Shown here: positions 1 through 64,000 of the stretch, one piece after another
How positions within the stretch are numbered: position 1 is the stretch's first letter
How the letters are laid out: every line of letters begins with the position of its first letter
Assembly: GCF_013122565.1 (NCBI RefSeq)
Contig: NZ_CP053258.1
Length of the DNA: 64,000 nt
Strand: one strand, 5' to 3'
From: Escherichia coli
GTDB taxonomy: Bacteria; Pseudomonadota; Gammaproteobacteria; Enterobacterales; Enterobacteriaceae
The notes under the pieces: generated by a model
Database searches by the model: none
What the model was told of the DNA's origin: nothing
The model's input: only the letters and a program-made list of their open reading frames with translations
Translations under genes and position numbers: made by a program

Positions 1-1
1 G

Positions 2-2449
2 TATGAAGCCCGAGTTCCAGTGAGCAATTCCTTTGCGCCTAACATCACTTTTTCGGTGCTGTATACCCGTAACGGTCAGTACAGTTTTCAGAACGCCGGG
101 ATCAAAGTTGCCGTTCCCCAGCTGGATATCCGGGTGAAAACGGACAAAACCCATTACCAGCCTGGTGAACTGGTCAATGTCGAATTAACCTCGTCACTGA
201 AAGGTAAACCTGTTTCTGCGCAGCTAACGGTTGGCGTGGTCGATGAAATGATCTACGCGTTGCAACCGGAAATCGCGCCGAATATCGGCAAATTTTTCTT
301 TCCGCTGGGGCGTAACAATGTGCGTACCAGCTCCAGTCTGTCGTTTATCAGCTACGACCAGGCGCTCTCCAGCGAGCCGGTTGCGCCTGGCGCGACTAAC
401 CGCAGCGAGCGGCGAGTAAAAATGCTTGAACGTCCACGGCGTGAAGAGGTGGATACCGCGGCATGGATGCCGTCACTCACAACCGATAAACAAGGCAAAG
501 CGTATTTCACGTTCCTGATGCCTGATTCGTTAACTCGCTGGCGTATCACCGCGCGTGGGATGAACGGCGACGGGCTGGTCGGGCAGGGGCGTGCTTATCT
601 GCGTTCGGAAAAAAATCTCTACATGAAGTGGAGTATGCCAACGGTGTATCGCATGGGCGACAAACCGGCAGCAGGACTGTTTATCTTCAGTCAGCGGGAT
701 AACGAACCGGTGGCGCTGGTGACTAAATTTGCAGGCGCTGAGATGCGCCAGACGCTGACGCTGCACAAAGGGGCGAATTATATTTCGCTGACGCAGAATA
801 TTCAGCAATCTGGCTTGTTAAGTGCAGAACTGCAACAAAATGGGCAAGTGCAGGACAGCATTAGCACAAAACTGTCTTTTGTGGATAACAGCTGGCCCGT
901 TGAACAGCTGAAAAATGTCATGCTCGGCGGTGGCGAGAACGCGCTGATGTTGCCCGAGCAGGCGAGCAATATCCGGCTACAAAGTAGTGAAACGCCGCAG
1001 GAGATTTTCCGCAACAATCTTGATGCGTTAGTCGATGAACCGTGGGGTGGGGTAATCAACACCGGTAGCCGTCTGATCCCGCTCAGTCTCGCCTGGCGTT
1101 CGCTTGCCGATCATCAAAGTGCCGCCGCTAACGACATTCGTCAGATGATTCAGGATAACCGTCTGCGGCTGATGCAACTGGCGGGGCCCGGAGCGCGCTT
1201 TACCTGGTGGGGTGAAGATGGCAATGGTGACGCCTTCCTTACGGCATGGGCATGGTACGCCGACTGGCAGGCCAGCCAGGCGCTCGGCGTAACGCAACAA
1301 CCGGAATACTGGCAGCATATGCTCGACAGTTATGCCGAGCAGGCGGATAACATGCCGTTATTGCATCGGGCGCTGGTGCTGGCGTGGGCACAGGAGATGA
1401 ATCTGCCGTGCAAAACGTTGTTGAAAGGGTTGGATGAAGCTATCGCCCGGCGCGGAACTAAAAATGAAGATTTCTCTGAGGAAGACACCCGCGATATCAA
1501 TGACAGCCTGATCCTCGATACACCGGAATCTCCACTGGCAGATGCGGTGGCAAACGTCTTAACCATGACGTTGCTGAAAAAAGCGCAGTTGAAGTCCACG
1601 GTGATGCCACAGGTTCAGCAATATGCGTGGGATAAAGCGGCAAACAGCAATCAGCCGCTGGCGCACACGGTTGTGCTGCTTAATAGCGGTGGCGACGCTA
1701 CCCAGGCGGCCGCTATTTTAAGTGGTTTGACCGCTGAGCAATCCACTATTGAACGCGCGCTGGCCATGAACTGGCTGGCGAAATATATGGCGACAATGCC
1801 TCCGGTTGTTTTGCCTGCGCCTGCGGGCGCATGGGCCAAACATAAGTTAACTGGAGGGGGCGAATACTGGCGTTGGGTTGGTCAGGGCGTGCCGGACATT
1901 CTCTCTTTTAGTGACGAATTATCGCCGCAAAATGTGCAGGTCCGCTGGCGTGAACCGGCAAAAACGGCTCAACAAAGTAACATTCCGGTGACCGTTGAAC
2001 GCCAGTTGTATCGGCTTATCCCCGGTGAAGAAGAGATGAGCTTTACTCTGCAGCCGGTGACCAGTAATGAGATTGACAGCGATGCGCTGTATCTCGATGA
2101 AATCACGCTTACCAGCGAGCAGGATGCAGTTCTGCGCTACGGTCAGGTGGAAGTCCCGCTCCCGCCGGGAGCCGACGTTGAGCGCACAACATGGGGCATT
2201 TCGGTCAATAAACCCAACGCCGCGAAACAGCAGGGGCAATTGCTGGAAAAAGCGCGAAATGAAATAGGCGAACTGGCCTATATGGTGCCGGTGAAAGAAC
2301 TAACGGGAACGGTCACTTTCCGCCATTTGCTGCGCTTCTCGCAAAAAGGGCAATTCGTTCTGCCTCCTGCTCGTTATGTGCGTTCCTATGCACCTGCACA
2401 GCAAAGTGTTGCGGCAGGGAGTGAATGGACCGGGATGCAGGTGAAATAA
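2..2449 (+). CDS. yfaS: alpha-2-macroglobulin family protein (YfaS/MagD-like), C-terminal ~809 aa; 5' end is upstream of the window
   Basis: ORF open from window edge (frame of 20..2449); followed by yfaQ and yfaP in the conserved operon order; degenerate thioester-like GGGEN motif near nt 926-940. Confidence 0.8.
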
Positions 2450-4099
2450 GTGAACTGGCGCAGAATCGTCTGGCTATTGGCGTTGGTTACTCAGCCAACG
2501 CTTGCGGAGGAGACGCCGTTACAACTGGCGCTGCGGGGCGCGCAGCACGATCAACTGTATCGGCTGTCGTCATCAGGCGTGACCAAAGTCTCGGCATTAC
2601 CTGACACGCTCACCACGCCGTTAGGGAGTTTGTGGAAACTGTATGTTTACGCCTGGCTGGAGGATACCCATCAACCGGAGCAGCCCTACCAGTGTCGCGG
2701 AAACTCCCCGGAAGAGGTTTATTGTTGTCAGGCTGGGGAGAGCATAACGCGCGATACCGCGCTGGTACGTTCCTGTGGGCTCTATTTTGCGCCGCAGCGG
2801 TTGCATATTGGCGCAGATGTGTGGGGGCAATACTGGCAACAGCGTCAGGCACCTGCGTGGTTAGCGTCTCTTACTACGCTGAAGCCAGAAACCTCGGTAA
2901 CGGTTAAATCGCTGCTTGATTCATTAGCGACGTTACCTGCGCAAAACAAAGCTCAGGAAGTCTTACTGGATGTGGTGCTGGACGAGGCGAAAATCGGTGT
3001 CGCATCCATGCTCGGTAGTCGGGTACGGGTGAAAACCTGGAGCTGGTTTGCCGATGATAAACAGGAAATCCGTCAGGGTGGTTTTGCTGGCTGGTTAACC
3101 GATGGTACACCGCTGTGGGTTACTGGCAGTGGCACCAGCAAAACGGTACTAACCCGTTATGCGACGGTGCTTAATCGGGTTTTGCCAGTGCCGACGCAGG
3201 TTGCCAGTGGGCAATGTGTAGAGGTGGAGCTGTTTGCCCGCTATCCGCTGAAGAAAATCACAGCGGAAAAGAGTACGACGGCAGTAAAACCCGGCGTACT
3301 TAATGGGCGCTATCGTGTGACATTTGCCAATGGTAACCACATTACGTTTGTCAGCCACGGTGAGACGACCTTACTGAGCGAAAAGGGCAAACTGAAATTG
3401 CAGTCGCATCTCGATCGTGAAGAGTATGTTGCCAGAGTTCTGGATCGCGAGGCGAAAAGTACGCCACCTGAGGCAGCGAAAGCCATGACCGTGGCGATAC
3501 GCACTTTTTTACAGCAAAACGCCAATCGGGAAGGCGATTGCCTGACCATCCCTGACAGCAGCGCCACGCAGCGTGTTTCGGCTTCGCCAGCGACCACGGG
3601 GGCGCGAACGATGACCGCCTGGACGCAGGATCTCATCTATGCGGGCGATCCGGTTCATTATCACGGCAGTCGCGCTAGCGAAGGGACGCTTTCCTGGCGG
3701 CAAGCCACGGCCCAGGCGGGGCAGGGAGAGCGTTACGACCAGATACTCGCGTTTGCTTATCCCGACAACAGCCTTAGCCGCTGGGGAGCGCCACGCTCAA
3801 CCTGCCAGTTATTACCCAAAGCGAAAGCCTGGCTGGCGAAAAAAATGCCGCAGTGGCGGCGTATATTACAAGGCGAGACAGGGTACAACGAACCAGACGT
3901 GTTTGCGGTCTGTCGTTTAGTCTCAGGTTTCCCCTATACCGATCGGCAGCAGAAACGGCTGTTTATTCGTAACTTCTTTACGCTTCAGGATCGGCTGGAT
4001 TTAACCCATGAGTATCTGCACCTGGCCTTTGATGGTTATCCCACCGGGCTTGATGAGAACTATATCGAAACGCTGACCCGACAATTATTAATGGACTAA
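2450..4099 (+). CDS. yfaQ: uncharacterized protein of the yfaA-T-S-Q-P (mag-like) operon, 549 aa
   Basis: 549-aa ORF, GTG start overlapping yfaS stop, N-terminal signal-like segment; size and position match yfaQ. Confidence 0.8.
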   Translation: MNWRRIVWLLALVTQPTLAEETPLQLALRGAQHDQLYRLSSSGVTKVSALPDTLTTPLGSLWKLYVYAWLEDTHQPEQPYQCRGNSPEEVYCCQAGESITRDTALVRSCGLYFAPQRLHIGADVWGQYWQQRQAPAWLASLTTLKPETSVTVKSLLDSLATLPAQNKAQEVLLDVVLDEAKIGVASMLGSRVRVKTWSWFADDKQEIRQGGFAGWLTDGTPLWVTGSGTSKTVLTRYATVLNRVLPVPTQVASGQCVEVELFARYPLKKITAEKSTTAVKPGVLNGRYRVTFANGNHITFVSHGETTLLSEKGKLKLQSHLDREEYVARVLDREAKSTPPEAAKAMTVAIRTFLQQNANREGDCLTIPDSSATQRVSASPATTGARTMTAWTQDLIYAGDPVHYHGSRASEGTLSWRQATAQAGQGERYDQILAFAYPDNSLSRWGAPRSTCQLLPKAKAWLAKKMPQWRRILQGETGYNEPDVFAVCRLVSGFPYTDRQQKRLFIRNFFTLQDRLDLTHEYLHLAFDGYPTGLDENYIETLTRQLLMD

Positions 4100-4103
4100 T
4101 GCT

Positions 4104-4880
4104 ATGCGAAAGATTTTTCTTCCGTTGTTACTGGTGGCGCTTTCGCCTGTCGCTCACAGTGAAGGTGTGCAGGAAGTCGAGATTGATGCACCGCTCTCTG
4201 GCTGGCATCCGGCAGAGGGCGAAGATGCCAGTTTTTCACAATCGATCAATTACCCGGCGTCGTCCGTCAACATGGCAGATGATCAAAATATCTCAGCGCA
4301 GATCCGCGGCAAAATAAAAAATTATGCTGCGGCGGGTAAGGTTCAGCAGGGCCGGCTGGTGATCAACGGTGCCAGTATGCCGCAGAGAATTGAATCCGAT
4401 GGTTCATTTGCACGCCCTTATATTTTCACTGAAGGCAGCAACAGCGTGCAGGTCATCAGCCCGGATGGGCAAAGCCGACAAAAAATGCAGTTTTACTCAA
4501 CGCCGGGTACAGGAACGATTCGTGCACGTTTACGGCTGGTTCTCTCGTGGGATACGGACAATACCGATCTCGATCTCCATGTTGTCACGCCCGATGGCGA
4601 ACACGCCTGGTACGGTAACACCGTGCTGAAAAACAGTGGTGCACTGGATATGGATGTCACGACGGGGTACGGACCCGAGATTTTCGCCATGCCAGCACCA
4701 GTTCACGGGCGCTATCAGGTGTATATCAACTACTATGGTGGGCGCAGCGAAACGGAATTAACCACCGCCCAACTGACGCTGATCACCGATGAAGGATCGG
4801 TCAATGAGAAACAGGAAACATTTATTGTACCGATGCGTAATGCTGGCGAGCTGACGCTGGTGAAAAGTTTTGACTGGTGA
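4104..4880 (+). CDS. yfaP: uncharacterized exported protein of the yfaS operon, 258 aa
   Basis: 258-aa ORF with N-terminal signal peptide (MRKIFLPLLLVALSPVAHS), 4 nt after yfaQ. Confidence 0.8.
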   Translation: MRKIFLPLLLVALSPVAHSEGVQEVEIDAPLSGWHPAEGEDASFSQSINYPASSVNMADDQNISAQIRGKIKNYAAAGKVQQGRLVINGASMPQRIESDGSFARPYIFTEGSNSVQVISPDGQSRQKMQFYSTPGTGTIRARLRLVLSWDTDNTDLDLHVVTPDGEHAWYGNTVLKNSGALDMDVTTGYGPEIFAMPAPVHGRYQVYINYYGGRSETELTTAQLTLITDEGSVNEKQETFIVPMRNAGELTLVKSFDW

Positions 4881-4932
4881 TCCATCCCTTCACACAACCT
4901 GGCGCTCTCTTTTTTCAGATAAGACTGCTGGG

Positions 4933-4978
4933 CGATCTGCCGACGCCAGGATATAACCATTAACAAGCGTCGGCAGAT
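4933..4978 (+). terminator. 12-bp perfect inverted repeat (atctgccgacgc ... gcgtcggcagat) downstream of yfaP, candidate terminator hairpin
   Basis: inverted repeat read directly; weak T-run after it. Confidence 0.4.
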
Positions 4979-5151
4979 TGGTCATTTCTTATTCGTACTG
5001 AGAACTGTCCATTTACTCTGGCTTTCCTGGTTAAGGCAATGGTTTCCAAGCGATACGCATTATTGCAATGGTGACAGAACATTGCGGTAACACGCTTTTA
5101 CCGCTACCTTAACCACACTCCATCGGTCACCTGAGGCGGAGCTTCGCCCCT

Positions 5152-8001
5152 TTGAAATACCTTGCTTCTTTTCGTACAACCCTGAAAGCCTCGCGCTACA
5201 TGTTCAGAGCATTGGCGTTAGTGCTCTGGCTGTTGATTGCTTTTTCATCCGTTTTTTACATCGTTAATGCGTTACATCAGCGAGAATCGGAAATTCGTCA
5301 GGAATTTAATCTGAGTTCCGATCAGGCTCAGCGCTTTATTCAACGCACCTCTGATGTGATGAAAGAGCTGAAGTACATCGCTGAAAATCGCTTATCGGTA
5401 GAAAACGGTGTGCTTTCCCCGCGTGGACGAGAAACGCAGGCAGATGTGCCTGCGTTTGAACCGCTGTTTGCCGACTCCGATTGTTCCGCAATGAGTAACA
5501 CCTGGCGAGGTTCTCTGGAGTCATTGGCGTGGTTTATGCGCTACTGGCGCGATAATTTTTCTGCGGCTTACGATCTCAACCGGGTATTTTTAATCGGCAG
5601 CGATAACCTCTGCATGGCCAATTTCGGTCTGCGTGATATGCCAGTGGAACGCGATACCGCGTTGAAAGCTTTGCATGAACGCATCAATAAATATCGAAAT
5701 GCACCACAAGATGATAGCGGCAGTAACCTCTACTGGATCAGCGAAGGTCCGCGCCCTGGCGTCGGGTATTTTTACGCGTTGACGCCAGTTTATCTGGCGA
5801 ACCGGTTGCAGGCGCTTTTGGGTGTCGAGCAAACCATCCGGATGGAGAACTTTTTCTTACCGGGTACGTTGCCGATGGGGGTTACCATTCTTGATGAAAA
5901 TGGTCATACCCTGATTTCGCTTACCGGACCAGAAAGCAAAATTAAGGGCGATCCTCGCTGGATGCAGGAACGCTCCTGGTTTGGCTATACGGAAGGGTTC
6001 CGGGAGCTGGTGCTGAAGAAAAATCTGCCACCCTCATCGCTAAGCATCGTGTATTCGGTGCCGGTTGATAAGGTGCTGGAACGCATTCGCATGTTGATCC
6101 TTAACGCAATTTTGCTGAATGTGCTTGCCGGAGCTGCATTGTTTACTCTCGCGCGGATGTACGAGCGACGTATTTTCATTCCGGCGGAAAGCGACGCCCT
6201 GCGACTGGAAGAACATGAGCAGTTCAATCGCAAGATTGTCGCCTCCGCGCCAGTGGGTATCTGCATTTTGCGTACCGCTGATGGCGTCAATATTTTAAGT
6301 AACGAACTGGCGCATACCTATCTCAATATGCTTACGCATGAGGACCGCCAACGACTGACGCAAATTATCTGTGGGCAGCAGGTCAATTTTGTTGATGTCC
6401 TGACCAGCAACAATACCAATCTGCAAATCAGCTTCGTCCATTCGCGCTATCGTAATGAAAACGTGGCCATTTGTGTGCTGGTGGATGTTTCTTCGCGCGT
6501 GAAGATGGAAGAGTCGTTGCAGGAGATGGCACAAGCAGCGGAACAGGCGAGCCAGTCAAAATCGATGTTCCTTGCCACCGTCAGTCATGAGCTGCGAACG
6601 CCGCTGTATGGCATTATCGGTAACCTGGATCTTTTGCAAACCAAAGAGTTACCGAAAGGCGTCGATCGTCTGGTGACGGCAATGAACAACTCTTCCAGCC
6701 TGTTGTTGAAAATTATCAGCGATATTCTCGATTTCTCGAAGATTGAATCGGAACAGTTGAAGATCGAACCGCGTGAGTTTTCACCGCGTGAAGTGATGAA
6801 CCACATCACCGCCAACTATTTACCGCTGGTGGTACGCAAGCAGTTAGGCTTGTACTGCTTTATTGAACCGGATGTGCCAGTGGCCTTAAATGGCGACCCG
6901 ATGCGTTTACAGCAGGTCATCTCCAACCTGTTGAGTAACGCCATAAAATTCACCGATACCGGCTGTATAGTTTTGCATGTCCGCGCTGATGGCGATTATC
7001 TCTCTATCCGTGTTCGCGATACCGGCGTGGGGATCCCGGCGAAAGAAGTGGTGCGCTTGTTTGATCCCTTCTTCCAGGTCGGAACGGGCGTACAGCGAAA
7101 CTTCCAGGGGACCGGTCTGGGTCTGGCGATTTGTGAAAAACTGATCAGCATGATGGACGGCGACATCTCGGTAGATTCAGAACCGGGAATGGGCAGCCAG
7201 TTTACCGTGCGTATTCCGTTGTACGGCGCTCAGTACCCGCAGAAAAAAGGCGTGGAAGGGTTGAGTGGTAAACGCTGCTGGCTGGCGGTCCGCAATGCGT
7301 CACTCTGTCAGTTCCTGGAAACCAGTTTGCAGCGCAGCGGCATCGTCGTAACAACATACGAAGGGCAGGAACCGACTCCCGAAGATGTGTTAATCACTGA
7401 CGAGGTAGTGAGTAAAAAATGGCAGGGCAGAGCGGTAGTGACCTTCTGTCGTCGACATATTGGTATTCCGCTGGAGAAAGCGCCAGGGGAGTGGGTACAC
7501 AGTGTGGCTGCTCCGCATGAGCTACCGGCATTGTTGGCGCGTATTTATTTGATCGAGATGGAGAGCGACGATCCTGCTAACGCTCTGCCGTCGACGGACA
7601 AAGCGGTCAGCGATAATGACGATATGATGTTTCTGGTCGTGGATGATCATCCGATTAACCGACGTCTGCTGGCAGATCAGTTGGGATCGTTGGGCTATCA
7701 ATGTAAAACCGCGAATGATGGCGTCGATGCGCTTAATGTACTTAGCAAGAATCATATTGATATCGTGCTTAGCGACGTCAACATGCCAAATATGGATGGT
7801 TACCGCTTGACGCAACGCATTCGTCAGTTGGGACTGACGTTGCCGGTAATCGGAGTAACTGCTAATGCGTTGGCTGAAGAGAAGCAGCGGTGTCTGGAGT
7901 CCGGTATGGACAGCTGCCTGTCGAAGCCGGTAACGCTGGATGTGATAAAACAGACGCTGACGGTATATGCCGAGAGGGTCAGGAAATCGCGGGAATCGTA
8001 G
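5152..8001 (+). CDS. rcsC: hybrid sensor histidine kinase RcsC (949 aa)
   Basis: 949-aa ORF starting MKYLASFRTTLK (TTG start), HisKA (SHELRTPL), HATPase and C-terminal receiver domain (VVDDHPINRRL). Confidence 0.95.
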   Translation: MKYLASFRTTLKASRYMFRALALVLWLLIAFSSVFYIVNALHQRESEIRQEFNLSSDQAQRFIQRTSDVMKELKYIAENRLSVENGVLSPRGRETQADVPAFEPLFADSDCSAMSNTWRGSLESLAWFMRYWRDNFSAAYDLNRVFLIGSDNLCMANFGLRDMPVERDTALKALHERINKYRNAPQDDSGSNLYWISEGPRPGVGYFYALTPVYLANRLQALLGVEQTIRMENFFLPGTLPMGVTILDENGHTLISLTGPESKIKGDPRWMQERSWFGYTEGFRELVLKKNLPPSSLSIVYSVPVDKVLERIRMLILNAILLNVLAGAALFTLARMYERRIFIPAESDALRLEEHEQFNRKIVASAPVGICILRTADGVNILSNELAHTYLNMLTHEDRQRLTQIICGQQVNFVDVLTSNNTNLQISFVHSRYRNENVAICVLVDVSSRVKMEESLQEMAQAAEQASQSKSMFLATVSHELRTPLYGIIGNLDLLQTKELPKGVDRLVTAMNNSSSLLLKIISDILDFSKIESEQLKIEPREFSPREVMNHITANYLPLVVRKQLGLYCFIEPDVPVALNGDPMRLQQVISNLLSNAIKFTDTGCIVLHVRADGDYLSIRVRDTGVGIPAKEVVRLFDPFFQVGTGVQRNFQGTGLGLAICEKLISMMDGDISVDSEPGMGSQFTVRIPLYGAQYPQKKGVEGLSGKRCWLAVRNASLCQFLETSLQRSGIVVTTYEGQEPTPEDVLITDEVVSKKWQGRAVVTFCRRHIGIPLEKAPGEWVHSVAAPHELPALLARIYLIEMESDDPANALPSTDKAVSDNDDMMFLVVDDHPINRRLLADQLGSLGYQCKTANDGVDALNVLSKNHIDIVLSDVNMPNMDGYRLTQRIRQLGLTLPVIGVTANALAEEKQRCLESGMDSCLSKPVTLDVIKQTLTVYAERVRKSRES

Positions 8002-8210
8002 GACGGATAAGGTGTTTATGCCGCATCTGGCATTCAGTGCAAATGCCAGATGCGACGCTGACGCGTCTTATCTGGCCTACTTTAATGTAATCTGTTGAAA
8101 TAATGGGAATCGTAGGACGGATAAGGCGTTTACGCCGCATCCGGCAATCGGTGCAAATGCCAGATAAGACACTAACTAGTCTTATCTGGCCTACATCTGG
8201 CCTACAGATG
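7988..8210. repeat. REP/BIME element: two ~100-bp direct copies each containing REP palindromes (gtaggacggataagg...gccgcatccggca, cagataagac...gtcttatctg)
   Basis: direct repeat 7990-8090 vs 8103-8200 read in sequence; convergent rcsC/rcsB 3' ends. Confidence 0.85.
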
Positions 8211-8211
8211 A

Positions 8212-8862
8212 TTAGTCTTTATCTGCCGGACTTAAGGTCACAGAAGAGAGATAATTCAGCAGGGCGATATCGTTCTCGACACCCAGCTTCATCATCGCAG
8301 ATTTCTTCTGGCTACTGATGGTTTTAATACTGCGGTTCAGCTTTTTAGCGATCTCGGTCACCAGGAAGCCTTCCGCAAACAGGCGCAGAACTTCACTCTC
8401 TTTTGGCGAGAGACGCTTGTCACCGTAACCACCAGCACTGATTTTTTCCAACAGGCGAGAAACGCTTTCCGGGGTAAATTTCTTCCCTTTCTGCAGCGCG
8501 GCGAGAGCTTTCGGCAGATCGGTCGGTGCACCTTGTTTCAGCACGATCCCTTCAATATCCAGATCCAATACCGCACTAAGAATCGCCGGGTTGTTGTTCA
8601 TAGTCAGAACAATGATCGACAGGCTTGGGAAATGGCGCTTGATGTACTTGATTAAGGTAATACCATCGCCGTACTTATCGCCAGGCATGGAGAGATCGGT
8701 AATCAACACATGCGCATCCAGTTTCGGCAGGTTGTTGATCAGTGCTGTAGAGTCTTCAAATTCGCCGACAACATTCACCCACTCAATTTGCTCAAGTGAT
8801 TTGCGAATACCGAACAAGACTATCGGATGGTCATCGGCAATAATTACGTTCATATTGTTCAT
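8212..8862 (-). CDS. rcsB: response regulator RcsB (216 aa)
   Basis: ORF contains MNNMNVIIADDHPIVLFGIR; LuxR-type HTH C-terminus; start trimmed from 231-aa track ORF to the MNNMNV methionine. Confidence 0.95.
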   Translation of the reverse strand: MNNMNVIIADDHPIVLFGIRKSLEQIEWVNVVGEFEDSTALINNLPKLDAHVLITDLSMPGDKYGDGITLIKYIKRHFPSLSIIVLTMNNNPAILSAVLDLDIEGIVLKQGAPTDLPKALAALQKGKKFTPESVSRLLEKISAGGYGDKRLSPKESEVLRLFAEGFLVTEIAKKLNRSIKTISSQKKSAMMKLGVENDIALLNYLSSVTLSPADKD

Positions 8863-8878
8863 GTAATAGGCTACCTTG

Positions 8879-11551
8879 CTACAGCAAGCTCTTGACATAA
8901 CTGTCAATGTCGCTGATGTATTTTTCTATTCCTGGAACATCCTTCTCACGAATCAGATGTTCCAGCGTTTCACATAACTGCTTGCCGGGTACCAGATTTA
9001 GCATGGCAAATACGCCTTTAAGACGATGAGCCGTTTGGGCTAACGCAGCAAAGTCACTGGTTGCTGCTTCAGTATACAGCCTCTTAACATCATCCGGTAC
9101 TGTGTCTACAAAGAGCGCATAATAGCCGCTGGCATGGAGTTGCGCATTTTCATCTCCGCCCAGAGGCGATTCTGTCACCTCTTCCTGCGCCAGTTGCACT
9201 TCAATTAATTGTAAGACCGCTTCCTGCATAGCGTTGCTCATATTGAAGTTGACGCACAATTGACCAGGCCCAATTTCCCGTACGCCAGACTCATCATCGC
9301 TTAAAAGCAAGCCAGAGGCAGTAAGATTAGACGGATTATCCGTTAAAAAGATATCATAATCTTGACTAATTAATCTTTCATCGGGTGTGATACAGGTTGC
9401 ACCCCAATTTTCTAACTGGCGAGTGACAATATTCCGAATTTCTGCCGAAGTAACATCCACCATTACGCAGACATCATCCAGTAAACGCTCTTCTTCCTCT
9501 TCAACTTCCGGGTCAGCTGCGAGCATTTTGATATGCACAGAGTAGCGTGTACCAAGCCCATCCCGCGTTTTGATGTTTAAATGACCGCCCAGTTTACGCG
9601 CCAGTTGATCGCTCAGCCAGAATGCCAGCGGGTCCGCCTTGCCATAGCGATCGTTTTGGGTCTGGTTGATAAACGGGAAGTGCAAATTATCCATTTCATG
9701 AATACTTACGCCTTCTCCCGTGTCCAGAATGCGGAACGTCAGGCGGTCTTCGGAGGACTCATCCTGATCAACCTCAAGGGTGATTTTTCCCAATTGCGTT
9801 GAGGTCACGGCATATTGCATCAGTAGCAGCAAAATACGTCGTAAGGCATCGCGATCGCCGCGGCGCATATCGTGTGCTTTCAGATGATTGTTAATCAGCA
9901 GTTGCAGACCTTTACGCTTGATGGCAGGCAACACTGAAGGCACAACTTCATCAATTAAATCCTGCACGGAGAACAGCACCGTCTCACTTTTCCAGCTATC
10001 GTCCGCAAGCATGTTCGCTAACTGTATTTCATCGACCAGCCGCACCAGCACATCTGCCTGATTCGCCAGTTGTTTGCTTTCCGGGGCGTTGAGTTTAGCC
10101 GCGCTCTCCGCCAGGGACTGTGCGGGTTCTTTCAGCGCATCGCCAATGTTTTTCATAAAGGTCATCCGCCCCTGCTGGTTTTTCTCATACAGACGCTGCG
10201 CCTGCTTGAGTTTCTTGTTTACCAGCACTTCGCGATCCTGATCGCGAATAATGAAAATTTGTGTGCGCGGCGCAACCTGGCTGCGGAACATGCGGATCTC
10301 ATACAGCTCGTTATTGATCGTCGCCTGAATAATCCCCTGATGCTGTTCCGCCATGGTGGTGATGTTTTGCAGATTCAAATGCGGCAGCAAATGATCGGCA
10401 ATTTTGTTACTTATGACAGTGCGGTTCGATTCCTGATCGTGAACCAGCAGGCCGAGCGGCAGCAGTGAGACTATCTCTTCATTAATTGCCCGTAAAATGC
10501 GCAATTCGTTATTGACCGCCGTGTTGGGTAGACTTTCTGTACTGCGACTGGAGAAATGGCGGAATGTGGTATAGCCAAATAACGCCAGCGCCAGCAAACC
10601 GATGTTCAGCAGCAGTGGCAGCAGAATGTTTTGCAACGTATCCAGCAATAAGGTGCCATAAGGAACCTGCCAGACCAGGCGCATATCGGTAGAGTTGAGT
10701 GCCGAGGAGATTTCAATCTTCGTACTGTTAAAGTGGATACTGACGCTATCCGTCCCTTCTTTCTCATTATCATTGTTTCCCGTTGCCGTCGCGTCTGGCT
10801 CAAGGCGGAAACTGTCCAGCGGCATACCCGGTGGGATCAAATCATTAATCGGCAGATCAAAAGCCACGACCGTTGCCAGATGTCCCGGCTGGTTGAACGT
10901 GGTACGCAAGGTAAAGTAATGACCGTTCTGCCAGGCCAGGCGGCGCATGTTAGAAAAACTTTCGCGTTCATCGAGGGCGTTGGCCTGTTGCAACATCTCT
11001 GCACGACGTGAATCAACAATGTCACTGACGGTCGATTCTTTAAATCCGGAGGTGAGATCTTTGAGGGGCAGGGTTGAGATCAGCACCAGACTGTTATCCT
11101 GACCATTCAGGTAATACATCGACCACGGTACATTTTCTGCGCCCCACAATGTATCCAGATAAGTGGACATCCGCTGAGTCATCTCAAGCGTTGAGTTGTC
11201 GTGAGAGCCAAAGATTAACGCTTCCGTTTTGCGACGCGGTTTTTCCAGATAGTAGACATCCTGTTTCAGGCGCGTCTCTTGTAAACCTTCGCCGGAGGAG
11301 GGGGAGGTCGTCGCGGCAATGTTGTCGTAGATCTGCCAGGTCACGTAACGCCAGGTATCGACGCGCTTTTGGATTGCGTGGGTAATGTCGACAATCTGGT
11401 AACTTTTATCTTTCAGCCAGGCGTTAACGGCGCTTTGTACCATTACACCCATCGTCACCAGTAACACAATGATCAACAGTAAAAAGAAGCGGGTAATGCT
11501 CCCCGGTAGGAGTGAAAAGCGGGTCGTGGCCGTTGTCTCTTTCTGACGCAT
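8879..11551 (-). CDS. rcsD: phosphotransfer intermediate RcsD (YojN), 890 aa
   Basis: 890-aa ORF immediately upstream of rcsB, N-terminal membrane segment, HPt-like C-terminus. Confidence 0.93.
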   Translation of the reverse strand: MRQKETTATTRFSLLPGSITRFFLLLIIVLLVTMGVMVQSAVNAWLKDKSYQIVDITHAIQKRVDTWRYVTWQIYDNIAATTSPSSGEGLQETRLKQDVYYLEKPRRKTEALIFGSHDNSTLEMTQRMSTYLDTLWGAENVPWSMYYLNGQDNSLVLISTLPLKDLTSGFKESTVSDIVDSRRAEMLQQANALDERESFSNMRRLAWQNGHYFTLRTTFNQPGHLATVVAFDLPINDLIPPGMPLDSFRLEPDATATGNNDNEKEGTDSVSIHFNSTKIEISSALNSTDMRLVWQVPYGTLLLDTLQNILLPLLLNIGLLALALFGYTTFRHFSSRSTESLPNTAVNNELRILRAINEEIVSLLPLGLLVHDQESNRTVISNKIADHLLPHLNLQNITTMAEQHQGIIQATINNELYEIRMFRSQVAPRTQIFIIRDQDREVLVNKKLKQAQRLYEKNQQGRMTFMKNIGDALKEPAQSLAESAAKLNAPESKQLANQADVLVRLVDEIQLANMLADDSWKSETVLFSVQDLIDEVVPSVLPAIKRKGLQLLINNHLKAHDMRRGDRDALRRILLLLMQYAVTSTQLGKITLEVDQDESSEDRLTFRILDTGEGVSIHEMDNLHFPFINQTQNDRYGKADPLAFWLSDQLARKLGGHLNIKTRDGLGTRYSVHIKMLAADPEVEEEEERLLDDVCVMVDVTSAEIRNIVTRQLENWGATCITPDERLISQDYDIFLTDNPSNLTASGLLLSDDESGVREIGPGQLCVNFNMSNAMQEAVLQLIEVQLAQEEVTESPLGGDENAQLHASGYYALFVDTVPDDVKRLYTEAATSDFAALAQTAHRLKGVFAMLNLVPGKQLCETLEHLIREKDVPGIEKYISDIDSYVKSLL

Positions 11552-11862
11552 TCGTGTTTATGACCTGTTAAAACTTCGCGAAGTGATAGGGCAGTATAAA
11601 GGGTACAGTGTGAAATTCCAGACTCTTACCTGATTGATGATTCTCTATTCTCCCGTGATATTTAACATCCTGTATGGGGGGAAATAGATGTACAAGCGCC
11701 ATTTTGCTGTACAAATAACCTACGAAAAGCCCAACGAAATAAATTGCAAATAAACGAAGATTGCTGGAAATTATGCTGATGTTAATTATTTGTGAAATAG
11801 TTAACAAGCGTTATAGTTTTTCTGTGGTAGCACAGAATAATGAAAAGTGTGTAAAGAAGGGT

Positions 11863-11956
11863 AAAAAAAAACCGGATGCGAGGCATCCGGTTGAAATAGG
11901 GGTAAACAGACATTCAGAAATGAATGACGGTAATAAATAAAGTTAATGATGATAGC
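11863..11956 (-). ncRNA. micF: MicF antisense sRNA
   Basis: reverse complement of 11863-11956 reads gctatcatcattaactttatttattaccgtcattcatttctgaatgtctgtttacccctatttcaaccggatgcctcgcatccggtttttttt; divergent from ompC; intrinsic terminator hairpin plus U-run. Confidence 0.95.
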
Positions 11957-12104
11957 GGGAGTTATTCTAGTTGCGAGTGAAGGTTTTGTTTTGACATTCA
12001 GTGCTGTCAAATACTTAAGAATAAGTTATTGATTTTAACCTTGAATTATTATTGCTTGATGTTAGGTGCTTATTTCGCCATTCCACAATAATCTTAAAAA
12101 GTTC

Positions 12105-12180
12105 CCTTGAATTTACATTTTGAAACATCTATAGCGATAAATGAAACATCTTAAAAGTTTTAGTATCATATTCGTGTTGG
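12105..12180 (+). promoter_or_regulatory. ompC upstream OmpR-binding region (repeated tttacattttgaaacatcta / atgaaacatct motifs)
   Basis: repeated TGAAACATCT-like motifs upstream of ompC; classic OmpR C1-C3 arrangement recalled from literature. Confidence 0.7.
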
Positions 12181-12275
12181 ATTATTCTGCATTTTTGGGG
12201 AGAATGGACTTGCCGACTGATTAATGAGGGTTAATCAGTATGCAGTGGCATAAAAAAGCAAATAAAGGCATATAA

Positions 12276-13394
<1,119 letters not shown>

Positions 13395-13412
13395 TCTCGA
13401 TTGATATCGAAC

Positions 13413-13436
13413 AAAGGGCCTGCGGGCCCTTTTTTC
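13413..13436 (+). terminator. rho-independent terminator of ompC (gggcctgcgggccc + T-run)
   Basis: GC hairpin followed by tttttt. Confidence 0.85.
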
Positions 13437-13505
13437 ATTGTTTTCAGCGTACAAACACAGTTTTTTGGTGTACTCTTGCGACCGTTCGCATGAGGATAAT
13501 CACGT

Positions 13506-14561
13506 ATGGAAATAAGCTTTACCCGCGTGGCACTGCTGGCTGCCGCGCTCTTCTTTGTTGGTTGCGATCAAAAACCACAACCCGCCAAAACCCACGCTAC
13601 TGAAGTTACCGTTCTTGAAGGCAAAACTATGGGTACCTTCTGGCGTGCCAGCATCCCGGGCATTGACGCCAAACGCAGCGCCGAACTTAAAGAAAAGATT
13701 CAGACCCAGCTGGACGCCGACGATCAGCTGCTTTCGACCTATAAAAAAGATTCCGCGCTGATGCGCTTTAACGACTCGCAAAGTTTGTCGCCGTGGCCGG
13801 TAAGTGAAGCGATGGCCGATATCGTCACCACCTCGCTGCGCATTGGCGCAAGGACCGATGGTGCGATGGATATAACCGTCGGGCCGCTGGTGAATCTGTG
13901 GGGCTTTGGCCCGGAACAACAGCCGGTTCAAATTCCGAGCCAGGAACAGATCGATGCGATGAAAGCCAAAACTGGTTTACAGCACCTGACGGTCATTAAT
14001 CAGTCGCATCAGCAATATCTGCAAAAAGACCTACCGGATTTATATGTCGATCTCTCCACCGTCGGTGAAGGTTATGCGGCGGATCACCTGGCACGCTTGA
14101 TGGAGCAGGAAGGAATTTCACGTTATCTGGTGTCAGTTGGTGGTGCTCTGGATAGCCGTGGTATGAACGGTGAAGGCCAGCCGTGGCGGGTAGCGATTCA
14201 AAAACCAACCGATAAAGAAAACGCGGTTCAGGCTGTGGTGGATATCAACGGTCATGGGATTAGCACCTCTGGCAGCTACCGTAACTATTACGAACTGGAC
14301 GGCAAACGTCTTTCCCATGTTATCGATCCGCAAACCGGGCGTCCCATCGAACACAATCTGGTATCCGTGACGGTGATTGCTCCGACGGCGCTGGAAGCCG
14401 ATGCCTGGGATACTGGCTTGATGGTACTCGGGCCGGAGAAAGCCAAAGAGGTTGTTCGCCGGGAAGGGCTGGCGGTTTATATGATCACCAAAGAAGGTGA
14501 TAGCTTTAAAACCTGGATGTCACCACAGTTTAAAAGCTTCCTGGTCAGCGAAAAAAATTAA
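13506..14561 (+). CDS. apbE: FAD:protein FMN transferase ApbE (lipoprotein), 351 aa
   Basis: MEISFTRVALLAAALFFVGC lipobox; 351 aa; conserved position next to ompC. Confidence 0.93.
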   Translation: MEISFTRVALLAAALFFVGCDQKPQPAKTHATEVTVLEGKTMGTFWRASIPGIDAKRSAELKEKIQTQLDADDQLLSTYKKDSALMRFNDSQSLSPWPVSEAMADIVTTSLRIGARTDGAMDITVGPLVNLWGFGPEQQPVQIPSQEQIDAMKAKTGLQHLTVINQSHQQYLQKDLPDLYVDLSTVGEGYAADHLARLMEQEGISRYLVSVGGALDSRGMNGEGQPWRVAIQKPTDKENAVQAVVDINGHGISTSGSYRNYYELDGKRLSHVIDPQTGRPIEHNLVSVTVIAPTALEADAWDTGLMVLGPEKAKEVVRREGLAVYMITKEGDSFKTWMSPQFKSFLVSEKN

Positions 14562-14634
14562 TGCGCAAGATTGTTGGTTTTTGCGTGATGGTGACCGGGC
14601 AGACTAAAGGCTATCCTTAACCAGGGAGCTGATT

Positions 14635-15699
14635 ATGAAAAACGCCACATGCTTAACTGACGATCAACGCTGGCAATCTGTCTTAGCCCGCGACCCGAAT
14701 GCCGACGGCGAATTCGTTTTCGCCGTGCGCACCACGGGTATCTTTTGCCGTCCGTCTTGCCGCGCCAGACATGCCTTGCGGGAAAACGTCTCCTTCTACG
14801 CAAATGCCAGCGAGGCACTCGCCGCTGGCTTTCGCCCCTGCAAACGTTGTCAGCCAGACAAAGCCAATCCCCGGCAACATCGCCTTGATAAAATTACCCA
14901 CGCCTGCCGACTTCTGGAACAGGAAACGCATGTAACGCTGGAAACCTTAGCCGACCAGGTGGCGATGAGCCCGTTCCATCTGCATCGGTTGTTTAAAGCG
15001 ACTACCGGAATGACGCCTAAAGCCTGGCAACAGGCCTGGCGCGCTCGCCGTTTGCGCGAATCGCTGGCGAAAGGGGAGAGCGTGACGACGTCTATTCTTA
15101 ACGCCGGATTCCCCGACATCAGCAGTTACTACCGCAAAGCTGACGAAACGCTGGGCATGACGGCTAAACAATTCCGTCACGGTGGCGAAAATCTGGCGGT
15201 GCGTTACGCGCTGGCTGATTGTGAGCTGGGTCGTTGCCTGGTGGCAGAAAGCGAGCGGGGGATTTGCGCGATATTGCTGGGCGATGATGACGCGACATTA
15301 ATCAGCGAGTTGCAGCAGATGTTTCCCGCTGCCGACAGCGCGCCTGCCGATCTGACGTTTCAGCAACATGTGCGTGACGTGATCGCCAGCCTCAATCAAC
15401 GCGATACGCCGCTGACGTTACCGCTGGACATTCGCGGCACTGCTTTTCAGCAACAAGTCTGGCAGGCACTGCGCACGATACCTTGCGGTGAAACCGTCAG
15501 TTATCAGCAACTGGCGAACGCCATCGGCAAACCGAAAGCGGTACGGGCCGTTGCCAGCGCCTGTGCCGCCAACAAGCTGGCTATCGTAATACCCTGTCAT
15601 CGAGTGGTCCGTGGTGATGGCACTCTTTCTGGTTACCGCTGGGGCGTGTCGCGTAAAGCACAACTGCTGCGCCGCGAAGCTGAAAATGAGGAGAGGTAA
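14635..15699 (+). CDS. ada: Ada methylphosphotriester/O6-methylguanine DNA methyltransferase and transcriptional regulator, 354 aa
   Basis: N-terminal Zn Cys cluster (CRPSCRAR...CKRC), AraC HTH, C-terminal PCHRV active site. Confidence 0.96.
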   Translation: MKNATCLTDDQRWQSVLARDPNADGEFVFAVRTTGIFCRPSCRARHALRENVSFYANASEALAAGFRPCKRCQPDKANPRQHRLDKITHACRLLEQETHVTLETLADQVAMSPFHLHRLFKATTGMTPKAWQQAWRARRLRESLAKGESVTTSILNAGFPDISSYYRKADETLGMTAKQFRHGGENLAVRYALADCELGRCLVAESERGICAILLGDDDATLISELQQMFPAADSAPADLTFQQHVRDVIASLNQRDTPLTLPLDIRGTAFQQQVWQALRTIPCGETVSYQQLANAIGKPKAVRAVASACAANKLAIVIPCHRVVRGDGTLSGYRWGVSRKAQLLRREAENEER

Positions 15700-16349
15700 T
15701 GTTGGATCTGTTTGCCGATGCTGAACCGTGGCAAGAGCCTCTGGCGGCTGGTGCGGTAATTTTACGGCGTTTTGCTTTTAACGCTGCGGAGCAACTAATC
15801 CGCGATATTAATGACGTTGCCAGCCAGTCGCCGTTTCGCCAGATGGTCACTCCAGGCGGATATACCATGTCGGTGGCGATGACCAACTGCGGGCATCTGG
15901 GCTGGACGACCCATCGGCAAGGTTATCTCTATTCGCCCATTGATCCGCAAACAAATAAACCGTGGCCCGCCATGCCACAAAGCTTTCATGATTTATGCCA
16001 ACGTGCGGCTACGGCGGCGGGCTATCCAGATTTCCAGCCAGATGCTTGTCTTATCAACCGCTACGCTCCTGGCGCGAAACTGTCGCTGCATCAGGATAAA
16101 GACGAACCGGATCTGCGCGCGCCAATTGTTTCTGTTTCTCTGGGCTTACCCGCGATTTTTCAATTTGGCGGCCTGAAACGAAATGATCCGCTAAAAAGAT
16201 TGTTGTTGGAACATGGCGATGTGGTGGTATGGGGCGGTGAATCGCGGCTGTTTTATCACGGCATTCAACCGCTGAAAGCGGGGTTTCATCCACTCACCGG
16301 CGACTGCCGCTACAACCTGACATTCCGGCAGGCAGGTAAAAAAGAATAA
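15699..16349 (+). CDS. alkB: alpha-ketoglutarate-dependent dioxygenase AlkB, 216 aa
   Basis: MLDLFADAEPWQEPLAAGAVILRRFA; start overlaps ada stop (taATGttg). Confidence 0.96.
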   Translation: MLDLFADAEPWQEPLAAGAVILRRFAFNAAEQLIRDINDVASQSPFRQMVTPGGYTMSVAMTNCGHLGWTTHRQGYLYSPIDPQTNKPWPAMPQSFHDLCQRAATAAGYPDFQPDACLINRYAPGAKLSLHQDKDEPDLRAPIVSVSLGLPAIFQFGGLKRNDPLKRLLLEHGDVVVWGGESRLFYHGIQPLKAGFHPLTGDCRYNLTFRQAGKKE

Positions 16350-16424
16350 AAATAAGAATTATTATTGCTGTGCGCGCGAAGATGTTTAAACTGCGGGCTG
16401 TAATTCATTGTCCGGGTTTTCTGC

Positions 16425-18068
16425 ATGGAACTTCTTGTACTTGTCTGGCGGCAGTATCGCTGGCCATTTATCAGTGTGATGGCGCTAAGCCTCGCCAGTG
16501 CGGCTTTAGGCATTGGCTTAATTGCTTTTATCAATCAGCGCCTTATCGAAACGGCGGATACCAGTCTGCTGGTGTTGCCGGAGTTTCTGGGATTATTGCT
16601 GCTGTTGATGGCCGTCACTCTCGGATCGCAACTGGCGCTCACCACTTTGGGGCATCACTTCGTTTACCGACTGCGTAGTGAATTTATCAAGCGGATTCTG
16701 GATACCCACGTCGAACGCATTGAACAACTCGGTAGCGCCTCGTTGTTGGCGGGGTTAACCAGCGATGTGCGCAATATCACCATTGCTTTTGTGCGTCTGC
16801 CGGAACTGGTGCAGGGGATCATTCTCACTATCGGTTCCGCGGCGTATCTGTGGATGCTGTCGGGCAAAATGTTGCTGGTAACGGCTATCTGGATGGCGAT
16901 CACCATCTGGGGTGGTTTTGTACTGGTGGCGCGGGTGTACAAACATATGGCGACCCTGCGTGAAACCGAAGACAAGCTGTACACGGATTTTCAAACCGTA
17001 CTCGAAGGGCGCAAAGAGCTGACTCTGAACCGGGAACGCGCCGAGTATGTGTTTAACAACCTCTACATTCCTGATGCGCAAGAGTATCGCCATCATATTA
17101 TCCGCGCAGACACCTTCCATCTTAGTGCCGTGAACTGGTCAAACATCATGATGCTGGGCGCTATCGGCCTGGTGTTCTGGATGGCGAACAGTCTCGGTTG
17201 GGCTGATACCAACGTTGCTGCGACCTATTCGTTGACGCTGTTATTCCTGCGTACGCCGCTGCTTTCGGCGGTTGGCGCATTGCCGACGCTGCTGACGGCG
17301 CAGGTGGCGTTTAACAAGCTGAACAAATTCGCGCTCGCGCCTTTCAAAGCGGAATTTCCGCGTCCGCAGGCGTTTCCCAACTGGCAAACACTGGAATTGC
17401 GTAACGTGACGTTTAGCTATCAGGATAACGCGTTTTCCGTTGGGCCGATTAACCTCACCATCAAACGTGGCGAACTGCTGTTTCTGATTGGCGGCAACGG
17501 TAGCGGAAAATCGACGCTGGCGATGTTGTTGACGGGCTTGTATCAGCCGCAAAGCGGCGAAATCTTGCTGGATGGCAAACCTGTCAGCGGCGAACAACCG
17601 GAAGATTATCGCAAATTGTTTTCGGCAGTGTTTACCGATGTCTGGCTGTTTGATCAACTGCTGGGGCCGGAGGGGCAACCCGCTAACCCGCAACTGGTTG
17701 AGAAGTGGCTGGCGCAGCTGAAAATGGCTCATAAGCTTGAGTTAAGTAACGGGCGTATTGTTAACCTGAAGTTATCGAAAGGGCAGAAAAAACGCGTGGC
17801 GCTGTTGCTGGCGCTGGCAGAAGAACGCGATATTATCCTGCTGGATGAATGGGCGGCGGATCAGGACCCACACTTCCGTCGTGAGTTTTATCAGGTGTTG
17901 CTGCCGCTGATGCAGGAGATGGGTAAAACTATTTTCGCCATCAGTCATGATGATCATTACTTTATCCACGCCGACCGCCTGCTGGAAATGCGCAACGGGC
18001 AACTTAGCGAGCTGACGGGCGAAGAGCGCGATGCCGCTTCGCGTGATGCCGTTGCCCGGACGGCATAA
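16425..18068 (+). CDS. yojI: ABC transporter permease/ATPase YojI (microcin J25 efflux), 547 aa
   Basis: N-terminal TM domain, Walker [13 protein letters not shown] signature LSKGQKKR. Confidence 0.93.
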
Positions 18069-18273
18069 TATTACGACGCTGACCTGGCGGACTGCTGCCG
18101 CCAGGTCAATATGCTAAAAATCCCTTCATTTCTAATAACCCTATAATTAATCAACGAAATTATAATGTTTCTAAAATTAGAATATAATTTATAAACATTA
18201 TTTAAATGTTGTTACTTAAGTGTTACCGTTGATGCCGCGCAAATCTCACCTGCAATAAAGCGACTAAAAGTAA

Positions 18274-19932
<1,659 letters not shown>

Positions 19933-19934
19933 TG

Positions 19935-20300
19935 ATGTGCCACATCCGGCATGGTATGCCGGATGTGGCGTATGCTGATAAGACGCGCCAGCGTCGCATC
20001 AGGCAACCGGCTTGGGTGTTAGATGTCGGATGCGGCGTAACCGACTTATTCGACCTACGGGGTGGAGCACTTCACAGCGGTGTAGGCCTGATAAGACGCG
20101 TCAGCGTCGCATCAGGCAACCGGCTCGGACGTTGGATGTCGGATGCGGCGTAACCGCCTTATCCGACCTACGGGGTGGAGCACTTCACAGCGGTGTAGGC
20201 CTGATAACACGCGTCAGCGTCGCATCAGGCAACCGGCTCGGGCGTTAGATGTCGGATGCGGCGTGACCGCTTTATCCAACCTACGGGGTGCCGCACTTCA
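19935..20300. repeat. tandem array (about 3 copies, 113-bp period) of a REP-containing unit (BIME-like)
   Basis: ataagacgcg[c/t]cagcgtcgcatcaggcaaccgg recurs at 19978, 20091 and 20204 (period 113 bp); palindromic ggatgtcggatgcggcgtaaccg units. Confidence 0.9.
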
Positions 20301-20307
20301 CGGCAGT

Positions 20308-20796
20308 TTAGCGAACTACTGCGTTGTCAATTTTCTCTTCCGCCTTCCAGACGCGGTACTTCACATCCACATTGTCTGGCGTATACACCACGATCGGCAG
20401 CTTGCTGTTGTAACGCAGCATTCCGGCATCGCCCAGATACGCGGTGACAAATTTCCTCTCTTTCTTGCCATCCGGGCAGGCCATCATCGTGGAAACCGGC
20501 GAGCTACCTTTATCAAAGACATAATAATCATAGCCCCAGCCTTCCAGCGTTTTGCTTTCCAGCTTCCCGCCGAGACGATGCAAATTACAATCGACTTCCA
20601 GCGTCTGACCGATTAACAGTTCTACTTTCAGGGTAGATTCATCTTCTTGCGGGGTTAACTGAATCACCTGACGCTTCATGCCTTTTTCAGCTTGTGGATA
20701 AGGCGCGATTTTTTCCAGTGGCTGGACGCTCTCTGCCGCCCAGGCGGAAGTGGTGGCGAAAGCGGCAAACAATACTGCAGGTAGAATGGTCTTCAT
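20308..20796 (-). CDS. eco: ecotin serine protease inhibitor, 162 aa
   Basis: [20 protein letters not shown] signal peptide; start trimmed from the 169-aa track ORF. Confidence 0.95.
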
Positions 20797-21055
20797 TTTT
20801 TTGCTTTCCTTCTTCATTTATAGGTTTTCACCGATGATGTCGCTGAAGGTTAACATATTCATCAGATTTATTAATTTGCTTTATGAATAACTTAAAGAAT
20901 ATTCAGACAATTTTACCTGCTCTTTTAGTGTTAAATTCTGATGAGAGAACAAACCAGCAGAAATATCTCTGGTGAATTAATCGCTATATAAATATGTTTA
21001 TAACCATTAGAAATGTGAGCAAAAGCCCGTTTTTGCCACGCTTCCCGCCACTCTT

Positions 21056-21090
21056 TTGATCCTGCTACAGGTTTTACCCCGATCGGGGTA
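21056..21090 (+). promoter_or_regulatory. napF promoter: FNR-like half-site region (ttgatcctgctaca) and perfect NarP/NarL 7-2-7 palindrome taccccgatcggggta (21075-21090)
   Basis: 16-bp perfect palindrome read directly; centres ~20 bp apart, consistent with the described napF FNR(-64.5)/NarP(-44.5) arrangement. Confidence 0.75.
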
Positions 21091-21203
21091 TGCACCTTTG
21101 ACACAACCTTTTATATCTTAGCGGCCATAAAAATAGCTTATTAGTTGTGTGGTTTATTTGCTCGCTCTCAATTTTCAGAGCGCGTTAATGATGGAAGGTC
21201 AAT

Positions 21204-21698
21204 GTGAAGATTGATGCATCCCGTCGGGGCATACTCACTGGTCGCTGGCGCAAAGCCAGTAACGGTATCCGTCCGCCCTGGTCCGGTGATGAATCTCATT
21301 TTCTGACCCATTGCACCCGCTGCGACGCCTGTATTAATGCTTGTGAAAACAACATTCTGCAACGCGGCGCGGGTGGCTATCCGAGCGTTAATTTCAAAAA
21401 TAACGAGTGCAGCTTCTGTTACGCCTGCGCGCAGGCTTGCCCCGAATCGCTATTTTCTCCGCGCCACACCAGGGCCTGGGATTTGCAGTTCACCATTGGG
21501 GACGCGTGCCTGGCGTATCAGTCAGTTGAATGCCGCCGCTGTCAGGATAGCTGTGAGCCAATGGCAATTATCTTTCGCCCGACGCTCTCCGGGATCTACC
21601 AGCCGCAACTTAATAGCCAACTTTGCAACGGATGTGGAGCATGTGCAGCCAGCTGTCCGGTATCAGCCATAACTGCGGAGTATCTCCATGCACACTAA
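21204..21698 (+). CDS. napF: ferredoxin-type protein NapF, 164 aa
   Basis: multiple CxxCxxCxxxCP clusters; first gene of nap operon. Confidence 0.95.
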   Translation: MKIDASRRGILTGRWRKASNGIRPPWSGDESHFLTHCTRCDACINACENNILQRGAGGYPSVNFKNNECSFCYACAQACPESLFSPRHTRAWDLQFTIGDACLAYQSVECRRCQDSCEPMAIIFRPTLSGIYQPQLNSQLCNGCGACAASCPVSAITAEYLHAH

Positions 21699-21951
21699 CT
21701 GGCAAGTTTGCAGCCTGGTCGTGCAGGCCAAAAGCGAACGAATTTCAGACATCAGCACCCAACTGAACGCCTTTCCCGGCTGTGAAGTTGCTGTCAGCGA
21801 CGCGCCAAGCGGTCAGTTGATTGTGGTGGTGGAAGCAGAAGACAGCGAAACGCTGATCCAAACCATTGAGTCAGTACGCAACGTAGAGGGCGTGCTGGCG
21901 GTGTCGCTGGTTTATCACCAGCAGGAAGAGCAAGGTGAGGAAACACCATGA
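21688..21951 (+). CDS. napD: NapA chaperone NapD, 87 aa
   Basis: 87-aa ORF overlapping napF and napA. Confidence 0.93.
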
Positions 21952-24434
21952 AACTCAGTCGTCGTAGCTTTATGAAAGCTAACGCCGTTGCGGCCGCTGC
22001 GGCGGCTGCCGGTCTCAGCGTGCCGGGCGTTGCCCGTGCCGTTGTTGGTCAGCAGGAAGCCATTAAATGGGATAAAGCGCCGTGCCGTTTCTGCGGTACT
22101 GGTTGCGGCGTTCTGGTCGGAACGCAGCAGGGGCGTGTGGTGGCCTGTCAGGGCGACCCGGATGCACCGGTTAACCGTGGCCTGAACTGCATTAAGGGCT
22201 ATTTCCTGCCCAAAATCATGTACGGTAAAGACCGTTTGACGCAGCCGCTGCTGCGTATGAAAAACGGTAAATATGACAAAGAGGGCGAATTTACCCCAAT
22301 CACCTGGGATCAAGCCTTCGATGTGATGGAAGAGAAATTCAAAACCGCCCTGAAAGAAAAAGGGCCGGAATCGATCGGTATGTTCGGTTCTGGTCAGTGG
22401 ACTATCTGGGAAGGTTATGCCGCGTCCAAGCTGTTCAAAGCGGGCTTCCGTTCGAACAACATCGACCCGAACGCGCGTCACTGTATGGCGTCGGCAGTAG
22501 TTGGCTTTATGCGTACCTTTGGTATGGATGAGCCGATGGGCTGCTATGACGACATCGAGCAGGCTGACGCGTTTGTGCTGTGGGGCGCAAACATGGCGGA
22601 GATGCACCCGATCCTCTGGTCGCGCATCACTAACCGTCGTCTTTCTAACCAGAACGTCACCGTGGCGGTGCTTTCTACCTACCAGCATCGTAGCTTCGAA
22701 CTGGCGGATAACGGCATCATCTTTACGCCACAGTCTGACCTGGTGATCCTGAACTACATCGCTAACTATATCATTCAAAACAATGCGATAAATCAGGACT
22801 TCTTCAGCAAACACGTTAACCTGCGTAAAGGTGCGACGGACATCGGCTACGGTTTACGTCCGACCCATCCGCTGGAAAAAGCAGCGAAGAATCCGGGTTC
22901 TGACGCCTCCGAACCGATGAGCTTTGAAGATTACAAAGCCTTCGTTGCTGAGTATACGCTGGAAAAAACCGCTGAAATGACCGGCGTGCCGAAAGACCAG
23001 TTAGAACAACTGGCGCAGCTGTACGCCGATCCGAACAAGAAAGTCATCTCCTACTGGACGATGGGCTTCAACCAGCACACGCGCGGCGTGTGGGCCAACA
23101 ACCTGGTCTACAACCTGCACCTGCTGACCGGCAAAATTTCCCAGCCGGGTTGCGGTCCGTTCTCCCTGACCGGGCAGCCTTCCGCGTGTGGTACTGCGCG
23201 TGAAGTGGGCACTTTTGCTCACCGTCTGCCTGCGGATATGGTGGTTACCAACGAAAAACACCGTGATATTTGCGAGAAGAAGTGGAATATCCCGAGCGGC
23301 ACCATTCCGGCGAAAATCGGTCTGCACGCGGTGGCACAAGACCGTGCGCTGAAAGACGGCAAACTGAATGTTTACTGGACCATGTGTACCAATAACATGC
23401 AGGCCGGACCGAACATTAATGAAGAGCGTATGCCGGGCTGGCGCGATCCGCGCAACTTTATCATCGTTTCCGATCCGTATCCGACAGTCAGTGCGCTGGC
23501 CGCCGACTTGATCCTGCCGACCGCAATGTGGGTAGAAAAAGAGGGTGCTTACGGTAACGCCGAACGCCGTACTCAGTTCTGGCGTCAGCAGGTACAGGCA
23601 CCGGGCGAAGCGAAATCGGATCTCTGGCAGTTAGTCCAGTTCTCCCGCCGCTTCAAAACCGAAGAAGTATGGCCGGAAGAGCTGCTGGCTAAGAAACCGG
23701 AACTGCGTGGCAAAACGCTGTACGAAGTTCTGTATGCCACCCCCGAAGTGAGCAAATTCCCGGTATCCGAACTGGCGGAAGATCAGCTGAACGATGAATC
23801 CCGCGAGCTGGGCTTCTATCTGCAAAAAGGGCTATTCGAAGAGTACGCATGGTTTGGTCGCGGTCACGGTCACGATCTGGCACCGTTCGATGACTACCAC
23901 AAAGCGCGCGGTCTGCGCTGGCCGGTGGTGAACGGTAAAGAAACGCAGTGGCGTTACAGCGAAGGTAACGACCCGTACGTGAAAGCGGGTGAAGGCTACA
24001 AGTTCTACGGTAAACCGGATGGCAAAGCGGTGATTTTCGCGCTGCCGTTCGAACCGGCGGCGGAAGCACCGGATGAAGAGTACGATCTGTGGCTCTCTAC
24101 CGGACGCGTTCTGGAGCACTGGCACACCGGCAGTATGACTCGCCGTGTGCCGGAACTGCACCGCGCCTTCCCGGAAGCGGTCCTGTTTATTCACCCGCTG
24201 GATGCGAAAGCGCGCGATCTACGCCGTGGCGACAAAGTGAAAGTGGTTTCTCGCCGTGGTGAAGTGATCTCGATTGTCGAAACGCGCGGTCGTAACCGTC
24301 CGCCGCAGGGCCTGGTGTACATGCCGTTCTTCGACGCCGCACAGCTGGTTAACAAACTGACGCTGGATGCGACCGATCCGCTCTCGAAAGAGACGGATTT
24401 CAAGAAGTGCGCGGTCAAACTGGAGAAGGTGTAA
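21948..24434 (+). CDS. napA: periplasmic nitrate reductase catalytic subunit NapA, 828 aa
   Basis: Tat signal SRRSFMK, N-terminal 4Fe-4S Cys motif CRFCGTGCG, molybdopterin oxidoreductase length. Confidence 0.97.
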
Positions 24435-24440
24435 GCCATT

Positions 24441-25136
24441 ATGTCCCGGTCAGCGAAACCTCAAAATGGTCGCCGCCGCTTTCTGCGCGATGTTGTTCGC
24501 ACAGCAGGCGGGCTGGCTGCCGTGGGTGTGGCGCTGGGGTTACAACAGCAAACCGCACGCGCATCTGGCGTGCGGTTGCGCCCGCCCGGAGCCATAAACG
24601 AGAACGCCTTTGCCAGTGCCTGTGTGCGTTGCGGTCAGTGTGTTCAGGCTTGCCCTTACGACACCTTAAAACTGGCGACGCTGGCTTCTGGCCTGTCGGC
24701 GGGCACGCCATATTTTGTCGCACGGGATATTCCTTGCGAAATGTGTGAGGACATTCCGTGCGCCAAAGTGTGCCCGAGCGGTGCGCTGGATCGTGAGATT
24801 GAATCGATCGACGACGCGCGGATGGGGCTGGCGGTACTGGTGGACCAGGAAAACTGTCTCAACTTTCAGGGGCTGCGCTGCGATGTTTGTTATCGCGAAT
24901 GCCCGAAAATTGATGAGGCCATCACCCTGGAGCTGGAGCGCAACACGCGTACCGGTAAGCACGCCCGCTTTCTGCCGACGGTTCACAGCGACGCCTGTAC
25001 TGGTTGCGGTAAGTGCGAAAAAGTGTGCGTGCTGGAACAACCGGCAATCAAGGTGTTACCGCTGTCACTGGCGAAAGGGGAGTTAGGTCACCATTACCGC
25101 TTCGGCTGGCTGGAGGGGAACAATGGCAAATCGTAA
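24441..25136 (+). CDS. napG: ferredoxin-type protein NapG, 231 aa
   Basis: Tat-like signal (RRRFLRD), four Cys clusters. Confidence 0.95.
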
Positions 25137-25986
25137 ACGTGACGCCGGGCGCGAGGCGCTGGAGAAAAAAGGCTGGTGGCGCAGTCACCGTTGGCTGGTG
25201 TTACGTCGCCTTTGTCAGTTCTTCGTGCTGGGGATGTTTTTGAGCGGTCCGTGGTTTGGTGTGTGGATCTTGCACGGCAACTACAGCAGTAGCCTGTTAT
25301 TCGACACCGTTCCGCTGACCGATCCGCTGATGACGCTGCAAAGTCTTGCCAGTGGTCATCTGCCTGCCACGGTGGCGTTGACCGGTGCGGTGATTATCAC
25401 CGTGCTCTACGCCCTGGCAGGAAAGCGATTATTTTGCAGCTGGGTCTGCCCGCTGAACCCGATTACCGACTTAGCGAACTGGTTACGCAGGCGCTTTGAC
25501 CTCAATCAGTCTGCGACGATCCCTCGCCACATTCGCTACGTGCTGTTGGTGGTCATTCTGGTGGGATCAGCCTTAACTGGCACGCTCATCTGGGAATGGA
25601 TCAACCCCGTTTCCCTGATGGGGCGTAGCCTGGTAATGGGCTTCGGCAGCGGCGCGCTGCTTATTCTCGCGCTGTTTTTATTTGATCTACTGGTCGTTGA
25701 ACACGGCTGGTGCGGGCACATTTGTCCGGTTGGCGCGCTGTATGGCGTGCTGGGTAGCAAAGGTGTGATTACCGTTGCGGCCACCGATCGGCAGAAATGT
25801 AACCGCTGTATGGATTGTTTTCATGTTTGCCCGGAACCGCATGTGCTACGTGCCCCGGTGCTGGATGAACAAAGCCCGGTGCAGGTCACCAGCCGCGATT
25901 GCATGACGTGCGGTCGCTGCGTGGATGTCTGTTCTGAGGATGTATTTACAATAACTACACGATGGAGTTCGGGAGCGAAATCATGA
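25123..25986 (+). CDS. napH: membrane ferredoxin-type protein NapH, 287 aa
   Basis: TM segments plus C-terminal Cys clusters. Confidence 0.95.
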
Positions 25987-26432
25987 AAAGCCATGACCTG
26001 AAGAAAGCGCTGTGTCAATGGACGGCGATGCTGGCCCTGGTGGTAAGCGGCGCGGTTTGGGCGGCTAATGGCGTCGATTTTAGCCAGTCGCCGGAAGTAT
26101 CCGGGACGCAGGAAGGGGCCATTCGGATGCCAAAAGAGCAGGAACGGATGCCGCTGAACTATGTGAATCAGCCGCCAATGATCCCGCATAGCGTTGAAGG
26201 TTATCAGGTAACGACCAATACCAACCGCTGCTTACAGTGCCACGGTGTCGAAAGTTATCGCACCACTGGTGCGCCGCGTATCAGTCCTACTCACTTTATG
26301 GACAGCGACGGCAAAGTGGGCGCAGAAGTGGCTCCGCGTCGTTATTTCTGTCTGCAATGTCACGTACCGCAGGCCGATACCGCGCCAATCGTGGGGAATA
26401 CCTTTACCCCATCAAAAGGTTACGGGAAATAA
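25983..26432 (+). CDS. napB: diheme cytochrome c NapB, 149 aa
   Basis: signal peptide, two CxxCH (CLQCH x2); start set at MKSHDLKK inside the track ORF. Confidence 0.93.
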   Translation: MKSHDLKKALCQWTAMLALVVSGAVWAANGVDFSQSPEVSGTQEGAIRMPKEQERMPLNYVNQPPMIPHSVEGYQVTTNTNRCLQCHGVESYRTTGAPRISPTHFMDSDGKVGAEVAPRRYFCLQCHVPQADTAPIVGNTFTPSKGYGK

Positions 26433-26441
26433 GAGGTTATT

Positions 26442-27044
26442 ATGGGAAATTCTGACCGTAAGCCTGGTCTGATTAAGCGCCTGTGGAAATGGTGGCGTAC
26501 CCCCAGCCGTCTGGCGCTGGGGACGCTGCTGTTGATCGGCTTTGTTGGCGGCATCGTCTTCTGGGGCGGCTTTAACACCGGGATGGAAAAAGCCAATACC
26601 GAAGAGTTCTGCATTAGCTGCCACGAAATGCGTAACACGGTGTATCAGGAATACATGGATTCCGTGCACTACAACAACCGTAGCGGCGTTCGTGCGACCT
26701 GTCCGGATTGTCACGTTCCGCACGAGTTTGTGCCGAAAATGATACGCAAGCTCAAAGCAAGTAAAGAGCTGTATGGTAAAATTTTTGGCGTTATTGACAC
26801 GCCGCAGAAATTCGAAGCTCATCGCCTGACTATGGCACAGAATGAGTGGCGGCGAATGAAGGACAACAACTCGCAGGAGTGCCGTAACTGTCACAACTTC
26901 GAGTTTATGGATTTAACCGCCCAGAAAGGTGTTGCCGCGAAGATGCATGACCAGGCGGTGAAAGATGGGCAAACCTGTATTGATTGCCATAAAGGGATAG
27001 CGCACAAGCTGCCCGATATGCGTGAAGTCGAGCCAGGTTTTTAA
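26442..27044 (+). CDS. napC: membrane-anchored tetraheme cytochrome c quinol dehydrogenase NapC, 200 aa
   Basis: N-terminal TM helix, four CxxCH (CISCH, CPDCH, CRNCH, CIDCH). Confidence 0.96.
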   Translation: MGNSDRKPGLIKRLWKWWRTPSRLALGTLLLIGFVGGIVFWGGFNTGMEKANTEEFCISCHEMRNTVYQEYMDSVHYNNRSGVRATCPDCHVPHEFVPKMIRKLKASKELYGKIFGVIDTPQKFEAHRLTMAQNEWRRMKDNNSQECRNCHNFEFMDLTAQKGVAAKMHDQAVKDGQTCIDCHKGIAHKLPDMREVEPGF

Positions 27045-27056
27045 CAGGGTTATTGC

Positions 27057-27680
27057 GTGGGTATGCTTGAAGCCAGAGAGTTACTTTGTGAGCGGGATGA
27101 ACGAACCTTATTTAGTGGCTTGTCATTTACGCTGAACGCAGGAGAGTGGGTACAAATCACCGGTAGCAACGGCGCGGGGAAGACAACGCTTCTCCGTTTG
27201 CTGACGGGGTTGTCTCGCCCTGACGCAGGCGAGGTTCTCTGGCAAGGGCAGCCCTTGCATCAGGTACGCGACAGCTACCATCAAAACCTGTTATGGATAG
27301 GCCATCAGCCGGGGATCAAAACCCGGCTGACGGCGTTAGAAAATCTGCACTTTTATCATCGCGATGGCGATACCGCACAATGTCTGGACGCCCTGGCGCA
27401 GGCCGGGCTTGCCGGATTCGAAGATATTCCTGTAAATCAACTTTCTGCCGGACAACAACGCCGCGTCGCTTTAGCGCGTTTGTGGCTGACCCGTGCCACG
27501 TTATGGATCCTCGACGAGCCTTTTACCGCGATTGACGTTAACGGCGTCGATCGTCTGACCCAGCGTATGGCGCAGCATACGGAGCAGGGGGGAATTGTGA
27601 TTCTGACTACCCACCAGCCGCTCAACGTTGCTGAAAATAAAATTCGCCGCATTTCACTGACGCAAACGAGGGCCGCATGA
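27057..27680 (+). CDS. ccmA: heme exporter ATP-binding protein CcmA
   Basis: Walker [13 protein letters not shown] signature LSAGQQRR; first gene of ccm operon after napC. Confidence 0.94.
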
Positions 27681-28339
27681 TGTTCTGGCGCATTTTCCGT
27701 CTTGAGCTGCGCGTAGCGTTTCGCCATAGCGCCGAAATCGCCAACCCGCTGTGGTTCTTCCTGATTGTAATTACCCTTTTTCCGCTCAGTATCGGTCCGG
27801 AGCCGCAATTGCTGTCGCGTATTGCACCGGGCATTATCTGGGTTGCTGCGCTGCTTTCATCCTTGCTGGCGCTGGAACGACTGTTCCGTGACGATTTGCA
27901 GGACGGCAGTCTTGAACAATTGATGTTGTTGCCGTTACCCTTGCCCGCCGTTGTGCTGGCGAAGGTGATGGCGCACTGGATGGTAACCGGTCTGCCGTTA
28001 CTCATCCTTTCGCCACTGGTAGCAATGCTACTGGGAATGGATGTTTATGGCTGGCAAGTGATGGCGCTGACGCTGCTGCTGGGAACGCCTACGCTTGGCT
28101 TTCTCGGTGCACCGGGTGTGGCGTTGACAGTGGGACTTAAGCGCGGTGGTGTGCTGCTCAGCATACTGGTGTTACCGCTGACTATCCCATTACTCATCTT
28201 TGCCACCGCCGCGATGGACGCGGCTTCCATGCATTTGCCCGTTGACGGGTATCTGGCAATTTTAGGCGCGTTGCTGGCAGGCACCGCGACATTAAGTCCT
28301 TTTGCGACGGCGGCAGCGTTACGAATCAGCATTCAATAA
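27677..28339 (+). CDS. ccmB: heme exporter membrane protein CcmB, 220 aa
   Basis: 220-aa polytopic membrane ORF, overlaps ccmA stop. Confidence 0.94.
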
Positions 28340-28380
28340 CGCTGGATTACTGATTTTTGTTCGAGTCTGGTATCGAAACT

Positions 28381-29118
28381 ATGTGGAAAACACTGCATCA
28401 ACTGGCGATCCCACCACGACTGTATCAAATCTGTGGCTGGTTTATACCGTGGCTGGCAATTGCCAGTGTGGTCGTGCTTACCGTCGGCTGGATCTGGGGA
28501 TTCGGCTTTGCTCCGGCTGATTATCAGCAGGGAAATAGCTACCGCATTATCTACCTGCATGTGCCTGCGGCGATCTGGTCGATGGGCATTTATGCATCAA
28601 TGGCGGTGGCGGCGTTTATTGGCCTTGTCTGGCAGATGAAAATGGCCAACCTGGCGGTGGCGGCGATGGCCCCCATTGGTGCCGTGTTTACTTTTATTGC
28701 CCTGGTTACCGGCTCTGCATGGGGAAAACCGATGTGGGGCACCTGGTGGGTATGGGATGCACGTCTGACTTCTGAACTGGTGCTGCTGTTTCTGTATGTT
28801 GGTGTAATTGCCCTGTGGCACGCCTTCGACGACCGCCGTCTGGCGGGCCGTGCGGCAGGTATCCTGGTGCTGATTGGCGTGGTGAATCTGCCGATTATTC
28901 ATTACTCCGTGGAGTGGTGGAACACCCTGCATCAGGGATCAACGCGGATGCAGCAAAGTATCGATCCGGCGATGCGTTCGCCGCTGCGCTGGTCGATTTT
29001 TGGCTTCCTGCTGCTGTCTGCCACGCTGACGCTGATGCGGATGCGTAATTTGATTTTGCTGATGGAAAAACGCCGTCCGTGGGTGAGTGAACTGATACTG
29101 AAAAGAGGCCGTAAATGA
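28381..29118 (+). CDS. ccmC: heme exporter/heme lyase component CcmC, 245 aa
   Basis: MWKTLHQLAIPPRLYQ, WGxxWxWD tryptophan-rich motif (WGTWWVWDARL). Confidence 0.94.
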   Translation: MWKTLHQLAIPPRLYQICGWFIPWLAIASVVVLTVGWIWGFGFAPADYQQGNSYRIIYLHVPAAIWSMGIYASMAVAAFIGLVWQMKMANLAVAAMAPIGAVFTFIALVTGSAWGKPMWGTWWVWDARLTSELVLLFLYVGVIALWHAFDDRRLAGRAAGILVLIGVVNLPIIHYSVEWWNTLHQGSTRMQQSIDPAMRSPLRWSIFGFLLLSATLTLMRMRNLILLMEKRRPWVSELILKRGRK

Positions 29119-29324
29119 CCCCTGCATTTGCTTCCTGGAATGAATTTTTCGCAATGGGCGGTTACGCCTTTTTTGTCTGGCTGGCGGTGGTGATGACCGT
29201 TATTCCGCTGGTGGTTTTGGTCGTGCACTCGGTGATGCAACATCGCGCAATTCTGCGTGGCGTGGCGCAACAGTGGGCGCGTGAGGCGCGTTTACGTGCT
29301 GCGCAACAGCAGGAGGCTGCATGA
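29115..29324 (+). CDS. ccmD: CcmD, 69 aa
   Basis: 69-aa single-TM ORF coupled between ccmC and ccmE. Confidence 0.92.
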
Positions 29325-29800
29325 ATATTCGCCGTAAAAACCGCTTGTGGATTGCCTGTGCTGTGTTGGCAGGGCTGGCGCTGACTATCGGTCTGGTGCT
29401 GTATGCGCTGCGCTCGAATATCGATCTCTTTTATACGCCGGGGGAGATTCTCTACGGCAAGCGTGAAACTCAGCAGATGCCGGAAGTCGGTCAGCGTCTG
29501 CGCGTTGGCGGGATGGTGATGCCGGGTAGCGTGCAGCGCGATCCCAATTCGCTGAAAGTAACGTTCACCATTTACGATGCTGAAGGCTCAGTGGATGTCT
29601 CTTACGAAGGCATTTTGCCGGATCTGTTCCGTGAAGGGCAGGGCGTTGTGGTGCAGGGCGAGCTGGAAAAAGGCAATCATATCCTCGCGAAAGAAGTGCT
29701 GGCGAAACATGATGAAAACTACACGCCGCCAGAAGTTGAGAAAGCGATGGAAGCTAACCACCGTCGCCCGGCGAGTGTTTATAAGGACCCAGCATCATGA
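29321..29800 (+). CDS. ccmE: heme chaperone CcmE, 159 aa
   Basis: 159-aa ORF, N-terminal anchor. Confidence 0.94.
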
Positions 29801-31740
29801 TGCCGGAAATTGGTAACGGACTGCTGTGCCTGGCGCTGGGAATTGCGCTGCTGCTGTCCGTGTATCCGCTATGGGGCGTGGCGCGCGGAGATGCGCGCAT
29901 GATGGCGTCTTCCCGCTTGTTTGCCTGGCTGCTGTTTATGTCTGTAGCTGGCGCATTTCTGGTGCTGGTCAATGCTTTCGTGGTCAACGACTTTACCGTC
30001 ACCTATGTTGCCAGCAACTCCAATACCCAGCTTCCGGTGTGGTATCGCGTGGCGGCTACCTGGGGCGCGCATGAAGGCTCGCTACTGCTGTGGGTGCTGC
30101 TGATGAGCGGCTGGACCTTTGCGGTGGCGATTTTTAGTCAGCGTATTCCGCTGGATATTGTGGCCCGTGTACTGGCGATAATGGGGATGGTCAGCGTCGG
30201 CTTTTTGCTGTTCATTCTCTTTACCTCTAACCCGTTTTCACGCACGTTGCCGAACTTCCCGATTGAAGGGCGCGATCTTAACCCGCTGTTACAGGATCCG
30301 GGGCTGATCTTCCATCCGCCTCTGCTCTATATGGGGTACGTGGGTTTCTCGGTGGCGTTTGCTTTTGCCATTGCTTCTTTGCTGAGCGGGCGTCTGGACA
30401 GCACTTATGCGCGTTTTACTCGTCCGTGGACGCTGGCGGCGTGGATTTTCCTGACGCTCGGCATTGTGCTCGGTTCCGCATGGGCCTATTACGAACTCGG
30501 CTGGGGTGGCTGGTGGTTCTGGGATCCGGTAGAAAACGCCTCGTTTATGCCGTGGTTGGTGGGTACTGCGCTGATGCACTCACTGGCGGTCACTGAACAA
30601 CGCGCCAGCTTCAAAGCGTGGACATTACTGCTGGCAATCAGTGCCTTTTCGCTGTGTCTGTTGGGGACTTTCCTGGTGCGTTCCGGCGTGCTGGTATCGG
30701 TACACGCGTTTGCGTCTGATCCGGCGCGCGGTATGTTTATCCTCGCCTTTATGGTGCTGGTGATTGGCGGTTCGCTGCTGCTGTTTGCCGCGCGTGGACA
30801 CAAAGTTCGCTCACGCGTAAACAATGCGCTGTGGTCGCGGGAATCTTTGCTGTTAGCGAACAACGTTTTGCTGGTCGCCGCAATGCTGGTGGTGTTGCTG
30901 GGGACGCTGCTGCCGCTGGTGCACAAGCAACTGGGACTGGGCAGTATTTCGATTGGCGAACCGTTCTTCAACACCATGTTTACCTGGCTGATGGTGCCGT
31001 TTGCTCTACTGCTGGGTGTCGGTCCTCTGGTGCGCTGGGGGCGCGATCGCCCACGTAAAATCCGCAATTTATTGATTATCGCCTTCATCTCAACGCTGGT
31101 GCTGTCGCTGCTGCTGCCGTGGCTGTTCGAAAGCAAAGTTGTGGCGATGACGGTGCTCGGCCTGGCAATGGCCTGCTGGATTGCGGTGCTGGCAATTGCG
31201 GAAGCTGCGCTGCGTATTTCACGTGGCACGAAAACCACCTTCAGTTATTGGGGAATGGTGGCGGCTCACCTGGGGCTGGCAGTGACAATTGTTGGTATTG
31301 CCTTTAGCCAGAACTATAGCGTTGAGCGTGATGTGCGCATGAAGTCCGGCGATAGTGTCGATATTCATGAATATCGCTTCACCTTCCGTGATGTCAAAGA
31401 GGTGACTGGCCCGAACTGGCGTGGCGGTGTGGCGACTATCGGCGTAACGCGAGAGGGTAAACCAGAAACGGTGCTGTATGCGGAAAAACGTTATTACAAC
31501 ACTGCCGGGTCGATGATGACCGAAGCGGCGATTGACGGCGGCATCACGCGTGACCTGTACGCGGCCCTCGGTGAAGAGCTGGAAAACGGCGCGTGGGCCG
31601 TGCGTCTTTACTACAAACCGTTTGTTCGCTGGATTTGGGCGGGCGGGCTGATGATGGCGTTGGGCGGACTGCTGTGTCTGTTTGATCCTCGCTATCGTAA
31701 GCGCGTGAGCCCGCAAAAAACTGCGCCGGAGGCTGTATGA
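29797..31740 (+). CDS. ccmF: cytochrome c heme lyase subunit CcmF, 647 aa
   Basis: 647-aa polytopic ORF with W-rich motif ([12 protein letters not shown]). Confidence 0.95.
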
Positions 31741-32294
31741 AGCGCAAAGTATTGTTAATTCCGTTGATTATCTTCCTGGCGATTGCCGCGGCGCTGCTGT
31801 GGCAGCTGGCGCGTAATGCCGAAGGGGATGATCCGACCAATCTGGAATCGGCGCTCATTGGCAAGCCTGTGCCGAAGTTTCGTCTCGAATCACTGGACAA
31901 TCCAGGGCAGTTTTATCAGGCGGATGTGCTGACTCAGGGCAAACCAGTGCTGCTTAACGTCTGGGCGACCTGGTGTCCGACCTGCCGTGCGGAACATCAA
32001 TATCTGAATCAGCTTTCAGCGCAGGGCATTCGCGTGGTCGGCATGAACTATAAAGACGATCGCCAGAAGGCAATCAGCTGGCTGAAAGAGCTGGGCAATC
32101 CTTACGCGCTAAGCCTGTTTGATGGCGACGGCATGTTAGGGCTGGATCTCGGTGTCTATGGCGCGCCAGAAACGTTCCTTATTGACGGCAACGGCATCAT
32201 TCGCTATCGCCATGCGGGCGATCTCAATCCTCGCGTCTGGGAAGAAGAGATCAAGCCGCTGTGGGAGAAATACAGTAAGGAGGCCGCACAATGA
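31737..32294 (+). CDS. ccmG: thiol:disulfide interchange protein CcmG/DsbE, 185 aa
   Basis: thioredoxin motif WCPTC. Confidence 0.95.
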   Translation: MKRKVLLIPLIIFLAIAAALLWQLARNAEGDDPTNLESALIGKPVPKFRLESLDNPGQFYQADVLTQGKPVLLNVWATWCPTCRAEHQYLNQLSAQGIRVVGMNYKDDRQKAISWLKELGNPYALSLFDGDGMLGLDLGVYGAPETFLIDGNGIIRYRHAGDLNPRVWEEEIKPLWEKYSKEAAQ

Positions 32295-33343
32295 GGTTTT
32301 TATTGGGCGTGCTGATGCTGATGATCTCCGGCTCAGCGCTGGCGACCATCGACGTGTTGCAGTTTAAAGATGAAGCACAGGAACAACAGTTCCGTCAGCT
32401 CACTGAAGAACTGCGCTGCCCGAAATGCCAGAACAACAGCATTGCCGATTCCAACTCGATGATTGCCACCGACCTGCGCCAGAAAGTGTATGAACTGATG
32501 CAGGAAGGTAAAAGTAAAAAAGAGATTGTCGATTATATGGTGGCGCGTTACGGCAACTTCGTCACTTACGATCCGCCGTTAACGCCGCTGACCGTATTGC
32601 TGTGGGTGCTGCCAGTAGTGGCTATTGGCATTGGCGGTTGGGTCATATACGCCCGCTCGCGGCGTCGGGTACGCGTGGTGCCGGAAGCGTTTCCTGAACA
32701 AAGCGTGCTGGAAGGTAAGCGTGCCGGATATGTTGTTTATCTGCCGGGTATTGTGGTGGCGTTAATTGTGGCTGGCGTCAGCTACTACCAGACTGGCAAT
32801 TATCAGCAGGTGAAAATCTGGCAGCAGGCCACGGCACAGGCTCCGGCGTTGCTGGACAGGGCGCTGGATCCGAAAGCTGATCCGCTCAACGAAGAAGAGA
32901 TGTCGCGCCTTGCGCTGGGGATGCGTACTCAACTGCAAAAAAATCCGGGAGATATAGACGGCTGGATTATGTTGGGCCGCGTTGGCATGGCGCTGGGTAA
33001 CGCCAGTATTGCCACCGATGCATACGCTACTGCATATCGCCTCGATCCGAAGAACAGTGATGCTGCACTGGGTTACGCTGAAGCGTTGACACGTTCATCT
33101 GATCCCAACGACAACCGCCTGGGGGGTGAACTACTACGCCAGTTGGTGAGAACGGACCATAGCAATATCCGTGTGTTAAGCATGTATGCGTTTAATGCCT
33201 TTGAGCAGCAGCGATTTGGCGAAGCCGTTGCCGCGTGGGAGATGATGTTGAAACTCTTACCTGCCAACGATACTCGCCGTGCTGTGATTGAACGTAGTAT
33301 CGCGCAGGCGATGCAACATTTGTCGCCGCAGGAGAGTAAATAA
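32291..33343 (+). CDS. ccmH: cytochrome c heme lyase subunit CcmH, 350 aa
   Basis: N-terminal LRCPKC motif, C-terminal TPR-like region. Confidence 0.94.
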   Translation: MRFLLGVLMLMISGSALATIDVLQFKDEAQEQQFRQLTEELRCPKCQNNSIADSNSMIATDLRQKVYELMQEGKSKKEIVDYMVARYGNFVTYDPPLTPLTVLLWVLPVVAIGIGGWVIYARSRRRVRVVPEAFPEQSVLEGKRAGYVVYLPGIVVALIVAGVSYYQTGNYQQVKIWQQATAQAPALLDRALDPKADPLNEEEMSRLALGMRTQLQKNPGDIDGWIMLGRVGMALGNASIATDAYATAYRLDPKNSDAALGYAEALTRSSDPNDNRLGGELLRQLVRTDHSNIRVLSMYAFNAFEQQRFGEAVAAWEMMLKLLPANDTRRAVIERSIAQAMQHLSPQESK

Positions 33344-33380
33344 AAAGTGGCCCGATGGTGATTCCATCGGGCTATTTTTA
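33344..33380. terminator. bidirectional intrinsic terminator between ccmH and narP (gcccgatgg...ccatcgggc flanked by A-run/T-run)
   Basis: hairpin with flanking aaaaa / ttttt. Confidence 0.8.
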
Positions 33381-34025
33381 TTGTGCCCCGCGTTGTTGCA
33401 GGAACAGAATGGTGGCCGCCACGCGTGAGCGGACATTGAGTTTACGCAGCAGATTGCGAATATGTACTTTTACTGTCTGCTCGGAAATATTCAACACCGA
33501 GGCAATTTGTTTATTTGACAGCCCCTGTGCCAGCTCGTGCAGAACATCCAGCTCGCGCTCCGTCAGCACGCTGAAGGGATCTTCTTCCGCGCCAAACATT
33601 TCACGTTCACGCAAGTACTGATTGACGCGTTCGCTAAAGACTTTGCTGCCTTTCGCTCCGGCACGAATCGCTTCCAGCAACACTTCCGGGTCGCTGTCTT
33701 TCAACAGATAACCGTCTGCGCCTGCGTCTATCAGCGCAAAGACATCGCTGGAGGCATCTGATACGGTCAGGATAATAATTTGCGCGGTAACGCCATCCCT
33801 GCGCAAGGCATTGAGGGTATCCAGGCCACTCATACCTTTCATATTGAGATCCAGCAAGATCACGTCGATATCCAGTCTATTCGCCAGATCGATAGCACTC
33901 GCGCCGTCGCCTGCTTCGGCGACCACTTCAAAGCCAGGATCAAGCTCCAGTAACTGACGAACACCGCGTCGCATAAGTGGATGATCATCCACAATCATCA
34001 CCTGAAAAGGCGTTGCTTCAGGCAT
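33378..34025 (-). CDS. narP: nitrate/nitrite response regulator NarP, 215 aa
   Basis: MPEATPFQVMIVDDHPLMRRG receiver domain, LuxR HTH C-terminus; start trimmed from track ORF. Confidence 0.95.
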   Translation of the reverse strand: MPEATPFQVMIVDDHPLMRRGVRQLLELDPGFEVVAEAGDGASAIDLANRLDIDVILLDLNMKGMSGLDTLNALRRDGVTAQIIILTVSDASSDVFALIDAGADGYLLKDSDPEVLLEAIRAGAKGSKVFSERVNQYLREREMFGAEEDPFSVLTERELDVLHELAQGLSNKQIASVLNISEQTVKVHIRNLLRKLNVRSRVAATILFLQQRGAQ

Positions 34026-34344
34026 AGTAGTCTCCTGAGGTTTTATTAGAATCATTATGTTTGAGCGTAGCGTTGGTAACGCTACCAGGCGCGTGAATGT
34101 TACCCCATTTTATGTATGGACATGTAGTGAAAACTACAACCTTGTCGTTCGCTTCGGCATCATTTTCATTATAAAGACGGAATTTTGCATCAGCTTCTCA
34201 TCAAGAAAAACACCTAAAAAATCAATCACAATACTTGTGCATTTCTTTAAACAGTTTTTAAAAACTGACTCCGGGTATGGAGCTATGGGTATTTTCCGTA
34301 CCCAATGCTTTTAACAGCAATTAATTTCATAGGATGAAAGCTCA

Positions 34345-36936
34345 ATGCATCAATCTGGTTCTGTTTCTCTTTGTCGTTCCGCAATATCTGTTCTGGTGGC
34401 TACAGCGTTATATTCACCCATAGCATTGGCATCAACAGTTGAGTATGGTGAGACAGTTGATGGTGTTGTCCTGGAAAAAGATATCCAGCTGGTTTATGGG
34501 ACCGCCAATAATACGAAAATCAATCCTGGCGGAGAACAGCATATTAAAGAATTTGGTATAAGTAGTAATACTGAAATTAACGGCGGGTATCAGTACATTG
34601 AAATGAATGGCACCGCAGAATACTCCGTATTAAATGATGGTTATCAAATTGTTCAAATGGGTGGCGCGGCAAACCAGACTACCCTCAATAATGGTGTGCT
34701 ACAGGTTTATGGCGCAGCGAATGATCCCACGATTAAAGGCGGGCGCTTAATCGTTGAAAAAGATGGGATTACCGTCCTTGCCGCTATCGAAAAGGGAGGA
34801 TTACTGGAGGTTAAAGAGGGGGGGTTAGCGATTGCGGTAGATCAGAAAGCCGGCGGTGCTATTAAAACAACCACGCGGGCCATGGAGGTATTCGGAACAA
34901 ACCGTCTCGGTCAGTTCGATATCAAGAATGGTATTGCTAACAATATGCTGTTGGAAAACGGCGGAAGTTTGCGAGTTGAAGAAAATGACTTCGCTTATAA
35001 TACTACTGTAGATAGTGGCGGCTTACTGGAGGTTATGGATGGCGGGACTGCAACTGGCGTTGATAAAAAAGCAGGCGGAAAATTAATTGTCTCAACGAAT
35101 GCGCTGGAAGTGAGTGGTACAAACAGTAAAGGCCAATTTAGTATAAAAGATGGTGTGTCAAAAAATTATGAACTGGACGATGGTTCCGGGCTCATTGTTA
35201 TGGAGGACACGCAGGCCATTGATACTATCCTTGATGAGCATGCCACTATGCAATCGCTGGGAAAGGATACTGGTACGAGAGTGCAGGCAAATGCGGTATA
35301 TGATCTGGGTCGATCAGATCAGAATGGAAGTATCACGTATTCCTCTAAAGCCATCTCTGAAAATATGGTTATCAACAATGGCCGCGCTAATGTCTGGGCA
35401 GGCACAATGGTTAACGTTTCAGTCAGAGGGAATGATGGCATTCTTGAGGTCATGAAGCCGCAAATAAATTATGCACCCGCTATGTTGGTGGGTAGTGTCG
35501 TGGTTTCTGAGGGCGCTTCTTTAAGAACGCATGGTGCCGTGGATACCAGCAAAGCGGATGTTTCGCTCGAAAATAGCTCATGGACCATCATTGCCGATAT
35601 CACTACGACGAACCAAAACACCCGCCTCAATTTAGCCAACCTTGCGATGTCTGGCGCAAATGTGATTATGATGGATGAGCCAGTGACTCGTTCATCTGTG
35701 ACGGCAAGTGCGGAAAATTTCACTACGTTGACCACCAATACCCTGTCGGGAAACGGCAATTTTTATATGCGTACCGATATGGCTAATCATCAGAGCGATC
35801 AGCTCAACGTCACCGGACAGGCAACAGGTGATTTCAAAATATTCGTGACGGACACCGGTGCCAGCCCGGCAGCAGGAGATAGCCTTACACTGGTAACAAC
35901 GGGCGGCGGTGATGCTGCATTTACGTTGGGCAATGCCGGAGGCGTTGTTGATATCGGTACGTATGAATATACCTTGCTGGATAATGGCAATCATAGCTGG
36001 AGTCTGGCAGAGAATCGCGCGCAAATTACCCCTTCAACCACTGATGTGCTAAATATGGCGGCAGCACAACCGCTGGTATTTGATGCAGAACTGGACACCG
36101 TGCGTGAGCGTCTTGGTAGCGTAAAAGGCGTTAGTTACGATACGGCGATGTGGAGTTCGGCAATTAACACCCGCAACAACGTGACCACTGATGCGGGCGC
36201 TGGTTTTGAGCAAACATTGACGGGCCTGACGCTCGGTATCGATAGCCGTTTCTCCCGTGAAGAAAGCAGTACAATTCGCGGCTTGTTCTTTGGTTACTCT
36301 CATTCTGATATTGGTTTTGATCGCGGCGGCAAAGGCAATGTCGATAGCTATACCCTGGGTGCTTATGCCGGTTGGGAGCATCAGAACGGTGCCTATGTTG
36401 ATGGGGTGGTGAAAGTTGACCGTTTTGCCAACACCATCCATGGCAAGATGAGTAATGGGGCAACAGCGTTTGGCGATTACAATAGTAACGGCGCGGGTGC
36501 TCATGTTGAGAGCGGGTTCCGTTGGGTTGACGGATTGTGGAGTGTTAGACCCTATCTGGCCTTTACCGGCTTTACCACAGATGGTCAGGACTACACGTTA
36601 TCAAACGGCATGCGCGCGGACGTGGGAAATACCCGGATATTACGCGCTGAAGCGGGAACGGCGGTAAGCTATCACATGGACCTGCAAAACGGTACGACGC
36701 TGGAACCCTGGCTGAAAGCCGCCGTGCGTCAGGAATACGCCGATTCTAACCAGGTGAAAGTTAATGACGATGGCAAATTTAATAATGATGTGGCTGGAAC
36801 CAGTGGCGTTTATCAGGCTGGGATAAGGTCATCGTTTACCCCGACGTTAAGCGGTCATTTGTCAGTCAGCTATGGCAATGGCGCAGGGGTAGAATCACCG
36901 TGGAATACTCAGGCGGGTGTGGTCTGGTCGTTCTGA
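34345..36936 (+). CDS. yejO: autotransporter adhesin-like protein YejO, intact 863 aa
   Basis: N-terminal signal peptide, repetitive passenger, C-terminal beta-barrel ending VVWSF; adjacent to tRNA-Pro as yejO is. Confidence 0.85.
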   Translation: MHQSGSVSLCRSAISVLVATALYSPIALASTVEYGETVDGVVLEKDIQLVYGTANNTKINPGGEQHIKEFGISSNTEINGGYQYIEMNGTAEYSVLNDGYQIVQMGGAANQTTLNNGVLQVYGAANDPTIKGGRLIVEKDGITVLAAIEKGGLLEVKEGGLAIAVDQKAGGAIKTTTRAMEVFGTNRLGQFDIKNGIANNMLLENGGSLRVEENDFAYNTTVDSGGLLEVMDGGTATGVDKKAGGKLIVSTNALEVSGTNSKGQFSIKDGVSKNYELDDGSGLIVMEDTQAIDTILDEHATMQSLGKDTGTRVQANAVYDLGRSDQNGSITYSSKAISENMVINNGRANVWAGTMVNVSVRGNDGILEVMKPQINYAPAMLVGSVVVSEGASLRTHGAVDTSKADVSLENSSWTIIADITTTNQNTRLNLANLAMSGANVIMMDEPVTRSSVTASAENFTTLTTNTLSGNGNFYMRTDMANHQSDQLNVTGQATGDFKIFVTDTGASPAAGDSLTLVTTGGGDAAFTLGNAGGVVDIGTYEYTLLDNGNHSWSLAENRAQITPSTTDVLNMAAAQPLVFDAELDTVRERLGSVKGVSYDTAMWSSAINTRNNVTTDAGAGFEQTLTGLTLGIDSRFSREESSTIRGLFFGYSHSDIGFDRGGKGNVDSYTLGAYAGWEHQNGAYVDGVVKVDRFANTIHGKMSNGATAFGDYNSNGAGAHVESGFRWVDGLWSVRPYLAFTGFTTDGQDYTLSNGMRADVGNTRILRAEAGTAVSYHMDLQNGTTLEPWLKAAVRQEYADSNQVKVNDDGKFNNDVAGTSGVYQAGIRSSFTPTLSGHLSVSYGNGAGVESPWNTQAGVVWSF

Positions 36937-36995
36937 TAACAGAAAATAAACAGGCTGTGATGTGTCGCGGTCTGTTTATCGAATTAAATGCAGAT

Positions 36996-37030
36996 ATAAA
37001 AAAACCAACCGTAAAGGTTGGTTTTTTTTG
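36996..37030. terminator. intrinsic terminator (ccaaccgtaaaggttgg + T8) shared by yejO and the convergent tRNA
   Basis: hairpin followed by tttttttt, preceded by A-run. Confidence 0.85.
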
Positions 37031-37037
37031 GGATTTT

Positions 37038-37114
37038 TGGTCGGCACGAGAGGATTTGAACCTCCGACCCCCGACACCCCATGACGGTGCGCTACCAGGC
37101 TGCGCTACGTGCCG
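37038..37114 (-). tRNA. proL: tRNA-Pro (GGG anticodon), 77 nt including CCA
   Basis: reverse complement reads CGGCACGTAGCGCAGCCTGGTAGCGCACCGTCATGGGGTGTCGGGGGTCGGAGGTTCAAATCCTCTCGTGCCGACCA. Confidence 0.93.
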
Positions 37115-37188
37115 ACTCGTGGCTGTTAATACTACCGTTTTCCACACCGATTGCAAGTAAGATATTTTGCTAACTGATTTATAATTAA

Positions 37189-38949
37189 TCAGTTAGCGAT
37201 AAAACGCTTCTCGTCTGTCAGTACTTGCAATAACAAACTTAACTGTGGTTTTTCATCTTTCACTCTTTCACCACGTAAGTTGTAAGTACGGTATTTACCG
37301 TTATTGTTCAGCACCAGCGTCTTTTTCGGGGTGGTAATTGCCAGCGTATCGTTATCCGCGGCGGTAACCCAGTAATGACGGCGTTGAGGGTTGAACAAAT
37401 CCTGACCTTGCGAATATTCGCTGGCAGGTGTGCTGACATGTAGCAGGCGTTGCATCAGCGTCGTCATCAGATCGGTATGATCAGTCAGAGCATTAATACG
37501 CTGCGCCGGCGTGCCTGGCCAGTGAATCACTAATGGTACCTGCAGATGACCGTGGGACCAGTCAAAGGTTTCTTCCTCTTCGCTCAGCGGAATACCCCGA
37601 CCGGCAGTGATAATCACCACCGTATTGTCCAGTTTGCCAGAATCACGCAGTGCATTGAGCACGCGGTTGATCTGGTCATCGACATTGCCTGCCGCCCGGC
37701 TATATTTCCGTGAAAATGCCTGCTGATTGCTGTCGTCAATGTTAGTGCCATTGAAAGAGACCCACGAGAACCAGCGGTTATCTTCTTGTGCGTAGCGGCC
37801 CAGCCAGTTGATCCACTGCGTGGCGGTCTGCTCGTCGGATTGGGTGCGTACGCTCGGCATCGAGAAATCTGACAACAATGCCTGGCGATACAGCGGGCTG
37901 GTAAAGCCATCTGACGAGAATAACCCCAGCTGATAGCCTTGCTGATTAAGCGCAGTAATTAACGCCGCAGGGGTACGGGTCGACAGAATGCCGTCCATAT
38001 AGCTCGGCGAGATGCCATAGAACAGGCCAAAGATGCCGTTGTCTGTAGTGTTGCCGGAGCTCATATGGCGCGTGAACGAAATATTTTGCTCAGCAAAACC
38101 TGCCAGCGCAGGCATCTGCTTCTCGAAGCGTGAGTAGTTCAGGCCATCGACAGTAATCAACAGCACATTCTGCCCAGTGCCCATATCGCGATAGCGCAGT
38201 TCGCTTAACGGATACTGAACGGAAACGGCGTCTGGATTACCTTGCTCAATAAGACGGCGTTGATACTCCTGCGCATCAAGCAGGCCATGCTTCTCAAGAA
38301 AACGTCGCGCCGTCATCGGGTACGAAAGCGGCAGGTTAGCGCGCTGCATGGTGATCGGGCGATAGAAGTTGGCATCGGCCCAGATATACACCACATGCGA
38401 GGCGATAAAGGCGATAAATAAGAATGCGGCCAGCGGGCGCGCGAAGCGTCGACGACGCGTCAGGCTGCGCAGCTTTTGCCAGCTCCACGTCGCAAACACC
38501 AGTTCAAGCAATAAAATAACCGGCACGCTGATGAACATCAGCTGCCAGTCGCGCGCCATCTCATTTTCGTCTGGGTTGATAACCAGTTGCCAGACGATGG
38601 GATTAAGATGGAGATGGAAACGAGTAAAGACTTCGCTATCGATCAGTAATAGCGTCATTCCCGCCGTTGCCAGAATGACGGACAAAAACCTCATCAGCCT
38701 CTGGGAGCCGACGATAAAGGTCAGCGGGAAGAGGATTAGCAAGTAGGTGGCAAACACCAGGAAGCTGAAATGGCCGATAATGCTTACGTAGGAATAAATG
38801 CGACCAGCAAGCGTGGTCGGCCAGTCGGCGATAAACAGGTAACGGCTGCCAATGACGAGCGAAAGCAGAATATTGAACAGTGCAAACCAGTGCCCCCAAC
38901 TGACCATCTGGGAGACTTTTTCACGGTAGCGCTGACGATGAGTTACCAT
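37189..38949 (-). CDS. yejM: inner membrane protein YejM (PbgA/LapC), sulfatase-like periplasmic domain, 586 aa
   Basis: 586-aa ORF, N-terminal TM helices, position after proL. Confidence 0.93.
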   Translation of the reverse strand: MVTHRQRYREKVSQMVSWGHWFALFNILLSLVIGSRYLFIADWPTTLAGRIYSYVSIIGHFSFLVFATYLLILFPLTFIVGSQRLMRFLSVILATAGMTLLLIDSEVFTRFHLHLNPIVWQLVINPDENEMARDWQLMFISVPVILLLELVFATWSWQKLRSLTRRRRFARPLAAFLFIAFIASHVVYIWADANFYRPITMQRANLPLSYPMTARRFLEKHGLLDAQEYQRRLIEQGNPDAVSVQYPLSELRYRDMGTGQNVLLITVDGLNYSRFEKQMPALAGFAEQNISFTRHMSSGNTTDNGIFGLFYGISPSYMDGILSTRTPAALITALNQQGYQLGLFSSDGFTSPLYRQALLSDFSMPSVRTQSDEQTATQWINWLGRYAQEDNRWFSWVSFNGTNIDDSNQQAFSRKYSRAAGNVDDQINRVLNALRDSGKLDNTVVIITAGRGIPLSEEEETFDWSHGHLQVPLVIHWPGTPAQRINALTDHTDLMTTLMQRLLHVSTPASEYSQGQDLFNPQRRHYWVTAADNDTLAITTPKKTLVLNNNGKYRTYNLRGERVKDEKPQLSLLLQVLTDEKRFIAN

Positions 38950-38968
38950 AACCTGTTATCTGTTTCCC

Positions 38969-39196
38969 TTAGTGCGCTTTGTCTTCGTTGATAGAGGACT
39001 GTAAGGCGCGGGCAAAAGAGTTGGCAATTGCCTGGCGTTGGGCCGGGGCAATGCTAGTGTTGATAAGGTTAGTGACCATGTTGCCTAACACCATCAGGGA
39101 AAGGTCGGTCGGAGCCTTATGTTTTTCCAGTACGTTGAGCAGCTCTGCGAGCAATTGTTCAACTTGTTCATCACTGTAGCGGGAAATTTGTGGCAT
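38969..39196 (-). CDS. yejL: UPF0352 protein YejL, 75 aa
   Basis: 75-aa [19 protein letters not shown] upstream of yejM. Confidence 0.9.
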
Positions 39197-39377
39197 AAAT
39201 CGAAATCAGTTAGTTGATGAAAGGGCAACATATTACCGTAGCAACGGTTTTTTTTCTGCTTTTTTATGCGTTAAATCATTCTCGTTACGCTGCCTTCTGT
39301 AAAATGACCGCCATCTTTTATTGCGTCGCTTAACCGGCGGTGGTTGAATACCGCCCGGTCTTAAAGGAGAGTTTATC

Positions 39378-40385
39378 ATGAGTCTGGATATCAACCAGAT
39401 TGCTCTGCACCAGCTTATCAAGCGTGATGAGCAGAACCTTGAGCTGGTGTTGCGCGATTCATTGCTGGAACCGACAGAAACCGTCGTTGAGATGGTGGCA
39501 GAACTGCATCGGGTCTATAGCGCCAAAAATAAAGCTTACGGCTTGTTTAGCGAAGAGAGTGAACTGGCGCAGACGCTGCGCTTACAGCGTCAGGGCGAAG
39601 AGGACTTTCTGGCATTTAGCCGCGCGGCAACCGGTCGCCTGCGTGACGAATTAGCGAAATATCCTTTTGCTGACGGTGGATTCGTGCTGTTTTGCCACTA
39701 CCGTTATCTGGCGGTGGAGTATCTGCTGGTGGCAGTCCTGAGCAACCTGAGCAGTATGCGCGTTAACGAAAATCTCGACATCAACCCAACCCATTATCTT
39801 GATATCAATCATGCGGATATTGTTGCGCGTATCGATTTAACCGAATGGGAAACCAATCCAGAGTCGACCCGCTATCTCACTTTCCTGAAAGGGCGAGTAG
39901 GGCGCAAAGTGGCGGATTTCTTTATGGATTTCCTCGGGGCCAGCGAAGGGTTAAACGCGAAAGCGCAAAACCGTGGGCTGTTGCAAGCGGTTGATGATTT
40001 CACTGCCGAAGCACAACTGGATAAAGCAGAGCGACAGAACGTGCGCCAGCAGGTTTATAGCTACTGTAATGAGCAGCTGCAGGCAGGCGAAGAGATTGAA
40101 CTGGAGTCGCTGTCGAAAGAGCTGGCAGGCGTCAGCGAAGTGAGCTTCACGGAGTTTGCGGCTGAAAAAGGCTACGAACTGGAAGAGAGCTTCCCGGCAG
40201 ACCGTAGCACACTGCGTCAGTTGACGAAGTTTGCCGGTAGCGGCGGTGGCTTGACTATTAACTTTGATGCGATGCTGTTAGGTGAACGCATCTTCTGGGA
40301 TCCGGCGACCGATACCCTGACCATTAAAGGCACGCCGCCGAATTTGCGCGACCAATTGCAGCGCCGGACGTCTGGTGGGAACTAA
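39378..40385 (+). CDS. yejK: nucleoid-associated protein YejK (NdpA), 335 aa
   Basis: 335-aa [22 protein letters not shown]. Confidence 0.94.
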
Positions 40386-40765
40386 ATCTCCAACGCGAAT
40401 GTTTCTTTTCGGAGAAACAGTTGCGGGATAATCACAATTCTTGTCAATCAGTTAGTGAGATGACTTGCTGATTGACCTTTCATTCGAAAATGTTTTCTCT
40501 GTTATTATACTTAGTGTTACTGAAAATATTATTCTCTTATCCCCTTTATTCGATAATAAATCGGTCTGGTCACTATTTCCGCCGTTTTTTGTGAGCTGTA
40601 ACACTGGAAAAATCATTCTGTTTAATTATATTGAGTTTACTTGGCGTTATATGTTGTTATTTGCTTTGACTATATAAAATGCAAATGTATTCTTAATGTC
40701 AATATTATTGTCGTTATGTTTGACTCATTATATTAATCGTATGAATAGTTTTAAGGATTCACCGC

Positions 40766-41338
40766 ATGGAGCAAGAAAATCCTGAAGATAGAAAGTGTTG
40801 TCGACCGAAAAAAACGTTCTCTTTAACCAGAAAATTACTGGTATGTTTTATCTTTACCCTCATTGTATTCAGTGGTTGTTTATTTGTCGTTATGAACACG
40901 GTCATTCATAACACCAGCACTGACAGCTTTTGCCTGGGTTGTCATGAAATGAAAGACAACATCCTTACCGAGAGTTTCAAAAAATCCATTCATGGCAGTA
41001 ATCGTACTGGCGTGAAAGTCGCTTGTGCCGATTGCCATATTCCTGATGAATTTGTCCCTAAGATGATCAGAAAAGCCCACGCCGTTAAAGAGGTTTGGGG
41101 GCATATGACAGGCGTAATTGATACGGCCGATAAATTCGATGCACATCGTGGCGAAATGGCAAAAGCGGAATGGGCAAGAATGAAAGCAAACAATTCGCAG
41201 GAATGCAGAGACTGCCACGATATTTCTAAATTACAGAAAAAATTTATGGCGCCGTTCCATGAGGCTTCTCTTAAAGAAGGGAAAACATGCATTGATTGTC
41301 ATGCCGGCATTGCACATAAATTACCAGCAGTTCATTAG
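40766..41338 (+). CDS. NapC/NirT/CymA-family membrane-anchored tetraheme cytochrome c (putative quinol dehydrogenase), 190 aa; NapC paralog
   Basis: N-terminal TM helix (LLVCFIFTLIVFSGCLFVV), four CxxCH (CLGCH, CADCH, CRDCH, CIDCH); shares blocks VPKMIRK, NNSQECR-CH, TCIDCH-GIAHKLP with the napC in this window. Confidence 0.85.
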   Translation: MEQENPEDRKCCRPKKTFSLTRKLLVCFIFTLIVFSGCLFVVMNTVIHNTSTDSFCLGCHEMKDNILTESFKKSIHGSNRTGVKVACADCHIPDEFVPKMIRKAHAVKEVWGHMTGVIDTADKFDAHRGEMAKAEWARMKANNSQECRDCHDISKLQKKFMAPFHEASLKEGKTCIDCHAGIAHKLPAVH

Positions 41339-41431
41339 TCATTAATACATGAATGTCATGTCTGTCTGGTTTCAAATAAAAACAAGAAGGGTTTCATGTT
41401 GATTTAAGTTTTTATGTAAAAGGACCATGTT

Positions 41432-43072
41432 ATGAGGAAACTAAAAAGGGGATTCTTATTGGCTGGGGTATTAACGGCACTTTCTCTAAGCGCTTATGCT
41501 GACAGAAATATGAATAAGATCCCGCATATCAATCTGTCGAATCCATCCGTCGAACCAGTTAGTGAGAGAATAATCCAAACAGATATTGTTGTTATTGGCG
41601 GTGGGCTTTCTGGCATGTCCGCAGGGTTGACTGCAGTACAGGGCGGAGCCAAAGTTGTTATTTTTGAAAAACTACCAAGCCTTGGAGGGGCAGGCGTTTA
41701 TCCTGAAGGCAGTTTAGGCATTGGCACCCTTATGCAAAAAAAAGAGGGGAAAGGTGCCACGCTGAATCAAGCCTTTGGTAAGGCGATCGATTTCCATCAC
41801 TGGCGAGCCAATGCTAGTGCATTGCACGCATTAATGAAAAACTCAGGCGAAACCATTGATTGGGTTGCCAGTAATGGCGTTGAGTTTACGACCTTAAAAA
41901 CCACCATTTATCCTCAGTCAGATTCATTATGGACCTGGCATATGTATAAGCATAATGGTGCATCTGTTACTAAAAGCTTTTACAAGAAGATCCTTGATGG
42001 AGGTGGGCAAATCTACACCGAAACTCCTGTTAAGAAGATTCTTCGCGACAAACAAAGCGGTGATGTCGTTGGCGTCGAAGCGGTTAATAGCGTAACAGGG
42101 GAAAAAATCATTGCCTATGGTAAGGGTGTGATTGTGGCGACCGGTGGTTTTGCCAACAACCGTGACATGATTGAAAAATACATCACCGATGTGAATCAGA
42201 AAAACATGGTGCCGGTCAAACTACGTGGCCCCCTGATTGATGGACGCGAAGGCGATGGTATCAAAATGGGGCAAGACATTGGCGCTGATACTGCCGGGAT
42301 GCAAACCATTGCTGGCAATAGCCCATATGTCGATCAAGACCCTCCTATCCGTCAGTTTAATGGCGCGGATTACCAAAAACAGGCCAGAACGTCATTAAGC
42401 CAGCCATTCCTGTGGATTAACCGACAAGGCGAGCGTTTCTTTGATGAGTCACTCGGTTCCAGTTTTACCCTCGTTTATAACGCTATCACCATGAATGGCG
42501 GAGTCATGTATTCTGTCTGGGATGATGCAATGCGCCAGAAGATGGTTAACGAAGGGCCGGTTACACCGTTTAACGCCATCGTGTTGCCTGGGCAGCCGAT
42601 GAAGGCGCTGGATCAGGCGATCGAAATCGGCATGAAAGAAGGGTGGTTATTTAAAGGTGAAACGTTGGACGATCTGGCAAAACAGATCAATGTTCCTGCA
42701 GACAATCTGAAAGCGACGATTGCGAAAGTAAACAAGTATACGGATGAAGGTTTCGATCCTGACTGGGGGCGCAAGAAAGAGCATCTGTTTAAATTTCAGG
42801 ATAAAGGACCGTATTACGCCGTGAAAGGTATTCGGGCTTATTTCCTGACGCTGGGTGGTTTGAAAATGAACAGCGATCTGCAGGTCTACGATACCAATGA
42901 GAAGATTATCCCAGGTCTGTATGTTGTCGGGCAGGATATGGGCGGTCTGTATGACAGCTCCTATGATTTGGTACTTGAAGGATCGGCTTCTGGCTTTGCG
43001 TTGACGTCGGGACGTATGGCAGCGAAACATATTATAAGCACCAGAGTGCAGGCACAGGGAGGAGGCAAATGA
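41432..43072 (+). CDS. exported FAD-dependent flavoprotein of the fumarate-reductase/succinate-dehydrogenase flavoprotein (FAD_binding_2) type, 546 aa; substrate unknown
   Basis: N-terminal signal peptide MRKLKRGFLLAGVLTALSLSAYA; dinucleotide fold DIVVIGGGLSGMSAGLTA...EKLPSLGGAG; C-terminal GLYVVGQDMGG; no CxxCH. Confidence 0.8.
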   Translation: MRKLKRGFLLAGVLTALSLSAYADRNMNKIPHINLSNPSVEPVSERIIQTDIVVIGGGLSGMSAGLTAVQGGAKVVIFEKLPSLGGAGVYPEGSLGIGTLMQKKEGKGATLNQAFGKAIDFHHWRANASALHALMKNSGETIDWVASNGVEFTTLKTTIYPQSDSLWTWHMYKHNGASVTKSFYKKILDGGGQIYTETPVKKILRDKQSGDVVGVEAVNSVTGEKIIAYGKGVIVATGGFANNRDMIEKYITDVNQKNMVPVKLRGPLIDGREGDGIKMGQDIGADTAGMQTIAGNSPYVDQDPPIRQFNGADYQKQARTSLSQPFLWINRQGERFFDESLGSSFTLVYNAITMNGGVMYSVWDDAMRQKMVNEGPVTPFNAIVLPGQPMKALDQAIEIGMKEGWLFKGETLDDLAKQINVPADNLKATIAKVNKYTDEGFDPDWGRKKEHLFKFQDKGPYYAVKGIRAYFLTLGGLKMNSDLQVYDTNEKIIPGLYVVGQDMGGLYDSSYDLVLEGSASGFALTSGRMAAKHIISTRVQAQGGGK

Positions 43073-43479
43073 GTAAGCTATTGAAGAACATTGTCACAAT
43101 CATTCTTGCTGGCGTAATGTGCACCGTTATCGGTATGGTTTCTGCCAGTGCACAAGAGATTGTCGGCATGAAAATGCACAAGACCATTGGTCTGGAATGT
43201 AATAACTGCCATGTTGATGATGTTAAAGCCAACAAGAATATGACGCCAACGTGCGTTAGCTGCCATGCGCCTGGTGAGCGTTATTATCATGGTAAGAAGG
43301 ATTCAGAAGGTAACTCAGTGTTAAAAGAGTATCCGGAGTCGGGTAAAACACGAGTTGCGTCTTTCCATGACTCTCATGGCGGGGAAATTCGCTGTACGGT
43401 ATGCCATACGTCACATGAGAAGGAACCACAGCCACTCTATTGCAACAACTGCCATCAGTTTGATGTGAAGATTAAGTAG
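43069..43479 (+). CDS. small periplasmic tetraheme cytochrome c, 136 aa
   Basis: signal peptide, four CxxCH (CNNCH, CVSCH, CTVCH, CNNCH) in ~110 mature residues; ATGA overlap with upstream flavoprotein gene. Confidence 0.85.
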   Translation: MSKLLKNIVTIILAGVMCTVIGMVSASAQEIVGMKMHKTIGLECNNCHVDDVKANKNMTPTCVSCHAPGERYYHGKKDSEGNSVLKEYPESGKTRVASFHDSHGGEIRCTVCHTSHEKEPQPLYCNNCHQFDVKIK

Positions 43480-43501
43480 TGAAGGTATTTGTCAGTCGCT
43501 G

Positions 43502-43540
43502 AAAAAGAAAACGGCCCGTAAAGGCCGTTTTCTTTTGTTC
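43502..43540. terminator. intrinsic terminator (aaacggcccgtaaaggccgttt + T-run) between the island operon and convergent rplY
   Basis: GC hairpin flanked by gaaaaagaaa and ttcttttg. Confidence 0.85.
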
Positions 43541-43554
43541 AACTTATTCAGCAA

Positions 43555-43947
<393 letters not shown>

Positions 43948-43963
43948 TCAATCAAAACTACCA

Positions 43964-45724
43964 TTAACCGCGTAATTCGTGCGCCCGACGAAAACGACCT
44001 TCGTAATCGAACACTTTTTCACGCACTTGCCAGTACTGACCTTTCATGCGGGCGACGACAAAATCCGGGTGTCGCAATAAGGCTTGCTGGGCGAGGATAT
44101 CGGCGGCGGTTATCCAGCGCAGAGGGATGCCCGGTGTGCGCGTATGCGGGCGGATAAAAAGCTGCTCGAAGGCGGTACGCTGGGCGGGCGTTTGCAGACG
44201 GAAACGCTCACTCACATCCGCGCCGTCTTCATCGTAATAGGTGATTTTCAACCATTCGCCTTTCTCGTCGTGCCCATGTTGCAAAGACATGCCGCTACAG
44301 CGTAATACCAGCGCATCTTTCAGTCGTAGCGCCGCTTTTAACATATCGTCCGGATCAACCAGTACGGTGTCACATTCGCGGCAGCGTCGGGCGGCAATAT
44401 CATTTTCTGCGTTACATTGCGGGCAATTTTTAAAACGGAAACGGAAGTCACATTGTTCGCGATGACCGTCGTCATCTTCAAACCATCCCTGACAGCGGCG
44501 ACCAAAGTGTTCAATCAATGTCCCGTCGGCGGTCGTTTTCCCCCAAAAGGTGTTGGCAAAACCGCAGGCAGGGCAGAAAACCTGTACCGGAACGTTGTCA
44601 CTTTTGCCTTTCGGTGTACCAACTTCCGGTGCGTAGAGATCGTGAGGGTTACCCGCATAATCAAGAATTAAGCAATCAGTCTTGCCGGGGGCCAGACGCA
44701 GACCGCGCCCGACAATTTGTTGGTAAAGACTCACTGATTCGGTAGGGCGCAGAATGGCGATAAGATCGACGTGCGGGGCGTCAAATCCGGTGGTCAGTAC
44801 TGCGACGTTGACAAGATAGCGAAAACGCTGGGCTTTAAAATCTTCAATTAACACATCGCGCTCAGCGCCGGGGGTGTCGCCAGTAATCAGTGCAGCATCT
44901 TCGGCGGGTAGTAATCCCACAATCTCTTTTGCGTGTTCAACGGTGGCGGCGAAAATCATCACCCCTTTGCGCGTTGCAGCAAACTCCATAATCTGGCTAA
45001 TGATGTGCGGGGTAATACGTTGTTGTTTTTTTATCTCGCGGTTGAGATCGGCTTCGCTGAACAGCCCGTTACTCTGTGCCTGCAAGCGGCTGAAATCGTA
45101 TTGCACTACTGGCATATCCAGTCGTTCTGGCGGCGTCAGATAGCCGTGTTTAATCATATAACGCAGCGGCAGCTCATAAATGCAGTCACGGAAAAGGGCT
45201 TTCTCATCGCCGCGTACCATGCCGTGATAATGGAACTGGTAGATCCAGCCTTTGCCCAGTCGAAAAGGCGTGGCAGTCAGCCCCAGCAGGCGTAAGTGGG
45301 GATTCACTTTTGTCAGGTGAGTGAGGATTTGCTGATACTGGCTCTCTTCATCGTCACCAATACGGTGACATTCATCGACAATCAACAGCGAAAATTCACC
45401 CTGAAAGGCATCAAGATTACGGGCGACCGACTGCACGCTGCCAAATACCACTTTACCGTGGCTCTCTTTGCGCTTTAGCCCGGCGGCAAAAATATCGGCT
45501 TCCAGCCCCAGCGCCTGATATTTTGCATGGTTTTGCGCCACCAGTTCTTTAACGTGTGCCAGCACCAGCACGCGACCACGAGCCAGCCGCGCAAGTTCCG
45601 CTATCACCAGGCTTTTACCTGCACCGGTGGGCAGCACGATAACGGCAGGGGTTTTATGACGACGAAAATGGTTGAGCGTGGCATCCACGGCTTCTTGCTG
45701 ATATGGGCGAAGTGTAAAAATCAT
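43964..45724 (-). CDS. radD: putative ATP-dependent helicase RadD (YejH), 586 aa
   Basis: Walker [13 protein letters not shown] box, C-terminal Zn-finger Cys pairs. Confidence 0.93.
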
Positions 45725-45873
45725 GGTCTCGCGTAGGTAGATTATTCTGCTAATAGTATGCCACGGATCTTTTTCCCTTGAGGGATGTTGTTAGACCGCT
45801 ATACTGGGCAGACAACAGTTCAGATTTTCGGGTCATTACCCGACCTCCGTTTTTTACAGGCAAAATCACACAC

Positions 45874-46569
45874 ATGCGACTTGATAAATTTATCGCACAG
45901 CAACTCGGCGTTAGCCGTGCTATTGCCGGGCGTGAAATCCGCGGCAATCGTGTCACCGTCGATGGCGAAATCGTTCGTAATGCAGCGTTCAAACTGCTTC
46001 CTGAACATGATGTCGCTTACGATGGCAACCCGCTGGCGCAGCAACACGGGCCACGTTACTTCATGCTCAATAAGCCTCAGGGCTATGTTTGCTCCACGGA
46101 CGACCCTGATCACCCAACGGTGCTCTATTTTCTGGATGAACCGGTAGCCTGGAAACTGCACGCCGCAGGACGTCTGGATATCGATACCACCGGTCTGGTG
46201 CTGATGACTGATGATGGTCAGTGGTCGCACCGCATTACTTCTCCGCGCCATCATTGCGAGAAGACCTATCTGGTGACGCTGGAATCACCCGTAGCTGACG
46301 ATACGGCAGAGCAATTTGCTAAAGGCGTGCAGCTGCATAACGAAAAAGATCTCACTAAGCCGGCGGTGCTGGAAGTGATTACCCCAACGCAGGTTCGTCT
46401 GACCATCAGCGAAGGGCGTTATCATCAGGTGAAACGCATGTTCGCCGCCGTGGGTAACCATGTGGTTGAGCTGCATCGTGAACGTATTGGCGGCATTACG
46501 CTGGATGCTGATTTAGCCCCCGGTGAATATCGTCCGTTAACTGAAGAAGAAATTGCCAGCGTCGTCTAA
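45874..46569 (+). CDS. rsuA: 16S rRNA pseudouridine(516) synthase RsuA, 231 aa
   Basis: [23 protein letters not shown]4 domain; start trimmed from track ORF. Confidence 0.93.
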
Positions 46570-46596
46570 CTTTTCAATGACTTTCAGGAGCCCGTT

Positions 46597-47787
46597 GTGA
46601 CCACCCGACAGCATTCGTCGTTTGCTATTGTTTTTATCCTTGGCCTGCTGGCCATGTTGATGCCGCTGTCGATTGATATGTATCTGCCCGCGCTACCGGT
46701 AATTTCAGCGCAGTTTGGCGTACCGGCGGGCAGTACGCAGATGACCCTCAGTACTTATATTCTGGGCTTTGCGTTGGGGCAGTTAATCTACGGGCCGATG
46801 GCAGACAGCTTCGGACGTAAGCCGGTGGTTCTTGGCGGTACGCTGGTGTTTGCCGCCGCCGCGGTGGCGTGTGCGTTGGCACAAACCATCGATCAGCTGA
46901 TTGTGATGCGTTTCTTCCACGGGCTGGCGGCGGCTGCGGCCAGCGTGGTTATCAACGCCTTGATGCGTGATATCTACCCGAAAGAAGAGTTCTCGCGGAT
47001 GATGTCGTTTGTCATGCTGGTGACAACCATTGCACCGCTGATGGCACCGATAGTTGGCGGCTGGGTGCTGGTGTGGCTGAGCTGGCATTACATCTTCTGG
47101 ATCCTCGCCGTGGCGGCGATTCTGGCTTCGGCAATGATCTTCTTTCTGATCAAAGAAACCTTACCACCGGAGCGTCGCCAGCCTTTTCACATTCGTACCA
47201 CTATTGGTAACTTTGCGGCGCTGTTCCGTCATAAGCGTGTCCTGAGTTATATGCTGGCCAGCGGTTTCAGCTTTGCCGGAATGTTCTCGTTCCTGAGCGC
47301 CGGACCGTTTGTCTACATTGAAATCAACCACGTTGCACCGGAAAACTTTGGTTATTACTTTGCGCTAAACATTGTTTTTCTGTTCGTGATGACCATCTTT
47401 AACAGCCGCTTTGTTCGCCGCATTGGCGCGTTAAATATGTTCCGCTCGGGGTTGTGGATACAGTTTATTATGGCGGCGTGGATGGTCATCAGTGCGCTGC
47501 TGGGGCTGGGATTCTGGTCGCTGGTGGTTGGCGTTGCGGCGTTTGTAGGCTGCGTGTCGATGGTGTCATCCAATGCGATGGCGGTCATTCTTGATGAGTT
47601 TCCCCATATGGCGGGAACGGCATCTTCGCTGGCAGGAACCTTCCGTTTTGGCATAGGGGCAATTGTTGGCGCATTGCTTTCTCTTGCGACCTTTAACTCT
47701 GCATGGCCGATGATTTGGTCAATTGCATTCTGCGCAACCAGCTCCATTCTCTTCTGTCTGTACGCCAGTCGACCGAAAAAACGGTGA
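46597..47787 (+). CDS. bcr: MFS efflux transporter Bcr (bicyclomycin/multidrug), 396 aa
   Basis: 396-aa 12-TM ORF, GTG start, immediately after rsuA. Confidence 0.93.
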
Positions 47788-47799
47788 TCTATTGCACAA

Positions 47800-47827
47800 C
47801 GAGGAAGCTAAAAGGCTTCCTTTGTTG
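47800..47827 (+). terminator. intrinsic terminator after bcr (ggaagctaaaaggcttcc + tttgtt)
   Basis: hairpin plus T-rich tail. Confidence 0.7.
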
Positions 47828-48119
47828 ATGCATGTCAACCACAAATCCATCATTCCCCCGATATATGTTTATTTTATGTAAAATCAATTTATGTAAAAAG
47901 TCACATCATTGTAGTTAAAAAGGTTGAGTTAGATCGCAGAAACGGGTACATATAGCCCCGCAAACGTGACCACGCCCGCAGATATTACTTAAATCAGAGC
48001 CATAGAGGCCACGCAGGCGAGGCATCAATCTTTACGATCTGTATAAAGACGGATTGTTGATGATGTGTTAAAATTGATGTAAACAAATTGTGAAGTAAAT
48101 GTGCTTCCGGGGAAAATAA

Positions 48120-48464
48120 GTGACTTCATTACAACTCTCAATCGTCCATCGTCTACCGCAGAACTTTCGCTGGTCTGCTGGTTTCGCAGGTTCGAAGGTT
48201 GAACCGATTCCGCAAAATGGACCGTGCGGTGACAACAGCCTGGTGGCGCTTAAATTGCTTAGCCCGGATGGTGATAATGCATGGTCGGTGATGTACAAAC
48301 TAAGCCAGGCGTTAAGCGACATCGAAGTTCCATGTTCGGTGCTGGAGTGTGAAGGTGAGCCGTGCCTGTTTGTAAATCGCCAGGACGAGTTTGCTGCAAC
48401 ATGCCGATTGAAAAATTTTGGTGTGGCAATTGCCGAACCCTTTTCAAACTACAATCCTTTTTAA
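48120..48464 (+). CDS. yejG: uncharacterized protein YejG, 114 aa
   Basis: 114-aa ORF (GTG start) between bcr and yejF. Confidence 0.85.
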
Positions 48465-48467
48465 GCG

Positions 48468-50057
48468 TCAGCTCAACGCCAGTAGCTGACGCGTATACTC
48501 CTGCTGCGGTGCGGCAAACACGCGCGCGCACGGTCCTTGTTCCACTACTTCCCCTTGTCGCAGTACGATAACCTGATGACATAACGCGCGGACAACGTGC
48601 AAATCGTGGCTGATAAACAAATAGGCCAGTTGATGCTTTTGTTGCAATGATTTCAATAGCGTCAATATTTGCGCCTGTACCGTTTTGTCGAGTGATGATG
48701 TCGGTTCATCAAGTATGATCAGCGAGGGCTTAAGAATTAATGCCCTGGCAATCGCAATACGTTGTCGCTGACCACCAGAGAACTCCGCCGGATAACGGTG
48801 GCGTGTTTCAGGATCTAATCCCACTTCATGCATCACGGCTATCACTTGTTGTTCGCGTTGTGCGGCAGAAAGCGTCGGCTGGTGAACCCGTAAGCCTTCC
48901 TCAATAATTTGCAAAACGTTGAGTCGTGGGTTGAGCGAGGAGTTTGGATCCTGAAATACCACCTGAATGCGATGACGAATAGGTAACAGCTGGCGGCGAT
49001 TTAAATTTTGCAGTGGCTGACCGTCAAAGATGATGCTGCCCTGAGAATTAATCAGTCGCAGCAGCGCCAGTCCCGTCGTGCTTTTCCCGGAACCGGACTC
49101 GCCCACTAAACCCAGTGTTTCACCCGCTCGTAGCGTAAAACTGATGTTTTTCACCACCACATTATGATCCACAATGCGCTTCAAAATCCCTTTGCGAATG
49201 GGGAAGGCAACCTGAAGCTGTTCAACATCCAGCAACGTTGAGGCAGGTTCTGGCAACGGCACCGGGTCGCCTGACGGTTCACTGTTGAGTAGCTTTTGTG
49301 TGTAAGGATGAGTGGGTGAGGCAAATAGCGTAGCGGCGTTATTTTGCTCGACACAGCGACCGTTTTGCATTACCGCCACGCGGTGGGCCAGTTTTCTGAC
49401 AATGCTGAGGTTATGAGTAATAAACAGCATGCCCATATTCAGCTCGCCTTGCAGTTCGCGCAACAGCTGTAAAATCTGCGCCTGGACAGAGACGTCCAGT
49501 GCGGTGGTCGGTTCATCGGCAATTAATAATTCCGGTCGCGTTAACAGCGCCATCGCAATCATCACCCGCTGGCGTTCGCCGCCGGAGAGCTGATGCGGAT
49601 AATCTGTCAGCCGTTTTGCCGCCTGGCGGATACCGACGCGATCAAGGCAGTTAAGAATTTCGCCACGAGCCGCTTCCCGACGCATCCCGCGGTGGAGTGA
49701 AAGCACTTCATAAAGCTGTTTTTCCAGGGTATGCAATGGATTTAATGACACCATCGGCTCCTGAAAAATCATGGCGATCTTATTACCGCGTACACCGCGC
49801 AACGTTTGATCGCTGGCATGAAGCAGCGATTCGCCATGAAAACGAATATCGCCGGAGAGATATTCAACCGGCGGGGAAGGGAGCAGGCGTAAAATTGACA
49901 GCGCGGTAACGCTTTTGCCTGAACCTGACTCACCCACCAGCGCCAGCGTTTCGCCAGCCTCAATCTGTAGTGAAACATCATTGACTACTGTACGTACGGT
50001 TTGCTGATGGCGAAAACCCACCGACAAATTTTCAATCGCTAACAGAGTTTGCGTCAT
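48468..50057 (-). CDS. yejF: ABC transporter ATP-binding protein YejF (double ATPase; microcin C / peptide uptake), 529 aa
   Basis: two Walker A motifs (GESGSGKS x2), start at [13 protein letters not shown]. Confidence 0.93.
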
Positions 50058-50058
50058 G

Positions 50059-51084
50059 CTACACCGCCTTATTAGGATCAAATGCGTCGCGGACGGCTTC
50101 ACCAATAAAGATCAGCAAAGACAATAATATTGCCACCGACAAGAAGGCGGTGATCCCAAGCCACGGAGCCTGAAGGTTATTTTTCCCTTGTAACAGCAGT
50201 TCACCGAGTGACGGCGAACCGAGCGGAAGACCGAAGCCGAGGAAATCGAGCGAGGTCAGGGTGGTGATCGAACTACATAAAATAAACGGTAAAAAAGTGA
50301 GGGTAGCGACCATGGCATTTGGCAACATATGACGCAGGATGATACTGCGATCGCTGACGCCAAGCGCCTGCGCCGCGCGGATGTAGTCGAAATTACGGGT
50401 ACGTAAAAACTCCGCCCGCACCACGCCGACCAGACTCATCCAGCCAAACAAGACAGTAATTGCCAGCAGCCACCAGAAGTTAGGCTGTACGACGCTGGAA
50501 AGTAAAATAATCAAAAACAGCGTCGGCATCCCCGACCATACTTCAATAAAGCGTTGCCCCCAGAGATCGACTTTACCGCCGTAATAGCCTTGTAGCGCCC
50601 CCGCCAGCACGCCCATCACGCTGGAACAGAGAGTCAGCATCAGGCCAAACAGAACCGAGATCCGCGTGCCATAGAGAATACGTGCCAGCACATCGCCGCC
50701 GTTGGCATCCGTTCCCAGCCAGTTTTGCTGGGAAGGTGGGGAAGGGAAGGGCTTATCGGTAGCAAAGTTGATACTGGTAGCACCAAAGCGAATCGGTGCC
50801 CACAGTACCCAGCCGTTATTTTCCAGCCGTTGTTTCAGCCACGGATCCTGATAATCAGCCTGACTTGCCAGAGGGCCGCCAAAATCGCTTTCGCTGTAGT
50901 TTTTCAACAACGGGAAATACCAACTGCCGTCATAACGCACCAGCAACGGTTTATCGTTGGCGATAAGTTCAGAACACAAACTCAAACCAAACAAAACGAG
51001 GAAAATCCATAACGACCAGTAGCCGCGACGATTATGACGAAAACGCGCCCAACGGGCCTGATTGACGGGGCTGAGTCGCGACAT
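50059..51084 (-). CDS. yejE: ABC transporter permease YejE, 341 aa
   Basis: polytopic permease ORF, stop 1 nt from yejF start. Confidence 0.93.
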   Translation of the reverse strand: MSRLSPVNQARWARFRHNRRGYWSLWIFLVLFGLSLCSELIANDKPLLVRYDGSWYFPLLKNYSESDFGGPLASQADYQDPWLKQRLENNGWVLWAPIRFGATSINFATDKPFPSPPSQQNWLGTDANGGDVLARILYGTRISVLFGLMLTLCSSVMGVLAGALQGYYGGKVDLWGQRFIEVWSGMPTLFLIILLSSVVQPNFWWLLAITVLFGWMSLVGVVRAEFLRTRNFDYIRAAQALGVSDRSIILRHMLPNAMVATLTFLPFILCSSITTLTSLDFLGFGLPLGSPSLGELLLQGKNNLQAPWLGITAFLSVAILLSLLIFIGEAVRDAFDPNKAV

Positions 51085-52178
51085 TAACGTCCCTCAAAAT
51101 CTATACGCGGATCGACCAGCGTATAGCTGATATCACTGACAATATTCAGCAGCAGGCCAATCAGGGTGAAAATATACAAGGTACCAAACATTACAGGATA
51201 ATCGCGCGAGACGGTCGCTTCGTAGCCCAGTAAGCCAAGGCCATTGAGTGAAAACATCACCTCAATCAGCAGCGAGCCGGTAAAAAACATGCTGATAAAC
51301 GTCGCCGGAAAACCGGCAATCACCAGCAGCATGGCGTTGCGGAACACATGTTTCCAGAGAATATTTTTTTCACTCACCCCTTTCGCACGCGCGGTCACCA
51401 CGTATTGCTTGCGCACTTCATCAAGGAATGAGTTTTTGGTCAGCATGGTCAGCGCCGCAAAGCCACCAATCACTGTCGCCAGCACCGGCAGCGTGATATG
51501 CCACAGATAATCGGTGATTTTCTGATACCACGGCAGCGAATCAAAGTTAGCGGAAACCAGGCCGCGTAGAGGGAACAGGTCGAAATAGCTGCCGCCCGCG
51601 AAGAAGACAATCAGCAGGATGGCAAACAAAAAGGCCGGAATGGCGTAGCCGATGATGATAAATGCGCTACTCCAGACGTCAAAGCGGCTCCCATTATAAA
51701 CAGCTTTGCGAATGCCTAACGGAATCGACACCAGATAGATAATCAGCGTGCTCCACAATCCGAGGGTGATGGAAACCGGCAGACTGTCTTTAATCAGCGT
51801 CAGCACCGAGGCGCTGCGAAACAGGCTATCACCAAAATCAAAGCGGATGTAGTCCCAGAGCATTTTGAAGTAACGTTCGTGGATCGGCTTATCGAAACCG
51901 TAGCGATGAGTGATCTCAGCGATCACTTCTGGATCTAATCCGCGTCCACCACGGTAATTACTGTCGCTGATATTGCCGACACCCGTTTGCGCATGGCTGG
52001 CACGAACACCTTCACCGCCTGCGCCGGGTAATACTCCGGCATTACCAAACTCAATGGCGGCGATGGCCTGATCGACCGGACCGCCAGGCGCAATTTGCAC
52101 GATGAAAAAGTTGATAGTGATAATCGCCCATAACGTTGGGATCACCAGCAACAGACGGCGAATCAGGTAAGCGCCCAT
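51084..52178 (-). CDS. yejB: ABC transporter permease YejB, 364 aa
   Basis: polytopic permease ORF overlapping yejE start. Confidence 0.93.
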
Positions 52179-53993
52179 CTACTCTCCCTGTTGTCTGGCT
52201 GACGGCAGTTTGGCCGCTTTATTAACGTCATACCACCAGGTATCGATACCCAGGCTGTAAACAGGGCGTACAGCGGGTTGGGAGAATTTATCCCACCAGG
52301 CGAGACGGTCTTCCGCCATGTACCACATTGGCAGCATGTAATAATTCCACGTTAATACGCGATCCAGTGCTCGCCCCAACGGCAGTAATTTTTCTTTATT
52401 TCCCTGCGCGGCAATAATTTGGTTGATCAGCGAGTCGATAACCGGGCTTTGCACGCCGGGGGCATTATAAGTGGAATTGATATATTCCGATGACCAGGAA
52501 ATCTGTAAATCGGAACTGGGCCACGGCATCGCCCGCCATAGGCGCGGCATCATGTCATAGTCGCGACTGCGCATGCGGTTGGTGATTTGCGAGTTATCCA
52601 CTTTGCGAATGTCCATGTTGATACCCAGCCGTTGCAGGCTGTGCTGGAACGGCAATACCCACTGACTATTGCTGCTTGCGGGAAGCAATAATTCAAAGCT
52701 GAGCGGCTGACCCGTTGTGGCATTAACGCGTTGCTGACCCTTCAGCACCCAGCCCGCTTCGTTGAGAAGTTTGTCGGCTTTTAACAGGTTGTCACGATCG
52801 TAGCCATCGCCTTTGGATACCGGCGGCTGGTAGATTTGTGTGAAGACTTCTGGCGGTAGATCTTTTTTCATTGGTGCCAGAAGCACCAGCTCCGCGGCGT
52901 CGGGGTAATTTCTGGCCGCGTATTCGGTATTCTGAAAATAACTGTTTGTGCGACTCCAGGCATTGTAAAACAACGCCTTGTTCATCCATTCAAAGTCAAA
53001 GGCGAGAGTGATTGCTTCCCGCACCCGGCGATCGCTGAATACTGGACGTTGGATATTAAACGCCAGCCAGCGCGTATCCTGGGCTGATTCGTTCTTTTGC
53101 TCATCTTTGATGATGTATTTTTTATCGAAATTTTTACCGGTATAACGCGTGGCCCAGTTTTTAGCGTCGTTTTCCATACGCAAATCAAAGGCACCTGCTT
53201 TAAACGCTTCAAAGGCGACATTATCATCGAGGTAATAATCGTAGCGAATGGTGTCGAAATTCCAGCGTCCACGGTTTACCGGTAAGTTTGCTGCCCAGTA
53301 ATCTTTCACGCGGGAATAGACAATATTTTGCCCCATTTTCCAGGACGTGATTTGGTACGGACCACTGGCAAGCGGAGGCGTGGCGAGCGGGTCGCTAAGT
53401 TTGTGATCCTTCCAGTACTTTTCTGGAAATACCGGCAGCGAAAACAGACTCAGCATATCTTCTTTGCCGGGTTTAGCTAACTCAATGCGCACGGTTAACG
53501 GCGCAATGGCTTTGACGGTGGTGCCTTTGTAGACCAGACGAAATTGCGGCACGCCTTCGGTCATAAATTTTTGAAAAGTAAACTCTACATCGCGGGCAGT
53601 AATGGGAGAACCATCATGAAAACGGGCGCGCGGATTAATAGCGACCTCCACCCAGGAATAATCGTCAGCATAGCGTGCGCTTTCGGCAATCAGCGGGTAA
53701 TAACTGCCTGGCTCGTCATCGGAAGTCGTAAATAGCGTGTCGTACAGCTGCTCGGTGCGTGCGCCCGGGTTGCCGCGCAGTGCATAACGGTTGAAATTAT
53801 CGAAGGTGCCGAGGGCTGACAACGTTATCTGCCCCCCTTTTGGCGCGGCGGGGTTCACATAATCAAAATGGTTGAAATTAAACGCGTACCGGGGTTCGCC
53901 CAGCACGGCAAAGGCATAGCTTTCCTTGATAGCCTGCGCCTGCGCACCAAAGGTGAACAGAGCGATAAACAGCAGCAGTATGCGCACAATCAT
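52179..53993 (-). CDS. yejA: periplasmic oligopeptide-binding protein YejA, ~604 aa
   Basis: signal peptide [19 protein letters not shown], family 5 SBP length; start one Met inside track ORF (uncertain). Confidence 0.9.
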
Positions 53994-54074
53994 CTGCAAC
54001 GGATTTCCTTTTACTCATCATTAGCCGCAATCCGGCATGCTTTCACTATGAATAATAAGGGACGTAAGCACACC

Positions 54075-55631
54075 TTACCACTGCGGCGTATACGGTTTCT
54101 TCAGCCAGCGAACAAAATCGTCCAGCGGTAACGGGCGACTAATCCAGTAGCCTTGCATGAAATTAACGCCGCGTTCGCTTAGCCATCGCGCCTGTTCCGG
54201 CGTTTCGACCCCTTCAGCAACCGTCAGCATATTGAGGCGTTTCGCCAGCGTCAGCACCGCGTCAAGTACGGGGGAAGTGATCGTTTCCGTACCGATGGCG
54301 TTGATAAATCCACGGTCAATTTTCAGATAATCGAGCGTAAAACGCTCAAGATAGATAAGCGCGCTGTGCCCGGTGCCGAAGTCATCAATAGCAATTTCTA
54401 CGCCGACCGAGTGCAGCCAGGCGAAGAGTTGTGTGGCTTCTTGCTCTTTCAGCATATCGCGCTCGGTAATTTCCAGCACAATCTGGAAATGGTGTGCGGG
54501 CAGGGAAGTGAGCAGTTTCTGGATATCTGCTTTAAAGCTTTCGCTGTGCAGATGGTCCGGCGCAATGTTAATACCAAATTTGACGCCTACTGGCAGCACT
54601 TTTTCTAATTCTGCGGCATCGCGGGCAATTAACTCAAACAGGTGCTGAGTCAGCGGCACAATCATCTTTTGCGATTCGGCAAAGTTAATGAAGGCATCCG
54701 GGGGTATTTCTCCCGCGACAGGATGCCGCCAGCGTAGCAGTACTTCCAGGCCCGTTACTCGCAAAGATTGTGTATCCACCACCGGTTGATACGCCACGTA
54801 AAATTGTTCGCGCTTGATGGCGGTCATGATTTCTCTGCCGGGGCGCATACGTACGCTCATCAGGTAATAGCAGAGCAGGCCAACGACAGTTCCACTCATG
54901 CCGCCCAGTAAAAATGCGTACCACACATCGTTCCATGTCCAGTCATCTGCATAAAGCCGAACGGTCAGAGGAATGCCCGCAATTTTAGTTTCACGGACCG
55001 GCATGTCGGTTAATTCATTAACGTTCATCAAACGTGAAGAAAAGGTAGATAGCGCAGTATTGCCAATAATGAGGGCGACGCCATCGTAATCTTCCTGCCG
55101 TGAACTATAAAAGAGTGAAGGCGTCAGGTTGAGATTCAGAGCGGCAAAGACGCCGCTATTTTTCAGCAAAGGGTTGCGATACCAGATGACGATTGCGGGT
55201 TTGTTCGGCACCATCGGCGTGCCGGGTAAGATCGCCATATCGACGTTTTTATTAATGTCGAGCGCAGGAATCAATTCATTGAGTGGAATGTCCATCTCAC
55301 CGGTCGCAGATGAACAGAATGTTTTTTTATCTTTCACCAGCACAAACGTACGGACATTCATGCTAAACGCCGCGCGAGCGGTCAGTTCGGGGTTAGCCTG
55401 CTGGCAGGTATCTAAGGTCAGCGGCTGAAGCCGGTCAGTAGTGGATTTCAGGTCGGCAAAATAGGTATCGAGATACTTTTGTACGTCGGTAATCAGTGTG
55501 TCGTATTTGACTTCGTGCTTATGCCAGGCTACTAAAAACTGAAGGCAGCTCACCAGTATCGCAATCATCACGCCTGCAACAATGCAGGTAAGCAGGAGCT
55601 TACGTCCAGAATTGGGAGCGCGTATGAACAT
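54075..55631 (-). CDS. rtn: EAL-domain c-di-GMP phosphodiesterase Rtn (PdeN), 518 aa
   Basis: N-terminal TM/periplasmic domain, EAL motif region (EVLLRW), 518 aa. Confidence 0.9.
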   Translation of the reverse strand: MFIRAPNSGRKLLLTCIVAGVMIAILVSCLQFLVAWHKHEVKYDTLITDVQKYLDTYFADLKSTTDRLQPLTLDTCQQANPELTARAAFSMNVRTFVLVKDKKTFCSSATGEMDIPLNELIPALDINKNVDMAILPGTPMVPNKPAIVIWYRNPLLKNSGVFAALNLNLTPSLFYSSRQEDYDGVALIIGNTALSTFSSRLMNVNELTDMPVRETKIAGIPLTVRLYADDWTWNDVWYAFLLGGMSGTVVGLLCYYLMSVRMRPGREIMTAIKREQFYVAYQPVVDTQSLRVTGLEVLLRWRHPVAGEIPPDAFINFAESQKMIVPLTQHLFELIARDAAELEKVLPVGVKFGINIAPDHLHSESFKADIQKLLTSLPAHHFQIVLEITERDMLKEQEATQLFAWLHSVGVEIAIDDFGTGHSALIYLERFTLDYLKIDRGFINAIGTETITSPVLDAVLTLAKRLNMLTVAEGVETPEQARWLSERGVNFMQGYWISRPLPLDDFVRWLKKPYTPQW

Positions 55632-55811
55632 GATTCCGTTAATTTCCTGAAATTACGACAACATTTAAAAGATAACAATGACCGGACTATAGCCTGGATC
55701 AAGACGCGGAAACATCATTTTCTCTGATGAATGAAAACAAAAAAGCACTGCCTAAGCAGTGCTTTCAGTTAACTCGTCAGGATAGCCAAGGGATTGCATC
55801 CAAACGGTTTA

Positions 55812-56378
55812 TTAGCTGCGGCTGAGAACCCGGCGTGCTTCGTTGTAACGCTTCTTCCAGTACGGTTCATTCATGCTGGAAATAATAACACCACTGCTGG
55901 TGGAAGCATGGACAAACTGATTGTTGCCGATATAAATACCGACATGGCGTCCTGTTGAACCGGCACGGAACAGAACTAAATCACCCGTACGCAAATTACT
56001 GCGAGAAACAGATTTACCCATTTCCTGCTGTTCGTAAGTCGAACGCGGAAGTTCTAAGCCAAATTGCTCACGGAATGTACGCTGTACGAAACCAGAACAA
56101 TCGATACCTTTTTTAGTGCTGCCGCCCAGACGATAGCGTACGCCTTTCCAGTCAGCATACTGATCCATAATTCGCGATTTTACGTCGACATTACGAACCA
56201 GGTTTTCAAATTCATCCTGAGAAGCTTGCAGTGATGATGTTTCACTACCCACTGCACGTGTCTCAGGATGCATATTCTTTGCGGTGTTATTTGCACTACA
56301 TGCAGAAAGCAGAACCGCTACTGCAATCGCGGGGATCCCGCGCAAGATATATCTCAAAATCGGTTGAGATTTGACCAT
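55812..56378 (-). CDS. mepS: peptidoglycan DD-endopeptidase MepS (Spr), NlpC/P60 lipoprotein, 188 aa
   Basis: lipobox LLSAC, NlpC/P60 catalytic region (DCSGFV). Confidence 0.94.
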
Positions 56379-56789
56379 GTTGTTTGTTTTCCCTTGAAGT
56401 CCTTAACGACAAATATCGTTATAAAAAAATGCCAAGCGACACGAGACTAATTACCTGGGCATGTTGAAACAATTCCTTAAGGCCAAATCTGTGGACTAAC
56501 GCACAAAATTATATGCTGTGAGGATAATCTACCGCCGAGGCAAAACGAGTTCGAGATTACCCGATTGGTGCGGTCTTGGCGAGCGGTTTTACATGATTTT
56601 TTATAAGAAAAAGTGATACAGAAAGTTAATAAGCGGGATTGGTCAATTAAAGTACGATTGAGTGAAACGCATGCAATCCATTCATTTACTTAGAGAATGA
56701 TTTTTGCTTTCGATGGATGAAAGCACGGTGCGCATCATCAGGATTATCCTCACTATAAAAATAAACCTGATGATGTTAATTACTGTGAG

Positions 56790-57503
56790 TTATTTGTTTT
56801 GGAAATGTTTGTTTTTTCCCGGTAGTGATTTGTCAAAAAAGGTGATTAATCGATCACTTAATGGCGTCAGCAACACCCAGGGCAAACCGATCAATATCAC
56901 GGTCATCGAACCGACAATGATGTCAGTAAACCAGTGTGCGCCAATCATTACTCTGGGAAACGCAAAAACCACAAAAATAATAAGGGCGATAAGACCTGCA
57001 GCTTTGCCGAAATAACGCCACATGAATGCCGAAAAAATAAGCAGCATCATGCCGTGATCGCCGGGAAAGCTATCTCGTGAGGCATCTTTCGTGGGGACAG
57101 AGAGCAGTTCGCTGACGCGGTTAATATCGGTAAAAGTCAATGTTGGGCTGGCCCGTTTTACTGGAATTAATGCCTGACCCAGCTGGTTTAATACCACTGC
57201 AGTTAATAGCATGACCAGACCAATAATCACGATACGTCGTCTACCTGGAGCGTTTTCTTTCAGCCAGAAACTCAGCATCAACATTCCCATCGCCAGCAGT
57301 GAACAACCGTCGAAAGCGCGATTGTTGGTCAATGCAACCAGCCATAAAAAGGCCTTACTTTCGACCAGTTTCTGATTAAAGAAATAAAAAATATCCGCAT
57401 CAATCGGCAACCAGAACCCATGATTAACGGGAATATACCAGGAAAGAAACAGCGCGAGGCCGACAATATTCAACAACACTATTTGCGGCAAATTTTTAAT
57501 CAT
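56790..57503 (-). CDS. lpxT: lipid A 1-diphosphate synthase LpxT (YeiU), PAP2 family, 237 aa
   Basis: MIKNLPQIVLLNIVGLALF; start trimmed from track ORF. Confidence 0.9.
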   Translation of the reverse strand: MIKNLPQIVLLNIVGLALFLSWYIPVNHGFWLPIDADIFYFFNQKLVESKAFLWLVALTNNRAFDGCSLLAMGMLMLSFWLKENAPGRRRIVIIGLVMLLTAVVLNQLGQALIPVKRASPTLTFTDINRVSELLSVPTKDASRDSFPGDHGMMLLIFSAFMWRYFGKAAGLIALIIFVVFAFPRVMIGAHWFTDIIVGSMTVILIGLPWVLLTPLSDRLITFFDKSLPGKNKHFQNK

Positions 57504-57541
57504 ATTTTCTCTAATTATCTTACTGAAAAACGCAGGCAACC

Positions 57542-58528
57542 TTACGCGGTAGTCGCTAAACGAAGCTTCAACAGCGCGCTCTGCAAGGCATTCCAGTCAG
57601 CTTCGCTGCTGGAAATCAGCTCAATACGACTGTCCGGTGGCGCAACGTTTTGCGTTTCAATGTGCAGGTCATCGCCCTGACGGTTGATTCGCACCAGCCC
57701 TTCGGGAATACGCAGCACGCCTTTGACGCGTTCCACCGGTGCAAGTCGCGCCCATTCCAGAATTCCAATGGTGTCGAATACCGTATCAGCGTCGAATATC
57801 CAGCCGCAGGCCTGATATCCTTGCCCGCTGTTCAGACTGCGACGCCAGCGTTGGTGCTCTGGCAGGCTTAACGCTGCTAACCCTTTTTTCACGCCATGCT
57901 GATGAGAATGCGCGGCGCTGGCGGGCAACTCGGCTAAATTGCGACGCGGCAAATCCAGAAGATGACCGTCAACTTTCCCATGCTCACTGTGAATTAATTG
58001 CCGATCGCCACCATTTTGCTGCCACCAGCGCTGTAGCGCTTGCTCACTTTCGGGCGTCGCACGGTCGGATTTATTGGCGACAATAATGTCTGCGGCAGCC
58101 AGCTGGTCACGGAAGTTTTCATTGCTGGCGCTTTTTTCGTCCAGCAGCAGGCGTGGATCGAGAATGCACAACGTGGCGCGTAGATCTATCCACGGTTCAT
58201 AGACTGGCGCGGTTAAGAGATCGAGGATCTGTTTCGGATGGCCCAGCCCGGTCGGCTCTATCAACAAGCGGTCTGGTTTTCCCTGACGCAGTAAGGTATT
58301 CAACCCTACCTGCATGGGTAAACCATTAACGCAGCACATGCAGCCGCCGGGGATCTCTTTCAGCAATGCGCCGCTATCGGCGAGCAAAGCACCATCAATT
58401 CCGACTTCCCCAAATTCATTAACCAGTACCGCCCATTTTTCGTTGGGATCTTTATGGGCTAACAGATGAAGAATCGACGTAGTTTTCCCGCTGCCGAGAA
58501 AACCGGTGATGAGGTTGGTCCTGGTCAC
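57542..58528 (-). CDS. yeiR: zinc-binding GTPase YeiR (CobW/COG0523 family), 328 aa
   Basis: Walker A GFLGSGKTT, CxCC motif (GGCMCC). Confidence 0.92.
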   Translation of the reverse strand: MTRTNLITGFLGSGKTTSILHLLAHKDPNEKWAVLVNEFGEVGIDGALLADSGALLKEIPGGCMCCVNGLPMQVGLNTLLRQGKPDRLLIEPTGLGHPKQILDLLTAPVYEPWIDLRATLCILDPRLLLDEKSASNENFRDQLAAADIIVANKSDRATPESEQALQRWWQQNGGDRQLIHSEHGKVDGHLLDLPRRNLAELPASAAHSHQHGVKKGLAALSLPEHQRWRRSLNSGQGYQACGWIFDADTVFDTIGILEWARLAPVERVKGVLRIPEGLVRINRQGDDLHIETQNVAPPDSRIELISSSEADWNALQSALLKLRLATTA

Positions 58529-58645
58529 AACGGCTCCGCAATACTCTGATAAGTTAACTGAGCGTTAATCCTGGCTAAAAACGGCAGAAAAGAGAAGGGG
58601 AGAGCGGACGAAGGCGAGCTTCATCCGCTTTAACCGCAGAAATCG

Positions 58646-60112
58646 TTAAATTTTGAGGGTGTTTAATAGCGCCTGATGTGCGCCGAATTGTACGATTTGT
58701 TGCCAGGCTTGTTCGATGGCCTGCACAAAATGCGGGTTATCTGGCAGATCATCACCGAAAACTTCACGCAGGGAAAGCAGGGCGGTGACGCGTTGCTCAC
58801 TGCTGCTGCCCGCAACAAGATCGCGAATTTTATCGCTAAGCGGATCGCGAACATCAATGGCATTTCCGGCATCATCAACGCCGCTGACGTAACGCATCCA
58901 GCCTGCAACGCCTAATGCCAGCAACGACCAGTCCGTTTCGCGCCCCAGATGTATGCGAATACCTGCCAGCATACGTTGCGGTAATTTCTGGCTGCCATCC
59001 ATCGCGATTTGCCAGGTCTTATGTTTCAGCGCCGGATTAGCAAAACGTGCAATTAACTTATCCGCATATTGTGTTAAATCGACATCTTTAATTTGCAGTG
59101 TCGGCGCTTGCTCATTCAGCATTAATGTTCTGGCGGCATGGCGAAATGCGCGATCCTGCATGCAATCACTGATATGGGCGAATCCTGAGAGGTAACCCAG
59201 ATAAGCGAGAAAAGAGTGGCTGCCATTAAGCATACGCAGTTTCATCTCTTCCCATGGCAGGACATCATTCACCATTTGTACACCTGCGACTTCCCAGGCA
59301 GGACGCCCAGCGACGAAGTTATCTTCCACCACCCACTGGATAAACGGTTCGCAGCTAATCGCGCAGGGATCATTTACCCCCAGATGCTGGCTGATTTCTG
59401 CCAGTGATTCGGCGGTTGCAGCCGGAACAATGCGGTCGACCATGGTTCCCGGAAAACTGACGTGCTCTTTTATCCACCCGGCGAGTTCTGGCGAACGTTT
59501 TTCTGCCATTCCCAGCACCGCGTTTTTCACCACATGACCATTGTCGGGAATATTGTCGCAGGAGAGCACGGTAAACGGTGTAAGGCCGCGCTCACGGCGG
59601 CGTTTCAGTGCTTCGACGAGAATACCCGGTGCGGAGTGAGGTTCTTCAGGGGTTTGTAGATCGTGAATAATCCGCGGATTGCTGGTGTCGAGTGCACCGG
59701 TGGCCGGGTCAATACAATAGCCTTTTTCGGTAATCGTCAGGGAAACAATTGCCACCTGTGGCTCGCAAAACTTCTCAATAATTGCCGCTAAGGAATCCAG
59801 TTTTGCATTCAGGCATTCGTGAACGGCACCGACAATTATCGCCTGATTGCCGTCCGCCCCTTTCTCCAGCACGGTATATAAATGGTTCTGTGCGCGGAGC
59901 TGGCTCATCAGTTGATCACCGCTGAACAAGCTGATTTCACAGATCCCCCAGTCACCGCCCTGGGCATTCAGCACACGATCGGTCAGTAACGCCTGATGTG
60001 CGCGGTGAAAGGCTCCAAAGCCAAAATGAACGATACGTGATTGCAACTGCTGGCGATCGTAGCGTGGAGCGTGTACATGATGCGGGAGCGTAACGGAGGC
60101 GATTGTATTCAT
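58646..60112 (-). CDS. yeiQ: mannitol dehydrogenase-family oxidoreductase YeiQ, ~488 aa
   Basis: long-chain mannitol dehydrogenase family length and position; exact start uncertain (60112 vs 60121). Confidence 0.88.
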   Translation of the reverse strand: MNTIASVTLPHHVHAPRYDRQQLQSRIVHFGFGAFHRAHQALLTDRVLNAQGGDWGICEISLFSGDQLMSQLRAQNHLYTVLEKGADGNQAIIVGAVHECLNAKLDSLAAIIEKFCEPQVAIVSLTITEKGYCIDPATGALDTSNPRIIHDLQTPEEPHSAPGILVEALKRRRERGLTPFTVLSCDNIPDNGHVVKNAVLGMAEKRSPELAGWIKEHVSFPGTMVDRIVPAATAESLAEISQHLGVNDPCAISCEPFIQWVVEDNFVAGRPAWEVAGVQMVNDVLPWEEMKLRMLNGSHSFLAYLGYLSGFAHISDCMQDRAFRHAARTLMLNEQAPTLQIKDVDLTQYADKLIARFANPALKHKTWQIAMDGSQKLPQRMLAGIRIHLGRETDWSLLALGVAGWMRYVSGVDDAGNAIDVRDPLSDKIRDLVAGSSSEQRVTALLSLREVFGDDLPDNPHFVQAIEQAWQQIVQFGAHQALLNTLKI

Positions 60113-60285
60113 AGGAGTCACGTCTTAGTAACGATTAATTAACAATGACAGTGTAAAGTTATATGACAGCAATTGAAATTGGTCTGGATTGTTAATGCGA
60201 TGAAGTGTGAGGGCGATCAATCAACGAGTGAATATTGCGGGCGTAAGGTGTTCAGGAAGCGCAAAATAGAAGATTGGTATAATAA

Positions 60286-60320
60286 ATTAAAAAAGGGACA
60301 GCCTGAGCTATCCCTTTTCT
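60286..60320. terminator. terminator-like hairpin (gggacagc...gctatccc) flanked by A-run and T-run, downstream of yeiP
   Basis: imperfect inverted repeat with aaaaaa / ctttt flanks. Confidence 0.6.
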
Positions 60321-60334
60321 GCATGCGGATGAAG

Positions 60335-60907
60335 TTAGTCAGCACGCCCCATATAACGGCGTTCTTCGATATGGATACGAATTTTTTCGCCCGGGCTTAA
60401 GTATTCTGGTACCTGAATCACCAGACCAGTGCTCAATGTCGCCGGTTTGTTACGGGCGCTGGCAGATGCACCTTTGATGCCTGGTGCGGTTTCAACGATT
60501 TCCAGATCAACGGTCTGCGGCAGCTCAAGCGCCAGCAATTGACCGTCCCAGGTCAGCACCTGCATGTCCGGCATCCCGCCCTCTGGCATAAACAGCAACT
60601 CTTCTTCAATCTGATCTTTGGTGAAGGTATACGGGGTATAGTCTTCTTTATCCATAAAGACATATTCGTTACCATCGACATAGGAGAAGTCAACGTAACG
60701 GCGGGTCAGCGTCACGGTGTCAACGATATCATCACCTTTGAAACGCTCTTCTACTTTCAGCCCGGTACGGACATCAGAAAAACGCATTTTGTACAGCGTA
60801 GCGGCACCGCGGGCAGTGGGCGACTGAATATCAATGTCCTTAACCAGCAGCAGTTTGCCGTTGTAATTCAGTACCATACCTTTTTTAATTTCGTTCGCTC
60901 TTGGCAT
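60335..60907 (-). CDS. yeiP: elongation factor P-like protein YeiP, 190 aa
   Basis: [30 protein letters not shown]; start trimmed from the 275-aa track ORF. Confidence 0.93.
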
Positions 60908-61061
60908 CGAAAAATTCCTGTAGTCGAAAATGTCAAAAATATCGCGACAAAGTACTCGCGACGGGCCTTTCGGGCAAGTGGTATTCGCACTTTTGCTGGT
61001 GCAAAAAAGGTGGTACTGTGCGCGCTCATCAATCCGGTGGTTAACCTTAAGAGAACAACGT

Positions 61062-61316
61062 ATGGAATGCCGTCCGGGTTGCGGGGCGTGTTGCACTGCC
61101 CCTTCAATTTCCAGCCCTATTCCCGGTATGCCAGATGGCAAGCCCGCCAATACGCCCTGCATTCAGCTTGATGAACAGCAACGCTGTAAAATTTTCACCT
61201 CGCCACTGCGGCCGAAAGTCTGTGCAGGCTTACAAGCCAGCGCTGAAATGTGCGGTAACTCGCGTCAGCAGGCAATGACCTGGCTTATCGATCTGGAAAT
61301 GCTGACCGCGCCTTAA
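61062..61316 (+). CDS. yeiW: small Cys-rich protein YeiW (UPF0153), 84 aa
   Basis: [15 protein letters not shown]...; start taken inside track ORF. Confidence 0.85.
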
Positions 61317-62494
61317 ACATCTTTAATCCGCAGTAAGCAAAACAGAGTGGCGATAATCATCACCATCGCAAACCAGAACACAGCGTGATAATTCCAGATC
61401 TCGGCGACGATGCCCGCCACTGATCCTGCGATGATCCAGCCCACGCGCGACGTGTTGGTATAGAGCGTGGTGGCTGAACCTGCCTGACCGGGCATCAGAT
61501 CCTGAAAATAGAGCATCCCGATGCCGCCCAGAATGCCAATAAAAATAGCATTTAGCAGCTGCAAGCCCAACAGAATGACAGGTGAATGCGCCATCAGCAT
61601 TCCTGCGTAAAAACAGACGCCACCCACGGCAGCAACGCGCATTAAGAAACGCTTACCCAGACGTTTGGCGAAATATCCGGCAATCAACATGGTCGGGATT
61701 TCCAGCCCGGCGGCGGTCCCCATCATCACACCGGCCAGTTTCTCGGGAAGATGGAGTTCGTTGATAATAAATAGCGGCATGTTGATGATGTACAGGCTGT
61801 TCGAGCCCCACATCAATGTACAAATGACAAACAGCAGCAGCGTATTGCGACGGTTACGGCGCGGCGCTTCAAGCGTGCCGGTCGCCAGCGGAAGCTCTTT
61901 TTGCATCGACGGTAAAAACAGCCATACCATCACGCCGCAAACAATAAACGCTACCGCTGCGCTCAGATACATTACCGTAAAGCTGAAACCCATCGCTAAG
62001 GCATAAGCCAGCGGCGGGCCAATGACCCATGCCAGTGAAACCTGAGCGCGTAAAAAAGAGCTGAACATCACCGCTTCACGTCCGGTTTTGTCGGCATGTT
62101 CACGGGCAAGGGCAAACATTTGCGGGTTAGCGGTCGAGCCAAAACTGCTAAGAAAGACGCCAACGAATAGCAAAACAAAGTAGTTGCGATTCCAGGCAAA
62201 AAGGGTGCAGGCCAGCACGCCTAACAGGCAGCAAAAGACAATCAGCGATTTGCGATCGCCGCGCTTATCAGAGCGCCCGGCGAGAAACTGACTTACCAGA
62301 ATCCCAATGACAGCGCTGCCGGTAAAGAAGAATCCCACCATCGCCGGACGGGCATGTACTTCATCGGTAAGAAAAATACTGAGTGTCGGGGTTTGCAGAG
62401 CGCCCGCAATACCGGTGAGAAAGGCAACGATTAAAAACGCCGTCGAGGTCAGGTCAAACGATTTCGCGCTGGAGACTGCGGGGGAGTTATGCAT
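61313..62494 (-). CDS. setB: MFS sugar efflux transporter SetB, 393 aa
   Basis: 393-aa 12-[33 protein letters not shown]. Confidence 0.92.
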
Positions 62495-62761
62495 GCTGGT
62501 CGATCACTGGAAGAGGAAGACGCGGAGTTTACGCTGCTTGTCAGAAAATAAACAGACAGCGAAATCAAAAGCGCCACGAATAATCAAAATGCCATTTCAC
62601 TGTTGCTGATTTGCTGCTGACGCTGCTGAAATGAAATTGCTGATAACGGATTTTCCCATCAGCAATTAGGAAAAATGACAAAAAATTGTGCAGCACATCA
62701 AACTTTCGCTCATAACTTTACGGCATTCCTTGCGTGCAGAAACAGAAGTATTATGCTTTCT

Positions 62762-62847
62762 TGAAACGTTTCAGCGCGATCTTGTCTTTAACCCTAAGCC
62801 AGGTTGGCGCTTTTTTTCTCATAGAGGCTGAATCGTTTCAATTCAGC
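62762..62847 (+). promoter_or_regulatory. fruBKA promoter region with two Cra(FruR) operators: tgaaacgtttca (62762-62773) and gctgaatcgtttcaattcagc (62827-62847)
   Basis: perfect and near-perfect palindromes matching the Cra box GCTGAAACGTTTCA. Confidence 0.8.
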
Positions 62848-62861
62848 AAGAGAGGAGAACT

Positions 62862-63992
62862 ATGTTCCAGTTATCCGTACAGGACATCCATCCGGGCGAA
62901 AAGGCCGGAGACAAAGAAGAGGCGATTCGCCAGGTCGCTGCGGCGCTGGTGCAGGCCGGTAATGTAGCAGAAGGCTACGTCAATGGCATGCTGGCGCGCG
63001 AACAGCAAACCTCAACGTTCCTCGGCAATGGTATTGCTATTCCCCACGGCACTACCGACACCCGCGATCAGGTGCTGAAAACCGGCGTTCAGGTATTTCA
63101 GTTCCCGGAAGGCGTCACCTGGGGTGACGGTCAGGTAGCGTACGTAGCGATCGGTATTGCTGCCAGCTCGGATGAGCATCTGGGCCTGCTACGCCAGCTG
63201 ACCCACGTACTGAGCGATGATTCCGTTGCTGAACAACTGAAGTCAGCAACAACAGCAGAAGAACTTCGCGCATTGCTGATGGGCGAAAAGCAGAGTGAGC
63301 AGCTGAAGCTCGACAACGAAATGCTGACGCTGGATATCGTCGCCAGCGATCTGCTGACTCTTCAGGCGCTTAACGCTGCGCGTCTGAAAGAAGCGGGAGC
63401 AGTTGACGCCACTTACGTCACCAAAGCCATCAATGAACAACCGCTGAACCTCGGACAGGGCATCTGGCTGAGCGATAGCGCCGAAGGCAATCTGCGTAGC
63501 GCGATTGCGGTAAGCCGTGCGGCAAATGCTTTTGATGTGGACGGCGAAACGGCAGCCATGCTGGTGAGTGTGGCGATGAATGACGATCAGCCCATCGCGG
63601 TTCTTAAGCGTCTCGCTGATTTGTTGCTCGACAATAAAGCTGACCGCTTGCTGAAAGCGGATGCGGCAACGTTGCTGGCGCTGCTGACCAGCGATGATGC
63701 GCCGACCGACGACGTGTTAAGCGCGGAGTTTGTGGTGCGCAATGAACACGGCCTGCATGCTCGTCCAGGTACCATGCTGGTCAATACCATTAAACAATTT
63801 AACAGTGATATTACCGTGACAAACCTTGATGGCACCGGCAAACCGGCAAACGGACGTAGTCTGATGAAAGTTGTGGCACTTGGCGTTAAGAAAGGTCATC
63901 GCCTACGCTTTACCGCCCAGGGTGCAGATGCTGAACAGGCGCTGAAAGCCATTGGCGAAGCTATCGCTGCTGGTCTTGGGGAGGGCGCATAA
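62862..63992 (+). CDS. fruB: fructose PTS multiphosphoryl transfer protein FruB (EIIA-FPr), 376 aa
   Basis: [35 protein letters not shown]; C-terminal HPr-like domain ([10 protein letters not shown]). Confidence 0.94.
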
Positions 63993-64000
63993 TGAGCAGA
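63992..64000 (+). CDS. fruK: 1-phosphofructokinase FruK, first 3 codons only (MSR...), continues beyond window
   Basis: ATG overlapping fruB stop (taATGagcaga); identification rests on operon context. Confidence 0.5.

Follow-up and report, generated by a model that had tools for sequence, protein, structure and literature searches.

The degenerate thioester site of the type II alpha-2-macroglobulin YfaS from Escherichia coli

The window analysed here, a stretch of 64,000 nucleotides of Escherichia coli DNA, begins within the yfaS gene. We conclude with good confidence that YfaS is a type II, MagD-like alpha-2-macroglobulin (A2M) of full architecture, that its thioester site is dead and has the form G-G-V-I-N, that the upstream GGGEN motif is unrelated to this site, and that trapping by YfaS is presumably non-covalent. 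As read from the sequence, the Cys, Glu and Gln residues of the thioester site are all replaced. The thioester-less type II status of YfaS is already published; the finding itself is ordinary, and its location is corrected. In annotation, the dead thioester site belongs at G-G-V-I-N (positions 1046–1060) instead of GGGEN.

Architecture and operon of YfaS

The C-terminal part of yfaS, 815 codons and the stop codon, is located at positions 2–2449 on the + strand, according to the open reading frame, its translation, Pfam, RefSeq and Foldseek. In the numbering of the E. coli PT62 annotation, where the protein has 1504 aa, residue 1 of this fragment is at about 690; the N-terminal half of yfaS, and with it any signal peptide, is outside the window. 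At the 98.7%-identical PT62 locus, RefSeq lists an 'alpha-2-macroglobulin family protein' and, after it, yfaQ and yfaP. Three domains are detected with Pfam: A2M_BRD, the macroglobulin/bait-region domain (PF07703, i-E 6.7e-10), at fragment residues 3–87 (positions 8–262, + strand); the A2M macroglobulin domain (PF00207, i-E 3.7e-12) at residues 152–234 (455–703, +); and the C-terminal macroglobulin domain bMG10 (PF17973, i-E 5.8e-06) at residues 690–798 (2069–2395, +). The tandem MG domains of the TEP superfamily are thus present in the fragment, and MG2 and other MG domains are present in the full-length relatives of YfaS. The original prediction had identified the C-terminal part of a YfaS-type A2M, and the Pfam domains and the RefSeq annotation bear this out. 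A minus-strand open reading frame of 86 aa (802–1062) overlaps the thioester site; it lies inside the well-supported coding region, has no support of its own and was rejected.

The AlphaFold model of the fragment has a pLDDT of 85.6 and a pTM of 0.78. Residues 235–328 (positions 704–985, +) form an all-beta, CUB-like sandwich with a pLDDT of about 90, and this domain is aligned by hhalign with the ECAM residues directly ahead of the thioester-type domain (TED). The TED homologue, residues 332–595 (995–1786, +), is modelled with high pLDDT as an alpha/alpha toroid of 12 helices. It matches the ECAM TED in the profile and hhalign comparisons, and its structural matches are ECAM, Sa-A2M and TEPs. 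Beta structure resumes from residue 611, past the TED helices. According to AlphaFold and Foldseek, YfaS therefore contains a CUB-like domain with an inserted alpha/alpha-toroid TED. The top Foldseek matches are native ECAM (5a42, E 6e-30) and Salmonella A2M (4u48), and further matches are CD109, A2ML1, C5 and TEP1. ECAM and Sa-A2M are the best structural matches, with E values of about 1e-29 to 1e-30 at an identity of about 15%. A single-sequence phmmer search of the 815-aa fragment against the PDB gave no match and did not reach ECAM, and a family profile was needed to link YfaS with the ECAM chains of the PDB. No NCBIfam model matches YfaS, YfaQ or YfaT, and the sole match of YfaP is spurious.

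Residues 104–142 (positions 311–427, +) are predicted to be flexible, with pLDDT values below 50 at residues 104–123 and 125–142. This disordered segment is located between the BRD and A2M domains, as expected of a bait. It contains T-N-R-S-E-R-R (positions 395–415). The MagD bait used in experiments, A-N-R-S-E-R-G (MagD residues 847–853; PMC5764988), matches this sequence in the shared core N-R-S-E-R. From the pLDDT, the domain position and the match to the MagD bait, the segment is a candidate bait region of YfaS. All modules of an A2M are retained in YfaS: the macroglobulin domains, a predicted flexible bait, the CUB-like sandwich, the TED with its 12 helices and, at the C-terminus, MG10.

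The genes downstream of yfaS are yfaQ (DUF2300, the MagE equivalent; 2450–4099, +), yfaP (YfaP_C/DUF2135, the MagF equivalent; 4104–4880, +) and rcsC. The two operon partners were assigned from the open reading frames, RefSeq and synteny, and yfaQ is kept in all of the related loci with flanks. In the PT62 genome, yfaA and yfaT are located upstream of yfaS. The operon order is yfaA-yfaT-yfaS-yfaQ-yfaP, corresponding to DUF2138, MagC/DUF1175, A2M, DUF2300 and YfaP, and this five-gene synteny is common to 80 related loci. A phmmer search with the CUB/TED region found the type II (MagD/YfaS-like) clade only, with 150 representatives. The operon, the clade membership and the absence of CxEQ indicate that YfaS is a type II bacterial A2M. 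Bacterial A2Ms are said to have been first divided into two classes by Budd et al. in 2004. The type I proteins ECAM/YfhM and Sa-A2M (5a42, 4ziq, 4rtd, 4u48) share the multi-domain fold with YfaS. They have an active C-L-E-Q thioester, covalent trapping and a lipoprotein anchor, whereas the corresponding column of YfaS is GVIN. The type I gene yfhM adjoins pbpC elsewhere in the genome, whereas yfaS has no pbpC neighbour.

Position of the thioester site

The degenerate thioester segment comprises 14 residues encoded at positions 1040–1081 (+), as identified with BLASTP, MAFFT, hmmsearch and hhalign. It pairs with the family consensus P-Y-G-C-V-E-Q-T-A-S-R-L-I-P, and residue for residue with P-Y-G-C1187-L-E-Q1190-T-A-S-G-L-F-P of ECAM. 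Its first part, P-W-G-G-V-I-N-T (1040–1063), is the YfaS counterpart of the ECAM P-Y-G-C1187-L-E-Q1190-T. The equivalents of Cys-x-Glu-Gln are G350-V351-I352-N353 (1049–1060, +; codons GGG GTA ATC AAC), and the substitutions at this column are Cys to Gly, Glu to Ile and Gln to Asn. The G-G-V-I-N residues at 1046–1060 correspond to residues 1038–1042 in the 1504-aa PT62 numbering. The thioester column is placed at GVIN by four independent alignments: by the BLASTP HSP against ECAM, by the 41-sequence MAFFT alignment of the family, by hmmsearch of the family profile against the ECAM chain 4rtd_A (domain i-E 3.3e-12) and by hhalign against E. coli ECAM/YfhM (probability 98.9%, E 1.5e-17).

Thioester motifs sit in the loop before the first TED helix that follows the pre-TED helix. 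In the AlphaFold model, where G350 and GGGEN were placed by secondary-structure position, G350 is in the loop just ahead of helix 351–367, which is the first helix past the pre-TED helix. No C-x-E-Q is present anywhere in the 815-residue fragment, and the single Cys is residue 470 (context NLPCKTLL). With GVIN at the aligned column and no CxEQ in the fragment, a Cys-Gln thioester is not possible in YfaS, as had been stated.

The original prediction had, however, assigned the thioester position to GGGEN. The 14-residue peptide containing this motif is real and is encoded at positions 920–961 (+) in the yfaS frame. GGGEN itself (926–940, +; residues 309–313) belongs to the CUB-like domain and forms the turn of a beta-hairpin, with strand 299–308, turn 309–310 and strand 311–314 in the model. 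It is very improbable that GGGEN is a degenerate remnant of G-C-G-E-Q in which Cys is changed to Gly, Gln to Asn, and Glu is retained. The pentapeptide does exist and, at about 66% of the protein length, has a roughly comparable relative place, and the strict pattern G.GE[NQ] is present in only 2.3% of shuffles of the YfaS fragment; the looser pattern G-[small]-x-E-[QN], effectively allowed by the earlier claim, is found in about 10%. However, every alignment puts the thioester column at GVIN, 41 residues downstream of GGGEN and outside the reported interval 905–965. In the hhalign comparison, GGGEN is opposite Q1139-P-G-E1142 of ECAM, about 45 residues ahead of C1187, and in the model the hairpin is outside the TED. 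The motif also varies within Escherichia, with GGGDN, AGGDN and SGGDN in other clusters, according to a word-indexed homologue search that returned almost only Escherichia fragments and was used just for this variability. In remoter relatives and other genera the position is occupied by unrelated residues, whereas P-x-G-x-x-x-x-T-x-S-R-L-I-P, further downstream, is conserved throughout the family. GGGEN is most plausibly a chance look-alike of the thioester motif in a variable loop. The Cys to Gly and Gln to Asn substitutions had been named correctly by coincidence only, and Glu, supposed to be kept, is replaced by Ile at GVIN. Alignment with ECAM had been proposed as a check for an intact CxEQ elsewhere; the site is indeed elsewhere than GGGEN, yet no intact CxEQ is there.

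Loss of the thioester in the type II clade

In the type II clade, CxEQ is kept in 61 representatives and absent in about 23. Most relatives of the same operon type have it intact, including all of the Betaproteobacteria sampled and several Pseudomonas species. Thioester-bearing relatives in yfa/mag-type operons (Paucimonas lemoignei WP_165973712.1, Pseudomonas citronellolis, Ralstonia, Paraburkholderia and Massilia) are members of one family with YfaS (38–50% identity), and their operons show its five-gene synteny. They have C-[VAT]-E-Q where YfaS has G-V-I-N, and on this sequence they presumably form the thioester. In most Pseudomonas, Cys alone is lost, and the Cys-less proteins sampled there have G-V-E-Q with Glu and Gln kept, whereas in the Enterobacterales all three reactive residues are lost. 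The thioester-less type II subclass to which YfaS had been assigned holds as type II membership and not as one clade defined by the loss, as many members keep CxEQ. The absence of CxEQ, which is the definition of type II in the literature, fails for the clade as a whole.

According to the neighbour-joining tree, the loss in the Enterobacterales is separate from those in Pseudomonas. At least five changes are placed on this tree: in the Enterobacterales, in three Pseudomonas sub-lineages and in one metagenomic lineage. C-V-E-Q and G-V-E-Q differ by a single TGC to GGC change. As most same-operon relatives keep CxEQ, most Pseudomonas have lost Cys alone and the Enterobacterales all three residues, the thioester-less state is derived. 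The type II A2Ms were probably thioester proteins ancestrally, and the loss was probably reached independently several times, stepwise from C-V-E-Q through G-V-E-Q to G-V-I-N. The literature gives only hints of this repeated loss. If it is true, the clade is a natural series in which the part played by the thioester in the function of bacterial A2Ms could be studied, and conclusions from MagD need not hold for the thioester-bearing majority of the family. The comparative value is modest: proteins with CxEQ intact, without Cys and with all three residues lost are found in one operon type, and these could be used to test why some periplasmic A2Ms do without covalent capture.

Complement C5 and Drosophila Mcr are TEP superfamily members without the Cys-Gln thioester in which the TED is kept as a structural module. 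These eukaryotic proteins act in other functional contexts, and their loss of the thioester occurred independently. They share the fold with YfaS, and the structural matches include C5 chains.

An unlikely explanation of the triple substitution is gene death: YfaS in Escherichia would be a decaying, functionless relic, and the mechanism would not have changed. In K-12 MG1655, yfaS is annotated as a pseudogene, which indicates that it is dispensable in the laboratory, and at least one genome (H20) has a partial yfaS match only. None of the three reactive residues is left, and to reach the Ile codon from the ancestral Glu codon, or the Asn codon from the ancestral Gln codon, takes two or more nucleotide changes. 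However, the yfaS frame is open across all 815 codons in the window, and of 5426 complete E. coli genomes 5377 contain the locus, for the most part with the annotation of an intact A2M family protein. The scaffold around the thioester site and the entire TED fold are conserved. YfaS and its E. albertii counterpart are 88% identical. The operon is fully syntenic in E. albertii, Citrobacter youngae and Serratia oryzae, where the site likewise reads G-G-[VA]-[IV]-N, so that the thioester-less form has persisted across a long divergence, to about 50% protein identity.

Possible function of YfaS

Pseudomonas aeruginosa MagD (PA4489) has the same operon type as YfaS and, like YfaS, no thioester Cys. 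The identity of YfaS to Pseudomonas proteins of this operon type is about 50% over the C-terminal 800 residues, a value from other Pseudomonas species standing in for P. aeruginosa MagD. The Pseudomonas operons can have an extra upstream YfaP-like gene, presumably magA, which E. coli does not have. MagD is the sole family member with biochemistry: it is found in a complex with MagA, MagB and MagF, and it traps non-covalently following bait cleavage (PMC5764988). It is also unresponsive to methylamine (PMC3735191). By analogy with MagD, the non-covalent mechanism that had been proposed for YfaS is to be expected (PMC3735191, PMC5764988). Literature searches found no experiment on E. coli YfaS itself, and the search on YfaS and macroglobulin returned nothing relevant on the thioester.

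On the model of the MagD experiments, YfaS would be active as a periplasmic protein complexed with its partners YfaA, YfaT, YfaQ and YfaP. Once the bait was cut near T-N-R-S-E-R-R, YfaS would change its conformation, and the changed conformation would hold the attacking enzyme non-covalently.

A different role is possible, though we hold it only tentatively: rather than being mainly a protease trap, YfaS may join YfaT and the other partners in an envelope complex for the protection or monitoring of peptidoglycan, a role for which the thioester would have become unnecessary. Such a complex might, for example, neutralise peptidoglycan-degrading effectors, with YfaT, a MagC, being NlpC/P60-like. 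In P. aeruginosa, MagD gives specific protection against VgrG3 and Tae1, type VI effectors that target peptidoglycan, and the authors of this recent work question whether its true function is to trap proteases (bioRxiv 10.1101/2024.10.26.620397). The YfaT family is the Pfam family 'MagC', with a faint NLPC_P60 match, and the five-gene synteny is strictly conserved. On the other hand, MagD retains TEV protease in vitro once its bait is cut (PMC5764988), and the protection was seen in P. aeruginosa. Trapping and protection are also compatible, because Tae1 is an amidase/peptidase-type enzyme. In the family alignment, the bait-flanking residues are nearly invariant across the family, unusually conserved in a manner consistent with the envelope role, whereas broad-spectrum A2Ms have hypervariable baits. 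These near-invariant flanks may point to a specific partner of YfaS.

The thioester-site equivalent of YfaS

The C-terminal part of yfaS is encoded on the plus strand at window 2–2449 as a single open frame of 815 codons with a TAA stop. The frame is open at the 5' end of the window, i.e. the gene begins outside it. Of the 5426 complete E. coli genomes, 5425 match the window over its first 6 kb (top identity 98.7%); the matched loci are annotated as 'alpha-2-macroglobulin family protein', with yfaQ, yfaP and rcsC next downstream. In E. coli PT62, the yfaS gene has 1504 codons, with yfaA (DUF2138) and yfaT (DUF1175) upstream. According to this gene length and layout, residue 1 of the fragment corresponds to approximately residue 690 of the whole protein. 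The Pfam search of the fragment detected A2M_BRD (residues 3–87), A2M (152–234) and bMG10 (690–798), all on the plus strand, and no domain within 235–690, the expected place of the CUB-like and thioester-domain (CUB/TED) module.

The original prediction placed a degenerate G-C-G-E-Q thioester motif at GGGEN. Translation confirmed that the 14-residue peptide with GGGEN is encoded in yfaS (window 920–961, plus strand; GGGEN at 926–940, residues 309–313). The alignments, however, place the site elsewhere. The reference was ECAM (YfhM) of K-12, the sole CxEQ of which is at residue 1187. BLASTP gave a weak HSP (E 0.033), in which ECAM P-Y-G-C1187-L-E-Q1190-T is located opposite YfaS P347-W-G-G350-V-I-N353-T. 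By MAFFT of the fragment and 40 full-length representatives, the G350–N353 segment falls on the most conserved stretch of the family, Y-P-Y-G-C-V-E-Q-T-A-S-R-L-I-P. The full HMMER search of 1.84 billion representatives with the CUB/TED query detected only 150 proteins, all of the YfaS-like clade. The family profile matched the ECAM chains 4rtd, 5a42 and 4ziq in the PDB (overall approximately E 1e-31; i-E 3.3e-12 for the domain spanning the thioester segment), and profile 'YPygcveqtaSrLip' was paired with ECAM 'YPYGCLEQTASGLFP' at maximal posterior probability. The same residue pairing was obtained by hhalign with match columns set by the YfaS row (probability 98.9%, E 1.5e-17), and the GGGEN-bearing peptide was opposite ECAM L1138-Q-P-G-E-(gap)-T-W-A-I-P-A-D, about 45 residues upstream of the thioester. 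The BLASTP, MAFFT, PDB profile and hhalign pairings thus put G350, I352 and N353 in the places of Cys, Glu and Gln. This G-V-I-N is encoded at window 1049–1060 (plus strand; GGG GTA ATC AAC).

The AlphaFold2 model of the fragment was built with the family alignment (mean pLDDT 85.6, pTM 0.78). GGGEN is predicted to be a β-hairpin turn (strands 299–308 and 311–314) inside the β-sandwich 235–328. The predicted helix 332–345, loop E-P-W-G-G (346–350) and helix 351–367 would form the geometry where thioester motifs sit, and twelve helices within 332–595 form the predicted α/α toroid. The top Foldseek matches in the PDB are native ECAM (5a42, E 6e-30) and Salmonella A2M (4u48, E 4e-29), followed by CD109, A2ML1, C5 and TEP1.

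The pattern G.GE[NQ] occurred in 2.3% of residue shuffles of the fragment, and the looser G-[small]-x-E-[QN] in approximately 10%. Other Escherichia clusters have GGGDN, AGGDN or SGGDN at the GGGEN position, and the residues of other genera are unrelated; the conserved feature of this locality is the following L-x-L-P-A-D strand. GGGEN as a thioester relic was rejected as a look-alike, variable even in Escherichia. The fragment has only one Cys (residue 470, NLPCKTLL), and CxEQ was not found anywhere in its 815 codons. Thus, no Cys-Gln thioester is possible, and the interpretation as a thioester-less type II A2M stands, without the relic motif.

Budd et al. reportedly described in 2004 a second E. 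coli A2M that lacks the thioester and is encoded in an operon whose genes were uncharacterised. This protein is restated in later papers (PMC3328433, PMC3735191, PMC5764988), and papers after Neves et al. define type II as thioester-less (PMC5764988; bioRxiv 10.1101/2024.10.26.620397). Thus, the thioester-less YfaS is already known in substance; the relocation of the site, and the loss in several steps and on several occasions described below, are small refinements.

Loss of the thioester among relatives

The motif census covers 50%-identity representatives spanning the site, which are not a random species sample. C-x-E-Q is present in 61 (CVEQ 50, CIEQ 5, CAEQ 4, CTEQ 2), including proteins P0007, P0015, P0028 (Paucimonas lemoignei) and P0092 in yfa/mag-type operons. 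Cys is lost in about 23. Of these, 8 belong to the E. coli type (GVIN 6, GVIS 1, SVIQ 1), and about 15 have GVEQ, SVEQ, TVEQ, GVEL, GVEH, DVEH or a similar sequence. The genome scan, with one genome per species, gave 80 loci, and the order YfaA-YfaT-A2M-YfaQ-YfaP was found at every locus with sufficient flank. Enterobacterales have GGVVN (E. albertii), GGVIN (Serratia oryzae) and GGAIN (Citrobacter youngae), and all Betaproteobacteria have C-[VAT]-E-Q. The approximately 55 Pseudomonas loci mostly have GGVEQ, and CVEQ is retained in P. citronellolis, P. alcaligenes, sp. ML96, P. turukhanskensis and sp. GV071. At the Cys column, Gly is mostly encoded by GGC or GGT, which a single substitution separates from the Cys codons TGC or TGT. 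In Enterobacterales, at least two substitutions lie between the Ile and Asn codons and those for Glu and Gln.

The neighbour-joining tree, distance-based only, used 793 columns with the thioester site left out and the most distant member as root; Pseudomonas species other than P. aeruginosa represent the genus in the tree and scan, MagD being absent. Cys is reconstructed at the root, and five changes are required. The Enterobacterales clade is found in 153 of 200 bootstraps, and two pairings in all 200: P. citronellolis (Cys) with the P. nitroreducens group (Gly), and a Rhodocyclaceae protein (Cys) with P0039 (Gly). Within Pseudomonas, G-to-C reversion or gene transfer may alternatively account for the pattern. 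The census, tree and codons together indicate that the thioester-less state is derived and polyphyletic, and furthest advanced in Enterobacterales.

Most Cys-less Pseudomonas proteins (loci L013–L064) still hold Glu and Gln (G-G-V-E-Q), and the CVEQ species branch among them in the neighbour-joining tree. This persistence might reflect repeated losses of recent date, reversibility or a different role.

Predicted bait region and likely mode of action

Residues 104–142 are predicted to be disordered by AlphaFold2. T-N-R-S-E-R-R in this region (window 395–415) matches the MagD bait A-N-R-S-E-R-G, which Zouhir et al. swapped for a TEV site (PMC5764988). Methylamine is without effect on MagD (PMC3735191); its bait is cleaved, and the protease is then stably retained non-covalently (PMC5764988). 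MagD complexes with MagA, MagB and MagF, and its stability depends on MagB (PMC5764988). MagD is protective against peptidoglycan-targeting type VI effectors (bioRxiv 10.1101/2024.10.26.620397). YfaS is about 50% identical to Pseudomonas proteins of the same operon type. The literature search found no experiments on YfaS itself; homology and synteny make it most likely that YfaS works like MagD, and it would do so jointly with YfaA, YfaT, YfaQ and YfaP.

Just past the predicted bait (window 410–457, residues 137–152), R-x-x-K-x-L-E-R-P-R-R-[DE]-x-x-D-T is near-invariant family-wide (R137, K140, R144, R146, R147 and D151 in the family alignment A1), whereas broad-spectrum A2Ms have hypervariable baits. 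The conserved residues may serve a dedicated processing protease or binding partner.

Variation of the locus

The identity of 98.7% is the ceiling over the first 6 kb among all 5,426 complete E. coli genomes, with short stretches up to 99.3%; the source strain has no close representative among them. In the yfaP–rcsC gap (window 4881–5151), rcsC directly follows yfaP. K-12 MG1655 has the six-gene atoSCDAEB cluster at this position (L009:2044–9294); the window's strain, as well as PT62 and others, has no ato operon there. The K-12 MG1655 yfaS is the annotated pseudogene b4500 (L009:11799–16403), whereas the window frame is open throughout and an intact A2M family protein is annotated in most complete genomes. 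The PT62 yfaS (L001:6935–11449) has a GTG RefSeq start and the N-terminus V-G-T-G-L-A-N-A-D-D..., with no signal-peptide-like sequence. The K-12 pseudogene spans 30 codons more, and the true start of the PT62 gene may lie upstream of the annotated one.

E. coli has a single YfaP copy, giving a five-gene operon. At betaproteobacterial loci, the YfaP-type gene is tandemly duplicated downstream of A2M, and some Pseudomonas loci have a second YfaP-like gene, presumably the magF paralogue magA, on the upstream side of the DUF2138 gene (duplicates at L005:14143–15710, L006:9863–11427, L029:662–1441, L046:3708–4424 and L061:3703–4491). For the CVEQ-bearing P0034 (GCA_020718785.1, L007:2132–6808), all four operon partners are missing from the flanks of about 2 kb upstream and 8 kb downstream.

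Follow-up and report, generated by a model that had tools for sequence, protein, structure and literature searches.

Does the close spacing of yfaP and rcsC in an Escherichia coli genome record the loss of the ato genes that lie between them in K-12, or does it preserve a site that these genes never occupied? We analysed this junction in a stretch of 64,000 nucleotides of E. coli DNA, referred to below as the window, with positions counted from its first letter. Three genes of the yfaA-yfaT-yfaS-yfaQ-yfaP (alpha-2-macroglobulin) cluster were placed on its plus strand by the list of open reading frames and by tblastn with K-12 proteins: the end of yfaS at 20-2449, yfaQ at 2450-4099 and yfaP, the final gene of the cluster, at 4104-4880 (stop codon TGA at 4878-4880; 99.2% amino acid identity to K-12 YfaP by tblastn). 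The gene for the Rcs phosphorelay sensor kinase, rcsC, follows on the same strand at 5152-8001, with a TTG start, 949 codons' worth of protein (949 aa) and 99.5% amino acid identity to K-12 by tblastn; rcsB and rcsD lie downstream of it on the minus strand, again according to the reading frames and tblastn.

The spacer between yfaP and rcsC thus covers 4881-5151, is 271 bp long and non-coding, and contains no ato gene. An earlier note, made from the sequence alone, had placed the end of yfaP at 4880 and the start of rcsC at 5152 with only non-coding DNA between them, and both the reading frames and tblastn agree with it. The gene order in K-12 that the note gave is also the annotated one: in MG1655 (2,312,000-2,334,000) the order is rcsC - atoS atoC atoD atoA atoE atoB - yfaP, with 7,490 bp separating rcsC from yfaP. 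The size given for the ato locus, ~6.5 kb, was too small, since it measures ~7.25 kb in K-12 (7,251 bp from the start of atoS to the end of atoB). When the window was aligned to K-12 and to other E. coli, ato was found to be absent here, and yfaP in K-12 is not adjacent to rcsC. Across the 64-kb window tblastn retrieved no ato genes, only paralogous matches to kinase and receiver domains at 29-35% identity. The window is therefore non-K-12, as had been proposed, both by the absence of ato at this site and by point differences (98.1% identity in yfaP).

The junction is shared by many strains. When window positions 4400-5700 were compared by megablast with 5,426 complete E. coli genomes, 1,537 were contiguous over the whole query, while the rest break at ~4881 and 5073-5076, which bears out the reading of this site as a presence/absence junction. 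It is annotated in the same form by RefSeq in E. coli CFSAN061769, where the spacer is 274 bp. The spacer of the window lies in the range of ~271-276 bp that defines this ato-negative haplotype, and in a multiple alignment it is homologous throughout to those of other ato-negative genomes.

An atoS relic in the spacer

Four segments can be told apart in the spacer. The first 25 bp, at 4881-4905, have no match to the K-12 yfaP-atoB spacer by blastn or local alignment. They are followed at 4906-4985 by a relic of atoS on the minus strand, corresponding to K-12 codons ~23-49 and recognised by blastn, alignments and translation. The next segment (4986-5075, minus strand) corresponds in pairwise and multiple alignments to a degenerate atoS start region together with the promoter or rcsC-atoS intergenic DNA, at about 65-70% identity to K-12. 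The last, 5076-5151, is the region upstream of rcsC on the plus strand and is 100% identical to K-12. By blastn, homology to K-12 DNA stops at 4881 on the yfaP side and resumes from 5029 on the rcsC side. Between these points, 4906-4973 matches K-12 atoS nucleotides ~79-145 at 78% identity over 68 bp (E = 8e-9 in a blastn search of a 22-kb K-12 segment, in which the matched stretch has coordinates 8188-8122). The copy of the relic in E. whittamii matches K-12 atoS as well, at 74% over 70 bp (E = 2e-6).

We then aligned five sequences, namely those of the window, E. coli CFSAN061769, E. whittamii, Escherichia sp. MOD1-EC7003 and K-12. In this alignment 4906-5075 matches, collinearly and over its full length, the 5' end of K-12 atoS and the rcsC-atoS intergenic DNA, and a block of 20 nt is identical in all five. 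Relative to K-12 the relic has gaps of 52 bp (roughly atoS codons 6-22) and 11 bp, and the ATG of atoS is gone. Its orientation, on the minus strand and divergent from rcsC, is that of K-12 atoS, and it lies on the same side. Translated on the minus strand it reads MTNLPTLVNGYILASADRPAVLSEKRERQVV up to a stop codon, to be compared with MVIVPTLTIGYIVETEGRSAVLSEKEKKLSA for residues 23-53 of K-12 AtoS. The frame shared with AtoS is PTL..GYI..R.AVLSEK, and 14 of the first 25 residues of the relic equal those of AtoS 23-47, a stretch too short for independent statistics. The relic is short altogether, with ~80 bp of clear homology diverged by 22%, so the original breakpoints can be placed only approximately. 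Its flanks are very different in this respect: the final 31 bp of yfaP and the stretch 5076-5151 are 100% identical to K-12, and 200-bp bins further out have identities of 96-100%, for the most part 97.5% or higher.

A repeat search found no direct repeats, IS elements or REP elements flanking the junction, only short matches at chance level, and a scan of 4600-5400 against Rfam (E <= 1) returned no RNA family. A small hairpin, GCGGTAACACGCTTTTACCGC, is present at 5084-5104, in the stretch of 76 bp directly before rcsC, which hardly varies across Escherichia. It was scored as terminator-like on the minus strand by a consensus scan, and it may be part of the rcsC leader or promoter.

Because 4906-5075, some 170 bp and all that is left of the locus here, consists of the decayed 5' end of atoS and its upstream region, the present state of the spacer is one of loss. 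On this comparison the window very probably represents the allele without ato in an old presence/absence polymorphism of E. coli, and this allele would have arisen by deletion of ato. The ancestor would have carried atoSCDAEB between rcsC and yfaP as K-12 does. A deletion of ~7.2 kb would have removed roughly everything from atoS codon 49 through atoB, together with the atoB/yfaP terminator, leaving of atoS no more than its promoter region and initial ~50 codons. This leftover would then have decayed through small further deletions and about 22-30% substitutions.

Two other accounts of the short spacer were weighed against deletion. That it is an artefact of assembly or collapse has next to no probability, given that the same junction occurs in the 1,537 complete genomes and that a contig from an independent run (SRR11451224, from Logan) is 100% identical to the window over 3,988 bp. 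The other account reverses the direction of change: the arrangement without ato would be ancestral, and K-12-type strains would have gained atoSCDAEB by insertion, as a metabolic islet. The sharp breakpoints with 100% identity in both flanks would suit such an event, as would the mobility of ato genes elsewhere, which are carried on the LAA island (PMC10562709), and the yfaP homologues of Superficieibacter, Citrobacter youngae and Enterobacillus, which have neither ato nor rcsC within 10 kb. However, a site that was never occupied should hold no atoS sequence, and this one holds a piece of atoS coding and upstream DNA in the correct place and orientation; insertion into an empty site is thereby largely refuted. 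The K-12 ato locus also has no integrase, tRNA or flanking repeats, and we regard the ancestral absence of ato as very improbable. In the same connection, ato was considered as a genomic island of which the window would show the empty site, and this was rejected: there is no mobility gene, tRNA or direct repeat, and the site contains atoS sequence. Deletion is the reading followed below, and the junction is called a scar.

Distribution and age of the scar

Within E. coli the scar is essentially one sequence, as judged with the spacers of the window and of E. whittamii as queries; the same two queries found no intermediate variants of the relic in E. coli. At least 80% of window positions 4878-5078 is covered in 1,536 genomes, and 1,530 genomes match at 95-99% identity. 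Carriers include O157:H7, O55:H7, W, O111 and O145. The scar is found in ~28% of complete RefSeq genomes, a share that is too high because O157:H7 and other STEC make up a disproportionate part of the complete genomes. The 5' sequence of atoS in its K-12 form was found in 3,929 genomes, in every one of them at 95% identity or more. The scar-positive (~1,537) and atoS-positive genomes together exceed the total by about 40, so that some strains, from this arithmetic and from the literature, appear to have the scar plus atoS elsewhere.

In agreement with this, atoSC, atoDAB and atoE have been located on module I of the LAA pathogenicity island in LEE-negative STEC (PMC10562709, PMC9729726, PMC13340028). 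In that module ato lies away from the rcsC site, whereas the window holds no LAA or ato sequence. The prevalence of ato differs by >50% between phylogroups A and B1 (PMC9602453), and AtoS/AtoC are listed as missing from S. dysenteriae, S. flexneri and S. boydii (PMC9496106, Table 1). That ato varies between strains is thus already published, and the window is a case of this known accessory behaviour at the native site.

The scar of the window is not quite the common one. It shares with the scar of O157:H7, O55:H7 and W the adjacency of yfaP and rcsC, the relic and the internal gaps, but over the 201 bp of 4878-5078 it differs by a 3-bp deletion in a T-run and four substitutions (96.6% identity). 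The best identity of the window to any complete genome is 99.1% at the junction and 98.5% at 30-42 kb, with different genomes as top matches for the two stretches, and the only exact match found to its sequence is the SRR11451224 contig. It looks as if the source lineage is poorly represented among complete genomes. The exact RcsC protein was likewise found in a single sequencing run only. No IS elements, which would have pointed to Shigella, were found among the large open reading frames of the window.

Other rearrangements were seen in the course of the comparison. In E. coli fEC.1, yfaP has been cut to 699 bp by an internal deletion (locus 1705-2403), with an otherwise normal scar junction. 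In E. coli TUM1223 (NZ_CP135722.1, 4866040-4868441) a strain-specific deletion fuses a truncated atoE to napG; it takes atoDA, atoSC, rcsC, rcsB, rcsD and ompC through napA, and leaves a natural E. coli without the Rcs system. Elsewhere in the window, at 40386-43900, two extra genes stand on the plus strand between yejK and rplY/yejH. One (40766-41338) encodes a NapC/NirT-family tetrahaem cytochrome of 190 aa (TIGR02161, E = 2.7e-61, under the curated cut-off), the other (41432-43072) a flavocytochrome c-like FAD reductase of 546 aa (NF053717, E = 8.8e-93, also under the curated cut-off). The best-matching complete E. coli genomes lose their match at window position 40385, which marks 40386-43900 as a variable accessory respiratory module; no defence-system match was obtained within it.

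To place the scar in time we turned to the other species of the genus. Species-representative genomes were scanned with YfaP, which gave three informative loci; that of E. albertii was left out, as its contig ends 64 bp past yfaP. In E. whittamii, yfaP adjoins rcsC across a spacer of 276 bp that shows the same scar and internal gaps. Compared with the window, the E. whittamii genes are 91-92% identical in yfaQ and yfaP and 88% identical in rcsC, and the spacer is 95% identical in the relic core (4906-4984), 83% in 4985-5075 and 56% in 4881-4905. The scar (95% and 83%) and the flanking genes (88-92%) have thus diverged to a similar extent between the two species, which is what a deletion at least about as old as the split from E. 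whittamii should produce.

The ato-positive state at this site is also old. E. coli E69 has a complete ato locus with 93.5% identity to K-12, and AtoS is present in E. ruysiae and E. marmotae. A divergent AtoS allele (P0120) with 88% amino acid identity to K-12 and an identical N-terminus occurs at the native site. The contigs that carry it have partly decayed ato operons in various states, with atoC split, atoD or atoB truncated, or atoE missing; in one of them atoB abuts gyrA, and the whole yfaA-yfaP cluster is absent. To judge from these loci, the ato-positive and scar alleles both predate, or have crossed, the species boundaries of Escherichia. Escherichia sp. MOD1-EC7003 represents a further state. 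There, ato is likewise gone between yfaP and rcsC, but the breakpoints are other ones and the spacer is 755 bp (locus 10781-11535): ~300 bp of the atoS 5' end, ~96% identical to K-12, is joined to ~150 bp of the atoB 3' end, and REP-like DNA follows yfaP. By these sequences it is an independent deletion of ato, and ato has been lost more than once in Escherichia. The atoB piece is 78% identical to K-12, a possible sign that a second, more distant ato allele exists in Escherichia.

The relic differs from K-12 atoS by 22-30% and the flanks differ by 0-2%, with an abrupt change at 4881 and at 5075/5076. This could mean that the scar came from another Escherichia lineage, or from a xenologous ato, and entered B1/E-type E. 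coli by homologous recombination within yfaP and rcsC. That the scar hardly varies among ~1,536 E. coli genomes of unrelated serotypes would agree with such an introgression, and divergent ato does occur at this locus, as in the atoB piece of MOD1-EC7003 (78%) and the AtoS allele at 88%. However, neutral decay alone could yield roughly 20% divergence, by a rough reckoning from the 88-92% identity of the flanks, and no donor-like sequence came to light: the search for a living atoS nearer to the relic, which covered 580 AtoS homologues, found none, and among the matches listed all were from Escherichia with K-12-like N-termini, the 88% allele included. The lack of intermediate relic variants in E. 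coli also counts against it. Altogether, we consider introgression from outside rather unlikely. The 22-30% divergence of the relic can be neutral decay since a deletion that predates the split of E. coli and E. whittamii, as roughly estimated from the divergence of the flanks. The near-invariance of the scar within E. coli in turn suggests that recombination in the conserved flanks has spread it fairly recently, and it fits such a spread better than simple vertical persistence.

A hairpin in the relic as a candidate terminator

The 12-bp perfect inverted repeat that the earlier note had seen at 4933-4978 is real, and its measured span of 4935-4978 is close to that one. Its arms, ATCTGCCGACGC (4935-4946) and GCGTCGGCAGAT (4967-4978), are complementary at 12 of 12 positions and 20 nt apart. 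Of 20,000 mononucleotide shuffles of the 271-bp sequence, only 8 gave a perfect inverted repeat of 12 bp with its arms at most 40 nt apart. When the plus strand was folded as RNA, the arms extended to a stem of 17 pairs with -29.7 kcal/mol (z = -5.05), and none of 200 shuffles was as stable. The predicted stem pairs 4929-4946 with 4967-4984 around a loop of ~20 nt and is immediately followed by a U-rich run, TTTCTTATT (4985-4993, T at 7 of 9 positions), so that hairpin and run together occupy 4929-4993 on the plus strand. The inverted repeat lies within the atoS relic and does not represent the signature of a recombination site.

Three distinct variants of the scar and its hairpin were found in total. 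The common E. coli haplotype has the same hairpin at -32.8 kcal/mol with a longer run, TTTCTTATTTTT, relative to which the T-run of the window is 3 bp shorter. The hairpin of E. whittamii is weaker (-22.5 kcal/mol), with two unpaired positions and no compensatory change. At the corresponding position K-12 atoS shows no more than a weak quasi-palindrome. Within the variable part of the spacer, 4881-5075, the hairpin-bearing 4906-4984 has changed least between E. coli and E. whittamii.

The position of the hairpin raises the question of how transcripts of the yfa cluster end. In K-12 the atoB-yfaP spacer contains a strong bidirectional terminator, with A-tract, hairpin and T-tract, beyond which lies the convergent atoB; all of this is gone in the window. 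In the scar allele the K-12 terminator is missing and the yfa cluster is directed straight towards rcsC, which lies on the same strand; the relic hairpin with its U-run at 4929-4993 is the sole terminator-like structure between yfaP and rcsC. It shares with intrinsic terminators such as that of K-12 atoB/yfaP a GC-rich stem, a U-rich run directly after it and a location just downstream of the stop codon. Its loop of ~20 nt, against about 3-8 nt in typical intrinsic terminators, and its stem of 17 bp are, however, atypical. A consensus scan of 4700-5300 that accepts terminator loops of 3-8 nt did not call the hairpin of the inverted repeat; it reported two terminator-like sites only, the first within rcsC and the second in its conserved leader. 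The same scan found no sigma-70-like promoter in 4700-5300.

We tentatively suggest that the relic hairpin might end yfaP transcripts before rcsC, as a candidate replacement for the deleted terminator. A broader version of this proposal is, in our opinion, rather unlikely. In it, the atoS stub would have been exapted: its quasi-palindrome would have become the perfect 12-bp (17-pair) hairpin, with the U-run supplied by the junction of an internal deletion, and in all ato-negative Escherichia the product would act as a terminator or insulator between the yfa operon and rcsC, whose kinase responds to envelope stress.

Expected consequences of the loss

The role of the ato genes in the use of acetoacetate and short-chain fatty acids goes back to Pauli and Overath (1972) and Jenkins and Nunn (1987), as they are cited in PMC9602453. 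With these genes absent from the rcsC-yfaP site, the strain would be expected not to grow on acetoacetate, butyrate or valerate by way of AtoDA, AtoE and AtoB, and to have no AtoSC signalling, unless a copy is present elsewhere in its genome.

Taken together, the junction is mainly a strain marker: it identifies the strain as non-K-12 and as one of a sizeable minority of E. coli without ato at the native site. What the scar adds is that it speaks for loss rather than gain, that it is shared with E. whittamii and that independent losses have occurred in the genus. Such multiple independent losses make ato a repeatedly dispensable locus. If the relic does act as a terminator, it would be a small, neat case of the reuse of pseudogene DNA.

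Follow-up and report, generated by a model that had tools for sequence, protein, structure and literature searches.

Genes and repeats at the rcsC-rcsB locus

The window, which is the whole 64-kb stretch of E. coli DNA analysed here (64,000 nt of contig NZ_CP053258.1), contains the converging genes rcsC and rcsB, and the 210-bp gap between them (8002-8211) carries four palindromic REP sequences (Table 1). The 3' 1.6 kb of rcsC in the window was 98.6-99.2% identical to that of E. coli strains, and rcsB in the K-12 RefSeq record was 651 nt long and ended 199 bp from rcsC. Among 5,426 genomes, the best full-length identity to the gap query was 96.7%.

A 22-mer, GGGAATCGTAGGACGGATAAGG, was found exactly twice in the whole window (0 expected from shuffles), at 7991-8012 and 8105-8126. 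An earlier note on this DNA had reported the same pair at 7990-8011 and 8103-8124, so that the count was right and the positions differed by 1 and 2 nt from those given here; the first copy spanned the rcsC stop codon, as had been stated. Aligned in register, the repeat was 98 nt long (7983-8080 versus 8097-8194) with 86% identity and a period of 114. Each copy held two REP palindromes in inverted orientation, and both copies took up the gap as far as the rcsB stop codon, in agreement with the description of two direct repeats of about 100 bp in the note. The note had also considered that the repeat might start only after the stop codon of rcsC. This was not the case, since the in-register repeat began 16 nt 5' of the stop codon, where homology between the copies broke off sharply at 7983, and the exact 22-mer began 8 nt before it. 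All four REP stems were inside the gap, and the overlap with rcsC was limited to 4 nt, the GTAG (7998-8001) with which the first REP begins. The 11-bp microduplication ATCTGGCCTAC was specific to the window and was absent from 7/7 other aligned E. coli alleles.

Table 1. Coordinates of genes and sequence features at the rcsC-rcsB locus in the window
Feature	Position	Strand	Evidence and remarks
rcsC CDS	5152..8001	+	ORF list and translation; 949 aa, tail ...YAERVRKSRES, TAG 7999-8001; all matching E. coli records annotate it as rcsC
Last 15 nt of rcsC before GTAG, GAAATCGCGGGAATC	7983..7997	+	In-register match to 8097-8111; source of the 'pseudo-tail' from the alignment
Y-type REP 1	7998..8031	+	REP pattern search; GTAG 7998-8001 is last base of Ser949 codon plus TAG; stem from 8002
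BIME-2 unit 1	8001..8077	+	Full-length Rfam RF02564 (naRNA4) match
Z2-type REP 1, CCTAC at end	8045..8080	+	Inverted repeat; hairpin -21.4 kcal/mol, z -6.4; Rfam hairpin 2
16-nt spacer TTTAATGTAATCTGTT, left half of inter-unit linker	8081..8096	+	Only at rcsC-rcsB locus
'Pseudo-tail' GAAATAATGGGAATC, diverged copy of rcsC 3' end, right half of linker	8097..8111	+	In-register match to rcsC tail
Y-type REP 2	8112..8145	+	Exact REP-pattern match; hairpin -14.4 kcal/mol; Rfam alignment
BIME-2 unit 2	8115..8191	+	Full-length Rfam RF02564 (naRNA4) match
Z2-type REP 2, CCTAC at end	8159..8194	+	Inverted repeat; hairpin -20.1 kcal/mol, z -7.9; Rfam alignment
11-bp tandem microduplication ATCTGGCCTAC x2	8184..8205	+	Tandem Repeats Finder; 3' arm and tail of last REP
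rcsB CDS	8212..8862	-	ORF list; TAA 8212-8214, tail ...VTLSPADKD; start 8862 inferred from K-12 length

The gap is filled by a BIME-2 cluster

The REP pattern matched four times in the gap and 10 times in the window, against 0.39 expected, and a 361-bp query matched 26 places in the median E. coli genome, which reflects the dispersal of REPs. The four copies in the gap were imperfect palindromes of about 35 nt with the conserved GTAG/CTAC end, the first one being degraded. BIME-2 elements, as described by Gilson, Bachellier, Hofnung and colleagues, consist of alternating Y and Z2 REPs. Both units of the gap aligned with the Y+Z2 covariance model of Rfam RF02564 (naRNA4) over model positions 1-77/77, scoring 66.7 bits for unit 1 and 66.2 bits for unit 2 with a gathering score of 59.5 bits, and the alignment placed hairpin 1 of unit 1 at 8002-8031. 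The two-hairpin naRNA unit is known to be composed of one Z2 and one Y palindromic unit (bioRxiv 10.64898/2026.03.23.713779). Tandem amplification with a variable number of units was also found (period 114; gaps of 85, 199 and 313 bp). BIME-1, which has an IHF site in its linker, was ruled out, as the IHF consensus WATCAANNNNTTR had no match in 7980-8215. No REP features are listed in the copy of the K-12 RefSeq record that was used.

The region is thus a BIME-2 cluster of two units, each a Y-REP plus a Z2-REP, in the 3' untranslated gap common to the converging rcsC and rcsD-rcsB transcripts. Its alternating inverted palindromes, the GTAG/CTAC end of each, the tandem amplification of the Y-Z2 unit with strain-variable number, the position between converging genes and the lack of an IHF site are all those of BIME-2. 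It differs in that the amplified unit includes about 15 nt of the 3' end of a neighbouring gene, in that the linker is specific to the locus, and in that the Z2 stems read CCAG/CTGG, whereas the usual ones read CCTG/CAGG. It is an ordinary element of an already catalogued kind, since its first REP copy has in common with rcsC only the last codon and the stop.

Predicted RNA structures of the gap

The REP hairpins, which the earlier note had put forward for folding, gave strong predicted folds of the gap on both strands (z about -7). As RNA, 7996-8082 formed a single long hairpin (-44.3 kcal/mol, z -7.1) in which GUAGG pairs with CCUAC, and this long hairpin of Y with Z2 was the stable structure at the first REP; the isolated Y-type REP 1 hairpin of the window was weak (-8.3 kcal/mol, z -0.4). 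The other three of the four REP hairpins ranged from -14 to -21 kcal/mol. The rcsC stop codon was located inside the GTAG of the first REP and was paired in the predicted stem. An intrinsic terminator in the gap was rejected, as no canonical one was detected and the sole candidate was a weak hairpin at 8194-8210. That hairpin takes in the 11-bp duplication and is specific to the window. In REP-free relatives, the corresponding rcsC-rcsB gap contained a hairpin with an A-run on one side and a T-run on the other.

Origin of Ser949 and the TAG stop codon

The E. coli REP consensus runs ...GGCCTACGA, which is TCGTAGG on the opposite strand, and ends ...CCTACGA (PMC12306157). It covered exactly the TCG of Ser949 and the TAG of rcsC, and the six extra bases were identical to the consensus extension. 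The remaining repeated stretch (GAAAT...GGGAA) was rcsC coding sequence, aligning with the coding tails of REP-free genera. In this way, the claim of the earlier note that the end of rcsC lies in the repeat held for the overlap itself, in which TCG-TAG is REP, and failed for the rest, which is gene sequence. The tail codons were AAA TCG CGG GAA in E. coli versus AAG TCG CGG GAA in Kluyvera, AAA ACG CGG GGA in Citrobacter and AAA ACG CGG GCA in Salmonella. The RcsC tails of Salmonella (KTRA-TAA), Citrobacter (KTRG-TAA), Klebsiella (KGRE), Kluyvera (KSRE-TAA), Enterobacter and Cronobacter were all one residue shorter, and those relatives seen as DNA stopped at TAA; the matches from the RcsC protein search were short fragments. 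These results suggested that rcsC of the Escherichia lineage probably gained one Ser codon and a new stop from the REP, which is the most economical reading because the consensus covers TCG-TAG and the close relatives end one codon earlier. A divergent Escherichia lineage (L008, rcsC 91.7% identical) already carried both a REP at its rcsC stop and a linker with the pseudo-tail; it was the one non-coli Escherichia lineage among the matches listed in the genome-collection scan, E. albertii and E. fergusonii not being among those matches.

Alternatively, the ...RES-TAG end of rcsC could be ancestral, the REP pair having been inserted or selected at an existing GTAG without any coding contribution, and the overlap would then be coincidental. 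REP-free Pseudocitrobacter ends in GAG TCG TAG GAT... or GAG TCG TAA (L014, L020), and three Erwinia species end in RES with other codons and TGA, so that a 949-residue tail could be ancestral; moreover, relatives of the REP-associated transposase insert beside a specific short target sequence. However, the nearer groups sampled (Salmonella, three Citrobacter species, Klebsiella, Kluyvera, Enterobacter and Cronobacter) are all shorter by one residue, so several independent losses would be required, and the exact equality of the six extra bases with the consensus extension also speaks against a coincidence. We therefore regard an ancestral tail as somewhat unlikely.

Addition of the codon by the REP is preferred. 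The REP pair of Salmonella and Citrobacter belongs to the same REP superfamily and occupies the same rcsC-rcsB gap. Differently, its REPs are arranged tail to tail (...CCTAC - linker - GTAGG...), they start 3-4 nt or more past the TAA of an RcsC one residue shorter, and no part of the gene tail is repeated.

Growth of the cluster and variation of the RcsC tail

Alleles of one to three units, and probably four, were found, about 18% with one unit, about 81% with two and under 1% with more; gaps of 85, 199 and 313 bp corresponded to one, two and three units. Of 5,426 genomes, 4,436 had the 40-nt linker, at one place in the median genome and in the rcsC-rcsB gap in every case. It occurred 0-3 times per genome, with none in 990 genomes and two or three copies in a few. 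The one-unit allele was a hybrid with the left part of unit 1 and the right part of unit 2, joined within the common GTGCAAATGCCAGAT. A simple 114-bp tandem duplication was rejected, since the 16-nt spacer at 8081-8096 resembled neither flank in register (3/16 versus rcsC and 6/16 versus the sequence after the last CCTAC). A resemblance of the spacer to the Citrobacter tail-to-tail linker (ATGTA..AT..CTGT) was seen by eye and was too weak to use.

A course of events consistent with these alignments would begin in an Escherichia ancestor, in which rcsC codon 948 came to be directly followed by a REP pair. The conserved TCGTAGG end of this pair would then have supplied the extra Ser codon and TAG, replacing the TAA of the sister genera. 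Later, a 98-nt segment with the last ~15 nt of rcsC and the REP pair may have been copied 16 nt downstream to form unit 2, and the linker would thereby have received its non-coding 'pseudo-tail'. Finally, the alleles of one, two, three and probably four units could have come about by unequal recombination of the units, with the gene untouched. This differs from the mobile REPIN/RAYT doublet, as the whole unit with its flanks was not found at other loci and only the REPs themselves are dispersed.

The earlier note had gone further and proposed that the repeat, as a mobile-type element, is a source of strain-to-strain variation in the RcsC tail. This was not confirmed. Comparison of rcsC 3' ends among E. 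coli strains revealed no variation in length, rcsC being 2,850 nt in 7/7 E. coli loci fetched, including one-, two- and three-unit alleles, and 5,418 of 5,426 genomes carried a 39-mer over the tail and stop. A single difference was common, a point change with E948 (GAA) in 64% of genomes (3,480) versus D948 (GAT) in 35% (1,905), at a position immediately outside the REP consensus. Its origin by gene conversion, with the pseudo-tail of the linker and the tail of rcsC as partners, was rejected, because GAA is nearly fixed in the linker (a GAT query revealed 1 exception among 4,436 genomes), which argues against conversion from the linker. The outgroup lineage L008 carries GAA in rcsC, so that D948 seems to be the derived state and the result of a simple point change.

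A mobile REP-type repeat including GGGAATC that supplied the last codons (SRES) of rcsC and drove such variation is therefore decidedly unlikely and, beyond TCG-TAG, largely refuted. It would accord with the start of the exact and in-register repeats 8 and 16 nt before the stop codon, with the REP consensus over TCG-TAG (PMC12306157), with the differences in unit number among strains, and with rare database fragments that read on into the REPs through frameshift or stop loss (P0002, P0005, P0034, P0057). Against it, the read-through variants are all singletons and possibly sequencing errors, the K-S-R-E coding sequence aligns with REP-free genera, the linker of the second copy occurs only at rcsC-rcsB while other REPs share only ATC before GTAGG, rcsC keeps its length whatever the unit number from one to three, and the E948/D948 change is a point change outside the consensus.

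The pseudo-tail as a copy of the gene end

Upstream of TCGTAGG, 10 of 13 nt agreed between the rcsC tail and the pseudo-tail (p about 1e-4 at fixed register), and in the 16 nt farther upstream only 3/16 agreed. The flanks at other REP loci had at most ATC before GTAGG in common, and the linker of the second BIME cluster of the window was unrelated. On these alignments rcsC is the source and the intergenic pseudo-tail the derivative, as the tail aligns with REP-free genera and the linker is found only at the rcsC-rcsB locus. The idea that the linker is a generic motif dispersed with BIMEs was rejected at the available search sensitivity, BLAST on 28 Gb missing strongly diverged copies of a 15-nt motif, on the grounds that it is restricted to this locus and that the linker of the other cluster is unrelated.

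It is highly improbable that the likeness of tail and linker arose by chance or from a generic flank motif of BIMEs and not from a copied gene end: the agreement beyond TCGTAGG is only 10/13 and much-diverged 15-nt copies would escape BLAST, but the fixed-register probability is low, the flanks elsewhere and the other cluster offer no such motif, and the pairing is retained in the lineage that is 8% diverged, L008 (GAAATCGCGGGAATC versus GAAGTAATGGGATTC).

REP325 (yjdM-yjdN), from which the naRNA4 family was described (PMC4550694), shares with both rcsC-rcsB units the 77 aligned model positions and the two-hairpin structure. It differs in having six units between genes in tandem instead of two units between converging genes, the spacer between the hairpins of the rcsC-rcsB units departs from the model consensus, and the HU/nucleoid role proposed for REP325 is disputed (bioRxiv 10.64898/2026.03.23.713779). 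That both units are genes for naRNA4-like nucleoid-associated RNAs, which with HU would bridge DNA cruciforms and aid chromosome compaction, is very improbable in spite of scores above the curated Rfam threshold across the full model, as the model in effect fits any Y+Z2 REP pair, with a third match in the unrelated cluster at 20085-20168, and REP325 and naRNA4 were reported to act without measurable nucleoid compaction, as a local terminator and stabiliser instead (bioRxiv 10.64898/2026.03.23.713779).

Possible function at the 3' ends of rcsC and rcsB

Taken as a whole, a BIME-2 cluster with a putatively REP-supplied Ser949 and stop codon, local copying and a presumptive role at 3' ends is, with good confidence, the best explanation of the locus. 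REPs have been described as terminator-stabilisers that raise the expression of convergent gene pairs (bioRxiv 10.64898/2026.03.23.713779). By analogy, the cluster is likely a two-way 3'-end element, whose hairpins would attenuate transcription arriving from either side and protect the rcsC and rcsB mRNAs from degradation at the 3' end, and would replace the ordinary bidirectional terminator of REP-free relatives.

As quoted in PMC12306157, REPs located <16 nt from a stop codon lower translation (Liang, Rudd and Deutscher 2015, Mol Cell, with nrdAB as example; also cited in PMC6815119). REPs near a stop codon number 260/496 in the count of Liang et al. or 446/4,072 in that of RepRanger, as both are given in PMC12306157. 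The text of the RepRanger supplement does not mention rcsC, and a literature search on rcsC and REP returned nothing relevant. The first REP stem begins 1 nt after the rcsC stop codon (7999-8001, stem from 8002), within the quoted distance, and on the opposite strand of typical E. coli the GTAGG of the last REP lies 6 nt after the rcsB stop codon in the alignment, which places both rcsC and rcsB in the class of genes with a REP near the stop. Compared to the translation-damping REPs, two differences were found. The rcsC stop codon is itself inside the REP GTAG and paired in the predicted stem, and in the window, as a result of the 11-bp duplication, 17 nt separate the rcsB stop codon from the complete last hairpin. 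Damping of RcsC translation by the REP at its stop is possible by analogy with these cases. In a fuller proposal, which is unlikely, the REP insertion would have added Ser949 and a stop inside a stable RNA stem, and REP-dependent stalling at termination would hold RcsC down. The RcsC:RcsB ratio, and with it the set-point of the Rcs envelope-stress response, would then be tuned by the strain differences in the gap (1-4 units; the 11-bp duplication of the window, with which the distance of the last hairpin from the rcsB stop grows from 6 to 17 nt).

Significance

For E. coli it is already documented that REP/BIME clusters lie between converging genes, vary in unit number and occur close to stop codons, and rcsC-rcsB is one instance. 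It provides a clean case, dated by outgroups, in which a gene probably takes its last codon and its stop from a REP end. The fragment of the gene 3' end that appears to have been carried along in the copying of a REP unit points to cluster growth by local copying and not by transposition of whole units. If REP-at-stop damping applies to rcsC, the arrangement would also be relevant to the way in which the RcsC kinase/phosphatase is kept at its low level.

The rcsC-rcsB gap contains a BIME-2-type cluster

The convergent genes rcsC and rcsB were separated by 210 bp in the window, and the 22-mer GGGAATCGTAGGACGGATAAGG was detected exactly twice, at the rcsC stop (7991-8012) and again in the gap (8105-8126), whereas none was expected by chance. 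Both copies had been claimed by the earlier note, at positions 1 and 2 nt off these, and were borne out. In register, the direct repeat covered 98 nt (7983-8080 versus 8097-8194) with 86% identity and a period of 114; it therefore begins 16 nt 5' of the rcsC stop codon, and not only past it.

Each unit contained two inverted palindromes, one starting with GTAGGACGGATAAGG and the other finishing with CTTATCTGGCCTAC. A REP pattern search of the window returned 10 matches against 0.39 expected, and when the 361-bp region was used as query, 5,425 of the 5,426 complete genomes of E. coli gave matches, with 26 places in the median genome. Units 1 and 2 were aligned with Rfam RF02564 (naRNA4) across 77/77 positions at 66.7 and 66.2 bits (gathering score 59.5 bits). 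This family was derived from the Y+Z2 REP pairs of REP325 (PMC4550694), the six-unit cluster between yjdM and yjdN, and the naRNA4 unit is composed of one Z2 and one Y palindromic unit (bioRxiv 10.64898/2026.03.23.713779). The rcsC-rcsB gap is a two-unit BIME-2-type cluster. No exact match to the IHF consensus was found in the gap; the minus strand of the linker (TTTCAACAGATTA) resembles by eye the IHF core WATCAANNNNTTR with 1 mismatch, a motif whose information is too low to signify.

Strong RNA structure was predicted for the gap whichever strand is transcribed (z -6.9 and -7.2). Unit 1 was predicted to fold into a single long hairpin (-44.3 kcal/mol, z -7.1) with GUAGG 7998-8002 paired to CCUAC 8076-8080, so that the rcsC stop codon lies within the predicted stem; the Rfam alignment places the beginning of the first stem at 8002, 1 nt past the stop. 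The window also contained another BIME cluster, unrelated to this one, in which three units recur with a period of 113 and the linkers are different. The MicF, tRNA and L25 leader matches are as expected for such a part of an E. coli-type chromosome.

Features of the window with their coordinates
Feature	Coordinates	Strand	Remarks
rcsC	5152-8001	+	949 aa, C-terminus ...YAERVRKSRES; TAG stop 7999-8001
REP unit 1	8001-8077		Y-type plus Z2-type REP pair
Linker	8081-8111		16-nt spacer plus pseudo-tail (diverged copy of the rcsC 3' end)
Second copy of rcsC tail, GAAATAATGGGAA	8097-8109		inside the inter-unit linker
REP unit 2	8115-8191		Y-type plus Z2-type REP pair
11-bp microduplication, ATCTGGCCTAC	8184-8205
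rcsB	stop 8212-8214	-	converges with rcsC
MicF RNA	11864-11957	-	Rfam gathering-level match
Second BIME cluster	19940-20300
Unit of second BIME cluster	20085-20168	-	75.3 bits against Rfam naRNA4
tRNA	37041-37114	-	Rfam gathering-level match
L25 ribosomal-protein leader	43861-43886	-	Rfam gathering-level match

The REP probably supplies one codon and the stop of rcsC

The earlier note proposed that the REP supplies the last rcsC codons; this probably holds for TCG (Ser949) and the stop TAG, but not for anything upstream of them. On the opposite strand, the E. coli REP consensus given in PMC12306157, GCCGGATGCGGCGTGAACGCCTTATCCGGCCTACGA, opens with TCGTAGG, which spans Ser949 TCG and TAG but no base before them. 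The 5' part of the repeat, GAAATCGCGGGAA, is ordinary rcsC coding sequence and aligned codon by codon with the rcsC tails of genera without REP at the stop; the tails read AAG TCG CGG GAA TAA in Kluyvera, AAA ACG CGG GGA TAA in Citrobacter, AAA ACG CGG GCA TAA in Salmonella and AAA ACG CGG ACG TAA in Enterobacter.

Beyond TCGTAGG, the rcsC tail and the linker were identical at 10 of 13 positions (fixed-register p ~1e-4), and over a further 16 nt upstream at only 3, so the homology stops sharply at 7983. A 40-nt linker query was found in 4,436 of the 5,426 genomes, typically (median) at a single place in each and never on a plasmid, and with a 30-nt query of pseudo-tail plus REP start, other loci had at most ATC before GTAGG in common. 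Because the tail aligns with REP-free genera, the linker is locus-specific and the homology has its edge at 7983, these comparisons identify rcsC as the source and the linker copy as the derivative. Judged from the alignments, the repeat represents local copying of "gene end + REP pair", not a codon-bringing mobile unit.

Origin of Ser949 and the stop codon

RcsC was one residue shorter in Salmonella (KTRA), Citrobacter (KTRG, NARG), Klebsiella (KGRE), Kluyvera (KSRE), Enterobacter (KTRT, KTRV and others) and Cronobacter (KTRG), and the shorter tails available as DNA stopped with TAA. Escherichia rcsC has six additional bases, TCGTAG, which are the REP consensus extension. We infer that Ser949 and the stop were probably added by the REP. 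That the RES tail is ancestral and the REP landed on it seems unlikely, and is kept in consideration because Pseudocitrobacter rcsC ends with GAG TCG TAG or TCG TAA where REP is absent, and because RES tails with different codons occur in several Erwinia species. In the Pseudocitrobacter loci (L014, L020), GAG TCG TAG GATAAAAAAATCCCC or TCG TAA was followed by an ordinary terminator hairpin; the last codon and stop shared with Escherichia may be coincidence, convergence or a REP remnant.

Whether Ser949 was added by the REP, as we prefer, or was ancestral, the arrangement is old, because in locus L008, labelled E. coli and with rcsC 91.7% identical to that of the window, the REP was already fused to the stop and the linker also contained the pseudo-tail (GAAGTAATGGGATTC). 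Since rcsC was only 91.7% identical, L008 (strain SCPM-O-B-8794, contig NZ_JAATUR010000027.1) is likely a different Escherichia species. Of its second unit, a single perfect hairpin was left, GTAGGCCAGATAAGGCATTCGGCACTTATCTGGCCTGC, and the C-terminus of its RcsB was DKE rather than DKD. REPs were also present in the gap of Salmonella and Citrobacter (L087, 310-411; L009, L012 and L065, downstream of ~1594), but there the two form a tail-to-tail pair (...CCTAC - linker - GTAGG...) starting after a TAA stop, which indicates that in sister genera REPs settled in this gap in a different way, or that the gap was rearranged.

Variation between strains

The two-unit allele (gap 199 bp) was that of K-12 and the majority of strains, while one unit (85 bp) was found in locus L002 and three units (313 bp) in L003. 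The linker was missing in 990 of 5,426 genomes (~18%) and reached a maximum of three per genome, with 35 extra places overall. The one-unit allele was a hybrid, with CATTCAG of unit 1 on the left, AAGACACTAAC of unit 2 on the right and the junction within the common GTGCAAATGCCAGAT, which is what unequal recombination between units would give; it is probably derived, given the presence of more than one unit in the outgroup lineage.

The cluster had also been suggested as a plausible source of variation between strains in the RcsC tail. The length of rcsC was 2,850 nt in 7/7 E. coli loci fetched, and a 39-mer spanning tail and stop was present in 5,418 of 5,426 genomes. Residue 948 was GAA (E948, window) in 3,480 genomes and GAT (D948, K-12) in 1,905, a point change one base beyond the REP consensus. 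Conversion from the linker copy does not account for D948, since this copy was GAA in nearly all genomes. A few database RcsC fragments ran on into the REPs via frameshift or stop loss, all singletons. With the length constant, the point change outside the REP and the run-ons singletons, the cluster is no real source of RcsC tail diversity. The run-on fragments P0002, P0005, P0034 and P0057 (frameshift or TAG-to-Tyr, e.g. ...KSRDSYGRIRRF..., ...KSGIVGRIRRLRRI...) may reflect either errors in sequencing or genuine read-through alleles.

In the last REP of the window, the loop 8173-8176 was CTAG instead of CGCG, and neither this loop nor the 11-bp duplication was found in the 7 other alleles aligned; the best match of any complete E. 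coli genome to the region was 96.7%. With the duplication, the distance between the rcsB stop and the complete last REP hairpin grows from 6 to 17 nt, and part of a small new hairpin (8194-8210) falls inside the duplicated stretch.

Proposed function and significance

In REP-free relatives (Enterobacter, AAAAAGGCCCGCAAGGGCCTTTTTT; Citrobacter sp. FP75; Pseudocitrobacter), the gap held a hairpin with A-run and T-run flanks, interpreted as a bidirectional intrinsic terminator. In the window's gap, no intrinsic terminator was detected except one weak hairpin overlapping the private 11-bp duplication. REP325 has been reported as a terminator, partly Rho-dependent, and a stabiliser of upstream mRNA; of the REPs in E. 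coli, about 60% are located between convergent genes, those pairs are more highly expressed, and 78 REPs lie inside predicted bidirectional terminators (bioRxiv 10.64898/2026.03.23.713779). On the simplest reading, the cluster would form and protect the 3' ends of the rcsC and rcsD-rcsB transcripts. REPs <16 nt from a stop codon reduce translation of the upstream gene via ribosome stalling, according to the summary of Liang et al. 2015 in PMC12306157; that study is also cited in PMC6815119. The distance was 1 nt at rcsC and, from alignment, 6 nt at rcsB of typical E. coli, both inside this range, and such damping may act in addition at the two genes.

REPs, BIME-2 clusters, strain differences in unit number and REPs at stop codons as a class (260 of 496 or 446 of 4,072 REPs, depending on the count, as cited in PMC12306157) are all established, and the rcsC-rcsB cluster is an ordinary example of them in a genome that has been catalogued in depth. 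The K-12 RefSeq record consulted lists no repeat features. What is added is modest: a case, dated by outgroups, in which the end of a REP provides the last codon and stop of a gene, and a gene-tail fragment carried along during unit copying.

Follow-up and report, generated by a model that had tools for sequence, protein, structure and literature searches.

The window analysed here is a 64,000-nucleotide stretch of Escherichia coli DNA in which apbE, the nap and ccm genes and a three-gene module all lie inside 13506-43479. This co-location, together with the complete gene inventory, had been set out in a preliminary description of the locus and was confirmed for every gene. The apbE gene (13506..14561, plus strand) encodes an FAD:protein FMN transferase that matched the Pfam ApbE family and scored 725 bits with NCBIfam NF007774, whose cut-off is 498, and it is named as such in the annotation of E. 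coli D8; it is a core E. coli gene without relation to the island formed by the module. All seven products of the periplasmic nitrate reductase operon napFDAGHBC (21204..27044, plus strand) scored above their NCBIfam cut-offs. Next to it lie the system I cytochrome c maturation genes ccmABCDEFGH (27057..33343, plus strand), for which CcmA, B, C, E, F and G matched their respective families and ccmD was located at 29115-29324. The family match of CcmH was to the related NrfF model only, under its cut-off, and ccmH was assigned as the counterpart of the annotated ccmH in E. coli D8. The nitrate/nitrite response regulator gene narP (33378..34025, minus strand) matched NF007708 with 457 bits against a cut-off of 343, over residues 11-225 of a longer open reading frame. 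A spacer of unrelated core genes on both strands (34345..40385) separates ccm from the island and holds the yejO autotransporter gene (plus strand), the tRNA-Pro gene proL (37038-37114, minus strand), yejM and yejL (both minus strand) and yejK (plus strand). The order from apbE through nap-ccm to yejK and rplY is the usual E. coli core synteny, and nap-ccm is a well-known E. coli unit. Each 1-kb segment from 9401 to 40400 was 97.1-99.6% identical to E. coli D8, with the exception of ompC (93%).

The module has its own transcription unit (40386-43532), about 7 kb from nap-ccm. Its first gene (40766..41338, plus strand) encodes a NapC/NirT-family tetrahaem cytochrome (PF03264, E=4e-57; four CxxCH motifs) with a membrane anchor at the N terminus. 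This protein is 47% identical to the NapC of the same window, scores 199 against the NapC equivalog cut-off of 349, and is predicted to be the quinol dehydrogenase of the module. The second gene (41432..43072, plus strand) encodes a periplasmic FAD flavoprotein of the FAD_binding_2 family (PF00890, E=1e-43) with a Sec-type signal peptide (AYA/D), the predicted catalytic subunit; no twin-arginine motif was found among the features of the module proteins. The nearest solved structures to the flavoprotein are UrdA and Fcc3. Within NCBIfam it scores highest with VprA (312 bits, under the cut-off of 600), a protein that it resembles, and it lacks the 2-enoate carboxylate triad. Relatives with 56-59% identity occur in Geobacteraceae and Deferribacterales. 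Compared with the copy in Escherichia sp. MOD1-EC7003, the flavoprotein shows 98% amino-acid but 91% nucleotide identity, which indicates purifying selection. The start of the third gene (43069..43479, plus strand) overlaps the flavoprotein stop codon (ATGA), and its product is a small periplasmic tetrahaem cytochrome c3 (PF14537; four CxxCH motifs). Among solved structures, this cytochrome best matches the haem domains at the N terminus of Shewanella Ifc3 and Fcc3. The three proteins together contain exactly eight CxxCH motifs, the number given in the preliminary description; each cytochrome has four and the flavoprotein has none. The module is a split flavocytochrome c3 that brings its own quinol dehydrogenase of the NapC/NirT type.

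Co-regulation of the island with nap-ccm had been put forward, and we searched its upstream region with the napF control region (21056..21090, plus strand) as a positive control. The latter carries both an FNR half-site box, TTGATCCTGCTACA (21056-21069), and a NarP 7-2-7 site, TACCCCGATCGGGGTA (21075-21090), and napF is FNR- and NarP-dependent (PMC3688515). Upstream of the island, in 40386-40765, we found no FNR site with two or fewer mismatches, and the best match to a NarP 7-2-7 site, at 4 mismatches, was not convincing. The same region contains an inverted repeat, GTCAATCAG-N18-CTGATTGAC, followed by a T-rich run (40441..40476, plus strand), a terminator-like match that is kept across Escherichia and is probably the yejK terminator. 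Further downstream lies a predicted island promoter (40590..40632, plus strand), in which a CRP/FNR-family palindrome, TGTGAGCTGTAACACT (40590-40605), overlaps the -35 position and a candidate -10 element, TATATT, is found at 40627-40632; the spacing between the two suggests a class II architecture. Escherichia and Citrobacter conserve this block, and Budvicia does so in part, in an alignment that is otherwise 59% identical. Beyond the c3 gene, a G+C-rich hairpin between A and T runs, AAAAAGAAAACGGCCCGTAAAGGCCGTTTTCTTTTG (43503..43538), is predicted to be a bidirectional terminator between the island and rplY. Judged from these elements, the yejK terminator hairpin, the island's own promoter and the downstream terminator would insulate the island.

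FNR and NarP are able to work through degenerate sites, and one alternative is that either or both induce the island anaerobically together with nap-ccm despite the lack of consensus sites. The conserved palindrome is consistent with this idea, as are a perfect FNR box, TTGATTTGTATCAA, upstream of a 74%-identical homologue (L012) and a divergently transcribed Crp/Fnr-like regulator at three homologous loci; a respiratory reductase would also be expected to be expressed anaerobically, like ArdAB (bioRxiv 10.1101/2024.02.11.579808). However, the half-site in Escherichia and Citrobacter is TGTGA, which is CRP-type, and not TTGAT, and CRP-like matches in the window numbered 19 against 25.6 expected, so that the match alone is not above chance. 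We regard joint control by FNR or NarP as unlikely, and shared anaerobic induction would in any case be parallel regulation that owes nothing to adjacency. The palindrome would point to some regulator of the CRP/FNR family as controlling the island. A title cited in PMC12285233 and PMC3688515 reports catabolite control of napF, with which a CRP-type input to the island could overlap.

The module was found in 0 of 5,426 complete E. coli genomes, and a blastn search of E. coli in distant mode likewise returned zero matches. In all but one of these genomes the yejK-rplY site holds a 138-bp REP-plus-terminator spacer instead, and 5,425 of them retain nap-ccm-yej without the module. Carriers at the same site are E. 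albertii, two cryptic Escherichia clades (Escherichia sp. MOD1-EC7003 and an E13S3-like genome) and Citrobacter sp. Cu233. Elsewhere, Budvicia has the three-gene module at an unrelated locus, and seven further contexts, also at unrelated loci, have the flavoprotein with or without c3; these placements speak against a tie of the island to the nap-ccm locus. On plasmids we found no close copy of the module. Our scan of GTDB relied on exact matches of 8-residue words and did not pick up Budvicia; it does not establish absence from other genera. The G+C content of the island is low in every carrier (43% versus 51%).

Comparison of the carriers revealed that the island in this window has a history of its own. 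Three-way informative sites, with one E. coli genome (L007) set against the E13S3-like genome (L018), delimited a patch of E13S3-like origin at 40353..43599. Its left breakpoint lies at 40352-40379, in the last yejK codons, and its right breakpoint at 43539-43600, at the rplY 3' end; L007 was the single reference that defined the E. coli type at both. Identity to the E13S3-like genome is 97-99% in the island but only 92-94% in the flanks; relative to MOD1-EC7003 the pattern is reversed, with 89-91% in the island and 95-98% in the flanks. Among the carriers otherwise, island divergence follows flank divergence. A patch of roughly 3.2 kb thus sits in an E. coli-type backbone that includes nap-ccm, and the identities to the E13S3-like genome indicate that the island was imported alone. 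The proposed co-inheritance with nap-ccm is thereby refuted for this strain.

These results bear on the idea that the module is kept beside ccm, nap and narP for anaerobic co-expression or for joint transfer of a respiratory kit. In all five carriers, window included, the distance from the module to ccmH and narP is 7-8 kb wherever the sequence reaches that far, about 0.4% of random 3-kb insertions would by our own estimate land within 10 kb of ccm, and module function probably requires Ccm. Yet the five carriers belong to one synteny block and represent one ancestral placement, the imported patch leaves out nap-ccm, and six unrelated genes on both strands, a tRNA gene and terminators intervene between ccmH and the module. 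The many E. coli genomes that keep nap-ccm-yej without the module point the same way. Neither nap nor ccm was present near the module in any of the eight contexts outside the block, within flanks of about 10 kb at most (shorter for L012, L016 and L017), beyond which a looser linkage is possible. The co-location is real, but no excess over chance can be shown. Placement at this site was a single event in an ancestor that conserved synteny has carried on, and we consider functional clustering improbable.

We judged it about as improbable that a deep E. coli lineage has kept the module since the Escherichia ancestor, with no re-import. The window matches the best of the 5,426 E. coli genomes at only 98.3-98.9% identity, which indicates a rare lineage; its flanks are E. 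coli-type as far as the junctions, and the parallel divergence of island and flanks in the other carriers would also fit vertical descent. The discordant identities to the E13S3-like and MOD1-EC7003 copies and the sharp breakpoints are, however, the signature of an import. Covalent flavinylation of the island flavoprotein by ApbE, on the model of periplasmic reductases of the UrdA or Klebsiella type, is scarcely credible: apbE is present in the window and an FMN_bind domain modified by ApbE is found in many extracytosolic FAD_binding_2 reductases (PMC8238504; bioRxiv 10.64898/2026.04.22.720169), but all three island proteins lack FMN_bind (PF04205) and the [ST]GA[ST] flavinylation motif, which makes ApbE irrelevant to the island, electrons would enter through haems, and apbE is a core gene in E. 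coli genomes without the island.

Taken together, these data make it likely that three independent things stand side by side through chromosome history: nap-ccm, its unrelated core neighbour apbE, and a self-contained reductase island at a site set by the donor. In this scheme, the membrane-anchored NapC/NirT-type cytochrome would oxidize menaquinol and pass electrons to the small periplasmic c3, which would in turn reduce the Sec-exported flavoprotein, presumably loaded with FAD in the periplasm, for reduction of an organic acceptor, the predicted substrate class. The island would then act as a quinol:acceptor reductase complete in itself, in which a CymA-like feeder supplies a split flavocytochrome c3; Ccm would be needed only in trans for haem attachment, and NapC and ApbE would be dispensable. 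E. coli Ccm is a system I apparatus that is upregulated or expressed only anaerobically (PMC12285233, PMC10937671). Placement between yejK and rplY appears to be ancestral in Escherichia and at least one Citrobacter; mainstream E. coli lacks the module, and this rare lineage appears to have regained it by homologous recombination over about 3.2 kb from an E13S3-like cryptic-clade donor. The site would thus have been fixed by the gene order of the donor and not by selection for proximity to nap-ccm, and the closeness of apbE, nap-ccm and the island would be a legacy of that order and no sign of a functional cluster. The preliminary description holds for the inventory, the haems and their dependence on Ccm, which is a sound reading, whereas co-regulation finds no support in the sequence and neither a role for ApbE nor, in this strain, co-inheritance stands.

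The nap-ccm system of E. coli resembles the island in being periplasmic, dependent on c-type cytochromes and fed by quinol electrons. It differs in that nap includes a molybdoenzyme, which the island lacks, in that it lies 7 kb from the island, which forms a transcription unit of its own, and in its E. coli-type backbone history as opposed to an imported patch. The Wolinella succinogenes FccABC system, a split flavocytochrome c, has the same three parts as the island, namely a periplasmic FAD_binding_2 flavoprotein (FccA), a small tetrahaem cytochrome of about 140 residues (FccB) and a NapC/NirT-type membrane cytochrome (FccC), a comparison of parts and not of sequences; in the island the gene order is C-A-B. 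FccA and FccB are tabulated in PMC4427408, where FccA has a Tat signal (RRDLIK; Table 1), in contrast to the Sec-type signal of the island flavoprotein.

The Shewanella systems compared were the CymA to Fcc3/Ifc3 chain and the split flavocytochromes c ArdAB, SO_3056/3058 and SO_3300/3301. The island c3 subunit matches residues 13-91 of Fcc3/Ifc3, and the flavoprotein matches the flavin domain of Fcc3 (E about 1e-45 with a family profile), likewise a Sec-exported periplasmic FAD protein. In the acrylate reductase ArdAB, the small cytochrome gene adjoins the flavoprotein gene, as in the island (bioRxiv 10.1101/2024.02.11.579808). CymA is encoded elsewhere in Shewanella, whereas the island's quinol dehydrogenase gene lies inside the module. 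The island flavoprotein family also has S, F, and V or L in place of UrdA R411, H520 and R560, and N/D, S, L and Y/L in place of Fcc3 H365, R402, H504 and R545. Mrd/Mcc is, like the island, an operon of a flavoprotein and a multihaem cytochrome; it has two genes and tends to transfer as a unit (PMC4427408). It differs in the Tat signal of Mrd, the larger Mcc (231 residues, 4-7 haems), the absence of a NapC/NirT gene and its substrate, methacrylate, which bears a carboxylate. For the island flavoprotein, and likewise for 20 of 20 family members tested, the top-scoring NCBIfam family was VprA of Lactiplantibacillus plantarum (lp_3125), with matches that are full length (best E=1e-108) and well under the cut-off, and its substrate without a carboxylate fits the missing triad. 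VprA has been characterized only in L. plantarum, with a LysR-type regulator and no mention of cytochrome partners (PMC10295242), whereas the island enzyme is predicted to be periplasmic and fed by cytochromes.

The window has the standard gene order of an E. coli chromosome, running yfaS-yfaQ-yfaP, rcsC, rcsB, rcsD, micF, ompC, apbE, ada, alkB, yojI, mqo and eco, then napFDAGHBC, ccmABCDEFGH, narP, yejO, proL, yejM, yejL and yejK, followed by the island, rplY, radD, rsuA, bcr and onward. All of the genes named in the preliminary description are present: ApbE scored 725 bits (cut-off 498), seven of seven Nap proteins were above their cut-offs, and CcmA, B, C, E, F, G and H were confirmed together with NarP. 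With ccmD at 29115-29324, the full ccmA-H set is encoded in the window. The island comprises genes for a NapC/NirT-family cytochrome (40766-41338), an FAD_binding_2 flavoprotein (41432-43072) and a cytochrome c3-type protein (43069-43479). Its eight haems were also borne out, with four CxxCH motifs in each of the two cytochromes and none in the flavoprotein, and the observation is correct as written. Elsewhere in the window, the gap between yfaP and rcsC (4880-5152) lacks the ato operon, which in K-12 lies at this place, and other E. coli are arranged like the window (matches with 100% coverage). Ordinary E. coli features also recognised in the window are three naRNA4/REP-type repeats (Rfam RF02564; 8001-8191 and 20085-20168), MicF (11864-11957) and the L25 leader (43861-43886).

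On the basis of this proximity, it had been proposed that the island joins a redox neighbourhood of apbE, nap and ccm, with which it might be co-regulated or co-inherited. The sites that ApbE modifies are Ser/Thr-Gly-Ala-Ser/Thr motifs within FMN_bind domains. Neither a PF04205 (FMN_bind) domain nor a [ST]GA[ST] motif was found in any of the three island proteins (0/3), so the reading of the island as an ApbE target was rejected and the link to ApbE falls away. apbE is a core gene of E. coli genomes without the island, and is a bystander here. The dependence of the island haems on Ccm fared better. The system I Ccm machinery, through which E. coli attaches haem c, is upregulated under anaerobic conditions or restricted to them (PMC12285233, PMC10937671), and in the light of this established knowledge the claim is sound. 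The island cytochromes have the features of Ccm substrates, eight CxxCH motifs on proteins with Sec-type signal or anchor sequences, which argues that the module is a Ccm client. It would need Ccm in trans, as would any c-type cytochrome encoded anywhere in the genome, which makes adjacency irrelevant.

We then considered regulation. ccmH and the island downstream of it are 7 kb apart, with narP (-), yejO (+), proL (-), yejM (-), yejL (-) and yejK (+) in between. At 40441-40476, an inverted repeat of 9 bp followed by a T-rich stretch resembles a yejK terminator, and a strong hairpin closes the island (43503-43538). Within the 380-bp region upstream of the island (40386-40765), we found no FNR site with two or fewer mismatches and no convincing NarP/NarL 7-2-7 site, the best match having four mismatches. 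As a positive control, the same scans were applied to napF, a gene activated by FNR together with NarP (PMC3688515), and recovered both elements in its control region: an FNR half-site box (21056) and the NarP site TACCCCGATCGGGGTA (21075). Co-regulation with nap-ccm thus has no sequence evidence behind it; the island is a separate unit whose upstream region is without an FNR or convincing NarP site. That region does contain a CRP-type palindrome, TGTGAGCTGTAACACT (40590-40605), with the correct GTG-N8-CAC core. Counted alone, such matches are no more frequent than chance predicts, and this one was kept only for its conservation: the block is conserved amid an otherwise poorly conserved upstream region, and its centre lies ~41.5 bp upstream of the start predicted, near 40639, from a conserved TATATT -10 element. 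An Rfam scan gave no credible riboswitch match in the island or its ~125-nt leader. At three metagenomic loci, a homologous regulator of ~240 aa is encoded divergently from the flavoprotein-c3 pair (L011 8979-9710, L012 1585-2301 and L015 4480-5199), one of the three having a cNMP_binding match, and L012 carries a perfect FNR box, TTGATTTGTATCAA, in the intergenic region shared by regulator and flavoprotein. Together, the conserved palindrome, the Crp/Fnr-like regulators and the FNR box at distant homologues suggest that the island is likely to be under the control of a putative CRP/FNR-family factor.

One further FNR-like site lies near apbE. An FNR ChIP peak has been assigned to ompC (PMC3688515). 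In the gap that separates the stop of ompC from the start of apbE, an FNR-like box with one mismatch, TTGATATCGAACAA, occupies 13401-13414; it may be a chance match, with 49 FNR matches of two or fewer mismatches found in the window versus 33 expected. The ChIP peak is apparently at the other end of ompC from TTGATATCGAACAA.

The second proposal, co-inheritance, is contradicted by the history of the island in this strain. The island is 97.2-99.0% identical to the copy in an E13S3-like Escherichia of a cryptic clade, with flanks at 92.2-94.1%, and 89-91% identical to the copy in Escherichia sp. MOD1-EC7003, with flanks at 95-98%. Three-way informative sites switch from E. coli type to E13S3 type between 40352 and 40379, and back to E. 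coli type between 43539 and 43600. The discordance between island and flanks, together with these breakpoints, indicates that the island entered alone, as a patch of ~3.2 kb from an E13S3-like Escherichia. The patch leaves out nap-ccm, which is of E. coli type; 1-kb windows from 9401 to 40400 were all 97.1-99.6% identical to E. coli strain D8, except in the hypervariable ompC. The gene order of the donor would then have set the position of the island in this strain. Transfer in the opposite direction, out of the E. coli lineage, is formally possible, and the module would still have moved without nap-ccm. A purely vertical relic was our first reading, and was rejected after the E13S3-like locus showed the discordance between island and flanks. 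A mobile genomic island was also rejected, because there is no integrase, no repeat and no plasmid copy: yejK to rplY holds three ORFs only, with junctions at gene ends and no direct repeats there, and no close plasmid homologue was found (all <60% identity, the best listed ~28%). The island moved via homologous recombination of its flanks. The best identity of the window to any of 5,426 complete E. coli genomes was 98.3-98.9% over stretches of 15-25 kb, and the strain is a rare lineage without a representative among complete RefSeq genomes. The top E. coli matches to the window came from river water, baboons, deer and echidna.

None of the 5,426 complete E. coli genomes carries the island, and in all but one of them the yejK-rplY site is a 138-bp spacer with a REP element and a terminator. 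Searching by blastn in distant mode with the three island genes as query gave no match at all. The exact flavoprotein is on record for one E. coli (WP_250880417.1), and most members of its 90% cluster are from E. albertii or unnamed Escherichia. At the same yejK-rplY site, the module is found in E. albertii, MOD1-EC7003, the E13S3-like genome and Citrobacter sp. Cu233. Among these carriers, the nucleotide divergence of the island equals or slightly exceeds that of the flanks, and this parallel argues for long vertical residence. In the cluster of the flavoprotein, several E. albertii entries are only fragments (79-312 aa), and some of these come from large contigs, the largest being a 4.9-Mb chromosome; this suggests that certain lineages of E. 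albertii are losing the flavoprotein gene by decay. In the Citrobacter locus (L010), the c3 gene and rplY are separated by an extra gene (12170-13909) for a 579-aa ABC transporter of permease/ATPase type, absent from the Escherichia loci. The G+C content of the island (40386-43532) is 43%, with a GC3 of 0.40-0.48, versus 51% for the window, and is apparently similar at the homologous loci of other Enterobacteriaceae carriers despite the long residence; the ultimate donor may lie outside the Enterobacteriaceae.

Beyond these carriers, the preliminary description had itself named occurrence at unrelated loci as evidence against a neighbourhood link, and the island does occur at such loci in other genomes. 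Budvicia aquatica has all three genes (84% identity to the island flavoprotein) at an unrelated locus where no nap or ccm genes were seen. Six further contexts, at 61-75%, have the flavoprotein and c3 genes only, beside ribosomal, ATP synthase, transposase, ABC-uptake or regulator neighbours, and Brenneria corticis has the flavoprotein alone (53%), again at an unrelated locus. NapA, NapC, CcmF and CcmH were not found by tblastn in the metagenomic and Brenneria loci. A GTDB scan with exact 8-residue words returned three loci and missed Budvicia, and is no basis for claiming absence from other genera. In four of nine contexts (L002, L011, L013 and L017), iron-siderophore- or corrinoid-type uptake genes, including FecCD, Peripla_BP_2, ABC_tran, a TonB receptor and a siderophore-interacting protein, lie beside the flavoprotein homologue; this recurrence is possibly due to chance. 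A ThiC-like radical SAM gene adjoins the homologue in two contexts.

Taken together, the genes are real, nap-ccm was already known and the proposed neighbourhood effect is unsupported. The island is an autonomous split flavocytochrome c3 module, predicted to depend on Ccm in trans, which owes its location to ancestry and homologous recombination. It illustrates that genes of similar function may lie close together through inherited synteny, without forming a functional cluster. The finding as posed matters little, and the module itself is of more use: what appears to be an intact quinol-to-acceptor chain, missing from all 5,426 complete E. coli genomes and kept in E. albertii and cryptic clades, is back in E. 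coli via a minimal recombination patch, and may mark out its carrier lineages.

The first gene would supply the module's own quinol dehydrogenase, a membrane-anchored tetrahaem cytochrome. The protein matches PF03264 (193 bits versus 24), has four haems and a hydrophobic N-terminus, and is 47% identical to the NapC of the window. It scored 207 against TIGR02161 (cut-off 311) and 199 against the NapC equivalog NF007906 (cut-off 349); it belongs to the superfamily and is not NapC itself. By homology, electrons would most likely pass from menaquinol through this cytochrome to the c3 protein, then to FAD and an organic acceptor.

In 2-enoate reductases, an Arg/Arg/His triad binds the substrate carboxylate and donates a proton (R411, R560 and H520 in the urocanate reductase UrdA; R402, R545 and H504 in Fcc3). 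When aligned to UrdA (6t85) and Fcc3 (1d4c/1d4d), both as a single sequence and as a profile of 20 sequences, the island flavoprotein did not show the triad and has S343, F471/L472 and V/L there. Across its family, Ser, Phe and Val or Leu stand in for UrdA R411, H520 and R560, and Asn/Asp, Ser, Leu and Tyr/Leu for Fcc3 H365, R402, H504 and R545; the residues replacing the triad are invariant or nearly so. By these sequence alignments, the flavoprotein is predicted to fall outside the reductases of fumarate, urocanate, acrylate or methacrylate. VprA (NCBIfam equivalog NF053717) was the best NCBIfam family for 20 of 20 relatives tested, with a best E-value of 1e-108; the island protein itself scored 312 bits, under the curated cut-off of 600. 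Given the replaced triad and the likeness to VprA, the label 'fumarate reductase' that homologues bear in JGI names is unsupported, and we rejected it because the fumarate-binding residues are not conserved. It is plausible that the acceptor is a substrate without a carboxylate. A more specific assignment, which we regard as unlikely, is that the module uses quinol to reduce, in the periplasm, an activated alkene without a carboxylate, for example by converting vinylphenols derived from plant hydroxycinnamates to ethylphenols. If this were true, E. albertii, the cryptic clades and the rare E. coli lineage of this window could respire with an electron acceptor not open to mainstream E. coli, the flavoprotein would represent a branch of the VprA family that is coupled to cytochromes and has not been described before, and homologous recombination with sister species could give E. 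coli back a lost respiratory capacity. More generally, an uncharacterised, VprA-like clade without the triad points to a candidate anaerobic electron acceptor that would be new for Escherichia of the gut or the environment.

The architecture of the module can be compared with known flavocytochromes. The best solved relatives of the c3 protein are the N-terminal tetrahaem domains of Shewanella Ifc3 and Fcc3 (residues 13-91), and those of the flavoprotein, which has PF00890 and a signal peptide, are UrdA and the flavin domain of Fcc3. The c3 start codon overlaps the flavoprotein stop codon, and the pair is kept in seven further loci. These matches and the overlapping genes identify the pair as a split flavocytochrome c3, a secreted FAD_binding_2 protein beside an Fcc3-like small multihaem cytochrome. 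Split flavocytochromes c are a known type, represented by Wolinella succinogenes FccAB, Geobacter sulfurreducens Mrd/Mcc and Shewanella ArdAB (PMC4427408; bioRxiv 10.1101/2024.02.11.579808; bioRxiv 10.64898/2026.04.22.720169). The flavin subunits Mrd and W. succinogenes FccA are Tat-exported, whereas the island flavoprotein has a Sec-type signal; no RR motif was found in its N-terminus or in those of 11 homologues, all of which have Sec-like signals, and Tat export was rejected on this ground. The fused Shewanella Fcc3 is likewise Sec-exported (PMC4427408, Table 1). A Sec-type signal without a twin-arginine motif implies that the FAD of the island flavoprotein must, if the predicted signal is right, be loaded in the periplasm, as it is in Shewanella Fcc3.

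Follow-up and report, generated by a model that had tools for sequence, protein, structure and literature searches.

The mqo-eco interval

The window is a 64,000-nucleotide stretch of Escherichia coli DNA (contig NZ_CP053258.1). Within it, the mqo gene on the plus strand and the eco gene on the minus strand converge upon a repeat array, which occupies the common 3' region of both. The two stop codons are separated by 375 bp, filled entirely by a palindrome and the array. The flanking genes and the palindrome are as follows:

18286..19932, plus strand: mqo (malate:quinone oxidoreductase) coding sequence; Pfam Mqo, 4.6e-240; RefSeq annotation of homologous loci; stop codon TAA at 19930-19932
19935..19973, no strand assigned: single-copy palindrome; perfect 14-bp arms at 19939-19952 and 19956-19969, 3-nt loop
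20308..20796, minus strand: eco (ecotin) coding sequence, 162 aa, MKTILPAV...IDNAVVR; Pfam Ecotin, 3.4e-50; translation; RefSeq annotation of homologous loci

A single array, at 19975-20301, was detected by Tandem Repeats Finder (period 113; 2.9 copies; 92% matches; 0% indels; score 563), and no other tandem repeat in the 64-kb window scores 80 or more. A repeat search places in-register copies at 19975, 20088, and 20201, with identities to the first copy of 100%, 94%, and 86%, respectively. The third copy is cut to 107 nt by the eco stop codon (20308-20310).

The original prediction, made from the letters alone, had described three tandem copies of a 113-bp REP-containing unit between convergent mqo and eco, each with two different palindromes, and had dismissed the open reading frames that cross the array as spurious. 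The period and the three in-register copies bear out the tandem array; the Pfam matches and the RefSeq annotation of homologous loci bear out its position between convergent genes; and the open reading frames (73, 78, 86, and 157 aa) matched no Pfam family, in keeping with their dismissal. Two details require adjustment. The predicted interval, 19935-20300, is too wide at its left end: the repeat begins at 19975, and the first 40 nt are a separate, non-repeated palindrome, the rest being array. The predicted motif recurs at all three predicted positions (19978, 20091, and 20204), with none expected by chance in 100 shuffles; its 33 nt are exact at 19978 and 20091, but the copy at 20204 carries one mismatch (ATAAC for ATAAG).

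Anatomy of the repeat unit

Inverted-repeat searches and folds both identify two different imperfect palindromes in each unit, as predicted. These are REPs of the Y and Z2 types with GTAG/CTAC tags, so that the units are indeed REP-containing. The 113-bp unit dissects into six parts: a Z2-type REP (32 nt, GCCTGATAAGACGCG..CGCATCAGGC); a head-to-head linker (20 nt); a Y-type REP (30 nt, GTCGGATGCGGCG..CCTTATCCGAC); CTAC (4 nt); a tail-to-tail linker (23 nt); and GTAG (4 nt). The parts are arranged as follows:

19973..20004, plus strand: unit 1 Z2-type REP; degenerate foot, GTATG-C where units 2 and 3 read GTAGGC; lacks the GTAG tag
20005..20024, no strand assigned: unit 1 head-to-head linker, 20 nt, from the dissection
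20025..20058, plus strand: unit 1 Y-type REP, inverted, ending in CTAC; uncompensated stem mutations, the broken pairs being marked by the Rfam alignment
20059..20081, no strand assigned: tail-to-tail linker 1, 23 nt, GGGGTGGAGCACTTCACAGCGGT; locus-specific
20082..20117, plus strand: unit 2 GTAG and intact Z2-type REP; fold -21.9 kcal/mol, z -6.1
20118..20137, no strand assigned: unit 2 head-to-head linker, 20 nt; lacks the IHF core motif
20138..20171, plus strand: unit 2 intact Y-type REP and CTAC; fold -19.1 kcal/mol (plus strand), -20.2 kcal/mol (minus strand)
20172..20194, no strand assigned: tail-to-tail linker 2, 23 nt, identical to linker 1 by dissection
20195..20230, plus strand: unit 3 GTAG and Z2-type REP, with one stem mutation (ATAAC), from the dissection
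20231..20250, no strand assigned: unit 3 head-to-head linker, 20 nt, from the dissection
20251..20284, plus strand: unit 3 Y-type REP and CTAC, with stem mutations, from the Rfam alignment and dissection
20285..20307, no strand assigned: terminal variant of the tail-to-tail linker, running up to the eco stop codon; weak 6-bp hairpin on the eco-sense strand (-8.5 kcal/mol, z -1.2), not significant

Units 2 and 3 have GTAG ahead of their Z2 REPs (at 20082 and 20195), and each of the three Y REPs is followed by CTAC (at 20055, 20168, and 20281). Five of the six REPs are therefore tagged; the exception is the first Z2 REP, which has GTATG instead. The array thus holds six palindromes, each 30-32 nt long. 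Folding energies of the intact copies are -19 to -22 kcal/mol on either strand (z -3.5 to -6.1), and the stems are interrupted by internal loops of 1-2 nt, the small internal mismatch typical of REPs. The region as a whole also folds better than chance (z -4.3 for the plus strand, -5.1 for the minus strand).

The REP head motif is found at nine positions in the window, all within two intergenic loci, where chance would give 0.72. (The second locus, at 8001-8210 between the convergent genes rcsC and rcsB, corresponds to REP162 of K-12, which is listed there as two bidirectional terminators; at 8001-8191 it gives two Rfam naRNA4 matches above the gathering score, at 66.7 and 66.2 bits.) REPs are highly repeated in the genome: a 1051-bp query matches a median of 11 places per E. 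coli genome.

BIME-2 elements consist of Y and Z2 REPs in inverse orientation, joined by a short linker, and lie in tandem with a copy number that varies among strains (Ton-Hoang 2012, PMC3333891). Each unit of the window has this order, Z2 (GTAG side), 20 nt, then Y (CTAC side); the units are tandem and variable in number; the palindromes match the Y and Z2 consensus with GTAG tags; and the corresponding K-12 locus holds such an array. The mqo-eco array is a BIME-2 cluster, ordinary and already catalogued (REP161 in K-12). A search of the linkers for the IHF core motif, WATCAANNNNTTR, found none, and its lack excludes a BIME-1/RIB identity. The 222-bp "Replication Risk Sequences" (RRS) are likewise excluded: these are located at dusC and lysO.

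The palindrome at the mqo stop codon

The single-copy palindrome begins 3 nt past the mqo stop codon. As plus-strand RNA it forms an 18-bp stem that includes two G-U pairs (-29.2 kcal/mol, z -5.7); as minus-strand RNA the stem is 14 bp (-27.8 kcal/mol, z -7.5). Both arms look like one half, the head, of a Y-type REP, and the REP motif scan matches the palindrome with one mismatch. In 5401 of 5426 complete E. coli genomes this palindrome is present exactly once, always at the mqo end.

The K-12 counterpart, at 2305063-2305108, is described as an 18-bp stem of -33.4 kcal/mol, labelled "eco:mqo", "REP161", and "Convergent" (Harris et al., bioRxiv 2026, 10.64898/2026.03.23.713779). This entry belongs to a set of bidirectional terminators taken over from a previous 3'-end mapping study, in what is apparently Table S16 of the same report (10.64898/2026.03.23.713779). 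The palindrome of the window is the ortholog of this mapped bidirectional eco:mqo terminator. A consensus scan of 19933-20307 for a hairpin followed by a U-tract found none on either strand, and the palindrome has no U-tract; transcripts must therefore end in or at the REP structures and the palindrome.

The original prediction had proposed that the array itself might act as terminator or mRNA stabilizer for the two transcripts. That proposal accords with the published view of the class, represented by REP325, but the terminator mapped in K-12 is the single-copy palindrome and not the 113-bp repeats.

Two relatives bear on the origin of the palindrome. In E. whittamii, half of the palindrome follows mqo, its right arm continuing into a complete Y REP; in Escherichia sp. 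E1V33, the first Z2 REP retains GTAG where E. coli reads GTATG. Because of these variants, the E. coli terminator palindrome is probably a remodelled REP, or REP relic.

A REP within 15 nt of a stop codon is reported to cause ribosome stalling and lower translation (Liang et al. 2015, as summarized in PMC12306157). The palindrome lies within that distance of the mqo stop codon.

Copy number among genomes

Units were counted in complete E. coli genomes by searching with the joined flanks, minus the repeat, and reading the distance between them in a sample of genomes taken at even intervals down the ranking. The 59 intact loci in the sample fall into five classes:

1 unit: 39 genomes
3 units: 3 genomes
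5 units: 3 genomes
6 units: 12 genomes
7 units: 2 genomes

Every fetched locus changes in steps of exactly 113 bp. The 60th sampled genome has four units, interrupted by IS621.

Searches of the whole collection agree. At least 80% of the three-unit query is covered in one place in 3635 of 5425 genomes, and an internal unit-to-unit junction is present in 1987 of 5426 (36.6%), at 1-11 occurrences per genome. Sample and junction count together indicate that about two thirds of E. coli genomes have a single unit. In K-12 the junction query matches four places, which are the four junctions of the K-12 array that the search can detect. Since the count is that of the array itself, the linker is locus-specific and the expansion local. 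Copy number is thus variable across E. coli genomes, as predicted, both in the sampled loci (including the four-unit IS621 allele) and in the distribution of the junction. The stronger phrase in the prediction, "hot spot", is overstated for the allele in the window, whose units are 7-11% diverged and which is an inherited haplotype (see below).

E. whittamii and Escherichia sp. E1V33 both have the mqo-eco array too, each in about three units, so that it predates the split of these species. A scan for the tail-to-tail linker, with one genome per species, found the two Escherichia relatives together with 13 chance matches in unrelated MAGs. (The E. coli species representative gave no linker match, though fetched single-unit E. 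coli alleles contain matching sequence; the representative may carry a linker variant, or the data may be incomplete.)

The IS621 element (IS110 family, about 1280 bp) lies in the array of E. coli 2017-02-2CC (NZ_AP027764.1), at about 4540-5830 of the locus. It is inserted at GTAG|GC of a unit junction; the other strand reads ATCAGGC-CT-AC, within a REP. REPs are the published insertion target of IS621.

How copies change

Four three-unit genomes were compared: the window, YZMc3-1, O145:H28 RM12761, and EC20-72C-1. Units with the same number are close. Between the window and YZMc3-1, mismatches per 100 nt number 3, 0, and 0 for units 1, 2, and 3; across all four genomes, unit 2 varies at 0-1 positions. 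Units within one genome differ from each other at 4-11 positions per 100 (7-11 in the window). The allele in the window is therefore a haplotype of long standing, acquired by descent, and not the product of recent expansion.

The longer arrays are of another kind. In K-12, unit 2 is identical to unit 4 and unit 5 to unit 6; in the seven-unit strain C288, unit 2 is identical to unit 3 and unit 5 to unit 6. Removing one terminal unit from the K-12 array gives the five-unit allele. Judged by these identities, the longer K-12-type arrays carry recent duplications.

Units would be gained and lost when the direct repeats misalign in register, in either replication slippage or unequal recombination. 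This fits because all changes involve whole units in register. Cleavage by the RAYT protein (TnpA-REP) possibly assists: TnpA-REP performs cleavage and strand transfer, or recombination, at BIME sites in vitro (Ton-Hoang 2012, PMC3333891).

Likely role

Overall, the region is very probably best explained as a three-unit allele of the REP161 BIME-2 cluster that acts mainly at the RNA level and changes by whole units in register. By analogy with better-studied arrays, the repeats most likely provide RNA 3'-end hairpins that would attenuate read-through and stabilize the mRNAs. This suggests a model in which the palindrome ends both transcripts: mqo transcripts would be expected to stop there, whereas eco transcripts would enter the array, with the palindrome as the last stop. 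Within the eco 3' UTR, and within any RNA that reads through from mqo, REP hairpins would block 3'-to-5' exonucleases and attenuate read-through, partly via Rho; they would thereby separate the convergent transcription units and set mRNA stability. At the DNA level, where binding by gyrase and cleavage by RAYT are known for this class, the BIME-2 cluster may also serve as a gyrase target and as substrate of TnpA-REP/RAYT.

Precedent comes from REP325, the best-studied BIME-2 array, which attenuates downstream transcription about 8-10-fold, partly in a Rho-dependent manner, makes the upstream mRNA more stable, and gives rise to a ladder of RNAs that end in hairpins. Where REPs lie between convergent genes, both genes tend to be more highly expressed, and mapped bidirectional terminators contain 78 REPs. 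(A search for papers naming mqo, ecotin, and REP together found none.)

Several observations temper this model. Units 1 and 3 carry uncompensated stem mutations, as in decaying copies. Since about two thirds of genomes have one unit, the extra units are not needed, and their number may be neutral. In the REP stems of 22 distinct units, drawn from 12 genomes, there are 11 G-U and 6 A-C mismatches and one compensatory double change. The counts show no clear strand bias, and thus no sign in the sequence of structural selection on one RNA strand.

Unit number is nonetheless structured by lineage: 1 in most lineages; 3 as a conserved haplotype; and 5-7 in K-12 and B-type strains. It could, improbably, be a heritable dial that sets the length, stability, or read-through of the eco 3' UTR and, through these, the antisense pressure on mqo; the palindrome could also damp mqo translation.

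A model for nucleoid-associated RNA also matches the array. Rfam naRNA4 (RF02564; gathering score 59.5) aligns with the Y-linker-Z2 pair of each unit:

19973-20055, minus strand: naRNA4, unit 1; 49.1 bits, below the gathering score
20085..20168, minus strand: naRNA4, unit 2; 75.3 bits, above the gathering score
20198-20281, minus strand: naRNA4, unit 3; 56.2 bits, below the gathering score

The match supports the BIME-2 architecture and not a small-RNA gene, because the model is a generic Y-linker-Z2 profile and because the nucleoid role was not reproduced in 2026. The alternative is that the units encode naRNA4-like RNAs, cut from the eco 3' UTR, that bind HU and condense the chromosome. All three units do match on the eco-sense strand, and the original work on naRNA4 reported HU binding and DNA condensation for which the two-hairpin shape alone was needed (PMC4550694). 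However, only one unit reaches the gathering score, and RF02564 recognizes in effect any Y-linker-Z2 pair, that at 8001-8191 included. Moreover, in the 2026 re-examination, whose authors include one from the original work, neither deleting REP325 nor overexpressing naRNA4 altered nucleoid size, and neither a stable ternary complex nor REP-REP contacts were seen. A nucleoid RNA is accordingly a very remote prospect. A CRISPR array or protein-coding repeats would have even less to recommend them. Regularly spaced palindromes crossed by open reading frames of 73-157 aa might prompt either idea, but the stretches between palindromes are themselves repeated, not unique; no Rfam CRISPR direct repeat matches; and no Pfam family matches. 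Both are refuted.

Two other readings deserve more weight, although each is less probable than not. One, drawn by analogy, is that the array acts mainly on DNA, as a gyrase site or topological insulator between convergent genes, more units supplying more gyrase sites. Passages of PMC10592627 describe BIME-2 elements as in vivo targets of gyrase cleavage and as barriers to transcription-induced supercoiling (citing Espeli & Boccard 1997 and others), and place 70-77% of them at borders between supercoiling regions. The convergent arrangement of mqo and eco is confirmed, and positive supercoils build up between convergent genes. Against this, sequence cannot show binding, and most genomes have a single unit; a gyrase role is in any case compatible with one at the RNA level. 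A primarily topological function is thus possible but doubtful. The other reading, of which a similarly tentative view seems right, holds that the extra units are functionless: selfish REP/REPIN remnants spread by the REP-associated transposase, resized by slippage, and tolerated in the gap. Unit number ranges from 1 to 7 without obvious constraint; the outer units of the window allele have uncompensated stem mutations; a single compensatory pair change is found among the 22 distinct units; TnpA-REP cleaves and recombines BIMEs in vitro; and IS621 sits inside the array of one strain with no consequence to be seen for the flanking genes. Yet nearly all of the 5426 genomes, and two further Escherichia species, retain at least one unit and the palindrome; unit 2 varies by no more than one base across the four three-unit strains; and the sister array REP325 has experimentally strong effects on neighbouring genes. 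Action at RNA 3' ends, as outlined above, remains the preferred reading.

The array is an ordinary feature of E. coli genomes that already has a name and is well recognized, and nothing about it is new. What the analysis adds is the dissection of the unit; the recognition of a separate, conserved palindrome, a terminator in K-12; the spectrum of copy numbers across 5426 genomes; and the identification of the three-unit form as a stable haplotype. For annotation, the appropriate label is REP/BIME-2 cluster, and no genes should be called from the open reading frames across the region. The locus offers a clean natural series (1, 3, 5, 6, and 7 units with one common terminator palindrome) for the effects of unit number on transcript ends and stability. 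The number of mqo-eco units could also be used as a typing marker.

Other features of the window

A low-GC stretch of about 3 kb (40420-43500; 33-48% G+C) lies between yejK and rplY. Two of its genes have recognizable products:

40766-41338: NapC/NirT-type tetrahaem cytochrome c (PF03264, 4e-57)
41432-43072: FAD-binding flavoprotein of the fumarate-reductase type (PF00890, 1e-43)

In a matching contig, a small cytochrome c3-like protein (136 aa) is encoded next after these genes. By megablast, the low-GC stretch matched none of the 5426 complete E. coli genomes. Over 18933-21307 and 30000-50000, the identity of the window to any complete E. coli genome in the collection does not exceed 98.3-98.6%, none reaching 99%; its lineage, possibly Shigella or a divergent Escherichia clade, is therefore not represented there. 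Other Rfam matches are as expected for the region: the MicF sRNA (11864-11957, minus strand); a tRNA (37041-37114, minus strand); and the L25 ribosomal-protein leader (43861-43886, minus strand).

Comparison with known systems

BIME-1 elements (RIB/RIP; Y and Z1) resemble the array in having paired inverted REPs at gene 3' ends. They are single-copy, with a long L linker that contains an IHF site (PMC3333891), whereas the units of the window have a Z2 partner and a short linker, and lie in tandem. REPINs with RAYT, in Pseudomonas and others, share the inverted doublet of GTAG-tagged REPs and the tie to the Y1 transposase family. The E. coli pair differs in joining REPs of two types, Y and Z2, and its doublets multiply on the spot as tandem copies; the 64-kb window contains no RAYT gene.

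REP325 (naRNA1-6; yjdM-yjdN of K-12; RF02564) is closer. It too consists of tandem units of inverse Y and Z2 REPs with constant linkers, and the units of the window align over the whole 77-nt Rfam model. The two arrays occupy different loci, REP325 lying between tandem genes and the window's array between convergent ones. They differ also in dimensions: a period of 100 versus 113; a head-to-head linker of 13 versus 20 nt; and a tail-to-tail linker of 17 versus 23 nt, unrelated in sequence. The foot of the Y REP is GCCGGAT in REP325 and GTCGGAT here.

The closest system is REP161 of K-12 MG1655, which matches the window in locus, flanking genes, leading palindrome, 113-bp unit, and linkers. K-12 has six units in a 714-bp gap, as opposed to three units in 375 bp. 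Its palindrome forms a perfect 18-bp stem, whereas that of the window has 14 perfect pairs plus two G-T positions. Finally, units 1 and 3 of the window carry substitutions of their own, and these are common to other three-unit strains.

Follow-up and report, generated by a model that had tools for sequence, protein, structure and literature searches.

The napF control region in a divergent lineage labelled Escherichia coli very probably keeps the FNR and NarP/NarL organisation of K-12

The stretch of DNA analysed here (64,000 nucleotides, hereafter the window) carries the napFDAGHBC operon, the divergent upstream gene eco (ecotin) and, following napC, the ccm genes (Table 1). From rcsC to yejA the window is fully syntenic with annotated E. 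coli genomes, including eco, yojO, napFDAGHBC, ccmA-H, narP and yejO. The napF reading frame matched the NCBIfam model TIGR00402 with 248 bits, and its product is 100% identical to K-12 NapF (164 of 164 residues). About 12 kb downstream of the palindrome described below, and in the same window, lies narP, the gene for the regulator that targets this palindrome.

Among 5,426 complete E. coli genomes, even the nearest shares only about 98.3% identity with the window. It also contains a 3.1-kb insertion between yejK and rplY (40386-43532) that encodes a NapC/NirT tetrahaem cytochrome c (190 aa), a 546-aa FAD_binding_2 flavoprotein and a 136-aa cytochrome c3-type protein, that is, a predicted periplasmic flavocytochrome reductase module. 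A megablast search gave no match to the insertion in any of the 5,426 complete E. coli genomes, and near-identical proteins were found in cryptic Escherichia clades and in E. albertii. Because of the limited identity to the nearest genome and the absence of this cluster from the complete genomes, we regard the source as a divergent lineage that is labelled E. coli.

Table 1. Genes and putative control elements around the napF promoter (window coordinates; positions with a minus sign are relative to the predicted P1 start)
Feature	Coordinates	Strand	Remarks
eco (ecotin)	20308-20817	-	divergent upstream gene
ModE-like site ATCGCTATATAAATATGTTTATAACCAT	20980-21007	.	centre 20993.5, equal to -133.5
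Conserved block GAAATGTGAGCAAAAGC, candidate Crp site	21010-21026	.	contains TGTGA half-site; 22-mer centre near -105.5
FNR site TTGATCCTGCTACA	21056-21069	.	putative centre -64.5; K-12 homology
NarP/NarL 7-2-7 operator	21075-21090	.	heptamer TACCCCG, spacer AT, heptamer CGGGGTA
Presumed upstream P2 -10 hexamer	21111-21116	+	3-nt offset from P1 hexamer
Putative P1 -10 hexamer TATCTT	21114-21119	+	-13 to -8; geometry from 7-2-7 centre at -44.5
Predicted P1 transcription start (A)	21127	+	21082.5 + 44.5
napF	21204-21698	+	GTG start at 21204; first gene of napFDAGHBC
napD	21688-21951	+	NCBIfam equivalog match
napA	21948-24434	+	NCBIfam equivalog match
napG	24441-25136		napFDAGHBC operon
napH	25123-25986		napFDAGHBC operon
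napB	to 26432		napFDAGHBC operon
napC	26442-27044		napFDAGHBC operon
ccmA-H	to 33343		after napC
narP	33378-34025	-	NCBIfam NF007708 NarP equivalog, 457 bits; annotated in a syntenic E. coli genome

A previous inspection of the letters alone (the sequence-only reading) had pointed to a perfect 16-bp palindrome upstream of napF. The palindrome TACCCCGATCGGGGTA is indeed present (Table 1), with 8-nt arms and a gap of 0, 114-129 bp upstream of the napF GTG. Its left heptamer occupies 21075-21081, the AT spacer 21082-21083 and the right heptamer 21084-21090. The same reading had described an exact 7-2-7 heptamer pair of the NarL/NarP type. This holds for the arrangement, since two inverted TACYYMT heptamers (consensus letters as in PMC7419079) stand at exactly 2-bp spacing, but not for the heptamers themselves, each of which matches the consensus at 6/7 positions and departs from it at position 7. 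Upstream, TTGAT (21056-21060) opens the FNR-type 14-mer TTGATCCTGCTACA, which ends 5 bp before the palindrome. The start of TTGAT lies 19 bp before the palindrome, and the two centres (21062.5 and 21082.5) are exactly 20 bp apart, in agreement with the distance of about 20 bp noted earlier. We take this 20-bp centre spacing to equal the -64.5/-44.5 geometry of K-12 napF. Together, both sites cover 114-148 bp upstream of napF, and their context in the window reads CTCTTTTGATCCTGCTACAGGTTTTACCCCGATCGGGGTATGCACC. With napF as the first gene of napFDAGHBC directly downstream, the sites anchor the operon start as had been suggested.

Palindromy alone is weak evidence. Perfect palindromes of 16 bp or more occur four times in the window versus 1.3 expected, and 74% of simulated windows (first-order Markov) contained at least one. 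The other perfect palindromes are CAGTTTTTAAAAACTG at 34252-34267 in the narP-yejO intergenic region, GTGGATGATCATCCAC at 33977-33992 within the 5' end of narP and, within ccmF, the 18-bp CGATATTCATGAATATCG at 31359-31376. At up to two mismatches, the 16-mer upstream of napF is present once in the 64-kb window, with 0.01 occurrences expected. When the 64-kb window was scanned with the 7-2-7 consensus TACYYMT-NN-AKRRGTA, matches with up to three mismatches occurred at chance level (33 versus 28 expected). Two matches had up to two mismatches, and the napF palindrome was the sole symmetric one. The only other match of this quality, TACTTAAGAATAAGTT at 12012-12027, lies in the micF-ompC intergenic region beside MicF (11864-11957, minus strand); an FNR ChIP study has a peak within ompC/micF (PMC3688515).

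The FNR site is weak as a motif. Compared with TTGAT-N4-ATCAA, TTGATCCTGCTACA scores 7/10, with a perfect left half and a weak right half (CTACA, 2/5), and the window holds 330 matches of 7/10 or better versus 247 expected. Because matches of this quality abound in the window, the FNR site is not callable from sequence alone. The earlier description of an FNR-like site is therefore upheld by K-12 homology but not by the motif, for which the consensus scan with up to three mismatches was uninformative. That is, the call of a putative FNR site rests on homology and not on motif strength. An in vivo FNR ChIP-seq peak has been found at napF/yojO in K-12, where the site sequence is identical, and the PWM score of the napF FNR site was low in that study (PMC3688515). 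This site would escape a consensus scan, and both sites can serve as a positive control for motif scanning. Since the motif matches are weak compared with chance, the case for the two sites is one of context and conservation, not of motif statistics. Their position, their identity to K-12 and their cross-genus conservation with fixed spacing put both sites above chance. Another FNR-like candidate, TTGATTGCCATAAA at 26980-26999, departs from the FNR consensus at 1 position and lies 64 bp upstream of ccmA, where it overlaps a weak 7-2-7-like match. We rejected it as probably a coding coincidence of the napC codons for the haem motif C-I-D-C-H.

Within E. coli, the 45 bp that cover both sites (21050-21094) are identical to K-12 and are found in 4,964 of the 5,421 complete genomes. 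A single base within 21064-21094 is different in about 456 genomes; the three of them that were sampled are all O157, and the heptamer of EDL933 (O157:H7) reads TACCTCG, which is still inside TACYYMT. Immediately downstream, the window carries nine substitutions relative to K-12 within the 67 bp from 21095 to 21161, covering core promoter and leader. This corresponds to about 8 substitutions per 100 bp versus a background of about 1.7. Relative to K-12, no other 100-bp bin is as divergent as 21100-21199, which is also among the top seven bins of 50 kb relative to the nearest genome. Among the changes are those from TAATAT to TTATAT in the presumed P2 -10 hexamer, from T to C at -1 and from ATG to GTG at the yojO start, while the P1 hexamer and both activator sites are free of substitutions. 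Over 161 bp (21050-21210), 2 of the 5,421 complete E. coli genomes are at least 95% identical to the window; MFDS1006657 has most of the hotspot variants and 24A16CRGN010 some of them. Judged by this pattern, the hotspot looks like a recombined allele.

For K-12 napF, Stewart et al. reportedly showed in 2003 that FNR at -64.5 and phospho-NarP at -44.5 activate a promoter P1. About 3 nt upstream of its start they reportedly found the start of a further promoter, P2, which NarP/NarL inhibit and for which no function is known. With the palindrome centred at -44.5, P1 would start at A21127 and the FNR centre would fall at -64.5. The leader would then comprise 77 nt (21127-21203). With its centre 44.5 bp upstream of the predicted start, the 7-2-7 occupies an activating position in a nitrate/nitrite-regulated operon. 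This start is consistent with the published location of the K-12 napF 7-2-7 at -40 to -49 (PMC4549865) and with a regulated -85 to +19 napF fusion, which keeps FNR/NarP/NarL control (PMC9262595). The sequence-only reading would have been contradicted by a transcription start upstream of the two sites; in K-12, the sites lie upstream of the start. The putative P1 -10 hexamer is the same as in K-12 and lies inside the invariant block ATATCTTA.

The presumed P2 hexamer is not retained. From its 3-nt offset relative to TATCTT we infer that TAATAT of K-12 is the P2 -10 hexamer, and in the window it reads TTATAT (A21112T). This substitution takes away the A at the second position of the presumed hexamer, and an A at this position of a -10 hexamer is essential. 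Among the sequences compared, A21112T is common only to strain MFDS1006657. T21126C corresponds to position -1 of the predicted P1. The rare allele should keep P1 regulation, and P2 is probably weakened; given the substitutions in the -10 region and at -1, promoter strength and start-site choice could differ from K-12. This allele amounts to a natural experiment on the dispensability of the enigmatic P2.

A promoter scan found no consensus sigma-70 promoter in the intergenic region, which would be expected if the promoter depends on activators. The perfect TTGACA at 21098-21103 was rejected as a -35 element, since no more than 7-10 bp separate it from the -10 hexamers and a -10 at a distance of 16-18 bp is lacking. 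ACACA within this TTGACA region is invariant across genera. Rfam gave no match in the napF promoter or leader, and the 89-nt fold from the predicted start into napF (21127-21215) was not better than those of shuffled sequences (z = -1.4).

Further upstream, a ModE-like dyad falls at -133.5 from the predicted P1 start, and the promoter geometry is internally consistent in this respect: McNicholas and Gunsalus reportedly placed the ModE site of napF at -133.5 in 2002. The arms of the dyad are ATCGCTATATA...TTATAACCAT in the window and CGTTATATAA...TATATAAC in Citrobacter, where the conserved form is CG(C/T)TATATAA...TATATAAC. At position 20996, within the site, K-12 has A, whereas G is found in the window and in most E. 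coli. The block GAAATGTGAGCAAAAGC is kept from Escherichia to Citrobacter with a mean column identity of 0.86; it is a candidate Crp site, an assignment that follows what Stewart et al. reportedly described in 2009. Activation of nap by ModE is described in a review (PMC8139620).

For the comparison across genera, the napF upstream region was aligned from ten sequences: the window, K-12, two divergent genomes labelled E. coli, E. albertii, four Citrobacter and Leclercia. The 7-2-7 was the best-conserved intergenic block, with 13 of 16 columns invariant and a mean identity of 0.94. Mean identity was 0.92 for both the FNR block and the -10 region, versus 0.58-0.78 for the flanking spacers and the leader. 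TTGATC was invariant in all ten sequences, and its start always preceded the palindrome's TACC by 19 bp. ATATCTTA was likewise invariant in 10/10, and the stretches that connect the FNR site, the 7-2-7 and this block had no indels in any of the ten. In two Citrobacter genomes the palindrome reads TACCCCAATTGGGGTA, a symmetric G>A/C>T double change by which palindromy is kept.

These results very probably identify the element as the published napF operon control region, organised as in E. coli K-12. The palindrome and the neighbouring FNR site are already known and ordinary, not novel, and the sequence-only reading was right to call its match to this region confirmatory. K-12 napF (aeg-46.5) and the window share the 45 bp over both sites, the 20-bp spacing, TATCTT and the flanking genes, and also the upstream region save scattered SNPs; they differ by the nine substitutions in 21095-21161. 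The napF gene is among four with a reported 7-2-7, the type of site bound by NarL and NarP dimers and, for NarP, exclusively so (PMC2718512). It requires NarP co-activation (PMC3688515), and NarP ChIP has been reported at the Salmonella napF promoter (PMC12421874).

The C-terminal domain of NarL was co-crystallised with TACCCCTAAAGGGGTA (PMC4549865), an engineered site (narG -89/-89) that has the same outer TACCCC / GGGGTA (12 positions) and the same 2-bp spacing. The four central positions differ: the window has G for T at heptamer position 7, plus the complement, and AT for AA as spacer, which together create the central GATC of the window. The ogt promoter (NarL II) likewise has a single 7-2-7 at -44.5, just upstream of the -35 region, and a TATCTT -10 hexamer (PMC7419079), and yeaR has a single 7-2-7 at -38 to -47 (PMC4549865). 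However, ogt and yeaR are activated by NarL alone, without FNR, whereas at napF NarP co-activates with FNR and NarL is mainly a competitor. With conventional FNR class I/II promoters, napF shares the TTGAT half-site, anaerobic activation and in vivo FNR occupancy. In contrast to these, its right half-site is weak and, according to the K-12 literature, a second activator is needed between FNR and polymerase. The putative FNR position of -64.5 is unusual compared with -41.5 or -61.5.

Combining the literature on the identical K-12 sequence (for binding, activation and competition) with the present analysis (for sequence, conservation and gene identities), the element very probably works as follows. 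During anaerobiosis, an FNR dimer would bind TTGATCCTGCTACA, centred at -64.5. In the presence of nitrate or nitrite, NarQ (and NarX) would phosphorylate NarP, and a NarP dimer would occupy the inverted TACCCCG/CGGGGTA with its centre at -44.5, abutting the -35 region. FNR and NarP would then recruit RNA polymerase to P1, which has the -10 TATCTT, no usable -35 and a predicted start near 21127, and P1 would drive napFDAGHBC with read-through into ccm. At high nitrate, abundant phospho-NarL would take the same palindrome and displace NarP; Nap production would therefore peak when nitrate is low. From further upstream, ModE (-133.5) would contribute, and probably Crp as well. For K-12, activation of napF by FNR and phospho-NarP and competition of phospho-NarL for the same site have been described (PMC9262595).

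Other explanations of the dyad have to be weighed against control by FNR and NarP/NarL. The RefSeq annotation of yojO (20931-21095, minus strand) spans both the FNR and the NarP site, and the palindrome might be kept as coding sequence for the YojO N-terminus M-H-T-P-I-G-V on the minus strand. But the yojO frame is stopped at codon 15-20 in E. albertii, the four Citrobacter, Leclercia and the two divergent genomes labelled E. coli. As the frame is broken outside E. coli while the palindrome persists, the conservation is regulatory, not coding. The start codon of yojO is GTG in the window, not ATG, the frame had no NCBIfam family match, and the symmetric double substitution of Citrobacter keeps the dyad, a constraint at the level of the DNA and its recognition, not of a peptide. 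Thus, yojO is probably not a conserved protein-coding gene, and the probability that its coding function explains the palindrome is negligible. We attach practically no credence, either, to a chance palindrome, or a hairpin or terminator, without a regulatory role. Perfect palindromes of 16 bp or more are by no means rare, as the count given above illustrates, but this one is unique at up to two mismatches, recurs across genera with fixed spacing and is identical to an experimentally characterised operator. The terminator scan found neither a T-tract nor a terminator-like site in the intergenic region, and the palindrome, being located between divergent genes and upstream of the start, would have nothing to terminate. 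IscR, ModE and BasR are also listed as regulators of the K-12 napF region (PMC3688515 supplement), and IscR represses nap aerobically (PMC8139620), so the dyad could primarily be the target of another regulator (of the GerE/LuxR family, or IscR) with NarP/NarL secondary. This is extremely unlikely: at its outer 12 positions the palindrome matches the high-affinity site of the NarL co-crystal exactly, napF belongs to the four classical 7-2-7 genes (PMC2718512), and activation of napF fusions has repeatedly been found to depend on NarP.

A Dam-methylation-sensitive, epigenetic switch would view the palindrome mainly as a CGATCG/GATC element that tunes the binding of FNR and NarP/NarL. The two GATCs in question, one in the FNR half-site (21058-21061) and one at the exact centre of the palindrome (21081-21084, also a PvuI site, CGATCG), are the only ones in the 386-bp eco-napF intergenic region, and TTGATC is invariant in the ten species or strains. 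In Haemophilus influenzae, where methylation control has been proposed for FNR-regulon promoters, GATC motifs in front of nap overlap predicted FNR sites, and the FNR regulon is repressed by Dam (PMC12345214). However, methylation was unchanged in an H. influenzae fnr mutant (PMC12345214). The central GATC is lost in 4 of the 10 orthologous promoters (AATT, GATT, CATT) while the heptamers are kept, TTGATC is accounted for by the FNR half-site itself, and a literature search yielded nothing on control of E. coli napF by Dam. We consider such a switch very unlikely. It is likewise improbable, if a little less so, that GATC methylation or hemimethylation might modulate FNR and NarP/NarL binding and so couple nap expression to replication or give cell-to-cell heterogeneity and, separately, that the rare allele may be a natural P2-null variant.

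As the known napF control region, the element has little discovery value. It shows the classical FNR/NarP/NarL architecture of napF preserved to the base in a divergent E. coli lineage, and at unchanged spacing as far as Citrobacter and Leclercia. In practice it serves as an annotation anchor for the operon start. Upstream of the locus, between mqo and eco, the window contains a 113-bp tandem repeat at 19975-20301 (2.9 copies, 92% matches), and two further copies were found downstream of rcsC (8001-8191). These repeats match the Rfam family naRNA4 (RF02564, REP-type elements), and K-12 has more copies at the mqo-eco site than the window.
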